Below are positions 1-64,000 of a DNA stretch of 64,000 nt, one piece after another. The translations under genes and the position numbers were made by a program. Position 1 is the stretch's first letter. Every line of letters starts with the position of its first letter. Below the pieces are notes generated by a model, which was not told where the DNA came from, made no database searches, and saw only the letters and a program-made list of their open reading frames with translations. The stretch spans positions 558,001 through 622,000 of the forward strand of contig AP026143.1 in NCBI GenBank assembly GCA_030295235.1, in the 5' to 3' direction. Source of the stretch: Fistulifera solaris (Eukaryota).

Positions 1-15
1 TCTTTTTGCCCTGGC

Positions 16-612
16 ATGTTTGAGAGGTTAAAACAAATTCTACCCTTGCATCTATCAACCTTTGGTCCCAAATACTCGGTGAAAAAGACAGAGAGGCACT
101 TTCGTTCTTTGACCAATGTCCTTCCTTCTGTGTTAATGAAATCGCTAGCAGAGCTGGTTTGCGTACAACTGCGGTCAAAATCAGACTCCTCCCTTGGGGG
201 ACTTGCGCTCCGGTCGCTGGGTGTCTTCAAAGTACCTTTGCGGGACATACGAGTTTTGGTGGCGGAGGACAATCGTGTGAATCAAAAAGTAATCGAAAAG
301 ATGCTACGTCGTATTGGAACAGAGAGCATCGAAATTGTCGATGACGGTCAAAAGGCCGTTCACAGAGAAGCTAACACTTCGTATGATATCATATTGATGG
401 ATATGCAAATGCCCGTCATGGACGGTGTTGCAGCTTGTCGCGAGATCCTTGGTCGAGAAAATGGGCGACCCAAGCCGAAGATAATTTTTGTCACAGCGCA
501 CGCCGCCGGCGACTATGAAGAAGAGTGCATGAATGCCGGGGCATCGGGATTTATTACGAAGCCATTCAACATGAATGAGATCACAAACGCTTTAATGGCA
601 TGTATAGAATAG
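16..612 (+). CDS. 3' end of a response-regulator receiver-domain protein (probably a hybrid histidine kinase); 5' part outside the window
   Basis: REC motifs LVAEDNRVNQKV, ILMDMQMPVMDG, IFVTA, FITKPF. Confidence 0.8.
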   Translation: MFERLKQILPLHLSTFGPKYSVKKTERHFRSLTNVLPSVLMKSLAELVCVQLRSKSDSSLGGLALRSLGVFKVPLRDIRVLVAEDNRVNQKVIEKMLRRIGTESIEIVDDGQKAVHREANTSYDIILMDMQMPVMDGVAACREILGRENGRPKPKIIFVTAHAAGDYEEECMNAGASGFITKPFNMNEITNALMACIE

Positions 613-964
613 AGATATTATCGCGTTTTGATTTGTTAGTCCTTTCAAAAGCATAGACTACTTTGATGGCTGCAACGTTCCGCTTCAACAAGAACCAATA
701 TTCCTATTAACAAAGCTTACCAGTGCAACTGTTGAATTCAAAAACCTCTCTACTACTACGATGTCGAAGAAGCCTGGAAGCCCTAGTCTACAGCAGTAAT
801 AAAGCTCACAGAATTTCTGACTGATATAATACGCCTTATCCAGAATTAGTGGTGGTCTGTCCTCGTGTCCTACGTCCTACCTAAAAATAATAATTATTTG
901 TTGTTGTTAAAGATCGAATAATTGTTTAGCGGCTTTCTTCATTCCCATAAAAAGAAAGAAAGAA

Positions 965-2367
965 ATGACGTCTATTGCTGTATCAAGACTTCTCACCTCG
1001 TCGCGAACAGCACGCGCACTTGCGGGCCTCGACCGAATCACCGCTACATCACGCTTCTCCACCACAACATCGGAGCGCTCCGGGGACGATGACATCACTC
1101 CCAGTCAAACATTTGTTAAGACTCGCATTCGACCCGGAGAATGGGATCCAGAGACACGTACAAATCTCTCTATCGCCCCAAATTCCGTTCGAGGGCCAAA
1201 ATTTGGAGCGGTGATGATTTTGCGCGTCAACCGACCGTAGGCTTCTCCTCCGAGTACGAATCCTTCGTCGATGCGGCTGTCACGTTGTCATGGTTGACGC
1301 AGAATGATCAAAAGCAAATTTACCGTCTTTATTGTGACATTCTGGAAGCCACGACCGAGGGAAGTCGCACTTCGCATGAATACATAGTTCGAGTCGTCGC
1401 GCAAAAGTTCAATTTGACCCCGGAACGTGTGGCGGCGGTCATTCAGCTTCAGCACAATGAAGAGCAAATGATTCGAAAACAACAAGAAGGCGACGACAGT
1501 GTCAAGCTGTTGACAGAGGCTGCCGAGTACATGGACAACGCCATCCAGCAAGAAATCAACGAAGCGTACCGGGGTTTCGGTTTGAAGAAACCTGATGAAT
1601 TTGTGGAAGACCCAACCTTCATTGGTGTTGGACAGGAGAGCAAGTCATGGAAAGTCATTGATGATCTTTTCGATGTTGATCAGCTCATGAAAGACGCGGC
1701 TGTTCGAGATGAGAGGGAAGCCCGGGTGGCGATTGACGGTTACGTCTATGTTGAAGATGTCGACGAGAGTTCCGTCAAAATTCCCATTTCGAAAGACTGC
1801 CGTGAGCTAATTAAGTCTGTGAATCGCTTCAAAAAGACCGTCTCCAGCGAAGGTGACATCGAATCGATAGATGCACTGCCGAAAGGGGGTGAGCGTCGCG
1901 AACGATGGAAGTTTGTAGCGCAAGTTGTGAATACTCGCCAGCTTCGTCGCCAGCGAGATAGCGACGCCAAGAAGAGAAAGAATCACGCACCAAGGAGCTA
2001 CGCGAACAACGCCCCAGTCAATTCTTTGGTGGAACAAAACGGCTCCGTAAGAGCAGCCACATTGGAAGACGTAAAGCAGACGGCGTGGAAGCCAGTTCGA
2101 CACGTTTGTGAACATATCTATCAAGGGGCAAAACAAGGATGGTTGGATCGGCGCCTACGAGGTGACACAAAAGCATGGGGAAGAGCTCCCCTAGCACCTG
2201 TTACACCACCAAAGGCAGTGTCGGCAGTTGAGAGTACGGAAGAGAAAGAGCCAGTAAACGAGGCGGAAATGGCCCAGGATGCGAACGATGGCGCCGGTAC
2301 TAAGGAAGAAAATAGAGTTTCCGCGGATCAAGGCAACAACACGTCAAAAGACGAGAAACAACAGTAA
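965..2367 (+). CDS. Mitochondrion-targeted protein, possibly mitoribosomal mS45/Bot1-like; one frameshift near 1165
   Basis: R/S/T-rich presequence in ORF 965-1240 joins ORF 1141-2367 after a 1-nt shift; VRVVAQKFNLTPERVAAVIQL resembles the Bot1p/mS45 motif (from memory). Confidence 0.5.
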
Positions 2368-2836
2368 CTTATAGTGGCGAAATAGATTGCTCCAATTTCA
2401 ATTTATGTGGTAAAAGCTACGGCAACTTATTGGCTACGGTATTCAAAGCGTTTTTAGTCATGAGGAGACATTAACCATTGTGACTTGTTTTTTCTGTCTC
2501 ACAAATACCAGACTGTAATCTTATATATCCTGTAAAGTAGTCTTGTTCCGCGCCCAAGAATTCTCCAACTAAGTAAAATCCGTGAATCCATTTATTGAAC
2601 GCTCGTCGAGCCGTTGGTTTAGAAAAATTCAGGTCACCATCTTTCAGCGACGAGGAGGTTATGCTCATTTTTATGCTGAGCTTATCATTCGTTGCCAATC
2701 AATCATACTACTCTCAATAAAACCAATACTCGATTTGTAATTTCTGTCCACGACGTTTGCTAGAGAGGAAACTTCGGAAGCAGTTTTATAGTGAACGGAA
2801 CTCTTTTGCTGATCACAACAGACGACCGAACTCAGG

Positions 2837-3157
2837 ATGAACAATGGACGAGCCGAATCACCGCCTCGTAATCTGATTTTGACAACCGAACAAATTCTGA
2901 AAAATCCACCTCAGGCACCCAAAAGGAAGAAACCCGGACCGCGTGAGTTCGGGGATAATGAATATATTCCGAGTGATCTCATAGCGCCGTGGATGATCCC
3001 AAAATTCGACAACCATAATGAACCTGAATGGGCCTCACCTCGGTTCCTTCCGCGTCGAAGACTTTTTGACGGCGACTATAGAGGCTTTGGCTCGGGTATA
3101 GATCCAGTTGGGAGCTCCTCTAGTGATGAAACAGCGACAAGAAGTACTCGGCATTAA
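2837..3157 (+). CDS. Small hypothetical Pro/basic protein
   Basis: 106-aa ATG ORF in an otherwise intergenic gap; PPQAPKRKK and RRRLF motifs. Confidence 0.5.
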   Translation: MNNGRAESPPRNLILTTEQILKNPPQAPKRKKPGPREFGDNEYIPSDLIAPWMIPKFDNHNEPEWASPRFLPRRRLFDGDYRGFGSGIDPVGSSSSDETATRSTRH

Positions 3158-3351
3158 AAAAAAATGATATGATGCACAGAGACGACCGTTATTTTGCTGC
3201 TATACGCGCTATCGAGAGGATTTTTAGACACATTTAATGTGTTGATTCTTTAAAATAGATCAGTTTTGAGAGTTTTTGCATACAAAGCATTATTGCCCAT
3301 TGAGTATGGTGAGGTAACGTGGTTGGCGCGGCTAAGAAGCGAACATCCAAT

Positions 3352-3951
3352 TTACATGCGCATGCGCTTATTCGATGGTTCCATATCATCGTCGTCTTCG
3401 CGAGACCCATTAAAGTTTTCTGCGCCTGTTTCTGTTGATTCACGGGGCTTTTCTGGCATGTTATAATCGTTTCTTTCGCGCTTCCTTGCTTCTTCAGCCT
3501 TCCGGTCGTGACGCACTTGACCTCCTTTCACTCCGCGTCCAAATTGACGTCCCGGTATAAATCCTGAGTCTAATTCAACCCGAATCACTTGCCCGTCTAA
3601 TTTCGTCGAACTCAGTAGTGACACGGCCGCTAGAGCATCCTCCCGAGAATAGTACTCCACGAAGCAAAAGCCACAAGGCATCTTCTTGTTCCTATCTAGA
3701 CCCATGTGAATTTGTTTTACTGGGCCAAGCTGCGAAAAGTGGGATCGAATGTGGGCTGTACGAGTGCTAAACGCGACGTTACCGACATAGAGCGTGGAAC
3801 TGGTAGTTAATGCTTTCATTTGAGCCTCCGGTGAATCATAATGTGAGCGATCCCAGTAAAGTTTCTTGTCTTCCGCGCTGAAACTCAAATCAGGAGCTCG
3901 AGGAGGGGGCGGTAAGATGAGCTGAGCTGAGGTCAATAGTGAGTTCTCCAT
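3352..3951 (-). CDS. NCBP2: Nuclear cap-binding protein subunit 2 (CBP20)
   Basis: STLYVGNVAF, MGLDRNKKMPCGFCFVEYY, GRQFGRGVKGGQVR. Confidence 0.95.
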   Translation of the reverse strand: MENSLLTSAQLILPPPPRAPDLSFSAEDKKLYWDRSHYDSPEAQMKALTTSSTLYVGNVAFSTRTAHIRSHFSQLGPVKQIHMGLDRNKKMPCGFCFVEYYSREDALAAVSLLSSTKLDGQVIRVELDSGFIPGRQFGRGVKGGQVRHDRKAEEARKRERNDYNMPEKPRESTETGAENFNGSREDDDDMEPSNKRMRM

Positions 3952-4432
3952 TGTTTTATGACGACAACAATTGGATTGGTGGTGTCCGCAAGAGGTGCTA
4001 ATAAACGTTGGTGCTATCGGACAAGTAGTAATGGAGGCCCTTGATTCTTTTCGTATCGCTTTACCAATCAAAGCTTATACCACGGCGTAATCAATCTTGA
4101 AGTTATAGTGAAGAAGGTTATTAAAAGGACAATTGCATGCCGCAACGCAACGCAAGGCAGAGCAAAAACAGAGGAGCAATAAAATACTCCTTACTTGTAG
4201 ACTACAGTAATAAAAATCGCGTCCGCCGTTTAACGACCGGGGAAGATTACCAACGTTAAGGATATGGTTTTGCTATGTGCAAAGCTATATAGGAGCTTTT
4301 GTCGCACTCTCGAGATGATGATCATGCACTAAACTTTGCTTCTTATGAGCAGTAGATTCTTTGCCTTATAATAGTCAGCCTAGTTGGAAATTTACTAGGC
4401 GATCTATTTATAGGAAGCAGATAAAAAGATCC

Positions 4433-5887
4433 TTATAAGCAAAGCGCGAGCGCACTTGGTATAACAATGGAGACCGCAAATTTGAATCTGTCCACGGACG
4501 AGGACAAAGAACTGGTATCTGTTTCATCGTTTGGCGTTTGAGTATCATTGTCGCCTTCGAACTTGGAGTCAATCTCAACGAGGCAGTCGTCTTCTGCTGG
4601 CAAGTCTAATTGTTTCAGGATGTTTTGCATTATTTGAATTTCGTGATTTTGGCGGTTGATGAGCGATCTTATGAGAGATTCCATCACGCATCCCTCACAT
4701 TGTATAGCGTTTGATTTCAGTAAAGCTTTCCCCATATTCACAGCATTCTGGTGATGCGGAATCATGTGGTGTAGAAAGAGTCCGATTTCTGAAGAGGCTG
4801 TCATCCCTGTCGTCATGCCAGCGAACATGTGACAGTTCATGGCGTTGTTACAACCTGCATAAAGTCGCATAGACTCAGAGGCATCCTCCGAGTCACAAAC
4901 AAACGTTAACGGGCACTGCGGATGCGGTAACTGGAAGTCCGCTAGGCCGTGTGTACCGCAAGTCATATCAAAGTCACTGACAACTGGGTTATAGTAGTCC
5001 TCAGGAAGTGCAGGAGTGTCTTGATCGTTCACAGGGACACCGCGCTTCAACAGCTTGATTCGACCGGCCATCATGTTGTGAATGTGACAGTAATAAAAAT
5101 ATCTTCCCCGAACGTCGCATCGTCGAAATTCAGCTCGACGCTCCACTCCCCAGCCACGCCTCGAGCGGTTGAAAGAAGGAGCTACGATATTCACCTAAAC
5201 CATGATCAGGAACCTCTTCCCAGATCCCGAAAGCTCCTTGTCGAAAGGCCAGGGAAGTATTTCCTCTGTTATGAAGAGGCGCTGGACAGGAAAGTGACGC
5301 CATGCACTCTCCGGTTGGCGAATAGTAATGCTCCAGGGAGCCGATCGCCGTCCCATTCATCCCTGTACTCGCACTGTGATTCATGCCCATCATATCGCTT
5401 TGTCTGGTAGATGTAAAATTGCTTCCAGTTGGTGTATTGTTGCCTGTATTGCTAGAGCCTGTGTTCGTTGTGCTGCCGGTGGTAGTGCCGCCCATGCCGT
5501 GACCCGCGTGGCCTCCGCCCATGCTCATATCTCCGTGTGCGTGCGCTCCGTGCGAATCATGCACGTACCCGAAACCGAGAGGATGATAGTAATTCGAAAC
5601 ATGATTCTGAATAAATGTATACTTTTCTCCGATTTCCATGCCGATGGTAGGATTGACTTCGTCGCCACACTCCTCGAATTTGAAGTATCCTGAGAAGCAT
5701 TAAGGACAAATAGCAAGTGAGAGAGGAAAGCTTGAAAGGACGGAAGAGAAAGAAGAGCGATTGTTTGTTACGTACCAAATTCCCCTGCATAGAGGTCAAC
5801 TTGCACTGTATAGATGTTGTTAGGCGAAGTACAGAGAGCTGCGTTTGCGAGCTTGAGAAGTAAAAGATAAGCGAGTGATTTCCACAT
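4433..5887 (-). CDS. Secreted His/Met-rich, cupredoxin-motif + DUF305-like protein, copy A (hydrophobic C-terminal tail)
   Basis: Signal peptide MWKSLAYL; intron 5775-5690; YYCHIHNMMAGRI; MIPHHQNAVNMGK; two homopolymer frameshifts near 5097 and 5150. Confidence 0.75.
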
Positions 5888-7377
5888 TGTCGTCATTGTT
5901 TCGTTTGATTGTAAAGCGCTTTGTATCAAACTAGACTAGTCTATGATGAAGGGTTGCTTGTTGTTTATGGCTTTATTGTGGTCTTCATCGTTTTTGTGTT
6001 GCGTTTCTGCGTGACGCGTGACGCTGTGAGTATGGGAAAAGTTAGGCCTTCCGCTACAAAGTGGATAATAGTATACGTCAACGGATTGCGCAACGGCAAA
6101 AATCGGCTAACTCCTCAGAGTCGCTGGCGCAGTCGTGCATTTTTCAATGGTTCCAGTCTCCAATCCAACCAGTGAAAAGTAAGTACCTATTTTTTTATAT
6201 AAAAAGGTTATAAATAATGAAGCCACTAACAGTCAAAAAGGCCTTTTAATCAACAACGACCCCCCTCTGCTTCGATAAACCAAAACGCAAAGCACATGAT
6301 GAAAAAACACAACTGGCCTAAACCCGTTTACATCATTGTAAAAAGCATTATTTTAGCATTAAGATTGCCTCTTTATTCAAACAAAGCAACGACGACAATG
6401 TGGAAATCACTCGCTTATCTTTCCCTTCTCAAGCTCGCAAACGCAGCTCTCTGTACTTCGCCTGACAACATCTATACAGTGCAAGTTGACCTCTATGCAG
6501 GAGAATTCGGTACGTAACAAACAATCGCTCTTCTTTCTCTTCCGTTCCTTCTCGCTCTCTTCTCTCTCATTCACTCATCATGCTTGTATATTCTCAGGAT
6601 ACTTCAAATTCGAGGAGTGTGGCGACGAAGTCAGTCCTACTATCGGCATGGAAATCGGAGAAAAGTATACGTTTATTCAGAATCATGTTTCGAATTACTA
6701 TCATCCTCTTGGTTTCGGGTACGTGCATGACTCTCACGGAGCACACGCGCACGGAGATATGAGCATGGGCGGAGGCCACGCGAGTCACGACATGGGCGGC
6801 ACTACCACCGGCAGCACAACGAACACAGGCACTAGCAATACAGGCAACAATACACCAACTGGAAGCAATTTTACATCTACCAGACAAAGCGATATGATGG
6901 GCATGAATCACAGTGCGAGTACAGGGATGAATGGGACGGCGATCGGCTCCCTGGAGCATTACTATTCGCCAACCGGAGAGTGCATGGCGTCACTTTCCTG
7001 TCCAGCGCCTCTTCATAACAGAGGAAATACTTCCCTGGCCTTTCGACAAGGAGCTTTCGGGATCTGGGAAGAGGTTCCTGATCATGGTTTAGGTGAATAT
7101 CGTAGCTCCTTCTTTCAACCGCTCGAGGCGTGGCTGGGGAGTGGAGCGTCGAGCTGAATTTCGACGATGCGACGTTCGGGGAAGATATTTTTATTACTGT
7201 CACATTCACAACATGATGGCCGGTCGAATCAAGCTGTTGAAGCGCGGTGTCCCTGTGAACGATCAAGACACTCCTGCACTTCCTGAGGACTACTATAGCC
7301 CAGTTGTCAGTGACTTTGATATGACTTGCGGTACACACGGCCTAGCGGACTTCCAGTTACCGCATCCGCAGTGCCCC
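4908..7377. repeat. Large inverted repeat: arms ~4908-5905 and ~6380-7377 around a ~0.5-kb spacer
   Basis: Reverse-complement near-identity; nearly the same ORF translations appear on both strands (e.g. 4949-5410+ and 6877-7338-). Confidence 0.95.
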
Positions 7378-7767
7378 GATACCTTTGTCTGCAATGCCGA
7401 GCAAATCACAGATCCTTCGCTAGCTAACTTTGTCGAATGTTTGAATGCTATGAACTGTCACATGTTCGCTGGCATGACGACAGGGATGACAGCGTCTTCT
7501 GAGATTGCCTTGTTTTTAAATCAGATGATTCCGCATCACCAAAATGCAGTTAACATGGCCAAACTCTTGCTGAGAAGTGGCAAGGTAACTTGCGATAATC
7601 TTAAAAACGTAGCTGATCCCATGTGTCAGTTGGAAATACTTTTGCGGGGTATTATTGGCGAGCAAAACCACCAAATCCAACTCATGCAACAAGAGTTGAA
7701 ACAATATTCGCCATTGGGGGAATGCGTCGTACATGTCACAGAAACAAGTCGTATATCAAGCAGGTAA
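6398..7767 (+). CDS. Secreted His/Met-rich, cupredoxin-motif + DUF305-like protein, copy B (no hydrophobic tail)
   Basis: Signal peptide; GT-AG intron 6510-6597; MIPHHQNAVNMAK and IIGEQNHQIQLMQ; same two frameshifts near 7138 and 7190. Confidence 0.75.
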
Positions 7768-7819
7768 AGCGTTTTCACTAGCGTCATCTTATAAATTAGA
7801 GTCTTTATAGTTTTCGGCG

Positions 7820-10800
7820 TTATGGTGCTTGTTTTAGACTTTCGACTGCTTGTTGCGGGGTCATGAAATCACAAACTAGAAGCAAGTGTCTGACCTCGTT
7901 ATCGTCTATTTTTGAACCAAGCCACTGTCGCCACTCATCTGGCTTGCATTGTTGAAAGGATTGAAACAAATCAGCGATTTTGGAATGAATTCTTTTGCAT
8001 TTTTCTCGACTTCGCAACTGTAGCTGAATGGGCAAAAGCTTTAAGTAGGGAGTCAAAAATCCTTTAGACCAAGCCGAAACCCGCACCCGAACAGCACATC
8101 CTTTGGGACAGATGATACAATGTCCAAAAACGCAGCCCAGACTGATTCCGTGTAGGAGTAACCCCAGTGGCGAACAGTAACGAAAACATTCTTGTTCATG
8201 TACTGTGCCTCTCGCGGATCATCAAAGCCTTCTCCGTAAACCAGACCGCGGGTCCCGTTATCTCGTTCTGTGTTCGACGCATCACGTTCAAGAAGCAAGG
8301 CAATGTCCTTTCCTCTTCGAAGCAAAATCAAAGGGTGTCTTCTGGCCATGTCGTTAATAATCATAATAGAGCGGAGCTGTCCGTTGGCAATGGACTCTAT
8401 GACTACGTCAATTTTGTCATCCAAGCTTGATGCCCATTCAGTAAAATCTTTCTGATACAACTCTGAAGCCTTCATTAAAAGTAGACGAGTTCGCTCTGGA
8501 TTGAGATCCATCCACAAAGAATGCTTGAGGTACAATTTTAGGAGAAACGAAGAAAGTACCGGTTTCAGCATAAGGTCCGTGTCAGCTTCGATTTCAGCAA
8601 TAATTTTTCGAGTGACTGATTTAAAAGACTGTTTTCCCAAACTAGATACCCACAGTCCGAAATCGAAACCGATCGCAGCGTGACTGTCGTGTGTAGATGC
8701 AGCGCTTTTTAAACAGCACAAAGAAATGTTAATCATTCCTTCAATCGCTTGAGCGTCGAACATTCTTTGATTTGGTGATGAAGTAGTCTGAGCAGGTGAA
8801 CCAAAGGGAACCGGTATTGCATTGATAAGGAACCTCACAACGTTTACTATGTGAACAGCTGCATCGTTTGCGAAACTCATTTCTCTACAGATCCAGTCAA
8901 TGCACTCCGATTGATGAGATGGAGCCCAATTTTCTGTTGCTTTTATTACAAGACTTGACGATACTTTTTCACAAACGCTTAACGAAAACACTGCTCTCCA
9001 TAACTCTGCTGTACCCTTAGTCTTGGTAAGAAGTGGAACCCACTTAAGCAACAACGACAGGTTGTTTTCTTTCCCTTGCTTTTCGTTATACACGCAGCGT
9101 ATCAGTTCCGTTGCACAATCGCACATTTCATTTTGAGATGATTTGTCTACCATCGATGCCAATATGGCTTCGACAACATTGACATTACCTTGTTCGACAC
9201 CTTTTGAAACGCTGACAACCGTTGATGGTATCGTTAGTTTCTGAACTTCCGGTTCCATTACAAACCATTCATTGCGTTCCTTTTTAACTTGAAAAGGAAG
9301 AACGACCTCAAGCGTATCATCTAGATCCGACTTGACCATTTTCGACGAGAATATCGATGGGGTTCGAACCTTTACGCTACTATTCTTCTCTTTCAGTTTC
9401 GCTTCATCGCCTAAGCAGGTCTGTGATAGCCATTTCATGAAAGTAGTTGAGACCTCTGGACTATTGTCGCTCAGATCGATTCCGTGCAAGCTCATGTACG
9501 ATGTTAGACGGCCAAGGAGCTTTCTCGATATCTGGCGCTTTGTTCCTATTCGACCGATATCCCAATGACTAGAGGCAGATGGGACCATTAGTTCTAGGTA
9601 CGTTGCTGTCATGTCAGGAGCTCGTTGTCCTAAACGCCCCAGCCTGTCTACCATAGTTAACAACGAAGCCCTAGGTAACCCAGAACATAGAAGCAACCTT
9701 GGTAGAAACGAAGCAGGAGCAGAAAGTGCAGCCCGTCGAGCAATCGCGTCACTCCGGGCTTTGGCTAACATGATCCACAACTCGACAGGAACTGTAACGT
9801 TTTTCTTGCAACTTGTTTTCGTGTCAACAAACCGCACGTCCGCATCCGTTTCGTTATCACCTTCCGAGTGCTGTTGAAGCAGTGCATCCGCTAAATAATC
9901 GATGTAATTTGCGGAGTCACCCTCAGCTGTTTTAAATTCGTCTTTCCATAAACTCAAAAAAACTGATATCGACTGCACAAGTGACAAAGGTATTTCTTGA
10001 ATGTGATCGTGTGCGACCATGGCTTGATTAAGGTCATGTGTAATTTTGAATTCGTCGGATGTTTGGACGCGCCTCGAAAATTCTTCGAAAATAACTCTGA
10101 TGATAATTGATCGGAGGTCAGTGTAGGAATCTATCGCTTCCGCTAATACACTTGGTCGCTTAGAGATGAGATCAACAACAAGATCTGCAAATCGAAAAGA
10201 AACGTCAATTACATTTTTTTCGGAATACTCAATGATCTGTTGAAGCGATACAATGAGAGACCTAAGTACAGAGCCCCTTTCGAAGGATGCAGCGGTCGCC
10301 TAGACGTTTCGATAGACCATGTCAGTATTACCAAACAACCAGACCACGTAACAAACGTCTCGTACCATGTATTTGACAGCATCTGGGAGAATAGACGACG
10401 CATCTTTCAGAAGCAAAATGCTCCCCATCCAAGACCCCGAACTTGTCGAAGCGTCATTGCAAGCAGGTAGTGATTCTTGGAGAACCCTCCTAGCACATCG
10501 CCGCCGATCGGGATTATGACTGGCGATATCAGAAATGAGAAGCTCAAATGCCTTTACTGTCTCTCCAGTTCCAAATTGCCCCCCTAAGGACTGCTGCACA
10601 TGCCTTAATAACGGAGCAGCCAGGTTCCAGAGCTCCTTCTTTTCATCGCCATCGTTTCCATGCGCTTTCAATAACAAAAAGCAAGACGTGCTGGAATGTA
10701 ATCGCGAAATAATTTCGGGGAACTTGGAAACTATTGGTATGAGCCAGTCATACGCCCGTTCTACTGCTTCGCGAGTAGTATTCCCTATGGTCATTGTAAG

Positions 10801-13800
10801 AAAATCGGGATCCATACTCTTCTGAAATTCATCGGAAAGTCCGAAAGCATTGTCGACTGCTATGATCAACTCGGCAACCTCCCTGGGCGGCTTCCTCGCT
10901 GGGCCATCAGGGTCCCAAAGCATAATCGATCTTTGAGCAGACTTCAACATTTTCTTTCGGCGCGTTCTTTCTACGATGAAAAAAGATTTTAGGACAGGTT
11001 TCTTATTCCGGTGTCAATATCGGTCACGCACCTTCAAGTAAACGAGCAGCGTCCCTGTCTTTTTGCTGTTGTAAAAGACGCTTCGAAATCCTAGATCCTG
11101 ACTTTTTCGTTGAGTTCTCTTCAATGGAAACAGGCGGAAGAAAAAGTATTTCCGCAAGTGAAGTTTCCTTATCAATGTTGTATCTCAGGTTAGCTTCAAG
11201 CATAGAATCAATAGACGGAATGACCTGAACCTTTTACCTACCTCCTCTCGAGCTTTTTGTTCAGCCAATTTCATTTTGTCCCGACCAGCTTCGTCGCAGT
11301 CTACAGTGGGGAAACGGTATTTCGAAGATGTTACCATCTTCATTATAGATTGTAAAGTCGGATGCTCATTCCACATCACGTCGGCAATTTTTCCTGAAGC
11401 ACCACAGAAGACTAAAGCCACCACGGTAGTTCGCCACCAATTACCAGGAAGAGCCAGCCTATTTAAAAGATGAGACCTCATCGTGTAATGCAGGCAAAAA
11501 GCATTGTCGCGCTTACCTTGGGAGCTCCGTTGGAAGATTAACATTTGTAGGTGGAGTGTATTGGGCTAGTCTATACATCTCCCAGATCAAACTGGGATCG
11601 CTCAACTTAAGCTTTCCTTTTCGATGTTTAGTGCATGTTTCTAAAAGATTCTCTATGACCTGTAGGGACATTTGAGGTTCCAGACCCTCCCCATCCTCCC
11701 TAGAGGCCTCCAAAACGATCGAAATGAGGTCATCAGTTACGTCCGCTCCATATTTACAGCAAAGTTTCAACGCGTCTATCTCAGCTTCCCATTCCTTAGT
11801 GCTAGTGCATTCGTTGGATGATACTGCTTCGCTCGGTAGATTGAATTCTCTCATTGAGTCAGAATCGGGCTCTTCAATAAGTAGCAGACAACGTAAAGTG
11901 TTGAGCCATGACGGAATCTTCTCTTCCTCGAACTGGCCTAGAGTGCTGCGGAAATTTGGAAGACCAGCTCCGACAGATTCTTTGTCCCCTTGAGCATCGA
12001 CTCGTTTCTTAAAGTTTGTAGAATAGTGGGGTCCATAATATGTGCAGAACCAAGACAGAAGGAGTTTTCGAACAGATAATAGGGAGGCCCTCAAAGTAAG
12101 CTCTTCCGTTTCCGATAAACAAGCTTTGCCTTTACCACGAACAAAAGGAGAAACCGCGAGCGTCACGCATTGTAACATAAGACGAGCTTTGTCCTCTTCG
12201 TTTCGCGGTGACCAACCTTGACTATTGACGTCATTTTCAAAGAAAGCTTTCATCAGTTGAATGCCATCAAAGGAAGATGAAATTTCCACCGCAAACCTGC
12301 GCAAGATACGACGCAACTTCAAGATTAAGCAGTCTCTGCTTGATGCTAAACCTTTGTTTGCATCATCCACGTCTTCCAAGTCACGCGCCATCATCATCAA
12401 AACAGATGAAGCAATGGCATCGTATGAAACTTGTGCCGGCACAACCGCATGGATTGCACCTACCATCTTAAGAGGACTAGTAGACTCGGTAGAGGTGTGC
12501 GAAAGGCTTGAGAGAACTTCAACTTCATCGCGCAACAGCTTAGAATACATCCGGCGCACGACAGTTAAGGTTGGTATTCGCTTCGCAATCGCAGTAACAT
12601 TTTCGATGTGGGCATTTAGCTGATTGGCCTTCAGCCGCATCGCCAGTATGCTGTCGATCGCAACAAGATCATCCGGCAGAGGTGGGTCCTCGTGCTTCAT
12701 GTGATTCACAGTTGCTGAAAATAATGTTCGAGCTAGTCCTGCTAGCGCCGGAGATTGCAGCCATTTCAATAGATTTGATGCGATGAGACTTCTCACTTTC
12801 GGTATCGAAACGAACATAGGAAGAGCCTGGAGTAGCCCCGAATTCTGCTTTGATTTGACATCCAGTCGTTCGTACAAGGAAGAGGCTATCCGGTCTATGG
12901 CAACCTCAAAGTTGACCCCAAAATACCTAGGTCGAATACTTTCAAGATCAAGATTGATTTGATTGACTGGGTAGGTACTTCTCTTCCGGCCCCTATTGGC
13001 TTTATTGCTCCGTCCTTTCGCCGTCACCAAAATTTCTTCGTCTTCTTCACCAGAAGACGAAGAGTTTCCGCTCTCGCCTCTTTTCTTCTTTCCTTGTTCT
13101 TGCGACGATCCGTAAGAGGATACGCTTCCCCGGCTAATCGTTGGCGAGCTTACCGATAGTTCTTGGTAAGCCTCCGCAACAAGAGCGGCTTGTGCCATCC
13201 CTTCCTCGGTCGTCGTCGGTATGACCGATGATCGGTGACAAAGTTCCAAATTCTGGACCAGCAAACGGCAATTCGCATCATCAATCCACAGACGAGGACC
13301 AAATACATCATCCGCGTATGCTTTCACGAGTGATGGCGGCCAATGGTCTAAATGAGCAAACGAAGCGTACAAGATAGTCGCCGCCAAAGTAGCGAGAGAG
13401 TAGTGAGGCATAACCGCATAATCCACCACCTTTCGTCCTACCGGGTTGGGAGAATGTGTGGTTTTTATAAATTTGTTGGATGTCGTTTCATTGTTGCTGA
13501 AAGACAGAGAACGTTTCCGACCACCACCCGCCGCTGGAGTGGATGCTTCGGCTTCGAAAGAAGGCGGAGCAGCTGAGGGCGACAAGCATTGCAATAAAGC
13601 CGTGAATACTTGAGAATCTTGCACAACAGCACTTATTGCAGGGATTTCAGCTGGTGCGGGGCACTGTGAGGTCTTTTTCTCGATTTCCGCTGCATCTCTA
13701 AATTTCATAAAACGTTGACATTACCGTGAGAGTTCGTTTGATTCCCAACATCACTGTGCATCATGCGTTCCTTACCTTGCGCGCTGCAGGACTTCCTGGT

Positions 13801-13942
13801 CTATTTTCAAATAGTATAGTAGACCAATGGCCGCTGTATACATTTCGGCAATTTCCTTAGCAGAAGATTGCTGGAAGATATCTCGCTGCAAAGTCTTGAT
13901 CGTACGGATCGAACGCTCCAGGTCGGGCGTCCTATCGCTCAT
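7820..13942 (-). CDS. INTS1: Integrator complex subunit 1-like protein (multi-exon, one apparent frameshift near 8057)
   Basis: HWPPSLVKAYADDVFGPRLWIDDANC, LWDPDGPARKPP and RRHPLILLR resemble conserved INTS1 blocks; ~1900 aa across several exons. Confidence 0.75.
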
Positions 13943-14198
13943 GATACAGTAAGATCTCGTCTTCAGGCCACAACTGAGTCGATAATCAATCAATACTTTG
14001 AATTTTTTATTCGAAAGGGCAACAACATTTTCATCGTCGTCGTCAAAAATAAAAATCATCATCGAGATATCGCAATACCGGTACGAATGTATTTTATTTT
14101 ACACCTTCGTTGCTACCAGGTATGGATCGTGCTTGTCTCTAGCTAACTCAAACAGAGAAAAAAGTTTTGCACTAGCTATCAATTTAAATTACAGTTAA

Positions 14199-15091
14199 CT
14201 AAGTCACTAGTCCAAGAATACCGGCCGTCATCAAGGCTGCCGATATAGAGAGCAATACCATTTTCATCGGCGACCCCTCCGAAAGAGTCGCAATGTCAGA
14301 AGCGGACATGGGCCTGTTAAACCATCCAACTACCGCTATTCGCTTTTTTTGCGTGTCTAACACCTCATGAGGAATGGCATCGCTTTGAAAAATAACCAGC
14401 GTGCCCCCTTCTGGATCGACATCTTTATAGAAAGGGCTTTCGCCTGGTGGTAGCTCGTCCCCACCCGAGTCAAAATGCAATCGAAGTTGTCCTGCATCTT
14501 TGACAGAATTCCAGTCTTTATTCAGATAGAGCAGCATGGAATAAGTTCTCAGAACGGAAGCCGATCCAGGAATTGCATCACGATGACGACGGTAGAACCC
14601 TCCTTGAGGATAGTAAGCGTACAAAAGCTCCGTGAGGTCGTCATCCAAAGGTCCAAATACCCCCAAATCCGTGCGCAGACGATCCAATCGTTCATACAAC
14701 TCCTGTCGGCCGGCATGCTGTGGTAGGTCCTTTTACTTTTCCCGAGAAAACAAGTCTCCGCTACCCGGATCTTTGTATTGAGCATGTTGGTCAAGTCTTG
14801 ACCGATCTTGGCTACTTTGAAATAATTTTGAGATCGTAACTGCTCAACATCTTGACGTAGCGATTGTTGTAGCGATTCCGGTATGAATGCAGGCACTATC
14901 AAATATTTGTTTTCCTTTAGCTCTTGTAGCTGTTCCCCTGAAAGACATGGAGTCGTCGTCGCGAGTCGTTGAGTAGTCGATCGACGAACGTGCGCGATAG
15001 GTTGCGACAGCCAAGCTTTGCTTATAGTTGGGAAGAAACCAAGCAACAGGGCCGACAAGTGCAACCTTCTATCATATGACCTCGCTACCAT
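14199..15091 (-). CDS. 2OG-Fe(II) oxygenase (EGLN/prolyl-hydroxylase-like), probably plastid-targeted, C-terminal TM; frameshift near 14730
   Basis: YRRHRD, LLYLNKDW, HEVL...RIAVVGWF; signal peptide followed by KA-WL. Confidence 0.85.
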
Positions 15092-16081
15092 CGTTGTAAT
15101 AAAACGCGCATATTGCGAAGGAATTGTCATGGTCGCACAGCTTCCTGCGATCTGCAAAATCGATCGATCGGCGCACACTGGCGGCACATCCGTCCTCCGT
15201 CGGTCAATCACGAACCATTAGTCAGTCACTGACAGAGTACATTTCAGCAAATAGTCTAAAAACTTCAACGTGTTCAATTCAATCTAGACTACCTGGTACA
15301 CGTCATCAAAGGGGCAAGAATACTTTCTGAACTAACGACTCGGCCGAAACAAGAACGTTAATTGCAGAATTAATAGCTGCAATTCGTTATGCGAAGGCTA
15401 AAGTAATGAAACGATTCCGTTGTCCTAAGAAGTTTACCAAGAATGAGGTCTAAAGTGTCAAAATTCGGGAATGAACTAGGTCACCATTAACTCCCTTCCA
15501 GTATCCAAAACCATTATCTGTTCGTCTGATACTTATTGCTTTTTGATCGTGTTCAACGATGTCATATGCTAAGGTGATGTTGTCTTTCATATCTTGAGCA
15601 CTTATTTACGCCTTTACTTTGTCCTGAGGCGCTAGTCACTACTTCGAGCACTATGTGCCAACTTCACAGAGATCCGATAGAGCCTCGGAGTATTCATGGC
15701 GGAAGTCAGGTCAGCCGAAAAGGGCTATATCTACACGCAATTGCGGATCGATGAGCGCTTCTCTGCGTCACCAATTTATCCAACCCCTTTAATGAATAGC
15801 CCAGCTAATTGATGGAAGCTTTATCGCTCGCAATTCTGTTCATCCAATTTGACTTCCTCCGACATGTTAGCTTGTCGATCGTATTCCTTGCGTGGCTTGG
15901 CAGTTGTTAAAGGGAGACGTCACGATTGATCTTTTGTGATAGCCGCAGTATTCTGTTTTCATTTTCTCCTCTCGTCCAGCCAAGAACAGATTGTGTATCT
16001 TCTTTCTGTGGTTATCAACAAGCTAACAGGATCACAGATATCATCCAACAGGTTTGCGCCTGGTTTTTATTGCGTAGGGAG

Positions 16082-17119
16082 ATGAAAAACGAAAGTCCAA
16101 AACATCAAGACAATTTGCTTCCCAGCTCGTTGGATCCTTTTAATGAAAGCTGTCCGATGGCCAATGCAGCGGATGTTTTGTGCGGTAGAGGAAGGACTTC
16201 ATTCAATCACGGTAAGAGTTGTTGAGCGCGTTTTTGGGCTTTATCAATCTTGCTCACGCATCTGTTCGCGACATGTTAATTAGTTGGAAACAAACGTTTC
16301 CGAGAAAGGATCAATGCCACGATTAAGCATTACATGGAAGCACCCAATCGCTATGAAAAGTCTTTGGTGGTTCATGGTGTCGTAGAACAAATCCAAGCTT
16401 CAGGAGGTCGTTTCTTGAAACACGACGAGAAGACAGGCAGCTGGTACGAGCTTAGTAGTGCTCAAATGAAAGAGAAAGTAGGGCACGCTATCCGTGATGC
16501 TGTCAATGCCCTCGAAGCTCGGACGGAGAGGAAGCGTTTCTCTGAAACGAAGGAGGAGCGCGATCCCGTTACAACATCGCCTGCCCCCGTGGCATCGATT
16601 CGCGACAAAGGATCGCCTTTGGGTGCTAAAGGCTTCCAGCTGAATATGCCTGACCTCAATTCGATCCACATGAAGCAACATTTTCATCACCCGCCGAATC
16701 GTTCACAAAAGACTGTCTTCGAGCCGTCTCAGTCGTTGCTGTATCATCAGCAAAGTCCTTCCGAACATCAGCGGCCTTACAATTTCCCTCCTGTTCCCTA
16801 TCCGCAACGATATCACGTCGTGAATCGACCAGAGGAATTTCAACATTCGTCGTGCTTACACGACGGTGGCTATTATGATCAACACCACCCCGCATTGATC
16901 GAGCCTATCCCCTACAACCCTATTACCAGCGACTCGACAAAGACGACTGATGCTCATCAGGTTGTTCCCTCCGACGTTGGTAGAGCTACTGGTCACAGCA
17001 ATGGAGAAGTAGACGATCATCGTGTCGCCCAACCGGAGAAAGATTTCTTCTTGGAGCAAATTAATCAAGTGTTGGGTCCGATTGTTGACGACGGAGACGA
17101 TTCCTGCGTCTCCGTTTAG
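16082..17119 (+). CDS. DUF6824-domain protein
   Basis: DVLCGRG...NH|VGNKRFR across intron 16212-16283; GGRFLK...W...EKVGHAIRD. Confidence 0.85.
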
Positions 17120-17960
17120 CTCTATATCCCTCAGGATTTCATCTTAAGTGTGCTTGATATCTTTGACGATGGACCAAAATGAAAAATACTCTGGTTGACA
17201 AAGAGAGGAGGTGCTCGACTATCAAATTTGTACAACATTCATAGACTCTCCTTTTCCGTAACGCGTAGCAATCGTGTTTCTATTGGTTCTTTCATTTTGA
17301 GTTGTATTTGGGTGATGATAAGCAGCAACGCATTTATTGTTCGTTTATAGTCACAATCATAGACTTGAAATGTCAGGATGCTCGCATCACTGCAAAAATT
17401 CTCTTCATCGCATTTCGCATTGCGTCGCAATAAAAACCGACACAACGTCGCACTGAGTTTCGGCTGTAGCACAAAATGTAGATTACTTTTTTTGACGTCA
17501 CACGTGTCTGTGATTCTGTCATGAGTCCGGATTGATTCTCAGTTAGCATCTTTTGTCGTTTTAATAAATCTACTTCCTTCAGCCATTACCCGTTGACGAC
17601 AGCTCCGTGCCAGTCAATATCAAGTGCAGGATTGTTGACAATTGTTGACAAGCCAACCGTACGACCATCGTTGCTACAAACCACAAAAACGAGGATATAG
17701 CATGTGTAGCCCATGACTGAAGTCAGTCGTGACGAATCTCCGCTGGACACTACATTATTGGTTTATAGAAAATGGATCCCGATCAGATCTTTTCATGATC
17801 CGTTATTCGATTTCGATGAACAACGATGAACACGCACAAAAACGCTCATCGAAGATTTTGCGAAGCTTCGATAGAAAGAGAATCATAAACGCCACCACAT
17901 CAGTCACAACATTTCAAACCATCAAGTAGCTTATTCTTTGCATTGAAAGACGTTGAAAAC

Positions 17961-19721
17961 ATGTGCGACGAAGTCATTGAGGAAGAGAAAACATGGCGGG
18001 AGGACTACTTGACGATCCTCGTGTTAGGAGCTTCCGGGGAGTGAGTATCTTTCGGTGGACGGACGAGTTTCCATGCGAACTCTTTTCTGTTGTTTTGATT
18101 CTTGAGCACTCACTTCAGTTCACTCGTTTCATTACCTCGTTAGTTTGGCTCAAAAGAAAACTTATCCCAGCTTGATCAACTTGTACGCCTGGAAGCTATT
18201 ACCGAAGAACGTGCAAATCATCGGCTTGGCCCGTTCTGAAATGACGAACGAAGAACTTCGCGATCGACTCAAACCACATCTAGAGGACAAGAATGGGCAT
18301 TCTAAGGAAACCATCGACGACTTTCTTAACCTTTGTACTTACCAGTCAGCGCCGTCTTATGGCGACAAGGAAACATTTAAATCGATCGCCAAGAACATGG
18401 AAGAATTCGAAACGAGAACTCCAGCGAACCGGCTCTTCTACTTTGCCATTCCTCCTTCTGTCTTCTCGGAGACAGCTCTTGCTATCAAAGAAACATGCAT
18501 GCAGGAAAAAGGGAAAGGTTGGTCTCGACTCATTGTGGAAAAGCCATTTGGAAAAGACTTGCAAACGTTCGAAGAGCTTAACGAGACTTTATCGGAGCAT
18601 TTTTCCGAGGAGGATTTGTATCGAATCGATCATTATCTGGGTAAGGAGCTAGTACAGAACTTACTAATCCTACGATTTTCGAATGTCTGGTTTGAAAGGG
18701 TTTGGAATACGGACAGTATCCAGTGCGTGATTTTGACATTTAAAGAGTCGATTGGAATCGAAGGACGCGGAGGATACTTCGATGAGTATGGAATCATTCG
18801 TGACATTTTTCAGAATCATCTTTTGCAAGTTCTGGCACTTCTTGCGATGGAGCCTCCGACCATGGCAGATGGTCCTGATGCAGGAACTTTCATTCGCGAT
18901 GCGAAGGTGAAGGTTTTGCGATCGATCAAACCATTGACGATGGACGACGTGATTCTTGGACAGTACGAGGGGTATGCAGATAATTCAACGATCAAAAACA
19001 AAGACTCGAAAACTGCTACTTTCGCTGCACTTCGCTTGTTCATCAATACGCCGCGTTGGTAAGATACACAACATTGTTGATGGGGAATCCTTTCTTTATG
19101 TTCAATTCTAACGCAATCTTCTGGCTGCAATACAAAGGCACAACGTCCCAATTATTATGAAGGCGGGGAAAGCGTTGAATGAAGGCAAAGCAGAGATGCG
19201 AATTCAGTTCAAGGACGCGCCCGCGGGGCAGTTTATTTTCCAAGGACAGGCGTGTCCCAGGAACGAGCTCGGTAGGTAATATTATTGTTCTCTTCAAGCT
19301 CCGTAAAAACGTTTCTGACGCGGTTACCTGGTACACAATTGTATCTTGGTGAAACCAGTTATGCGTATGCAACCCAAAGAAGCTATTTACATGAAAACGA
19401 ATGTGAAGAGTCCCGGTTTTACGTCCACGCCTATTCAGTCGGAACTTGAGGTCAACTACGATTCTAGGTTTGAGGCCAATTGTAATCCAGATGCTTACAC
19501 GCGATTGATCCTGGATGTCATCCGAGGTCGACATTCGGCATTTGTTCGTGACGATGAACTTCGCTACGCTTGGGAGATTTTCACTCCTCTTTTGCACGAA
19601 ATTGAAAAAAAGTGGCGTGAGTCCGATAGTATATAAACAAGGATCTCGCGGACCCCCAGAGGCTGACGACTTCATCGAAAAGAAAGCTGGGTACATCCGG
19701 AATAAAGATTATAAATTTTAA
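17961..19721 (+). CDS. G6PD: Glucose-6-phosphate 1-dehydrogenase (3 introns; poly-A frameshift near 19608)
   Basis: [37 protein letters not shown]. Confidence 0.97.
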
Positions 19722-20757
19722 GATGTACTAAGGATATGAGGAAAATTCGAATTTTAAGTTACCTAGCTAGTGTTGTCAAGGTTTGCAAATATCGCCTAAC
19801 ACCTAAACACCAAGCACATGTGTCGCAGTAAATTCCAAAGACCTAATAGACCATAACCTACAGCCATCTCATCTTCAAAGACTTGATCGAAAACACCTTT
19901 GATGATAAAACCGCAACTGAGTTCAGAGACGACCATGCCCTCAATCTATTCCGAGAACTAATGAATGAGAAAGTTAGGTATCGCTGTGTACCTGGTAAGC
20001 ATCGTAAATGATAATGCACGTGCAGGTTTCGCTTCCGTGAAAAAGTCGGGTATCACACAAATCGGCTGTGAAAGCATCGACAAATCGACAGAAAGGCCGA
20101 ATGCCCAAGACAGTAAATAATGGTAAATAATGGTCTTTGGCTTTTCTGTTGGGGAAACAGATTACTCAGAGTAGAATAATGGTCATTGTTCATTGTACTG
20201 AGAACTGTGACATATGTCCTAAAACCTACAGATTGTATAGACTAAATATACTTGATACTAGTAAGTACAGTGGTAGTTGATAGTGGAATTACGATTTACT
20301 TGGCCCTAATTTCTGTACCACTTTATACTTTATACTTGTACTTTGTACTTTGTACGGAGTATTGAGTATTGAGTATTGATTGGTTACTGTCACTGTTCTT
20401 AGTTCTTTATTTCTTAATGCCGTTGTGTCTTGTCCCTGCCAGAAATCAAACAGAGATAACAGTATTCCTATTGTGTACAAATGCTGTTGTTATCGAAAAT
20501 GACATTGAAGAAGAATGCGGAGAGTGCGAACGGGCCAGGCGCAAAATACTATCTATACTTATAGTTAACTAGTCAATGACCAGTGACTGAGTACGTTTTC
20601 AAACCGTCCCATCTTTCATCTTGTCATGCCCCTTTTCGTCCTCCTTCGTGCCTTGTTGTGCCTCACGCCTCACAACGCGAGAAGTGTTGATGTGCATTCA
20701 TCGACATACCTTTACAAACCCCTCTTTCCATTTACCCACAATTGAAGCGGAGTAGCT

Positions 20758-22218
20758 ATGCAAAGCCAGCATGCCGCCAGTATTTCGTGGGAGACCATGA
20801 TGAGAAGAAGAAGTAGTTTTTCAGGCCAAGGAAGGAGATTGAGCCTTCTTCCAGTTGATCTGAGCAAAGATCAGTTCTTTGGCTTAGACGACCTTATTCT
20901 TAACGAGAACATGAATAACCTAATGGAATCGTTGCACCCAGCCTCTAATGAACAGTCATCTATGGCTTTGGATCATGCACAAGCTCGGAGACAAAGCCTC
21001 CTTGGCGGCATTGTTGGTAACTCAAATTTGTGGGGAGGCTTACAGAATGGTGACATTCCAATAAACAACAATGGTGGCTTTAGCAGTGGTCTTTTCGACG
21101 GGCTACAAAGTGACGGATCTTTGCTGGCGAACAGCAGATATGGAAACAGCGCGGAAAGTACTCTTTTAAACAACATGGTGTCAATGCAGACTAATACCTT
21201 TTTGGAAGGTGCGCGAAACAGAGTCTCAGGGTCATCGCGAAATAGCTTCATAGGAAGCATGCGCAACAGCTTTTTCGGAAGCATGAGAGACAGTTTGGCC
21301 TTAGGAAGTATCACCCCTCTCACTGATCGAGCAACGTTGATCGAAGGTGTCGATTTGGATGCCCACCATGGTGCTTACTTACTCTCTGATTTTGGGACTC
21401 TGTTCAAACCAACCTCTGGTCACAGCAAGAATGATGCTGATTACAAAGACAGTAGTTTGACCAAGCACATGGTACCACAGAATGTCTATTCGGCTCAGCA
21501 CGGTGTTCCGCATACCAACATAATATCGTCGCTCGTTTCGGATCAAAAGTTACCATCTGAACATATGCGAACAGTGACGTCCGGAAGCACACAGCAAAAT
21601 CTGACCAGTCGAGCTAACAGATCAATCAAGCACACAGAAGATGACGATGATGACGACGATGACGAAGATGGGGATGGATCGAACCGGTTCAAACCTTTCC
21701 ATGAAGAGAAATGGACTCTGAGATACAAGGAACTTCTCGCATTTCACGCACAGCATGGCCATGCTGCAGTTCCGCATACTTATCCCCCAAATCCACAACT
21801 TGCTCGCTGGGTGAAGCGCCAACGAAGACAGTACAAGCTGCGCGAAGATGGAAAATCGACTACTATGACCGCAGAACGGTTAGAAATGTTGTCGTCAGTT
21901 GGGTTTATTTGGGATTCTCATGAAGTTAACTGGAGAGAAAAGTTATACGGTTTGACAGTTTTTCGGCAAGAAATCGGTAATTGCAACGTCCCATCCAATT
22001 ACAAGGACAAGAAACTTGCCACATGGGTCAAGTGCCAACGGCGTCAGTACAAACTATACTGCGATGGAAAGCCCTCTGCGATGAATCCTGACCGAATCAA
22101 GGTGCTCGAATCAGTTGGGTTTGAATGGGAAATTCGATCAAACAATTCTCGTCGTCAGTTGCTGAGTGGCTCGGGAAACGGCGAAGACATGCCTCCGTTT
22201 GACGTACGTGACATTTGA
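20758..22218 (+). CDS. Helicase-associated (HA) repeat domain protein
   Basis: Two HA repeats: W..RY.EL..F...HGH..VP...LARWVKRQR...GFIW and GNCNVP...LATWVKCQRRQYK...GFEW. Confidence 0.88.
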   Translation: MQSQHAASISWETMMRRRSSFSGQGRRLSLLPVDLSKDQFFGLDDLILNENMNNLMESLHPASNEQSSMALDHAQARRQSLLGGIVGNSNLWGGLQNGDIPINNNGGFSSGLFDGLQSDGSLLANSRYGNSAESTLLNNMVSMQTNTFLEGARNRVSGSSRNSFIGSMRNSFFGSMRDSLALGSITPLTDRATLIEGVDLDAHHGAYLLSDFGTLFKPTSGHSKNDADYKDSSLTKHMVPQNVYSAQHGVPHTNIISSLVSDQKLPSEHMRTVTSGSTQQNLTSRANRSIKHTEDDDDDDDDEDGDGSNRFKPFHEEKWTLRYKELLAFHAQHGHAAVPHTYPPNPQLARWVKRQRRQYKLREDGKSTTMTAERLEMLSSVGFIWDSHEVNWREKLYGLTVFRQEIGNCNVPSNYKDKKLATWVKCQRRQYKLYCDGKPSAMNPDRIKVLESVGFEWEIRSNNSRRQLLSGSGNGEDMPPFDVRDI

Positions 22219-22517
22219 TAAGAAGGAGCAAGTCACGTGTGTGACCCTTCAGCTAGAGAACGAGCGCCCATTCTGTACAAGGTGCTCTCACATTTTGATT
22301 TTAACTGCTTGCGCTAAATGGAAGCTAATTAGTAACCCAGCGTTAAAGCGTTTTGACGTCCCATTTTCACCGGAAACTTTCATAGACAATGATTCTCATA
22401 AAAAAATTCAAATTTGTTTCCTTCTTAGCCACCAACTTTTATGAGACACTAAATTCTTTTAAACTATTGAGCATCAAATATTGGAAATCCACGAATTTTT
22501 TGTCAGCTCATTCTGAA

Positions 22518-23484
22518 TCAACCGGACGCGGCTGCCAAAGAAGTAGAAGAAATCAGTTCTTGAATGTTCTGTCGTTGATTTTGCAGTCGTCGTTCGAGAT
22601 ACTCCTTCTTTTGCCCTAAATCCGTCTGTAGCTTGCTTCCTGACTCCGCCTGTTCTTTCAAGTACTCAATTGCCCCTTCTTTTGAAGGCCATTTCATAAC
22701 GAAAGCCTTTCCGACCGCTTTGTAGCAGTGGCGGTCTGCGGATAGTTCCGATAGTTCACTTCCTGTAACCTCCGAAATACGAACTTGTCGTTGCGCTGAA
22801 ACGATTTGCTGCTCAACTGATTGAAGCTCTTGCGCCGTTCGGAGTTGTTGCTCCTGCAGATCGGCCAACTCCTTTTGTGTTGCCTCGTCCAATGTGACCG
22901 CCGATGTCGCTGGGATTGATGTCAAATTATTCGTGTTCGATTTCGCCGCTTTCTGCTTCATCTTTTGTTGAACAATCTGTAGCAGTTTCTTGAGTGGGGC
23001 GACATCACTAGCGCCATCACTTTGCGCGAGACCATGCTGCAGGGTTTGAATTGCTGTTTCGTACTCATGTAATTCGTTTTGTGCCATCGCCAAACGGTAA
23101 TATCCTTTCAAAAATGCAGGATTGAGTCGCAGGCATTCTTTTGCATCCTTACTAGCCTCTTCCCAGTTTTCTAGACCAGCATGTGTGGCACTAGATAGAA
23201 TACACATTTTTGAGAAGCAAGAAGAAATGGTACTAGCCTCGACAATATAATTGAGAAGCTTACCTACGGTTGGAAAAGAGGACGTGATTACTAGGATCCA
23301 TCTTGATCGCCTGAGAATAATGCTCCAGAGCTTTCGCGTAATCTTTGGCGCTGAATGCGGCATTTCCTAATCTATAAGAGCAAGCGTGCAGGACGTAGAT
23401 AACGAAAGACGATTGAGATACTGCTCGCATCGCGATGACTTCAAGCCGATGCACTTACTCTTTTAGCTGTGCTGCGGTGCTCAT
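22518..23484 (-). CDS. TPR (STI1/Hop-like) domain fused to a prefoldin beta-type subunit
   Basis: Spliced LKELGNAAF...SNR...LKGYYR TPR triplet; C-terminal coiled coil with [10 protein letters not shown] and KKEYLER. Confidence 0.8.
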
Positions 23485-23624
23485 TTATATTATATTATCT
23501 TTGAAGAGCTATCTACAAATGAAAAGAGAGATTAAGGTCATACAAACGACTGATATTCGTTTAGATTGTTTGCTGATGATTGCTGTTGTGTTTTTGCTGC
23601 ATATAACGCTGCAACAGAAAAAAA

Positions 23625-24826
23625 GGCAGTTGAACCATGCTGGTGGACCTTTTTGGACCGTACGTCGTCGGACTTACTTAGAAAGAAGACATACCAAAGC
23701 GACATACTATCCAAAAAACTTTTTGGATCCAGCCAATCAGATGGCTTCGATCCAAAAAGTCGAGCGAGTCGGCCAATCAAAATGCGCCATCCAAAAGCCC
23801 ACTTTTAGCCGCCTGTACGCGATCCGGGCGGGCGGGTTTCAAAATTGACGATCCATAGTCACTTTTTCGATCACCCTATTGTCGCCATAATCTGAGATCC
23901 TCGTAATCTGGAAGTAGAAATGAGGAATAAAACTAGTATATACCTTAGCATCAAAGTTAGCGCTTCAAAAAGAGTCATGGAGAGAAAGTAGCTACATCTT
24001 TGGGAAATGAGGCGATTTGCGTCCACTTTACCTCGGCGTCTCAATTGCTTCTACACTTCCGCAAAACCTCTAGTTCTGAAATAGAAAAGTGAGTATTGAT
24101 AACCATAGTCGGATGGTCTACGAATGGATTCATTTCCGCATTACGTGAAACACATTTCACGACCAAAGTCGCGGATCAGTTTGGTCCCGAAGGTGATATA
24201 ATAAAGGAGAAATGGACCAGCATTGCTAACTAATACTTTACAACATCGTTATCGCTATTATTGAGTTATAAATTATTGAAATTTAGCGGTTCTGTCACTG
24301 GAGACAAGCTGGTGACTCGTCGCAAGGAGACAGAAAACGTTGACATGAAAATTGAACAGCAGGACTGCAACACAAAGATGCCTTTTCACGCTAAAACGCT
24401 TAAATTCGGAGCATGATAGTTTTTGACATTGCCATAAAGTCACCTTTACCTGGGAACCGGCTCCCTGCGAGCATTCTCGGCGAAGTTTTCTCAGTCGACT
24501 GCAAGTTTTCGGTCGTCGGAATATCCTAAGAACCCGCAGATCGTCGCTCTTTTCCATCACCGATCGCCGTGTAACTGCTCATGAATAGTTATGGTCATCT
24601 GATGAGTGTTGTTCTGAAAAACAAGAGCTCGATTGAGGCGAAATTCGATTGGAAATGCGATTTTGTTGTCGATCGCGACGAAAAAATTTATTGAGAAAAT
24701 CTCTTTTGTGCGAACGACGAAATGCGAGATTTTATTGAGAAAGACGCCTTTCGGCGTCTGCCCATCGCTCGCTTCGCTCGCGAGCAATAAAATATCCAAA
24801 TGGTCCACCAGCATGGTTCTACTGCC
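23625..24826. mobile_element. Non-autonomous TIR DNA transposon (Merlin/IS1016-like or MULE-like)
   Basis: 25-bp TIRs GGCAGTTGAACCATGCTGGTGGACC (23625-23649) and GGTCCACCAGCATGGTTCTACTGCC (24802-24826), 1 mismatch; TSD GAAAAAAA at 23617-23624 and 24827-24834. Confidence 0.85.
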
Positions 24827-25416
24827 GAAAAAAATGTTGCGGGTGCTCGGCTCGGCTCGCTCGGTGCTGATGCCTTGTCTGCCCACCCCCGTCAGTCTCC
24901 TACCGGTACCAGTACAAATAAATTATGTCTTACTCAAAGCTCACTAGGTCTAGTCTATAGACTCCAAGTAGTGTTTTCCGTATTTCGACATGACTGGAAT
25001 TCAATCATGAATCATGAGTCAGGAAAGACTAGCATTACGTCTCAAGATAGTTTTTGATCGACTCGAAGCAGCATTTGTAACACTTTAAATACAATGCAAG
25101 ATTCGTTGCAAGTTGACAGGCTGCATTAAATAGATACGTAAGGTCCATATTGAATGACTCTGAGTTAAAATTTTTTTCTTTGGTTGCCAGGACTATATCC
25201 ATCACGGACGAATCATCATCATTAATTTCCATTGTCAATCGCATAAGGCGGCATACGTGTGTCTCCGCATCGGACGAAGGTACTTTTTGCGGCAAGAGGT
25301 CTTCTCTCTCCTCATCTGTAACGTCCTTGAAGGGTGAAATTTCGACGATGTCCCCAGAACAGATAAAGAACAACAGTTTCCGGAGAACTCTTATGTAGCC
25401 CACACAGTTCATTCAA

Positions 25417-26653
25417 TCAATCAAAGTCTAAATGACGAAGAGGGTCTCTTCTCCAACACAGCCTAGTTATCTCATTGACATCTGCGTCGGGATTGTTTTT
25501 GATGACATTCGATCTCAAGTCCTTTTTGAGCCGCTCGACTTGTTCATCGGTTATACATATGCTTAAAGTGGCAGCGTTTTCAAGCATACGGCTTTTGGAT
25601 GTCGTCTTTGGTATCTGTACGCAGTTGCGCTCAAGACCCCACCGTAGTAAGGTCTGTGCCGGAGTCGCCTTGAGCTGCGACGCCAACTCAATTACCAAGG
25701 AAGCATCCAAAAGCGAGCATTTCTGCTTCTTCGTAACCTTTTCTCCTAATAGTTGTGCGAATATTTGTTTCCCTGTGTCTTGACCCCCAGACTAGCGTAC
25801 GCTTGAACAACAATACCTTCTTGATGACAATAGTCGAGTAGCTCGTCCTGGGGATGAAGCGGATGCACTTCCACTTGATTGACTGCCGGCGGCCAAATCT
25901 TTGCCGATTCTTTAAGTTTCTGAAGCTGTTTGATTGACATGTTACTGACACCTATGGAGCGACAAAGACCTTGCCGGTATGCATCTTCCATAGCTCTCCA
26001 CGTTTCGGCACGAAGATCAGCCATTTCCTCGGGCGCAGTTGTCGCGTAGAAAAAGGATCCTTCTCTACATCTTCATTTTTCCTATTCATGGTATTGTAGG
26101 CTGGTCCAGGCCAATGCATTAACCACAAGTCCACGTACTCCATAGCGAGTCTCTTGAGCGACAATTTCAAACATTGCAGACTGGCATCGTAACCATGATA
26201 TTTACGCCAGTGCTTTGTGGTAACGAACATCTCCTCACGCGATTGTATGATCTTCTCATCAATTGCTTTTCGAATAGCTTGTCCCACTAACGCTTCTGTC
26301 TTTTCGCCTCCATAAATAAATGCCGTGTCAATAGCACGGTATCCACATCGAATGGCTTCCAATGTAGCATCGAGAGCCTGCTTTTCACCCAATCGATAAG
26401 TTCCATAGCCGATCCAGGGTAAAATGACGGACTCCCCCTTTGCGGGTGTAATCAAGCGTATTCCGTCTACCATAGATTGAGCATCCTCGGCGGATGTTTC
26501 GCGGAAGTGCATCGAAGAATACTTTCTATTCTCATGAGTTAGCGTCGCCGCAGACCGTCTGGTGGCCACCTCCCTCCCGAATGTCATTTGACGATGAGTG
26601 TGTTCACGAAAGAGGAACAGCGCCGATAGAAAGGAATAGGAAGCCAATGTCAT
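25417..26653 (-). CDS. Aldo/keto reductase family protein (start uncertain; frameshifts near 26052 and 25785)
   Basis: IGYGTY, GYRAIDTA..Y, FVTTK, YVDLWLMHWP, IGVSN, PAVNQVEVHP, IPKT...ENA. Confidence 0.92.
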
Positions 26654-26794
26654 TCTCTGGCGTTCACCAAAACTGGGGAAACGACGTTAAAATTCTGCCT
26701 CGCTGTAGGCTCCACGTAGAAACTTGTACTGAGAGGCAGAATTTTAAAGTCCTCTCCGGACTGCATTTGTGTAAAGTCACACCAGGTGTATTTC

Positions 26795-27705
26795 AATCGT
26801 ACAGAAAAGGGGCAATCCAGAAATTCTGGACCATTTTTATTTCGTTCATACAGAAAATCTGGGGTGGTCCAGAAATTCTGGACCATTTTTATTTCATTCA
26901 TACAGAAAATCTGGGGTGGTCCAGAAATTCTGGACCATTTGTATTTCATTGATACAGAAAATCTGGGGTGGTCCAAAAATTCTGGACCATTTGTATTTCA
27001 TTCATACAGAAAATCTGGGGTGGTCCAGAAAGTATTTCATTCATACAGAAATCTGGGGTGGTCCAGAAATTCTGGGGTGGTCCAGAAATTCTGGACCAGT
27101 TGCATTGTATTCATACAGAAAATCTGGGACGGTCCAGAAATTCTGGACCAGTTGCATTGCATTCATACAGAAAATCAGGGACGGCCCAGAAATTCTGGAC
27201 CACTTGCATTGCATTCATACAGAAAATCTGGGACGTTCCAGAAATTCTGGACCGTTTGCATTTCATTCATACAACAACTCGGGGGCGGTCCAGAAATCCT
27301 GGACAATTTTTATTTCATTCATACAGAAAATCTGGGGTGGTCCAAAAATTCTGGACCATTTGTATTTCATTCATACAGAAAATCTGGGGTGGTCCAGAAA
27401 GTATTTCATTCATACAGAAATCTGGGGTGGTCCAGAAATTCTGGGTGATCCAGAAATTCTGGACCATTTGTATTTCATTCATACAGAAAATCTGGGGTGG
27501 TCCAGAAATTCTGGACCATTTGTATTTCATTCATACAGAAAATCTGGGACGGTCCAGAAATTCTGGACCAGTTGCATTGCATTCATACAGAAAATCTGGG
27601 ACGTTCCAGAAATTCTGGACCGTTTGCATTTCATTCATACAACAACTCGGGGGCGGTCCAGAAATCCTGGACAATTTTTATTTCATTCATACAGAAAATC
27701 TGGGG
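26795..27705 (+). repeat. Satellite array of ~52-bp units with a palindromic core and higher-order structure
   Basis: Unit CAGAAAATCTGGGGTGGTCCAGAAATTCTGGACCATTTGTATTTCATTCATA and variants; variant block at ~27241 recurs at ~27609. Confidence 0.95.
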
Positions 27706-27793
27706 CCGTCTAGCCGAAGGAGTTTACTTAATAATAGATCTGAGTGTGGTAGACAATCCAAAATTAGAGTAAGTTTTAACAACTCGTATCAAC

Positions 27794-30419
27794 TTAGCCA
27801 GCAAATCCCCTTAAAACGCGCTCCAATGTCCCAACTACAATCACTTCCTCATCTTCGTTTTCTCGTTGAAGAGACGGGACTTCCGCCTTCCGCAGGACTT
27901 TGAATTTCGACGTTAACCATTTCTCAGTTAATGTCTCATCAGCCAGCCCGTAATAGATCCCATTTCGAAAGCAGAACCAAAGAAACTGTCTCCAAATAAT
28001 GTCACCCCGCATAACTTCAGGATTCCCAATCACAATCAAAAGATTTTCAGCTCGTGTAAGCGCGACATTACATCGTTTGGCCTGACCAAAAGTCCCTCCC
28101 TCACATCGTGACTCACAAACGCCGGCGTCGAACGAGTCAAGCTTAAAACAATAACGCTTCGTTCCACCGCTTGGAAATCTTCAATGGTTCCCACATTGAC
28201 CGCACTCAAACCAACGTCACGTAGCAGACGACGAATGGCGACTACCTGACCTCGAAAGGGTGCCACTACTCCAATGGACTCAGTCGGGACGTGCTTTTGC
28301 TTGACTAGGGCAACTACAATCTTTGCAACTGCTTCAGCTTCTACTGTATTAGTCCAACTGTTGCTTGGATATCCGGATTTGATCGTCACTGTTTGATCGA
28401 TCCCGTTGACACCAAGAAATGGATGGGCCAACCCGGAGTTTTGAACGGTTGTAATTCGGAGGGAACATCGTGGCGATACGGGAGCTCTACTGGAATAGAG
28501 AACGACTCAATGGACTGTAACACGTCGTCCCAATAAGCTAGCTCTTCCATGTCCTGGTGTTTTGCCTGTTGAAGCTGATCTTCATAAAACATAGCGCTGG
28601 GCAGACACAAAAGAGCTTCATGACCGCGGTAGTTCTGAAACAAGAAGGTAGTGCCTTGTCGATCATAGTGCATTGAATCAACCAAATAATCTTCTACTTG
28701 AAGTCTTTCTGGTAACACACGTCCTCTGAGTAAACGTTCCATCCATGATGTGACCAAGCCAGTTGAGTCAGAATGCACAATTGGTGACAACTGCTTCGGA
28801 TCCCCGACCAATGCAATTTCGGTACGCGCATGCCCAGGATCGATTACAACAGACAAGGGAATCAGCACCTCCGGTTCAGTAGCTTGTGCAGATTCATCCA
28901 AAAAGAAATGAGTGAAGTGCGGCTCAGTACTCGAAATATCCACTTGCATACCCGAAGAGCGGGAAACGTCTCGTACATACTCGGCAAAAGTGTGTCGCCG
29001 TATTCGCAACTGCTGATTCGTAAGACCGGCTTGGTACAACAAAGAGGCATCATATGTCGTACACACAATCACTTCAAAGTCCAGTAGCGTGTCGGGAAGT
29101 TCAAAGAGCGCTGTTGTGGGTGACTGGTAGCAAAATGGTAGCACCGCTGTCGGAATCGTTGTTACGGGTCGATCACGACTCAGAAGCCGAAATAGCTGCG
29201 AATCGTCCATAAATTCACCCAGTCGACACGTGACAACATCGGCTGCTGTATGGGAGGGCGTGCATAGCAGTATTCGGTAGCAGGGCATGCCTTGGAGGCG
29301 ATTGTATGCCCACAAAAACTGCACCGCTGTTAAAAGAGTGCCCGTTTTACCCGTTCCTGCTGGGCCGGTCAGTATCAACGGGGAAAGTAATTGATTTGTC
29401 GAGTCAGATCGCGAATCGCGAGTACGATTCATAATAGCGTTGACAAAGGATCGCTGGTCCTTGTTCAAGCGAAAGTAGGCCCGAACGACTTTCGACGATG
29501 CACCAGCTGCCTCGCTTGACAGTTTATTCTCTAGTGCCCTTTTGAGATGATCTGGGGCTTCCATTCCTCCCGGTGAAGCCGGAACATTGGATCGTTCGCC
29601 CAATAGTAAGCGCTCGAGTTCATCCCCTTTCGTACTAGATGCAACAACCCACGCCAAGGCCGATAGCATTTGCTTCATAGGCTCCACCGAAGGAATGAAA
29701 CGAACGTTAAAAGCTCCCTTATACAATGAAGATAGATTTTCAGCTTGAAAGTCAGGCAACCAACTCAAAATGACACGGCCTCCTTGCGAACGCTGCACAT
29801 CATGGACACGGCAATGAATTTCCACATGACTGGGCAACGGGGCCATGACGTTGTAGTAAGATCTCGTCTCGGCTGTGACAATGGGTCGGCTCAAAACAGT
29901 CAAGGGACGAATCAGCGCAATGTCACCGACCAAGATGGGAGGTGCTGCATCCGCTATGCCAGTCACAGTAAGAATCGCCATGGGGCGATCGGCATTGCCC
30001 GATTGTACAACAATGTTGACACCATATTGAGAACACTTCTCAGCCAAAAGAAGTCTTTCACGTCGTTCTTGAATTAGTACACTCTCCCAATATTCACAGT
30101 ATTGTTTCAAATCGGCCCATTCAGACAAAAGAGGCACTGCTTTGAACTCTTCCTTGTGTCGTAGTTTGTGTTGATTGTACTGGACACCCCAATACAACTC
30201 GGGAAAAATATCCGATCGAAAGGGAAATAATTTTCTATTGCCTGGCGTTTCTGGACCGATTACCTTTGGCATGTGCGGGGTGTAGTCGTAGGTCGGAACG
30301 GCTTGCGTAATCGTCCATTCATTGACGCGACGCAAGTGATGCGGAACGAAAACATCGGCCAAAACAGCTGCTTTATTCAATACAGGTTTCACCGTCGCCG
30401 CGGTGTCGTTGTCTGCCAT
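27794..30419 (-). CDS. UPF1-like SF1 RNA helicase, MOV10/SDE3/Armitage type (frameshifts near 28430 and 28095)
   Basis: GPAGTGKT, CTPSHTAAD, FTHFFLDESAQATEPE, VGDPKQL, QNYRGH, VGTIEDFQAVER, RCNVALTRAE. Confidence 0.85.
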
Positions 30420-30949
30420 TCCCGATGCACGATGAGATGTACTCGCTTCTAATGAAAAATCTGCTCAAGTTGCTTTATCAAGACATCATTTGAGCTCCTG
30501 AAGATACCGCTAAAAAAATTGCAAATGATTTTGGCGTGAAATTTTTGTGAACCATTGAAAAACAGCGCGCAGCAGCATACCAGTATAGCGAAACATTTTC
30601 GCTATAAGCAATCATTAGTATCCGTGACTGAAGCTACTGGTAGAAGCTATGAACTAAGCCACGACGGTGCCAAAAGTATGCAAAACATTTCAGATTATAA
30701 AAGGGATGTTTTGGGATGTTGCAGGGAAGTGACAATTTAGTTTTGTTTCATTGCACTTTTACTAATGGTTGCTAAACACACAACGCCCAAAACGCGGCAA
30801 TAGCCTTACATTATCGCAAGTTTGAACGGCGAAAAACTAATTGAAACTAGCTCTACACAAGATGCTTGACTAAAAGCCTAATTTATGAAAAATAAACAAC
30901 CAACAATCTATTTCCTTAGCTCGACTAAACCGTCGTTACTTCCACACTA

Positions 30950-31957
30950 TCATCCGGGCGCATCTTTTTCGAGGCCCGTTCCTCGCTGCCTTCTTCGTCC
31001 CGAGGTCGCTTTTTCTTTTTCGGTGCTGGATTCCGTTCCTTTTTCGGCATTCTCTTTTCGTTGTTCCACTCGTACTCGGGCGGTTAATGTAAAACAATGT
31101 CGACTGGCTACTTCATCTTCCTCCATGAATCGACACCGATCATCCTCTTCTTTCGCTGCATAGACATCTCTTTCGGCTTTCGATAACTTTTCCCATGCTC
31201 GCATGAGCCGGTCGTTGAGATTCGTGTAGATCAAGAACGGATCGATGTTTGTAACATCGGCACCTTTCTTTTGAGACTTTCGATAACTTCCTTCTCGGCC
31301 GCTTCTTTTAACTTGTCACGCATATCGGCCACAAAAAGTGAAATTCGGATTGAATGGGCTTGACTTCGGAAAGGCGGAGTTCAGCAGCTTCCGCATTCCG
31401 AAGTCGCTCCGCCTCCAAATCGTCCATTTTCTTCGTTCCAAACTCTTCCGGTTTTGGCAACTTCTCCCCTTCATCCCCCACGCTTTCTTCTTTCACCGCA
31501 CGCGCCGGTGAATACGGCAATTTCCCCGTCGCTCTTCCCCCCGCGAGTGGATCGTGAGGATGCCGGAGGTTGCGGCGGATAGCGGCCCTCCATGGGCGGC
31601 CCATAGCCGCTTCCGTACCACGGTCCACGATGATTTGGATAGGGAGGATAGCCGTTGCCGGCGTACGGAGGAGGATACGACTGTCCGTACGGATAGCTTC
31701 CGGGCGGAGGAAACCCGTAATGAGGCGGAGGAGGGCCTTTGCTCGGATCATTACTCGGCGGAGAAGAAGATGCGTTGTAAGGAGGATAGCCCGGTGGAGG
31801 AGGAGGATAAGGAGCATAACCCGGCCCCATCATCATTTGCGCTGGATGTCGTTCCGGAGGACTGCGTCCGGCACTGGAAGGCGCCTCCATCGACGGGCGG
31901 CGGCGGAGGGCCTGCGGCACTTGCTGCGGCGGCGCCGTTTGGATTTATTGATGGCAT
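30950..31957 (-). CDS. Pro/Tyr-rich protein with a C-terminal HMG-box-like region (several frameshifts; 3' end approximate)
   Basis: PYPPPPPGY low-complexity tract; LMRAWEKLSKAERDVYAAKEEDDRCRF resembles HMG-box helix 3. Confidence 0.6.
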
Positions 31958-32508
31958 TGTCGTATTACTGTGATGACTGCAATTATTCGGACGAACCGGC
32001 CGATGGGAAATGCTCGGAGAGAATTGCACCGATTCTTCTGTGAAATGATATCGCCTCGCGGCACGAAAGTCCGTTCGATCGTCTGTTGCAACTCTTCGAC
32101 AAGCAGGAGATCGTTTTCAACGGACGGTGCTGACAAAGCAACAAAGTAGGAAATCGGTAAGTGGAGGACGTTGAATTTCGGGTTCAACGTTTACTACTTA
32201 AAGGAAAAGTTGATTTTTATTATAACAATTTGAGACAATTCGGTACTGATTTCTACTGTCCTCCAGCAGACAAAAATGCTACTCATGACCGGAAAGCAAT
32301 AGTGTAAAAAAGTAATATACACTTTGGAGTTATAGTGCATCCAAGACGAAGCACATAGGCCACATTATTAAAGCTTTTCGTCGTATAGAATTGAGGTGTT
32401 AAACTCTAGAGTGCTGCTACTCAACGAATCAATAGTGGTAACTATGGAGCTACGATCCTATGTTTATTTCATTTATTTACATTCCAAAACACTACAAAGT
32501 AAACTGTT

Positions 32509-34286
32509 TCATCCAAAAATGCGTCGTTTCAACTCGGTCGTCAGCTTCCCTAATTCGCGCGAGGCTCCGCCAGCTATGGCACTATTCTCATTAGCACGCC
32601 GAATCAAATAAGGCATGGCCAGTTTGACTTCGCCGTAGGGAACATATTTGAAGGCACGATATTCCAACTTGCCCAGAGCGTAGGTAACATGATCCATCAT
32701 TCCGTACAATTGCGCAAAGCATATGACTGGATCTCGTCGGTCAATTCCCAGATCATTCATGACAGAGACAGCACGCTGGATACTCTCTTGATTATGCGAC
32801 GCCAGCATAAACTCTAGATTGCTCTTTCTCCCTTCCTTGACAGACTGTTCCAACAGATACCGGACACTGTTATCATAGCTAGTATGTGTATCTTCAATGG
32901 TGTCATGAATCGGTGAAGGATAACCGAGCTTCAACGCCAGTTCCCGTTCACTTTCCATGTATGCCCCGCGAACCAACTTGGCACCGAAGTGGTATCCCAT
33001 ACGCTCCGAGCGCTCCAAGTCCATCGCGAGTCGTTTCTCAGAGTCCTTCAGGTAGCATTGATAGGTATTGTAGATTATTGGAAAGTCCGTTTTACTTGGA
33101 TCGTTGAACTCCCGCTCCAAATCCAGCACAAACGAGTCAATGGCCGGCTGATACAAGTTCTGCTCGGCATCGACCAGCAGGCGAACATTGTGTTCCGCCG
33201 CCTCTTTCGCCACCGAGTGAATTCGTTCTCTCAATCGCGCCATGAGACCCAACTCTTCCTCTGAAGGCGTCGCAATGGCCAGGGGACCGATCGAACGACA
33301 ACCACGAGTGACTTGTGGTAAATCTTCGGGACGAAGTAGCTTACTCCAAGTCACGTAATCGATCATACCATCCGACACCTCCAAGTCAATTTGTTCCGCA
33401 ATATCCCTCATATACGTGTCAACAGCCGGATCAAAAAGAGATCAACGCCCATTTGAAACTCGTCTTTCGTCACAAATCCATTCTGATCCGTATCAAACTT
33501 GAGAAACAGATTCTGCAACTCCACCACCGCTCGTGACATGCGCGCCAACAATTTCGGATCCACCAACGCCGATACTTTTATGGCCGCGTACGCCCCTTCC
33601 TGCAATTTCGAAGCATCCCGAATACAACTAACAAATGTTTGCGTGTGTCTATCACATTCGGCCTCGTCCACGTAGACATAAGTGCGCACTTTGGGATGAT
33701 TCTCGACGAGCACCGTCTCGGCGAGCTCTTCCAACTTACTTTTGGCCTTGGTTTGTTTCCCGTGAACACTATCGGCTTGTCCGTCGTCTTCGGCGGCGTA
33801 ATCTAGAATGGACCCAATGTTCGCTGCCTCTTGCATCTTCTTGGCGACTTGTTTGACTTGATGAATGTTTTCTCCCGCACAAAAGTGCCCAAACAAAGTT
33901 GCTTTTAACAGCGAATCCGTGATGCGATCACCACAGACTTTGCGGGTCATGCGCAACAGCGATTCCGCATGATGCACCAGAGGTGTGATTTGACACAAGC
34001 CAAACGAAAGTCCGGCTCGCAAGAGTTCTTTCGTAGATTTGGTGTCAAATGCAATGCGGGGATCCTCAAAGTTGGGAACCGGATTCTTGGTAGCGGGGGT
34101 CGTATTGTGAGTGTCATTCAAGTCGAATGAGACGGCGCTGGTAGCGCTCCGGCGTGTATTTTTGGTTGCGAGACTGGAAAATGCATTCCCTCGAGCCAAA
34201 CCGTTCACATGAGTATGCTTCGAGCTACAATGAGAAAAACGACCCAAGCGAGCCAAAGATCCCTTGAATAAGTAAACGCGATGCAT
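32509..34286 (-). CDS. PRODH: Proline dehydrogenase, mitochondrial, with EF-hand insert (frameshift near 33435)
   Basis: FGHFCAGE, VRLLVDAEQ, YNTYQCYLKD, KLVRGAYM, KYVPYG, YLIRRANEN; DTDQNGFVTKDE EF-hand. Confidence 0.95.
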
Positions 34287-34616
34287 GACGCTGCTGAGGC
34301 AATTGCTACGAAACGAATGAAATAAGGAAAAAGTCCTTTTCTGGGACGAAGCGCGGCTCGGAGAATGATGATTTCTTTATGAATTGACTTGACTTCTTGA
34401 CACTTCGATGGAAAATGAGACGCAACGCGTTTCGAAAAAATGCGAAGACTTCGATCGTTGCATTTTTCCAACCGCATATAGCCCGTGATGTCATAACGCC
34501 ACTGAATAAGTACAAAGCGTAAGATAAGACTGAGTCAGTCATGACTTGTGATGTCATTAAGGTACTTATCGCGTAAATTACATTGATACAGAATTTCCGT
34601 CTGACTCAATAAACAA

Positions 34617-35190
34617 TCTACGGAGTATTTATAATGGGCCGATGCTGTGCGCGAACTTTTTTGTCTTTTTCGCGTTTGATTATAGTCTCATTACAATAAT
34701 ACGGAGTAGATCCAAAGCTAATTATGCTCTCACCTTGGGAATTTCGCGCAATTGCGAATTTCAGCCGGCAATGTCTTCGAGTCCTGACTTTCATGTTTTT
34801 ACTATCATTCAAACAGTTGGTTGTACCAATCCACGACTGGATTTCAGTTATGAGAGACTGCATCAATCCTTTTGTACATGCAGCTTGCAGCGCGAACTTT
34901 TTTGTCTTTTTTCGCGTTTGATCATAGTCTCATTACAATAATAGTCCCAAAGCTAGTTATGCTCTCACCTTGGAATTTCGCGCAATTGCGATTTCAGCCG
35001 GCCATGTCTTCGAGTCCTGACCTTCATGTTTTTACTATGATCCAAACAGAAGGTTGTACCAATCCACGACTGGATTTCAGTTATGAGACTGCATCAATCC
35101 TTTTTTACATGCAGCCTGCAGCGAAAAAAGCTCCCCGCAGGGGCTAGAGCTAAAGCCCTTTGGCTAGCCTGCCGCAGGCGGCTAGACTAG
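34617..35190 (+). mobile_element. Non-autonomous Helitron-like element with an internal ~241-bp tandem duplication
   Basis: 5' A|TCTA...TTTATAAT; 3' GC-rich hairpin 35164-35185 followed by CTAG|T; two copies ~34642-34885 and ~34885-35122. Confidence 0.65.
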
Positions 35191-35548
35191 TTTACTATAA
35201 TTGAACGTGTGTTGTCTACTTATCTACGACTGCACTTCTCTCATAAATCATTATTCGTTTGAGCGACAATGCTACCTACCATTCGTTCTTTCGCCACATT
35301 TGCATGAACTTTATTATTTGTCATTTGTTGCAAGAAATTAGTCTTAAGCAGCGTTTTAGTTACACACTTTACTGTTTATACGTCGAAAGCCTGCGAAATA
35401 TATTGTCATCCGTCTTTACTATAGACCGCGCTAAGTGTGGGTTTTTAGGAGACCACGACTGCGTTTCGGTCATGAATCAGTTCGTCTCATCGCACGCTCG
35501 CACGCAAAAAGCTCATCGTCAGCGTTTTGCCTCTGTCCATTCTTTTAT

Positions 35549-36542
35549 ATGACAAGAGCCTTACAACGTGCTTTTTTTGTGATGTGTATCTTTCATTCAT
35601 TGATAAATAATGCCCTGTTTGTGCTAGCTGTTGCTTTACAGCGCAGCCATGCGTTTGCGCCAGCCCTTTTCGTCAGTCGACAACAAGCCAGTCGTCTACA
35701 CGCCGTCACTCCAGTGGGTCCGTTTTGTCCTTTCCGGTCGTCTTCTTCCATAGAATTGGAACCCAAGATGGAAGCCATCAACGCAGCTGGACCCGAATTT
35801 GCGAAGGAAATGACAAAAATACAGTTAGACATGTCGATTGGTGAAATGCCGGATCCGGAGCGACTCCATCGTGTGGCGGACGGCCTCGAGCAAGCCGTTG
35901 ATCAGTGGGAGAGCTTGGTGGCGCGATTGCGATTGTCGTCCGATTTTCAAACAAGAGAGTATGCCAAGCTGACGCAGGCTCATTTACAGAGTCACGGAAT
36001 GACGGTGGACGGAATCGCTAGCATGATTCGATGGCAGGCGGGTTGCATGAGAGCCATGGCCAACAATACTCCACCACCCATGCCTCCGGCGAATATGGAC
36101 TTAGAACAATTGATGAATAACAGCAATCAGCAGCAACGAGAGAAGCCTTCGATTACGGCAATGGCGGCAGCGGAAGCCATCACCGCGACTCCCTTTTCCA
36201 AAAAATTCACCGGCCTTTGATGCACCGAATGTCAAACAAGAACACGACGCACTTTGTCGCGATCACAGAAATTTGATCGAGTTTGGGGCCAAGTACGACT
36301 CGTTTGACCCATTGGGAAAGCTCTATTATTTAGACGAGATTGAAAAGATTGAAGATCGATGGGATGTCTTTTTTACGCGCTTCAAACTCATGGGACAATT
36401 GGATGCTACGTATCTCCAGCAATGCGATCGGTTTCTCGCGTCCATGGGCATGAACGAGGAGGAATACCGAAAACTTCTCAAACAAAGTCATGCGTTGATG
36501 CGAGCAGAGGCCGAGGCCGAGCGCAATTTGTATGTAGCTTAG
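35549..36542 (+). CDS. Plastid-targeted protein with a C-terminal DUF1825-like domain (start uncertain; frameshift near 36200)
   Basis: SHA-FAP bipartite presequence; YDSFDPLGKLYYLDEIEKIEDRWDVFFTRFKL. Confidence 0.65.
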
Positions 36543-36613
36543 ACAAACTCCGGCAATTAAAAAAGACTAGGCATAGAGATTTCAGAGGACAAAGATTTTA
36601 CGGTATGTACTTC

Positions 36614-37918
36614 TCATTCATTGCATTTCGATTCATTACTTTCCTCAAGCTTTCCCATGTATTCTTCAAGAGATACTTCAGACAAGTCTCCTACATATTC
36701 ACTGGGTCCCACATTTACCAATGATGAGCCTTCCCATCTTTCTTCTTTGTCTTGACTTCCCAAACAAATGTGATCTATGCTTCCGCCGATCATGCTAGTG
36801 ATATCAATCAATGTATCGGCGACAAATGCAATCGTATCGTAGCCGCAAGAGTACGACTGAGAGTTTACTAATTGTTGAGCAGATCCTTCGCTGGCACGAC
36901 ACTCGGATGTAGATTCTCGTGCTGTTCTCTTTGACTCCTCGACGAAAGCGGGTCGATCACTCTTTTCCGTGACATTAAGATTGGTATCGCCAACAATGAT
37001 GATTTTGGTTGTCACGCTTTTCATAGGCGGAAAGGGCGAAACGTCTTTGTCGTCGACCAGTTCCGGGGCGTTTCGCTCCACTGAATTCTTTCTTCGGTTG
37101 CGGAATCTGTTCCATGCCCGGACGCGGTACAGTAAACGTTTAGGCTTTGGACGGATAGGAAACGACGTTGTCGGTTCGTTTGACTTGTGTTTTGGAGCCT
37201 CCTCAATTCCCAGCTGATTGGTTCGAGTTCTTGTGACTATCGGCGCATGTTTGATTCGGAACCATGCACATCTGCGGTTCGGCTCCTCGTTGACGTCAGG
37301 AGGTGTTGCGCATTTATCATCCGTTCGAGTAGATGACGTTTCCAAGTCGTTTAAAATGCTAAGAACGGAATAAATAGGCATACCATGCACAGTTCCAGCG
37401 TCCTGTAAAGAGGCATGGGTTGCTTCATCTATCGTCGCCGTTTTCCGCGGCCAAAATCTCTTTTCGTCAAACTCAATAAACGCCATTTCTTCGATCTGGA
37501 ATCACCTGGACTTGCGAAACCGCCTCTTAAGCGACTGCTTGTCCCCCGACCATGGTCTACTGCCGTTTCGAACGAAAGCTGGGGACGAAAGTGCTGAATC
37601 GAAGTATCCGAAACGTATGAATTCTCTTCCTCAAAAATAGTGAACAGGCCGGTCCGCACCCAATGCGAAATTTCGATGCATTCTTCGTCGGACATGCTGT
37701 CGTCCGCGTCGTCCTTTACGACAGGAAAGGAAGAGGAGGAGTCGCTATGGTCCAGCACCTTGACATTGTGAGAGAGACTGTCGGTGGTCGGACTATTCTG
37801 TTTCCTCCCACCTTGATCTTGAGCTTCATCCCATGGATATTCCCAAAGCGTTATCTCGAACTCATCTAGCAAGAGCGATTTATCGTTATCACCAACGTTT
37901 TGGCAAACGATGGCCATC
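36614..37918 (-). CDS. Hypothetical low-complexity protein (two ORFs joined by a probable frameshift near 37480)
   Basis: Long overlapping ORFs of 218 and 290 aa; no recognised domain. Confidence 0.4.
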
Positions 37919-38469
37919 TTCGAGAAGCGGAAATGAGGATCGTCTCTTGTGCGTGGGAGATTGAAATGCAATCGATCAAAGGCATAGGGGATAAGCGAGC
38001 CGTGAGCGAAATCAAACTCTATGAAAATCATGAAACAGTATGGCAACGTTTGTATCACATCGTAACCTGTTTCTTGGTATGTCAAGCTTCTTTTCAGGTA
38101 GATACTTTAGAGATGAAGAATTTTCTTTCTTGTTTTTCATTTTGTGAGGGATTGAGCCGTTGTGGCTTTCTTATTGTTCTGTCGCAATGAGTCACGAACA
38201 AAGCGTATCCGTGATTCATTTTTCTCCGCCGCTTTCTTTTTTTCTCGCGTCGCCGCGTCGATCGTGCATCTTTCGCGCGTTTTTATTCACGTCGCATAAA
38301 GCAAAATGCACGCGACGCCTATACGATAAATAATGCACATGGAAAGGATACTCCAACTCATTGCCTTTTCTTTGTTCCGAATTGTTCGAACGACTCATCC
38401 GCAGTCCTTATCGTGTTCATTTTCACACAATACTCGAATAATCGTTACAACAAATGACACTAAACTACA

Positions 38470-40256
38470 ATGAAACACTTATCAGTCCAATTGTTCGTTC
38501 CCTTTCTTTCCTTGTCAACAACATCGGCGGCATATGATCCCATCATCGCGATGGGAGTTCTCGACGATGGTACTTCTTCAGCGAATAAGCAAGAAGGATC
38601 CGTCCGATCGAGTTCTATGAGTAGCGAGAAACCAAATAACTTAGTGGAGGCCTACATTGTGGGAGGCCGAGAAGCGCAACGAGGAGATTATCCCTGGATC
38701 ATCAAATCCGTGACGGGTTTCGGAACGTGTTCCGCTACTCTCATTCATTCGGACATGGCGTTGACGGCGGCGCACTGTCAAGGTACGGCAATGACTGCTG
38801 TGAATACATCCATGAAGCACGATCCTCATCGTTGTTTGCTGTTTCAGGTGTCTTTGGAGGGGGTGTCTATGTTTCGGCATATGATTACAATCACATCAAT
38901 GATGGTAGTATATTTCGTGAAGTCGATCGTCATTACCGAAATTTAGATTACAATCAAAACAACTCCGTTGTGGCGAATGATATTATGCTCATTCGATTGG
39001 CGGAACCAGTACGGGACGTTCCGTTGGTGCAATTGAATGAAGACGAACAAGTACCGAGGGATTTCGAAGAACTGATTACCGTGGGATTTGGTTTTACCAG
39101 TCTCGAAGGAGACTTGCCGACGCAATTGTTGGAAGTAGAGATGAATAGCATACCTTCAGAGTCGTGTTTTGAAGATTTGCAACTGTTTGAAAATGTGCAA
39201 CCAGGACCGGGATTGCTATGGTAAGTGGGTAATACTGCCAGTATCGTTCGCTTCTGGTCTCAATCAAGTCTTACATTCTATTCAAAAAGTGCCGGAAGTC
39301 GAACGGGCCAGGCCAGTACCTGCAACGGCGATTCCGGAGGCCCATTGATGACACTGGATGGATTGGTGCAAGTAGGTGTCACTTCATTCGGTGTCAATTG
39401 CGATACCATCAATTTGCCGAACGGATTCACCCGTGTGTCCTATTATAGCGACTGGATCAAAGAAACCATTTGTAAATATTCCAACGACCGGCCGTCGGAT
39501 TGTCCCGAACCAGAAGGCCCCGATCCAGGCGCTGTGCCGATCAACGTTACGATACGGGTAAGTACAAGCAACGGCAACTTGCTGCTTACCAAAACCTGAG
39601 TTACTGATGAGTTCAAAACTTCACAGCATGATTACTTTCCAGCAGAAACGACATGGGCAATCCGCGACAGATCGGACAATTCAATCAAAGTAGCGGGCCC
39701 AATAGGGAATCCCACTCCCGGCAGTCTTTGGTATACTACCGTTGCTTTGGTACCGGGAGATTACACGTTCGAGGTCTACGATCAAAGAGGTGATGGGATG
39801 GGATCGCTATTACCTGAGAATGCCGGATTTTTCGAGCTCAGCACGAATGTGAGCGGTGCGTCCGAAGTGTTGGTTCCCTTGACTCTGGGCTACTTTGAAT
39901 TCATTCTTGCGACAGACTTTGAAGTGCCCGAGACACTGGTTGCATCGCCGACACGTTCACCGGTATCCGGTTTTTCGGAATATGAAGATTCGCCTGGTGC
40001 CAAGAGCGTCGTTCCGACGACAATCGAATCGGGTACTTTATCGAGTGCCCCTTCCTTTGCACCATCACCTTTACTTAGTCCTTCTAACAATTCAGATCCC
40101 GGCGCTTCACAATTACCCTCTGGAGGAGAAAGTCAGGAAGGCGTGGATAACTCCCCCATTTTGACGTCGAATGCCTTAAATTCCTTTCCCTGGTCCCGAT
40201 ATTTCCTTACTTCAATATTCGGCCTACCTGGTTTACTCATGTTGCTCACGACATAA
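38470..40256 (+). CDS. Secreted S1 (trypsin-fold) serine protease with Ser/Pro stalk and hydrophobic C-terminus; 3 introns
   Basis: Signal peptide, IVGG, LTAAHC, NDIML, GDSGGP. Confidence 0.92.
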
Positions 40257-40319
40257 CTTCCTATAGAATAGATGATATCAAACCTTGTTTTCGTACGAGA
40301 GAAATGAATGCGACACGTA

Positions 40320-41872
40320 TCAAGCGTCCTTGTCCGGAGTTTCATGATCCTGCAACCATTTCGCCCGACCTACCCACAATGAAATACGAAAGAGTTGATA
40401 GACGAGAAACGTCATCCATACTGTTCGTAAGCCAGCGTTCCGTCCCAATTGGGCTGCCCGTTTGATTTGCAGCATGCAAATCGGAACCACAGCAAAGAAT
40501 ATTCCGTACATTCGTCCTAAAAATTTCAAATCCTTGCGGCCCAGTAAGAGCCCTTCGGATCCACAAAAGATTCCATGCAACGAAAAGATTAGAGTCAATA
40601 TTGGTGTGATTTGCCGCACCTGTTCCATAACAAAATGGTCGACAGTGAAAAGTGGCAACGCGAGTTGAATACTGGCGGCAATCGACCCGAGAACGGCACC
40701 ACATAATATTGCTACTTTCAACAAATTCAAGGAGAATGTTTGCGTCGCACGTTTATCTTTGCTTTGCATCAGCTTTGGTAGGAATGCTTGTGCCGTCAGA
40801 CTGAGAGAGTCAGCCACCGGGATGAGCGTGTAAAAGATGCTAGTCACAATTTGATTGGCTGCCATGGCTACGACACTGAGAGAAGTCGAGACGACATGCC
40901 CCATCGCAATGTAGGTAGAACATCGACCCACTTGAGTGATTGTGACGGGGATCCAGAAGGGTAGGAACTTTTTGCAGTCGCACGGTCGGGTAATATTGAA
41001 TTCGATTTGGGGGAGTTCGTTGGTGCAAGAATACCTCTCGTGACGCTGGCCGATTCTTCGCCAACACTACTGCTGGATTTGGTAGTCAGCCATCGTACAA
41101 AAAGGCCCAACGCGAAGTATTGCGAGGCCACTGTAGCCCACGCGGCACCTGCCGCTCCCGCACCAGCACCCACTAGAACAGCATCCAGCACTAGATTGAC
41201 AACAGCCGCTTGCAATACGACACGAAGGGGCGACTGAACATCTTGCAGTCCCAGACAAGCCGCTTGCATCGTCCCTAGAACGGCGGCAGCCGGCATTCCC
41301 AACGAACGTATCCGTGTATACTCCAACGCCGCCTTCCAAATAACTGTATCCGTAGCCGCAGAAGAGCTTCGTCCCATAATTTGACGAAGCAGTGTCGGTG
41401 CCAGTATCATGAGCGCAACACCAAATACAGTCCCGACACATGACGCCAAGCGTATTCCGCTTCGAAGCGCATCCTTCCTGGAATCATCGTCCGTGTCGGC
41501 AGCAATATTGTTCGTAATCGCCGTATACAGAAAGGAGAAACCACAGCGTGCCGAATAGTCCGTGATGGCCACTGCCGGGTTGAGAGCGGCTTGATCGGCC
41601 GTTCCGGCGAGGAGACCGACAATCGAAGTATCCACGAGAGATAGAAGCGGCGAGCAGAGCCAAATTCCCATTGCCGGTACGGCAAACTGCACGATTCGAC
41701 GCACCGAAGGTATATCCTCCGAGGGCACCGACGAAACGACTTGAGCTTCCAACAAAACGAATGAATGAGGGACGGTCCGGGGCAATAATGAAGATCTCGG
41801 AAGAAAACTCCATGCGGGATGCGCCGATGAAAGAATTACCGCAACGAGCAATGGTATTAAAGGATGCTTCAT
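40320..41872 (-). CDS. MATE/DinF-like transporter, probably plastid-targeted (frameshift near 40960)
   Basis: PLLSLVDTSIVG, YTRIRSLG.PA, GAAWATVASQY, multiple TM segments; signal peptide followed by WS-F. Confidence 0.9.
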
Positions 41873-44110
41873 ATTGAAGTCTCGTTTATAGAACTAAACA
41901 AAGATGATAATGGCGTTTGGACGCATTACCTGGTATTGACACCCGCCCTCTTATGCTATTGAAGCGCGTCGCAGCGCGTCATTCAAGCTAAATATTTGTT
42001 TACTGTAAGTCAGAGTGTTATTTAACTTTAACAGGACTGGATTTCAGTCATGACGTTGTAAAGAAAACGGCGTTCTGGTGCCTTCTTGTTTTGTTCCATC
42101 TATAAATGATGATTTTATTCATCAATAACATGCCCAATTAACGGTAATCGACATCGACTTGACTAGAATCCTAGAAATGAGGAAAGATGCATCGCATCAA
42201 AAGTCTACGTGTGTTTTACGTAGGCCTCGTGGGAATTTTATCGATATATAGGCACCAGACTACAGTTTTCGCTATAGTAGACAGCGAAGCCCAGAAACAA
42301 CACGATGCGATACGCGAGATGACGACGATGCTATGCTTTTTTTTTCGTTGTCGTCGTTATTGTCATCTTCGCTCATTCATAGCAATGATCATGATGATAT
42401 ATTAAATATCGTTTGATTTGTATTTCGTTTCTACGTTGCTCAAGTCATCAATCCCGGTTTCGTCGGAGACGCAAATTGGCGATCAAAAACTGGTCTCGAA
42501 AACGGAAACGGCTGAAAAGAAACGGCGCTCCGCACGACTTACTTGACAATCAACCTGTCGCATGCATCCTTCTTTCTTTCTTCTCACAAATTGCACCTTG
42601 TGTCAAATCACACACAAGGTGCGATTTGTCACTAACAGAGCAGTGAAGCTTGTCACTCGCTCACCTTGTTTCTATTTTACTTATTGCAGTCAGATATTAT
42701 AATGATCTTCGTCCGCAGGGAAGCCTCATACCGACGGGTAGTGCACGGGCCCTGCGGAGTAGCTTCCTACCACATTGGGAGCAACGAGAAATCGCGTGTG
42801 CCTTGAGCCTCCGTCCTTCTCTTGCTCTGGAGAGAGGCCGAGTGATGTGCTGAGCCCTGAGGCCTTCACCGCTCCTCGCCTCAAATTCTCTGTTTCAAGG
42901 AATGAGTGTATGTGCTGTGCCTTGGGGCCTTCACCGCTCCTCGCCTTGATTCTCTTTTTCAAAGCGCCATGGCAAAGACCATGGACAAAGTGCGGCCTGA
43001 GGGTAACTTCAGTGTTGGTACCAGCGTATGCGTGGCAGGTTGCGAAGTAAGAGGAGAGAAGCTTACTCGACACCCAAAGATGGTGTCGTGCTGGAGGAAA
43101 AGCCTCCCAGCAGAAATCCACGGTGACGACCTGGTATGTAATCACTCCGTAAAGTTGCCATGGAAATTCCACGACAGAGGAGGATGGCACCAACGGCGAC
43201 GGCCTCAAAAGAGGACCGATACGACCGATTGCGATGACCATACCTATCCCGGTGGCGTCCCCCAGATTGGCGGCCGACCCCCGCTAAAGGAGGGCCGACT
43301 GAAAACCAGCTGGAAGAGGTTAGCTCCATATTAAGGCAGCATGGTAGAAATTCCACCCGAAGGATGACCCCGGCGACAAAAGTCGACTGAGAAGGCATAC
43401 CTTGAGGTGGCGGCCCCGTGTTAGGGCCAAGTCCCAGCATCGAGAAGGCTCGCTCTACCCGACCCCAAATGGGGGTTGTTTGATTGCATAAGCATACGCG
43501 TCCCCCGTCCGACAAAGGGCGGCGCCCAAAAGAGGTGAAAAATGGACCACAAAAGTGTAAGCTCTCTTCCACACGGTCTCGGTCAAAAGACTGAGACTGC
43601 GCCAGCCAAAGCTGGCCTAAAAGATCAATCTGACGCAAAAGTAAAAGTGCAATAAACAATATAAACTAGAAACAAACAACACAAAAGACGAAGCTTATAG
43701 TCTAGGTCTAGTACACATTGTATACACGCATTTAAATTTACTGCCTTCATCCGTAGGTTGGTTCGAATCAGAACCATGGCGTGCCTCAATCGACGATCGA
43801 GAAATCTCTTATACCACAAACGTGAGCGAAGTCTACTAGGGCGTTGTTGACCGTACCTTAATGTTCTTAAACAAGAACGAAATGTAGCTCCAACTCCTGC
43901 CCTGGTTCGGTCTGCTCATCTCCGATCACAAACTCTTCGCGTCAGTTTGAACCAGGCTGCGCTCTGTCATGCAAAGTACCGTCCACCCAAAAACGAGCAA
44001 CGGAAACTATTCAGCGGGACCGTCAATACTGCTGCAATCATTTTGACTCTCTACCATCGACACGGAAATTGACGTTTCAAAATGAACGCATATCATCTAT
44101 TCGACTCATT

Positions 44111-45219
44111 CTAACTTTGGCAGGTTCCATTGACGAAGCACCTCATAGAGGACCACGGGAGCACAGGCAGCAATGTTCAGTGAGTTCTTAGCACCATACA
44201 TGGGTATTTCAACAATGGCATCGAGATCATTCATCACGTCCGTATCTATTTTGTGCAGAACAAAACAAGGTTAGGCAACGCAAAAAATCGACTCCGCCAC
44301 TATTCTATACCAATACATTGTTCTTACCGACACCCGTCACTTCATTCCCAAGAAGTAACACAACTCCACTCGCGGGATACGAGTAGTCCGAATATAGTTG
44401 ACTACGTTCGGTCGTTTCCATCCCGATGATTTGATAATCACTCTTTTCGTTGCGTAGAAATTCCATGGCCTGCCGTGTTGTGGCGAAATGGACACTGGGC
44501 ACCAATCGCTCGGCACCCAAGGCCGACTTTTGTAATTTTTCTTGTCCACTCCCTCCCGGGTGCGGCGTAATCCCGACAGTGACCACCAAAGAAACACCAC
44601 ACGCATCGGCGGTCCGAAAGATACTCCCGACATTGAAGGCACTCCGCACATTGTCGAGTAGCAGAATAATAGGAAATGTCCTTCGTGAAGATTGCTGCGG
44701 CGCATCGTGATGCCGAACAAATTCGGCTTGATGTGATTTGTGTCGATTCAATAAGAATTGAATTTGCCGTGCACACCGATGGGCGGCGGCCGTCGCGGAA
44801 ATGGTGGATAACGGCGTGGGTTGTTTGGTCGAATAAAGAAACGAGCGATACGTACGAATGGCTGATTTGCCGTAGCGATTGTCGTAACCTAAGGTAGGAT
44901 CTTCGAGTGAGGAAATGGCGGCTTCGTCTAGTTCCTGGGCATCAATCTCCAATTCCCGGAGGCTCTTCCAGAGTCGATTGCGTCTTTCGTCGATGATCTC
45001 TTTTGTGATTTCACTGTTGAGACTCGTGATTACATTTTCTTCATTTGTAGTTGTTCCAGACGGAAAGGAATAACAACGGTGCAATAACGGGAAGCGGATG
45101 TTGTAATTATGGGATGATCGTGGAGATAGAAACGCCTGCACCGTTCTTCTCGAGACGCTTTGTATCATAATGATTGTAATAAAGATAATCAATCTCTGCA
45201 TGCAACTGTATTCCCTCAT
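44111..45219 (-). CDS. SpoU/TrmH-family RNA 2'-O-methyltransferase (1 intron)
   Basis: LDNVRSAFNVGSIFRTAD, LLGNEVTGV, exon 2 IPMYGAKNSLN. Confidence 0.92.
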
Positions 45220-45900
45220 GAAGAAGCCGGTAAAAGCCGTTTGTGCAGTTTTATTGAATGATTACCAGGTACCAGGTAGAAAAGGTGCTTTGATCTTTGA
45301 CGGGCAGCACTTGCAACGAATAATAAAAAGAGTATTGTGGTAATAATGCGCATCGCTCGCGGCATGATTCATGCTCGCGGTGCAAAATTAAAAAGTGTAC
45401 TTCCTACGTTATGGCTAAGGATAGGCGAAATCGTGCATCTCGTGGAGAAAACGGACAACACTTCGGACCATAGTAACCTTAAAATGACGATGATACACAT
45501 TGCCGGGCAACTTTGGATGTGCATGATCGCTAAACAGGTTACTCCGGAGTAATAATCGACACCATTAATAGTTTTAGCTAAGCTTAGTAGGATAACTATG
45601 TTGATCATTTTCGATGGGAAGAATACATCGCATTGCAGTTATATAAAGATAAGTTCGGCTGACGACTCATGAAAGAAGCGCTGGTCCTAAAGTGAATTCA
45701 AAATATTGCACATTCAACCAAATGATTCCTATACATTCCATTACGCAAGATTCGTTTATTTTTTTAATATTAAGTCATCCCTCTGCGAAAATACTTTTGT
45801 AGTATCTCGTACTCCAATGAATGCATCGAGATGAAGCCAAGGCAGCTGCAAGTAATTGCTTCATGTCTGGCTCTGAGTTTTGTGCTACTTCTCTTATTGT

Positions 45901-46521
45901 TTATTGTAAATTAATGTAATAGGCATCCACGGCATCCATCAGTTTTCCGACGGTCACTTGAGCCGACCACATGACAAACAACGCCCCAAGACTATCCAAG
46001 GCGGCTTCCACCGGCAATCCAACTTTACTGATGCGGTATCCCACACCGGAAGCCGAAATGGGAAAGAACAGATTGCGCAGAAACGATCCTGCCGGAGCGT
46101 ATTCGCCGAGACCAATTTCCAAATCATCGACACTCAGGATGGGGACCGAATACCACAGAATCCAAACCAGAAAGCTGAGACGCATATTTCCCGATCGCAA
46201 TAACAATTTTTCGGTCGCTTCGGCTTGTGCCTTGCGTTTGGCGCGGACAGTCTCGAGTTCCTTGTCGAGTTGCAACAATTGTCGTTCCAATTTGGAGGTT
46301 TCCACAAAGGCCGACGGCCCCAATTTGCGTTTGTGATCGACGTCTTTTTGAAGTGCTTTTTGTTGTGCTTCAAGTTTTAAAACGTGTCGTGGTTTGATTT
46401 TGATTTGCAACAAGTATAGACGACAGAGGAGTTCGTACAGAGCGCCGAGAGCCAGTAAGAACCAAATATCATGAATCCGAATCAAGGATAAGTAGATGGG
46501 AGGATGAGGAATGAAGCCCAT
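45901..46521 (-). CDS. GET1/WRB-like tail-anchored protein insertase
   Basis: TM - coiled coil (AFVETSKLERQLLQLDKEL) - TM - TM architecture. Confidence 0.6.
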   Translation of the reverse strand: MGFIPHPPIYLSLIRIHDIWFLLALGALYELLCRLYLLQIKIKPRHVLKLEAQQKALQKDVDHKRKLGPSAFVETSKLERQLLQLDKELETVRAKRKAQAEATEKLLLRSGNMRLSFLVWILWYSVPILSVDDLEIGLGEYAPAGSFLRNLFFPISASGVGYRISKVGLPVEAALDSLGALFVMWSAQVTVGKLMDAVDAYYINLQ

Positions 46522-46734
46522 TTTTGATTGTTGGTTTGCTTTTGCCCGCACTACTAGATAAAGGGGAGGACAGCAATGTCGATTGACGATAAAGTTGATT
46601 GTATGATCTTGATAGAAGCAAGGGTAGAAGTTTAATAAATGGATCTATCACATCAATAATAACGCGGCGATGCATGGCGCCCCGCCTTGCGAAACGACAC
46701 TGGGAAGCGGGGGCGGACGTACTAGGAAATCTTG

Positions 46735-47045
46735 GCGAGTGATGTTCTCACCTATCCAGAAAATCTGAGGGATTGGTGTTATCACCTCTCCAGAAAATCT
46801 GGGAGGGTAGTGTTTTCAAGCTTCCAGAAAATCTGGGGGAGTGGTGTTTTCACTTACTACTTACTACGTATCCAGAAAATCTGGGGGATTGATGTTTTGA
46901 CGTCTCCAGAAAATCGGGACGTGTAGGGTATTCACCTCTCCAGAAAATCTGGGGGAGTGAAGTTTTCACTTACTACTTACTACGTATCCAGAAAATCAGG
47001 GAGAGTGGTGTTTTTTCGTGTCCAGAAAATCTGGGCGGGTGGTGA
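46735..47045 (+). repeat. Short degenerate satellite array with TCCAGAAAATCTGGG core
   Basis: About 8 copies at ~30-45-bp spacing. Confidence 0.85.
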
Positions 47046-47287
47046 AACCTGTCGTGACTAATTTGACTGACATGACTGAATGACTCAGACACAAAAAAAC
47101 AAAAAAACAAAAAAACAAAAACACCCACACCGCATCGCATCGACTGCCATTTCACTCTGTCAACACACGTTACATCGGAGTCGGAACTATTAGAGTATTT
47201 TCTCTATCTTCTAGAAGCCACTACAAAATAATAAGGAGTAACACGTTAGACGAAAAGGACGGCAGCAGCGCAGCACTTACAGCCAAT

Positions 47288-48733
47288 ATGAGGAGCACAA
47301 AGTTTCGTTTCGCAATTCTTTTTACGTGGACGATGAAATCGGATGCGTTTTTCATTCAACAACCAAGGATACCAAATAATGATGTTCAAAAACACACGAC
47401 TGTCGTGGATTCTTCATCACATTCTCCTTCTCGTTGTGATAATTCCAAGGATGCGTATGTAACCCGACCCTATTTCAAGATAACAGATGATTCGATGACA
47501 CACATTCTGACATCGTGTGCACTGGCGATGGTGTTCTGGTTCAGTACACCACTCCCCGCACACGCCGGTAGTAGTTACGGATCTCTGTCGGACGAACAAA
47601 AACTCGTCGCAGAAGCCTGGCGTCTCGTCGATAACAGTTTCCTCGATCGTACGTTCAACGGAGAAGATTGGTTTCAATTGCGCGAACGATACGTGCATCA
47701 ACAAAAATACAAGACCATGGCGGAAGCCCAAGATTCGATTGAACAAATGGTTGCGAGAATTGGGTGACAAGTACACGCGGTACTTGTCACCCGCCAAGTA
47801 TCAGTCGATTGTGGATTCGGCCACGGGGACCTTGGCGGGGATTGGGGTGCAAATTGGGACCGATGATACCGGCTTTGTCGCCGTGGCCGATGTGGAACCC
47901 AACAGTCCCGCCGAACAGGCCGGTTTGAAGGTAGGGGACAAGTTTCTGGAAGCCGATGGACTGCGCTTTGATGTCAAGACGACGCCCGATGATGTGGCAT
48001 TGAAATTACGAGGACCCGTCGGGAGTAAAGTCGGTGTGGTGGCCGAACGCGACGGCAAGACTCTGGATCTGATATTGACCCGCCAGCCCATTACCATTAC
48101 GGCGGTTCGCAGTTATTTGTCCAACACCAATGTACCGGGAGTAGGAAAAGTTGGAGTCATTCGTGTCAAGAACTTTTCCGGTACGACAGCGTCGACCGTG
48201 GCCACGGAATTGACGGATTTGAAAAGAAAGGGGCACAAGCATTCGTCATTGACGTACGAGGGAATCCTGGAGGTTTGTTGCCCGGTGGTGTCGATACAGC
48301 GTCCCTGTTCTTAGATACCAACAAGCCACTTGTCTTTGTTGTGAATAAAAAAGGAGTAGTAGATGCACAGTCCTCATTGGCGGCTGGAATGGAATTAGAC
48401 GCACCCTTGGTGGTACTGGTGGACAAGAACACGGCTTCTGCGGCAGAAGTATTTACAGCTGCGTTACAGGAGAATGGTCGGGCGGTGATTGCCGGAGAAC
48501 AAACGTTTGGGAAAGGGATCGTTCAAACAATCCGTGAATTGTCTGGAGGGACAAACGGAGGACTCGCCATAACCGTAGCTCGGTACGAAACTCCACAACA
48601 TCACGATATCAACAAATCGGGTATACCGGTCGATGTCAAAACATCTGTGGCATGTCCCAAAGACGACGCTGTAGCATGCTTGGATGCCAGTGCATTCCGT
48701 AAGGCGAAGGAGTCGTTGCAAAGTGATGCTTAA
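47288..48733 (+). CDS. ctpA: C-terminal processing peptidase CtpA-like (S41, PDZ), plastid; frameshifts near 47757 and 48230
   Basis: EAWRLVDNSFLD, LGDKYTRYL, PDZ GIGVQI, DVRGNPGG, TASAAE, TFGKG.VQ. Confidence 0.9.
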
Positions 48734-48813
48734 TCTCAATAATCACATGATTGCTATTTGCTAGCCAAACATCATCGATAAAAACCATTCAACAACTTTA
48801 GATCTCTAGTAAG

Positions 48814-50244
48814 TTAATTATCCTCTGCTTCTCCATCACTCTCCTCTGAATGTTTCGATTGTTCCGTGTAGTACTCTTGAAGAAACAAATATTTGAGGAA
48901 GTTACCCTCCTTCGCTTCTTCTTCAATGACGTGCTTCATGACCACATTGTCTTTGAAGTCCTTCCATCGCTGGTAGGCTGGTTCCTCTGGTCTCGTCCAA
49001 TCCATATCATCCAGATCGGGATTTTCTTGTTTCCGTCGATTGTATCCCGTGTAATAACTCATATCTAAGTACAATCCTTGTGCTGGTGCGACATCCACTT
49101 TGATACGACATTCTTTCGTGAGTGCCTGACGGAGTGTTTCCAAGGAACTGGCACCCCGTGTGACTTGCATGGCCATGGATACCATTTTTCGAATTTGGTG
49201 CAACAAGAAGGATTGTCCCAATACTTGTGTCGGAATCCATTCGACGCCATGGTGCAGCACCGGTTCGTCCGCGGTAAAGGACAGAATGTAACGAGTCGCC
49301 CGTGCTTCCGTCGGTGGTACACCCTTGGTAAAATTATGAAACGAATGCGTCCCTTCGTAACTGGCTAGACATTCTTTTAACAGATTCAGTTGCTCTGGTG
49401 TGACACGATATGATTGCAAGGCTTCCTGCAATTGCGCGATTTCGTCCCGCGTCAATGGATTGTTGGGCGGTCGCGGTTCCTTGTGGGCCATCAGCTGCTG
49501 CAGCAATGGCTTCACTTGTGGCGAAAAGACCAGGGACGGAATCATGTACTGATAGCGGACTTGGTCACGTTGTGTATGCGCACAAAAGTTGCGCGTTGCT
49601 CGGACAATATCCAAAACACGAAAATCACTCGGCAAGACGGCATTTAACTCCTGGAGAACTTGCTCCAGTGTCTGCTCCGGCAATAATTCAATTTTGGCCG
49701 AACACACTTGCGCACACGCATGTACCCCTTTATCGGTTCGTCCTGAAATACTCCATCCGTATTTGTGAGGAAATCCAAAATTCCGGGGATCCAACAACCG
49801 ACATTTGTAAAGCGCCAATTCAAATTCGGCTTGCAAAGTCCGTTGTCCTTCATTGATTTGAAAACCGGAATACGCCGTTCCCAAATATCCCAACAAGAAC
49901 GCGACTTTCTTTTTCGCGGTGGCGGGTGGTGAATCGTTGCTATAAAAAGGCAAAGTAACGTTGAATAATTGACAAAACGCGGGATTGGCATACGATCCGG
50001 GATGCACAACTTTGCGGAAGTCGTCCGATTGCCATGTATGATTGCGTTTCATGTTGTCATCGGCTTTCTTTCGTTTGTTTTTCTGTCGTGCTTCCTTCTT
50101 GCCGCCGTCACGTTTCTTCGGAGGAGCCGTCGACATGTTTCGAAACGTCGAGAAAGTCGTGCGCGGCGATTGCTGAAGCAGTAGTGTCTTCGGGATCTTG
50201 AATACTAGTACTGACAAGTTTTGTCGACAGGAACGAGAAAACAT
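48814..50244 (-). CDS. PUS1: tRNA pseudouridine synthase, TruA/Pus1 family
   Basis: GYLGTAYSGFQ, GRTDKGVHA, GTHSFHNFT, GQSFLLHQIRKMV, APAQGL. Confidence 0.92.
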   Translation of the reverse strand: MFSRSCRQNLSVLVFKIPKTLLLQQSPRTTFSTFRNMSTAPPKKRDGGKKEARQKNKRKKADDNMKRNHTWQSDDFRKVVHPGSYANPAFCQLFNVTLPFYSNDSPPATAKKKVAFLLGYLGTAYSGFQINEGQRTLQAEFELALYKCRLLDPRNFGFPHKYGWSISGRTDKGVHACAQVCSAKIELLPEQTLEQVLQELNAVLPSDFRVLDIVRATRNFCAHTQRDQVRYQYMIPSLVFSPQVKPLLQQLMAHKEPRPPNNPLTRDEIAQLQEALQSYRVTPEQLNLLKECLASYEGTHSFHNFTKGVPPTEARATRYILSFTADEPVLHHGVEWIPTQVLGQSFLLHQIRKMVSMAMQVTRGASSLETLRQALTKECRIKVDVAPAQGLYLDMSYYTGYNRRKQENPDLDDMDWTRPEEPAYQRWKDFKDNVVMKHVIEEEAKEGNFLKYLFLQEYYTEQSKHSEESDGEAEDN

Positions 50245-50454
50245 TCGAAGAAATAGTTCAACAACAACAAAGGATCGGATCGATCTTTTCTTGGTGTGAA
50301 AGAAAAAATGTGTGGTCGAAAGATGCAAAAATTTTATGTGTTTCTCTACAAAGTATGTCTCTCTGTTACTAGCTACTGCATTACAAATTACAACAAGAAG
50401 TACTATAAAAAGAAAGTAGTCTCACGCGGTTATGGAAAGATGTCAACCGCATGA

Positions 50455-51931
<1,477 letters not shown>

Positions 51932-52244
51932 AATATGCGAAAGTGCAGAGGAAGGCTGCGTGTAGCAGGATATTATTTCAAAAACGCGTTAAAAGTTAAG
52001 AATATAATATACATGCGCAGTGAGAGTGCCTTAGGCAGGTAACCGTTCGTGACTGAAGCATCATTTAATCCCGTACTTGGTTAAATACTCAGTAAGCGAT
52101 AGTAAGGAGCAAAGAGGCTCTTATTATGTACCTCGTGTATACCGTAGAGACACGAAAAATGGCGGCATTTTTTTCGTCGCCTCGGCCGCATTTTTTTTGG
52201 CTTCAGCTTCGCATGCGATCTGCTTTCATTACCTTCCTGCGAAC

Positions 52245-53783
52245 ATGACCAGTAATAATCAAGACGAAAGCCCTTTATTCGAAGTCATTCCTCCTTATGA
52301 ATGCACTCCCGAGCAAGAGGCTCTCTGGGGGGAACGCGGGAAGGAAGCTTTTACCTTCAAACTGCTTCGAGAACCGTCTACATTGAAAGAATTGATCAAC
52401 TATGGCAATTGCATTGCGATTTGGCACGAAGAGCATAAGACGATGACATATGTAGCGCGATATTTTGGTGTCAGAGACCCCTTAGATGTACAAGTTCTGG
52501 ATATAAGCTTCGGTTACGCAAACGATGCTCATTTGGAATTCAAAATTGTCGGGAGAACGGAGGCGGCAGTTGCAGAAACAGCAGCGTTCTGGATCGGTTG
52601 TGAGAAAGCGGAGGAGGGCAGCGAAGACATCAAGCTTTATGGTAGTAGCGGTCACTTCGATTTTCGCAATGCTGGGTCTCATTGCTTTGTAAATATGCTG
52701 CAGATTCGCCCGTTGCGCGAGGTTGTGTTTCACCGTATGATGTTCAGTGCGGAGCAGGCTCATGTTCTCGCAACAAGGCCTTATGCAAGCAATTTGAATT
52801 TCTGGGATTGTACGTTCGAGGACGAGGGTACAGCCTTTGTAGATGGCATTCAAAGCCGTCAATCGCCGCTTGGATGCTTAGCCTTAGAATCATTTAGCAA
52901 CGTTGGAGGGCAATTCTTCAACTACGAAAATATGAGGCGATTTTGTCAAAGTTGCATGATGGAAGAGTTACTGGTCTCATCGCTGAAGGAAGAATGGGCT
53001 CTGCTACCCTTTTCTGCCAAAGCGGAAAGTCTTTTCTATATTTCGCTTTCCTCAACGTCTCTGATGGGAAATGATTTGCAATCGTTGAACATTGCGACTC
53101 CGAAGCTTAATTTGATTATAGAGCACGATGATTCGACTGTTCCGACGGAGCTGTTGACAGCTTTTCGGCGTCGTGTGGCGACATTGGGACACTTTGTGGA
53201 ATTGAGAGTTACCTGGGAGTCAAACGTTGACTCCTTTGATGTACCTGAATGTGTAATTCACGAAATTATCCAGGCAGCGCTTGCAAATCGAGATCTGAGA
53301 GTTCTTGATTTCACCGAAGATGATTTGAACATGAATCCGCACGTAGGAACTTTACTTGAAGGTCTAAAAGATCACAACAAACTCTCTACCATTAAAATGA
53401 ATGTCGACGTTGAATCGTTCGGCCACGATTATTCGCATATTCGAAAACTGATCTCACACAACAAAAACATTGTGGTAACCAGCATCCATGACTATATCTA
53501 TACAGATGGTTCAACAATTGATGACCTCTATTCGATCAATCGATTTTACCGGGGCTCTGCGGATTTGCCGTTAACGCTGCGGCCCTCTCTGGTAGCGACA
53601 GCTTTGACGGAAATAGCCTCAAACGACTTTCGGCGATCTGCTCTTCTGTTATCACAACACGTTGATGTCCTGCATGAGCTTGTTCTTTTCGCAAAGTTTG
53701 AAGAGCGTCTTAAAGACAGTGCATGTTCGCGACTGAAACGTACCATTCGAAATCAACCTAGTCGAGCTGCGAAAAAGCGCTAA
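52245..53783 (+). CDS. Unknown ~510-aa tandem family, paralogue 1 (possibly degenerate RNI-like LRR solenoid)
   Basis: Shared blocks PLLE.IP, KLLREP, AVAETA, LGHFVEL, GLKDH, LYSINRFYRGS, DFRRSALLL. Confidence 0.85.
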   Translation: MTSNNQDESPLFEVIPPYECTPEQEALWGERGKEAFTFKLLREPSTLKELINYGNCIAIWHEEHKTMTYVARYFGVRDPLDVQVLDISFGYANDAHLEFKIVGRTEAAVAETAAFWIGCEKAEEGSEDIKLYGSSGHFDFRNAGSHCFVNMLQIRPLREVVFHRMMFSAEQAHVLATRPYASNLNFWDCTFEDEGTAFVDGIQSRQSPLGCLALESFSNVGGQFFNYENMRRFCQSCMMEELLVSSLKEEWALLPFSAKAESLFYISLSSTSLMGNDLQSLNIATPKLNLIIEHDDSTVPTELLTAFRRRVATLGHFVELRVTWESNVDSFDVPECVIHEIIQAALANRDLRVLDFTEDDLNMNPHVGTLLEGLKDHNKLSTIKMNVDVESFGHDYSHIRKLISHNKNIVVTSIHDYIYTDGSTIDDLYSINRFYRGSADLPLTLRPSLVATALTEIASNDFRRSALLLSQHVDVLHELVLFAKFEERLKDSACSRLKRTIRNQPSRAAKKR

Positions 53784-54132
53784 AATGCGACAGCTGGCTC
53801 TCCTCTTAGATATAATTCTACTTCATTGGTATCATGAGCCGCACAGGCTTCGCGGGTTTGTTTGATTGAGACGATTATCCAGTCGTGAAAAAGTGCGATA
53901 AACAACATGATCAATACATCGTTATTAGCTACATAATCATAAATGCTGCACTTGAAGTTCTTTTTGAATCGAAGCAACGAAGAACAAGACGTGAATTGTC
54001 AACCATTAAGGGATTGCATAACAACGGCTTTGCTGAATACTCGTAACCTTAGCTGTATTTTGCATAACAACCATCAACTAAGGACGTACAAGTATAAAAA
54101 TGTACGTCCTTACCATCAACAACAATAGAATC

Positions 54133-54609
54133 CATGACTGAAATGCAGTCGTGGTGCTGTGTCCGTAAACCAACACTTTGGCCCATAGTGATTGCGAAAG
54201 ACTGTATTCCAGAATGATTTTAGCATCATCATAAGATAGCTGTGCGTTGCGCATGCTATCGAAATCAGTTGTATCGAAAGAGCGTCCAATGAATTTCATT
54301 ACATTTGCAAAAGATCATTGATGCTAGAAACAATGATAGAGATCATGACTGAAATGCAGTTGCGAGTTGCGAGTGTCTCGAACCAACACTTTGACCTATA
54401 GTGATTGCGAAAGTCTGTACTCCAAATTGATTTTAGCATCATCATGAGATAGCTGTGCGTTGCGCATGCTATCGAAGTCAGTTGTATCGAAAGAGCGTCC
54501 AATGAAGTTCATTGCATTTGCAAAAAGATCATTGATGCTAGAAACAATGACAGAGATAATGTCTAAAATGCAGTCGCGGGTGTCTTGAACAAACACTTTG
54601 GACCATAGT
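54133..54609. repeat. Tandem repeat, ~212-bp unit, about 2.3 copies
   Basis: CATGACTGAAATGCAGT at 54133 and 54344; partial third copy near 54558. Confidence 0.9.
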
Positions 54610-54747
54610 AAAATGTTTGATGCACGATGCGACGACGCAAAAATCGCGACAATATCGCATTTATTTATGCATTTTATTCAAGCTCGCTGCTGTATCGTTT
54701 TAGTAAATCAGGTCGCCTTTCCTTGCATTCTTTTCTACAGTACGACC

Positions 54748-56316
54748 ATGTCAACTAATACTCAAGACGCCAGCCCGTTACTCGAAGTCATACCAGCGGA
54801 TCTTTGCACGCCGGAGCAAGTCGCTCGTTGGGAGGAAGATTGGATAACATCGCCCACGTTTATACTGCGCCGGAAACCGTCCGCTTTGGAGGAGCTGAAA
54901 AAATATGGAGACTATTTTGCAGTTTGGCGCGAAAATGACACTATGACATACGTAACGCAGTTCCCATATCACCGTAGAAGCCCATCTGATGCGGAGCAGC
55001 GAATTTTGTCCTTCAAGTGCTGTTACGAGGGATACAAAAGATTGGAATTCAGGATTGTCGGGAGAAGAGAGGTGGCAGTTGCCGAAACGGCAGCGTTCTG
55101 GATCTGTCTTGAGAAAGCAGAGGAGGTCAGCGAGCATGTGTTCCTTAGTACTGGCGGCGGTTATTTCGATTTTCGCAGCGTTGGGTCTCAGTGCTTGCTG
55201 CATATGCTTCAGCTATGTCCCACGCGTGGGATTGATCTCCATGAGCTGCTGCTCAGTGCAGAACAAGCCACAGATCTAGTGACAAGACCTTATCAAACCA
55301 ATCTTAACTTCTGGAGCTGTATGTTTGAGGATGGGGGCGCAGCCTTGGTCGCTGGTATTCAGAATCGACAATCGCCGCTTGGTTCATTGGCCCTGGAAAC
55401 GTTCTATAGGGACGGGCGAACTGGTTTATCCGACGAAAATCTAAAGCTCCTTTGTCAAATCGACAACATAGGGGAATTAACCGTTTCATCACCGAAAGAG
55501 GAATTCGCGCTTTTTCCTCTTTCTGCAAAAGTCGAGAGCCTGACCTACATTTCTATCTCCTCTTCATCGCTACTGACAGCAGATTTGCAGTCCTTGAACA
55601 TAGCAACAAGCAAGCTCTGTTTATTCATAAACCACGACGATTTCACTGTTCCCACTGAGCTAATCCTTTCCTTCTGGCGGCGTGTGGCAACGTTGGGTCA
55701 CTTTGTGGAGCTGAGTGTTATCTGGCAACTTCCCAGCAATACCCTTTTTGAGGTACCCGTGAATATTATTCACGAAATAACCCAAGCAGCTCTTGCAAAC
55801 CGGAACCTGAGACTTCTTGATTTCACCGACGACAATTTAAATATGAACCCGCATATAGGATCACTGCTCGAAGGTCTAAAGGATCATCAGGAACTCTCGA
55901 CCATTAAAGTGAATGTCGACGATGAATCGTTCGGTCCAGATTATTCTCATCTCCGAAAGTTGATCTCGCACAACAGAAACATCACCGTAACTTGCAGCAG
56001 CAATCATGTATATACGGATGGCTCCACAATCGATGACCTCTATTCGATAAATCGTTTCTACCGGGGCTCTGCGGATTTACTCCTAAAGTCATCGACTTTC
56101 CGAGCATCACTGGTGGCGACGGCCTTGACTGAAATAGCTTCGAACGACTTTCGTCGATCTGGTCTCTTGCTGTCAGATCATGTTGATGTCCTGCATGAAT
56201 TTATTCTTTTCGCAGAGTTCGAAGAGCGTCTTGGGAACAAGAAATCTTCGCGACTGAAACGGATCATTCGAGTTCAGCCTAGTCGAGCTGTGAAAAAGGC
56301 ATCGAAGTATTATTGA
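54748..56316 (+). CDS. Unknown tandem family, paralogue 2
   Basis: Intact ORF with the same conserved blocks. Confidence 0.85.
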   Translation: MSTNTQDASPLLEVIPADLCTPEQVARWEEDWITSPTFILRRKPSALEELKKYGDYFAVWRENDTMTYVTQFPYHRRSPSDAEQRILSFKCCYEGYKRLEFRIVGRREVAVAETAAFWICLEKAEEVSEHVFLSTGGGYFDFRSVGSQCLLHMLQLCPTRGIDLHELLLSAEQATDLVTRPYQTNLNFWSCMFEDGGAALVAGIQNRQSPLGSLALETFYRDGRTGLSDENLKLLCQIDNIGELTVSSPKEEFALFPLSAKVESLTYISISSSSLLTADLQSLNIATSKLCLFINHDDFTVPTELILSFWRRVATLGHFVELSVIWQLPSNTLFEVPVNIIHEITQAALANRNLRLLDFTDDNLNMNPHIGSLLEGLKDHQELSTIKVNVDDESFGPDYSHLRKLISHNRNITVTCSSNHVYTDGSTIDDLYSINRFYRGSADLLLKSSTFRASLVATALTEIASNDFRRSGLLLSDHVDVLHEFILFAEFEERLGNKKSSRLKRIIRVQPSRAVKKASKYY

Positions 56317-56702
56317 AAACGAATACAGCTGGGCTCTTGGAACTTTAGATACTTGTATAACTCTGGAATATATTCATGTATTTTCGATTTACGCACAAGG
56401 TGAACTGTGCCAGTACGTGCTAATTATATAGTGTGCATTACAATTTATGACTGAGAGAAAATTCCGTCGTGAAGACATGGTGAAGGAGTATGCGCTGTAG
56501 TAGATACTTTGAAACTTAAACCATAGCTTGGTACCATAGCGACACGCTTGAAGGGATGAGCGCGGCGGCGCACCGCATTCTCATTATATTTCGATCATTC
56601 ATTCGTCATTAACAGGTATACTATACCTGGTATCCGTATAACATGTAAACGTCGTCATCGTTTGATTAAAGTTCTTAAAGAGATCAATCCTTCAGCACGA
56701 GC

Positions 56703-58256
56703 ATGTCAAGCGACAGAGAAAATGACAGCCCCTTACTTGAGCTAATACCGGCTGATCGTTGCAAGTCCCAGCAGGTAGCTCGCTGGACAGAATTTGGTCC
56801 CTCCCCGTATAAACTCCTCCGAGAGCCGAAAACGATGAAGGAATGGATCAATTACGGAAACTATCTTGGTATTGACCACGCAAATGGTACCATGTCGTAC
56901 TTGACGCGCTGTTCGTACGACCGCAGAAACCCTCTAGATGCGACACAAAGCATTCTATCATTGAGTATTCATTACGCAAGAGGCGAGATGGTGCAATTCA
57001 CCATTGTCGGCAGTACAGATAATGCAGTTGCAGAAACTGCAACATTTTGGATCACTGCTGAAAAATTACCGGACGGAAGCCACGATCTGTGTGTTTGTGG
57101 CAGAGGCGGATTTATCGGTTTTCGTGGGGCTCAAGCTCCGTGTTTGAAGCACCTGCTTCAAGTTGCCCCATCGAGGTGGGTGGAGTTCCGCAATTTGGTG
57201 TTCAATGCAGAGCAGGCAGTTACCTTGGCAACACGACCCGATCAAATAAAACTATCTTTTATGGACTGCATGTTCGAAGATGGGGGAACAGCTTTCGTCA
57301 CTGCCCTTCAGGAACGTCAATCACCGTTCGGCTTATTATCTTTTGATTCGCTTACCACTGAAGGCAAGAACTCATTAAGTGACGACAATATGAAGCTTCT
57401 TTTCCAAGTCGGCACAATAAACGAGTTACTTCTTTCACGATTGCATGGAGAACTTGCACTTCTTGCCTTTTCTGCAAAGGTGGACCACCTTGATTATACC
57501 GCTTCGTCGGCGTCGCTGCTTTCAGCAGATTTGCAGTCAGTGAACATGGCAGCAAAAAAGCTCACTGTACATATAACAAATTCTGATGAAAGCTTTTTAA
57601 CGGAAGCTTTGGTTGCCTTTTGGCGACGTGTGGCAGCGGTGGGTCACTTTGTGGAGCTGAAAATCACATGGGCGTCGGACTCTTTGGATGTACCCGAACG
57701 CGTCATACACGAAATAATCCATGCCACGCGTAACAATCCAGATCTGAAAATCCTGGCATTCGGTGAAGATGAGCTAAATTTTGAACCGCACATGGAGATT
57801 TTACTCGAAGGTCTAAAAGACCACAAAAACCTTTCCACCTTCATCATTGATGTATACAGCGAATCACTCGGCCCCGATTATTCACATCTTCGAAAGTTGA
57901 TCTCGCACAACAGAAACATTGTGGTAATCAATACCAGTGACACTATCTATACAGATGGTTCGACAATTGATGACCTTTATTCGATCAATCGATTTTACCG
58001 GGGCTCTGCGGATCTGGTTATAAAACCATTAACACTACGTGCCTCTCTGGTAGCGACAGCTTTGACGGAAATAGCCTCAAACGATTTTCGGCGCTCTGCT
58101 CTTCTGTTATCACAACATGTTGATGCCTTGCATGAATTTGTTCTCTTCGCAGATTTGGAAGAGCGTCTTGGGGACAGTGCATGTTCGCGACCGAAACGGA
58201 CCATGCGAATTCAGCCTTGTCGAGCTACGAAAAGGGCACCGAAATTCTTGACATGA
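56703..58256 (+). CDS. Unknown tandem family, paralogue 3
   Basis: Intact 517-aa ORF with the same conserved blocks. Confidence 0.85.
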   Translation: MSSDRENDSPLLELIPADRCKSQQVARWTEFGPSPYKLLREPKTMKEWINYGNYLGIDHANGTMSYLTRCSYDRRNPLDATQSILSLSIHYARGEMVQFTIVGSTDNAVAETATFWITAEKLPDGSHDLCVCGRGGFIGFRGAQAPCLKHLLQVAPSRWVEFRNLVFNAEQAVTLATRPDQIKLSFMDCMFEDGGTAFVTALQERQSPFGLLSFDSLTTEGKNSLSDDNMKLLFQVGTINELLLSRLHGELALLAFSAKVDHLDYTASSASLLSADLQSVNMAAKKLTVHITNSDESFLTEALVAFWRRVAAVGHFVELKITWASDSLDVPERVIHEIIHATRNNPDLKILAFGEDELNFEPHMEILLEGLKDHKNLSTFIIDVYSESLGPDYSHLRKLISHNRNIVVINTSDTIYTDGSTIDDLYSINRFYRGSADLVIKPLTLRASLVATALTEIASNDFRRSALLLSQHVDALHEFVLFADLEERLGDSACSRPKRTMRIQPCRATKRAPKFLT

Positions 58257-58374
58257 AAGAACAATAGCTCAGCTTTCCAGGTGGGTAATCTTCTAGCTCG
58301 CGGTTTTTTCAATACAAATGGAGTTTTTACGAAGTACAGGTATTGGCTTTCATGACTTTTTTCTGGGAATCCAT

Positions 58375-59500
58375 CAGTCTGGACCAGATTAACTTGTCCA
58401 GAATTTCTGGAACGTCCACTTTCTTTCGTCATGATCAAAACACCGATTCCAGAATTTCTGGAGCGCCCAACGTTTTCCCTCATGATCCAAAACACCGATT
58501 CCAGAATTTCTGGAACGTGCACAGCAATCCGGTAGGATAAAAAAACTGGTCCAGAATTTGTTGACCGTGCCCAGGATCACCACAGAATGTCTGTACCATC
58601 AGAAATAACTTGCTCAGATTTTCTGGAACGTGCACTTTCTTTCGTCATGATCATAACACCGATTCCAGAATTTCTGGGACACCGAACTCTCTTTCGTCAT
58701 GATCCAAAACACCGATTCCAGAATTTCTGGAACACCCAACTTTCGTTCGCTATGTTCCAAAACACCAATTCCATATGTTCTGGAACGTGCACATCATTTC
58801 GGTAGGATCGAAAAAACTGGTCCAGAATTTCTGGATCTGCACAAAATTTCTGTATGATCAGAAATAAATTGTCCAGATTTTCTGGAACGTGCACTCTCTT
58901 TTCTCTTTCGTCATGATCAAAACACCGATTTCAGAATTTCTGGAACGTGCGCAGCATTTCGGTAGGATCGAAAAACTGGTCCAAAATTTCTGGACCTCCA
59001 CAGAATTTCTGAATAACCAGAAATAAACTTGTCCAGATTTTCTGGAACACCCAACTTTCTTTCGTCATGATTCAAAACACCGATTCCAGAATTTCTGGAA
59101 CGCCCACTTTCGTTCGGTATGATCCTAAACACTTTGTCCAGATTTTCTGGAATGTGCACATCATCTCTGTAGGATCGTCCAGAATTTCTGGACCTCCACA
59201 GAATTTCTGTATGATTAAATAACGTCTCCAGATTTTCTGGAACGTGGGCTTTCTTTCGTCAGGATCAAAACACCGATTCCAGAATTTCTGGAGCGTGCAC
59301 TTTCTTTCGTCATGATTCAAAACACCGATTTCAGAATTTCTGGAACGTGCACAGCATTTCGGTAAGATCGAAAAAACTGGTCCAGAATTTCTGTAACTCC
59401 ACAGAATTTCTGTATGATTAGAATTAACTTGGAATATGCACTTTCTTTCGTCATGATCAAAGCACTGTTTCCAGAATTTTCGGAACTCCCACTTTCGTTC
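58375..59500 (-). repeat. Satellite array of ~50-bp heterogeneous units with a TTCCAGAATTTCTGGAA palindromic core
   Basis: Repeated TTCTTTCGTCATGATCAAAACACCGATTCCAGAATTTCTGGAACGTGCAC and alternating variant units. Confidence 0.92.
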
Positions 59501-59794
59501 GTTGTGATGCGAAATGCGAATGAATCACGCGATGGTTTTTTACTCATGATTGAATATCAGTCTTGGAAAAGTTACTTTACTGTTTGAATCGATAGTAGAT
59601 TTTGTGATGTATGGCCTTACCTGGTACATGTGAGCGGTAGTGCCGGTACCTGGCACTGTACGATCTATGTTTACCTTTATATGTCAGCTCGATCAGCCGG
59701 CACCTTATTGTTTATTTGTATTGCTTTTTATTTATTATTAAAATAAATCTTGAAACACTTCTTTTACGTTTTAGTTTCCTCTTTTCATTACAAA

Positions 59795-61265
59795 ATGTCA
59801 AGCGGAAGCGCGTATGCCGGTGCATTGTTGGAAGTTTTACCATGCCGTTTTCGGAAGCCCGAACAAGTACCTCGATGGCGGGATGGAGGAGAAGGGGTTA
59901 CGTACAAACTCCTTCGAGAACCGACGAGTTTGAGCGAACTGAACGACTACAAACACAATGTGGCTATTTGGCGAGACAATGACACTCTTACGTATGTAAG
60001 CCCTTCTGGCTTCTACGACTATCCGGTAGACACCGACAATTGTCTGTATCTTAATTTGGATACGTTTGGTCCGAAATTGTACATTACCGGTACAACCGAC
60101 GATGCAATTGCAGAAACGGCTGAATTTTTCCTATCTCTGGAGAATGAGCGAGGGGAAGATGGTATGCTTTTTTTACTATTTATGGGGGGAACATGCCCGT
60201 GACTTTCGCGCCGCTGGATCAAAATGCTTGGCGAAGCTATTCGAGGCAGCGCCGTTAAAGTCTGTGAATCTCAGGTGCCTGACGTTAAGTAAAAAGCAAT
60301 CCATTGTGATGGCGACAATACCTCATGCTACGGACCTGGTGTACAATAACTGCTTATTCGAAGATGTAGGTAGTACCTTTGTTGAGGCTCTTCAGACCCG
60401 CAAAGCACCGCTTGGTTCGTTGACATTTGCAAGAAGCTTAGCGGTGGATCATGAAAGTTTGCGCTCTCTGTTGACGTCTGTCAACAGCAAAACTAAAGCG
60501 TTGTGTTTACCTCTGCTGAAAAATGAACTTGCTCTTCTCCCCTTTGCTGCGAAAGTAGACCATCTCGCATATGAAATTTCTTCTTCATCGTTATCCGAAA
60601 CCCATGTTCATTCTCTGAATATTGCTACGAGCACACTGTCGCTCACAATACGCCACGAAGGCCAAACTTATCCAACGGATTCTGTGCTTAATTTCTATCG
60701 GCGGATTGCTGATTTAGGTCATTTCAAGGATCTTGAAGTCACGGTGAACAGCCCATCAGATGGGTATATGCCAGCATGCGTTGTCCAAGAAATCGTACGC
60801 GCCGCTCTTGCAAACTCTCATTTGGAACGTCTCGAGTTGGATACCACTAACGGTGATAACGAAGAGGTGGAATGGGACCCGCATGTATCGACACTTTTGC
60901 AGGGTCTCAAAGATCATCCAGGGCTTCGTTATTTAACTATTTGTGTTGAGGACCACGAAGAAGCTTTCGGTCCGGATTACTGTTATCTTCGAAAGTTCCT
61001 CTCGCACAACAGAAATATTACAGTTTTGGACCAATATTCAGATTCTTTTAAGCACCAATCAGAGATTGAGGAGCTTTACTCATTAAATCGCTTCTACATG
61101 GGATCCGCGAATCTACTGGTTGCGCCAACGTCAGAACGACTTTCTCTGGTAGTGAATGCGCTGTTAGAAAGAGCCTCAAACGACTTTCAACGCTCGTCTC
61201 TTCTTTTGTCGAATCATATTGATCTACTTTGTGAGCAAGTTGAATATGATTTGCGCGACGATTAA
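59795..61265 (+). CDS. Unknown tandem family, paralogue 4 (frameshift in T/G runs near 60170-60190)
   Basis: ORFs 59750-60202 and 60066-61265 together give the full family architecture. Confidence 0.75.
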
Positions 61266-61334
61266 AATAGCCCTTTAGTAGTAGCGAATCGCGGCAGCGA
61301 TCAAAAACACAGACAGGGGATTTAGTCAGTCCGT

Positions 61335-61506
61335 TCATTCTAATGCCGATTTATGATGGGATGAATCATTCGAACAGGCATCATTTGCTTCAGACTTCAA
61401 CCTGTCGAAGAGAGCGTCGCTCATTCTAATGCCGATTTATGATGGGATGAATCATTCGAACAGACATCATTTGCTTCAGACTTCAACCTGTCGAAGAGAG
61501 CGTCGC
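61335..61506. repeat. Near-perfect 86-bp direct tandem duplication
   Basis: TCATTCTAATGCCG...GAGAGCGTCGC at 61335 and 61421, one mismatch seen. Confidence 0.95.
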
Positions 61507-61952
61507 GATCATTAGCACCGGGAGGTACATCATTCTATTATCAAGGTATAAGTTGCACATGCTAGAGTGTTCACGCTCACATTCTTCCGTTTCGGAGTGT
61601 AATTTCACGACCCTTTTCAACATAAGTTTCTTCTTCGTTAGAATGAAGTACAACTGTAACCCATGCTTATCAATGCTAATCCAAGCGATCACTTCTTTGC
61701 GTGAGTCGAGAACGAAAGCCTCTCACAACGATGCAACATAGCTTAAGTTGACATAATAACAGAGGTCGATGTTTTCCGGGACTGCTACAATTGGGTCGGA
61801 AAATGCGTGTCCCGAACCTTATTATTTTTTTTGTTTGTTTTCGGGGTGCAATTTTGTCGTTGACGAAAAGAAGCAAAAAGAGCAATAAATTTTTGTCATT
61901 GAGAAAAGACATATTCATTCTTTATTGCTTCTTATTAGGGAATGTAACAGAC

Positions 61953-63521
61953 ATGAACCAGGAGGGCCCTCTGTTGGAGACAATTCCGCCCTCTCTTTGC
62001 AAGCCGGAGCAAGTGGCTCACTGGGAGAAGGGAGAAAAGTCACATACGTACCAGGTACAAGCTACTCAGAGATCCGATCAATCTGGAAGAGCTGAACAAG
62101 CTTGACCACGCAATAGCAATTTGGCGAGAAAACGAGACGCTCACGTATGTCGTACCCGATGATTTATATGCATATCCCGACTCTTAGGGAAAGCAACTAT
62201 TGATGGTGTCTTTCAACAAGGGCCCTCGCTTCCAAATCATGGGCGAGTCAGAGGATGCCGTTGCACAAACGGCGGCATACTTTATAAATGTGGAAGGGCC
62301 GACGGAAGAAAATCACGATCTTTTTATAAGAACTCGCCTCGGTGAATCCCAGTATCGCGACTTTGATTTTCGAGGAGCAGGCACTCAGTGTATAATACAT
62401 GCATTGGGTGTATCTCCTTCACGTTGCATTCGCTTTCAGGAAATTTTTTTGAGTGCCGAGCAATCGATCGTCCTGGCGACAAGGGCTCACCCGATACGCT
62501 TGAAGCTTGATTGGTGTCTGTTTGACGACAGAGGCACTGCTTTTGTGAATGCGCTCGCCAAGCGACAAACACCGTTTGGTTCGTTAAAATTTCAATACAA
62601 GCCGCCAATAGATGAAGGGAATCTAGAACGTCTTTTGCGAGTGGACGTGATCAATGAGTTAAAGTTATCTTTGCTGGGCGATGAAGTCGGAATGTTTCCA
62701 TTTTCTGCAAAAGTTGATCATCTCGACTATGATGTTTCCACGACATTGCTCATGAAAACGGATTTTCAATCTCAGAACATTGTGACCGATAAACTCACTG
62801 TCACAATCTACAATTCGAATTATAGTGAAAGCGACAATTTTCCAACTGAATCTGTGCTTAATTTCTTTCGGCGCGTGGCTGACTTGGGTCATTCTGTTGA
62901 GTTGAGCGTTGCAGTATGTCGTGTCAGTGGGGATGTCCCGAATTGTATCGTACATGAAATCATCCGCGCCGTCATTGCGAATCGCCGTCTACGAACTTTC
63001 GAGCTGTACGCCGGCGACGGTAATCTGGATTGGTCTCCTCATGCGAAGACAATTTTAGATGGTCTGAAAGACCACCAAGGCTTTTAACCTTCAAAACAGA
63101 TATCTTGGATGAAATCTAGGAATCTGATGGGTTTTCCTACATTCGGCAGTTGCTGTCACAGAACAGAAATATCACAGTAATGGATTTAAATGGAGAGATT
63201 TGTTCAGACGGGTCGTCGATTGATGCGCTATACTCCTTAAACCGGTTCTACCGAGGCTCGATGGATCTAGCGGTGAAGCCGTCATCGGAACGACCGTCAT
63301 TTGTAACAAGAGCTATAATGGAAACTGCATCGGGCGATTTTCAGCGCTCCGCTCTCTTGCTCTCAAATCACTCTGATGTTTTACATGAACTTGTTCAGTT
63401 CGCACAGTTAGGTGAACTTCAAGGAGATAACGCTTGTTCGGAATCGGTTCTAGACAGCAATTTGAAACGGAAAACAAGCGTTAAGTCACCAGCTGCGAAG
63501 AAAGCACGTCGAGCCTTTTAG
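61953..63521 (+). pseudogene. Unknown tandem family, paralogue 5, pseudogenised
   Basis: 7-bp insertion at 62051-62057, in-frame TAG at 62185 and 63117, frameshift near 63085. Confidence 0.85.
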
Positions 63522-64000
63522 CATGACGACGAACACCAGCCAACTCTATCGGGTGTCGAAACATTGTAGCATAATAATGCGTTGGCTGTTAGAGCTTGTT
63601 ATTTGGATAATCAATCATATTCTTCAATATAGCTCGCCAGTAACCCCGGTAATCCTATTCGTTCTAGTTTGACACAGTTTATGTAGATGCGGTTACTCCT
63701 GAGGATTGAAGGCTCGCTACAGATCTGAAGTTAGCGGAGTGCTTTCAAAAACTTCTTGTCAGAATCGAAATCTCATTTTGGAGGCTGGGGAACCAAAGAG
63801 CCAAATCCCTTCGGTGGACAGGCAGGTGCAATTGCGAGAGGAATTGAAAGTAGATCAAGATTCAAAGCCACACAGCTCGTAGACGCTAGTTTTTGGGAAC
63901 TTTCTGTGGCGGAAAATCAGTTCTTGCGGAACCCCTGTCTGAGACTGGGATAGAACGGCTGGGGTTTGAAGTGGATAAGTTTATTCTTCCCTTCGCTAAG

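Follow-up and report, generated by a model that had tools for sequence, protein, structure and literature searches.

Why does a single near-palindromic word of nine letters, TACCWGGTA, occur again and again in a 64-kb window of the Fistulifera solaris genome (the whole stretch of DNA analyzed here, 64,000 nucleotides), and what kind of process has placed it there? The window contains 10 matches at nine loci, about one per 7 kb, whereas 100 dinucleotide shuffles gave an expectation of 0.15 and a maximum of 2 (0 of 100 reached 10), and Markov backgrounds of orders 1, 3, and 5, each with 40 simulations, gave expectations of 0.15, 0.23, and 0.85, respectively. The enrichment that the original prediction proposed for this word thus holds in the window, and all of the positions listed there were correct. 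When tandem arrays are masked, TACCWGGTA is the top 9-mer of the window, with 10 occurrences vs. 8 for the runner-up.

All 10 copies share the layout TA-CCWGG-TA with a core of 5 nt, and no match in the window has C or G at the centre. The one-mismatch variants of the word stand at background level (8 vs. 4.5-12 expected under the Markov models and approximately 5.2 in the shuffles), and the joint class with up to one mismatch reaches 18 vs. 5.4 expected, with the 10 exact copies counted in. The lack of a one-mismatch halo suggests that the copies either arose recently or were generated in finished form, which would set them apart from a degenerate binding site. Outside the nine bases, no flank similarity was detected across the 10 copies, and no convincing co-occurring motif was found within 100 bp of the sites. 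The W centre was also considered as an independent sign of mismatch repair; it was dropped because an A on one strand reads as a T on the other, and the centre thus adds no evidence.

The nine loci and their gene contexts are as follows.

14114..14122, no strand assigned: intergenic TACCAGGTA copy that precedes the ATG of the ORF 13772-14062 (minus strand) by 52 bp and follows the stop of the 2OG-oxygenase gene by 77 bp.
15290..15298, no strand assigned: TACCTGGTA copy ahead of the 2OG-Fe(II) oxygenase gene (minus strand), approximately 160 bp before the ATG; the first TA of the copy is common to a TAGACTA word at 15285-15291, which gives the compound site TAGACTACCTGGTA.
19325..19333, no strand assigned: TACCTGGTA copy within the intron 19271-19357 of the G6PD gene (plus strand).
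19989..19997, no strand assigned: intergenic TACCTGGTA copy that follows the poly-A site of G6PD by approximately 240 bp and precedes the HA-domain gene, with 761 bp to the ATG.
41927..41935, no strand assigned: TACCTGGTA copy ahead of the MatE transporter gene (minus strand), 55 bp before the ATG.
45263..45278, no strand assigned: doubled copy TACCAGGTACCAGGTA ahead of the SpoU-type methylase gene (minus strand), 44 bp before the ATG.
56624..56632, no strand assigned: TACCTGGTA copy ahead of the LRR-family gene P3 (plus strand), 71 bp before the ATG; a one-mismatch copy, TAACAGGTA, lies at 56610-56618, 5 nt before it.
59618..59626, no strand assigned: TACCTGGTA copy ahead of the LRR-family gene P4 (plus strand), 169 bp before the ATG at 59795.
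62049..62057, plus strand: TACCAGGTA copy within exon 1 of the LRR-family member P5 (ATG 61953).

According to the original prediction, none of these copies interrupts an intact coding exon, which agrees with the gene structures: the 19325 copy is in an intron, the 62049 copy is in a pseudogene, and the remaining seven loci fall outside the coding regions on an approximate coding map of the window. This noncoding placement of 9 out of 10 copies (P = 0.004 against the TA background), together with the location of one copy in an intron and one in a pseudogene, fits a 7-bp insert that shifts the reading frame. The copies are also concentrated at gene 5′ ends: seven of the nine loci, vs. 27% of noncoding TAs, fall in the interval -200..+100 around a gene start (P = 0.002, with gene starts being approximate), and the word occupies this interval at 7 of the approximately 29 gene starts of the window. 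A bias of this kind would also be predicted by selection for a regulatory role, and it favors an explanation in which TACCWGGTA is a functional palindromic cis-element, for example one bound by a dimeric factor or acting in the core promoter, that is kept exact by selection near transcription starts and owes its abundance to this function, whatever the first origin of the copies. The near-palindromic form of the word and the intactness of all copies point in the same direction. However, the one-mismatch variants expected around such an element are not enriched, one copy resides in an intron and another frameshifts a coding exon, the centre base occurs in both orientations with respect to the gene, and the distance from the ATG varies among the LRR paralogs (-71 in P3, -169 in P4, and +96 in P5, with no copy in P1 and P2). 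With both sides considered, we regard a cis-element as an unlikely explanation of the word.

The copy at 62049 belongs to a tandem family of five LRR genes, P1 to P5, in which the same site can be compared among paralogs.

61953..63087, plus strand: P5, pseudogene of the five-gene tandem LRR family, with two lesions.
59900..59907, plus strand: ACGTACAA in the paralog P4, read as the codons Thr-Tyr-Lys.

In P5, 7 extra bases at 62049 split a Tyr codon (TAC) and place the conserved KLLRDP... block in the +1 frame; the second lesion is an in-frame TAG at 62185-62187 within a conserved block, and the database gene model of P5 (P0121) begins at a Met downstream of both lesions. The blocks that flank the site are in one continuous frame in the paralogs, with both blocks present in P1, P2, and P3 and the downstream block in P4. 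The translations read ...TY/F-KLLRE/DP... in P1, P3, and P4, and P5 switches frame right at this motif. Aligned at the DNA level, P5 exceeds P4, P3, P2, and P1 in length by 7, 10, 4, and 4 nt, respectively, all of which equal 1 modulo 3. At the same alignment place, P4 has ACGTACAA and P5 has ACGTA+CCAGGTA+CAA; the P4 word, which is the 8 bases of the P5 site minus the 7-bp insert, looks like an empty site. In the F. solaris protein P0128, the two blocks run together with a single Tyr between them, and the reading frame of P5 is recovered only when the 7 nt are removed. Sequence comparison with the four paralogs and the F. solaris protein identifies the 62049 copy, at this one of the nine loci, as a 7-bp insertion at a TA. 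A 7-bp gain at TA is further supported, indirectly, by the exactness of all copies and by the published subgenome bias described below. Two database relatives of the LRR family of the window fall into the same 90%-identity clusters as F. solaris proteins and presumably derive from the genome of the window. Two metagenome scans, one with the 2OG-oxygenase ORF and one with the G6PD exon, yielded no relative.

Words of the CCWGG type are trouble spots for some base-callers in methylating bacteria, and TACCWGGTA could in principle be an artefact of assembly, polishing, or sequencing that writes CCWGGTA into the consensus. This origin is highly improbable given the agreement of the window with read contigs: X1 contigs span 15290 and 19989 with 0 differing letters, and a contig of X2, an independent wetland metagenome, spans 19989 with a length difference of 1 nt. 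RNA contigs, moreover, splice around 19325 as around a normal intron (87 nt, GT..AG), with the joint 19270>19358 in X4 and 19269>19361 in X3, both of which behaved as RNA runs; poly-A ends of the transcript of this G6PD gene (Pfam G6PD_N/G6PD_C) are located at 19745/19751 in RNA contigs. When four sites were compared with the read contigs, no 7-bp presence/absence difference was found among the 12 of 33 indel rows listed. The same word is also present in the F. solaris assembly of another group (PMC5935921). As far as could be seen, TACCWGGTA is thus no assembly artefact.

We infer that each TACCWGGTA is probably the scar of a TA-targeting cut-and-paste DNA transposon, Tc1/mariner/pogo-like in its behavior. 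Such an element would insert at a TA and duplicate it; at excision, the transposase would cut a few bases inside each end, and the flanks would keep the TA plus terminal bases as a 3′ overhang. The CCAGG overhangs from both ends could pair as C:G, C:G, G:C, and G:C around a central A.A mismatch, the repair of which would yield TA-CC(A/T)GG-TA with a net gain of 7 bp. On this model, the parent element should read TA-CCAGG...CCTGG-TA and be cut with an approximately 5-nt stagger; joining 3 nt to 2 nt would be a less tidy alternative. Repeated rounds of insertion and excision favoring gene 5′ ends would lead to the density of approximately one scar per 7 kb, selection would remove scars from coding DNA unless the gene is dispensable, as P5 may be, and the TAs of an old scar could be hit again to produce a doubled copy. 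The doubled copy TACCAGGTACCAGGTA, which consists of overlapping units at 45263 and 45270 with one TA in common, is plausibly a site hit twice; slippage of the 7-bp unit may also account for it. A footprint of the hAT hairpin (P-nucleotide) type was rejected, because the variable flanks, and not a constant core, would presumably be copied. Footprints that arise by end joining are usually mixed, and the identity of 10 out of 10 copies therefore counts against an excision footprint; the expected variant TACCATGGTA and longer blunt-join forms were each represented by 0 copies in the window. The word TACCGGTA, present at 3 loci vs. about 0.6 expected, was considered as a shorter footprint and left uncounted: its copy at 60085 is plain coding sequence aligned with the paralogs.

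The search for the parent element covered the entire window. The 64 kb yielded no TA-flanked TIR element ending in CCAGG/CCTGG, the six half-sites have no extension in common, and no transposase family was detected by Pfam among the 82 ORF translations of the window. The sole clear TIR element, at 23625-24826, has GGCAGT... ends and an 8-bp duplication. The original attribution of the words to footprints of a TA-targeting element thus retains its 7-bp gain at TA, which is established at 62049 (one of nine loci), whereas the TIR elements starting with CCAGG or CCTGG and their transposase, which the prediction had suggested as a check, were not found in the window.

A second TA-flanked word, TAGWCTA, which has a core of 3 nt, is also enriched in the window (12 vs. 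3.3 expected; 0 of 100 shuffles reached 12), and 11 of its 12 copies are noncoding. It forms compound sites in which TAs are common to TAGWCTA and neighboring words. Each motif family contains one overlapping pair that shares a TA, 45263/45270 for TACCWGGTA and 5932/5937 for TAGWCTA, as expected when scars are hit again. For Sleeping Beauty and mariner, the footprint is described in PMC7827188 as the 3′ overhangs left on the donor flanks, with an overhang length of 3 nt. The 5-nt core of TACCWGGTA is longer than this 3-nt stagger; TAGWCTA has the 3-nt form. The mismatch in core length is one of several observations that would also suit a stereotyped 7-bp insertion at TA by a process other than excision, such as a break by a TA-nuclease joined with a fixed filler, or an aborted integration that leaves the element tips; the others are the real insertion at 62049, the identity of all copies, and the absence of the parent element and transposase from the window. 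However, the TA-core-TA layout, the 3-nt core of TAGWCTA, and the TA-sharing compound sites match the logic of a footprint, and we know of no process besides transposon excision that makes stereotyped 7-bp TA insertions. We therefore hold a non-excision insertion to be rather improbable, and excision remains the preferred source of the 7-bp gain.

A link between these words and the two halves of the genome comes from a published set of motifs taken from the 500 bp upstream of genes in the allodiploid diatom F. solaris (PMC5935921). The motifs CCWGGTA, MCCTGGTA, ACCTGGTA, and CWGGTAS, which represent the same word as that within TACCWGGTA, are the most subgenome-biased promoter motifs in Table S4 of that paper; they belong to Fso_l and have P values of 3e-94 to 7e-99, with 2e-23 for the next Fso_l row among those listed, in a table that gives no counts. 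TAGWCTA corresponds to the Fso_h-biased TABASTA/GTARTCTA of the same study, where the homoeolog that bears TABASTA is more highly expressed. In PMC5935921, the words are treated as potential promoter or enhancer motifs, with no account of how they arose, and "transpos" occurs twice in the main text, both times in an unrelated context; the presentation of the motifs there includes neither TA flanks nor insertion evidence. Publication of the word as a promoter motif and the higher expression of TABASTA-bearing homoeologs further favor the cis-element explanation; on the other side, a bias with P of about 1e-95 between two young subgenomes would be hard to achieve by point mutation. Literature searches with the 9-mers returned only incidental strings in unrelated papers, those with the 7- and 8-mers returned no main text with bearing on TACCWGGTA, and those on diatom mariner elements, footprints, and core promoters returned nothing specific to this word.

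Extending the excision reading to the whole genome, we tentatively propose that a TA transposon family with an unusually long stagger of about 5 nt may have been excised thousands of times in one progenitor, with an identical 7-bp scar resulting every time and most scars falling at gene 5′ ends, that these scars, rather than evolved binding sites, may constitute the strongest promoter difference between the subgenomes and add to homoeolog expression bias, and that the TAGWCTA family may have arisen likewise in the other lineage. If the words are excision scars, the published and unexplained most subgenome-biased promoter motif of an allopolyploid oil-producing diatom would gain a mechanistic origin, and the scars would provide markers, both precise and datable, by which DNA could be traced to one progenitor. 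It would also follow that, in a compact genome, a considerable fraction of gene 5′ regions can be remodeled by footprints as well as by the elements themselves. The excision reading makes a specific prediction, namely an element TA-CCAGG...CCTGG-TA with a non-standard cleavage stagger.

The canonical footprint of Sleeping Beauty consists of a TA, three terminal bases with an A/T centre, and another TA. TACCWGGTA is similar to the footprints of Sleeping Beauty and the Tc1/mariner elements in its TA flanks, short constant core, and central A/T; however, their core is 3 nt and derives from the element tips, whereas the core of TACCWGGTA is 5 nt and identical in 10 out of 10 copies. Unlike those systems, TACCWGGTA is the commonest 9-mer in its surroundings, at about one copy per 7 kb, and is known from scars alone. 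Excision of Stowaway MITEs and plant mariner-like elements also leaves a duplicated TA plus a few end bases, as described in PMC4561436. Such elements are non-autonomous, target TA, lie near genes, and are themselves abundant in plants (PMC4561436), whereas the window has scars without an element. In Xenopus laevis, as referred to in PMC5935921, relics of subgenome-specific transposons separate the genome halves, and the likeness to F. solaris lies in remnants of elements active in one progenitor that mark one subgenome. The marker in X. laevis is the elements themselves, whereas the marker in the diatom would be a 7-bp excision scar.

The word TACCWGGTA occurs in the window at exactly ten positions, which represent nine loci (14114, 15290, 19325, 19989, 41927, 45263 together with 45270 as an overlapping doubled copy, 56624, 59618, and 62049), and every site listed by the original prediction is correct. 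The enrichment claimed for it holds equally: dinucleotide shuffles give an expectation of 0.15 copies versus 10 observed, and the proposed Markov-background check, run on the window, gives 0.15, 0.23, and 0.85 for orders 1, 3, and 5. TACCWGGTA also outnumbers every other 9-mer in the window once the following tandem arrays are masked:

26787-27705, tandem array with a period of 52 nt
46727-47040, tandem array with periods of 34/116 nt
58397-59419, tandem array with a period of about 52 nt

These three arrays have the palindromes CCAGAAATTCTGG / CCAGAAAATCTGGGG at their core, dominate the k-mer statistics of the window, and yield false ORFs in three frames. Two-copy tandem duplications were found at two further places:

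34649-35123, 233 nt, 90%, intergenic
61335-61506, 86 nt, 98%, intergenic

The central base of TACCWGGTA is A or T in every copy, which says little, since each of these bases reads as the other on the opposite strand. The flanks of the copies have nothing in common, and the six half-sites outside full sites show no common continuation. One-mismatch variants are at background (8 versus 4.5-12 expected by Markov simulation), and 10 of the 18 matches with at most one mismatch (5.4 expected) are the exact copies. Given variants at background and unrelated flanks, TACCWGGTA is therefore an all-or-nothing word, which is either very young or produced ready-formed. Two one-mismatch copies lie close to exact ones, namely TAACAGGTA, 5 nt ahead of the copy at 56624 (region 56610-56632), and TACCTGGCA at 59647, 20 nt past the copy at 59618 (region 59618-59663) and embedded in the near-palindrome GTGCCGGTACCTGGCAC. 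Another word, TACCGGTA, occurs at three loci (14076, 24901, and 60085) versus about 0.6 expected and is followed by C each time, in which form it is comparable with the published motif CGGTACY (PMC5935921); its excess may be due to chance, because the 60085 copy belongs to ordinary coding sequence.

The window is gene-dense eukaryotic DNA with a GC content of ~46%, in which no tRNA genes were found. The genes detected by Pfam among its ORFs (response regulator, RRM, G6PD, proline dehydrogenase, MatE, SpoU methylase, peptidases, and an HA-domain protein) are ordinary cellular genes, and the proline dehydrogenase has its closest relatives among diatom or ochrophyte proteins. Between 5000 and 24999, the read runs X1 and X2, which belong to two studies, the latter to an independent wetland metagenome, each carry a second form at 90-95% identity beside a 99+% form, and RNA contigs of both forms are present for G6PD. 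The second form fits what is expected of a highly heterozygous or allodiploid genome, as homoeologs or very divergent alleles. A large inverted duplication (4717-5908 and 6377-7573; arms of up to 835 nt, 96%) holds two head-to-head DUF305 genes, and an X2 joint between opposite strands (5691>6516) falls within its region.

The claim that TACCWGGTA avoids intact coding exons is borne out, as nine of the ten copies are noncoding, including one intronic copy (19325), and the exonic copy at 62049 lies in a pseudogene. The intronic copy is located inside an 87-nt intron (19271-19357) of G6PD, whose polyadenylated transcript, spliced at GT..AG introns, is defined by contigs from X3 and X4, two runs behaving as RNA. 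The noncoding share of 9/10 compares with 44% of all TAs (P=0.004) on an approximate coding map that assigns 65% of the window to coding DNA. Seven of nine loci are located within -200..+100 of a gene start, versus 27% of noncoding TAs (P=0.002); both P values are rough, and the gene starts are estimated from ORFs. Such a 5' bias would equally suit a selected regulatory word.

A promoter role has been considered for motifs from a homoeolog-expression study of F. solaris, in which motif discovery covered 500 bp upstream of genes (PMC5935921). The 'Fso_l biased' part of its Table S4, Fso_l and Fso_h being the two subgenomes, includes MCCTGGTA (6.9e-99), CCWGGTA (3.7e-95), ACCTGGTA (7.4e-95), and CWGGTAS (3.3e-94), and among the rows listed these CCWGGTA-type motifs are far ahead of the others, the next Fso_l motif standing at 2e-23; the 'Fso_h biased' part includes TABASTA (4e-28), GTARTCTA (8e-23), and TABAGTA, and AKTTTCTG is listed there too (PMC5935921). 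The biased motifs are interpreted in that study as possible promoter/enhancer motifs, without a stated origin, and both uses of 'transpos...' in its main text are unrelated to them (PMC5935921). An exact, abundant word largely confined to one of two young subgenomes is hard to obtain by point mutation and easy to obtain by lineage-specific insertion. A TACCWGGTA footprint probably explains this published, so far unexplained, subgenome-specific promoter motif.

Direct comparison at 62049 is provided by five tandem LRR paralogs at the right end of the window, named P1 to P5:

52260-53783, P1, tandem LRR paralog
54745-56316, P2, tandem LRR paralog
56703-58256, P3, tandem LRR paralog
59795-61265, P4, tandem LRR paralog
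61953-63087, P5, tandem LRR paralog, pseudogene

This RNI-like LRR family has no Pfam match and is diatom-specific; the nearest Atlas cluster comprises Bacillariophyta proteins with LRR folds, and two database relatives, presumably encoded by the window's own genome, fall into 90%-identity clusters together with Fistulifera solaris proteins. The 62049 copy is located 96 nt past the P5 start codon, and the P5 peptides on either side of it both match the paralogs, the downstream peptide in the +1 frame. Both blocks are in one frame in every paralog having both, with a single codon between them in P1, and also in the F. solaris database protein P0128, with one Tyr between them. P1, P3, and P4 contain the conserved run ...T/P-Y/F-KLLR-E/D-P..., and the P5 frame shifts exactly at the motif. 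In the DNA alignment, the excess length of P5 between the two blocks is 7, 10, 4, and 4 nt relative to P4, P3, P2, and P1, respectively, all equal to 1 modulo 3, and P4 reads ACGTACAA where P5 has the same eight bases with CCAGGTA interposed after TA. The frame and length comparison with the paralogs and P0128 indicates that the TA of a Tyr codon received a 7-base insertion. A second lesion of P5 is an in-frame TAG at 62185, within a conserved block, and the database gene model of P5 begins only past both lesions; together with the 7-base insert, these features define P5 as a pseudogene, the one place at which coding DNA could retain a frameshifting scar. In P4, a frame change in a T7/G7 homopolymer stretch (60170-60200) may reflect either a genuine lesion or an error in sequencing.

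The Fso_h-biased words TABASTA (37 versus 17.8 expected) and GTARTCTA (6 versus 1.9) are in excess in the window as well, and both excesses are driven by TAGWCTA, which matches these two published motifs (PMC5935921). TAGWCTA has 12 copies (654, 784, 4198, 5932, 5937, 11567, 15252, 15285, 20238, 24951, 35183, and 43698) versus 3.3 expected, a count reached by 0 of 100 shuffles, and ranks second in enrichment among 64 words of the form xyz-W-z'y'x', the top-ranked one deriving from a tandem array. Eleven of the copies are noncoding, the flanks are unrelated, and several copies belong to compound sites sharing TAs:

4198, TAGACTACAGTA
5932, TAGACTAGTCTA
15285, TAGACTACCTGGTA
near 24945, TAGGTCTAGTCTATAGACT
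43698, TAGTCTAGGTCTAGTA

The original prediction regarded TACCWGGTA as the footprint left by excision of a TA-targeting transposon or by another stereotyped insertion process. The nicks made by Sleeping Beauty (SB) and mariner transposases lie three bases within the element, so that the donor flanks keep 3' overhangs of 3 nt, and end joining produces footprints identical to these overhangs (PMC7827188). By the same logic, the parent of TACCWGGTA is predicted to have the ends TA-CCAGG...CCTGG-TA and a cleavage stagger close to 5 nt; the CCAGG overhangs from its two ends would form four base pairs flanking a central A.A mismatch, and sealing would yield CC(A/T)GG between two TAs. The doubled copy at 45263-45278 may reflect a second insertion into the TA of a scar, followed by excision, and the overlapping TAGWCTA pair may have arisen likewise; slippage of the unit is an alternative for both. 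Of the predicted excision history, the 7-bp insertion at TA is shown directly at one locus (62049), and the insertion reading is well supported overall; no parent element with CCAGG/CCTGG ends was found in the 64-kb window, and no transposase was detected by Pfam among 82 window ORF translations. Besides the single direct locus and the lack of a parent or transposase in the window, the uniformity of TACCWGGTA, unusual for end joining, counts against excision, and the variant footprints expected of end joining are missing from the window. With moderate confidence, we consider transposon excision the best mechanism for TACCWGGTA. The window contains a single clear TIR element:

23625-24826 (region 23617-24834), 1202 bp, with 29-nt TIRs GGCAGTTGAACCATGCTGGTGGACC... 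and the 8-bp direct duplication GAAAAAAA

Its ends differ from those predicted for the TACCWGGTA parent, and its duplication is 8 bp long. An X2 contig runs from 23616 straight to 24827, with 8 letters shared at the joint, and X2 depth is absent inside the element; the element is thus a non-autonomous DNA transposon that is polymorphic for insertion, presumably hAT-like as judged by the duplication length.

The staggers reported in the Tc1/mariner superfamily range from 2 to 4 nt (Tc1/Tc3, mariner/SB, and Minos). The CCWGG core of TACCWGGTA, at 5 nt, is longer than the 3-nt stagger of SB and mariner (PMC7827188), which likewise speaks against excision; on the excision reading, a footprint with such a core would now be the commonest word in the noncoding DNA of the repeat-masked window. 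The classic Tc1/mariner footprint consists of TA, a 3-nt core with an A/T centre, and TA; TAGWCTA shares this layout and looks like the 3-nt-core footprint of another TA-targeting element.
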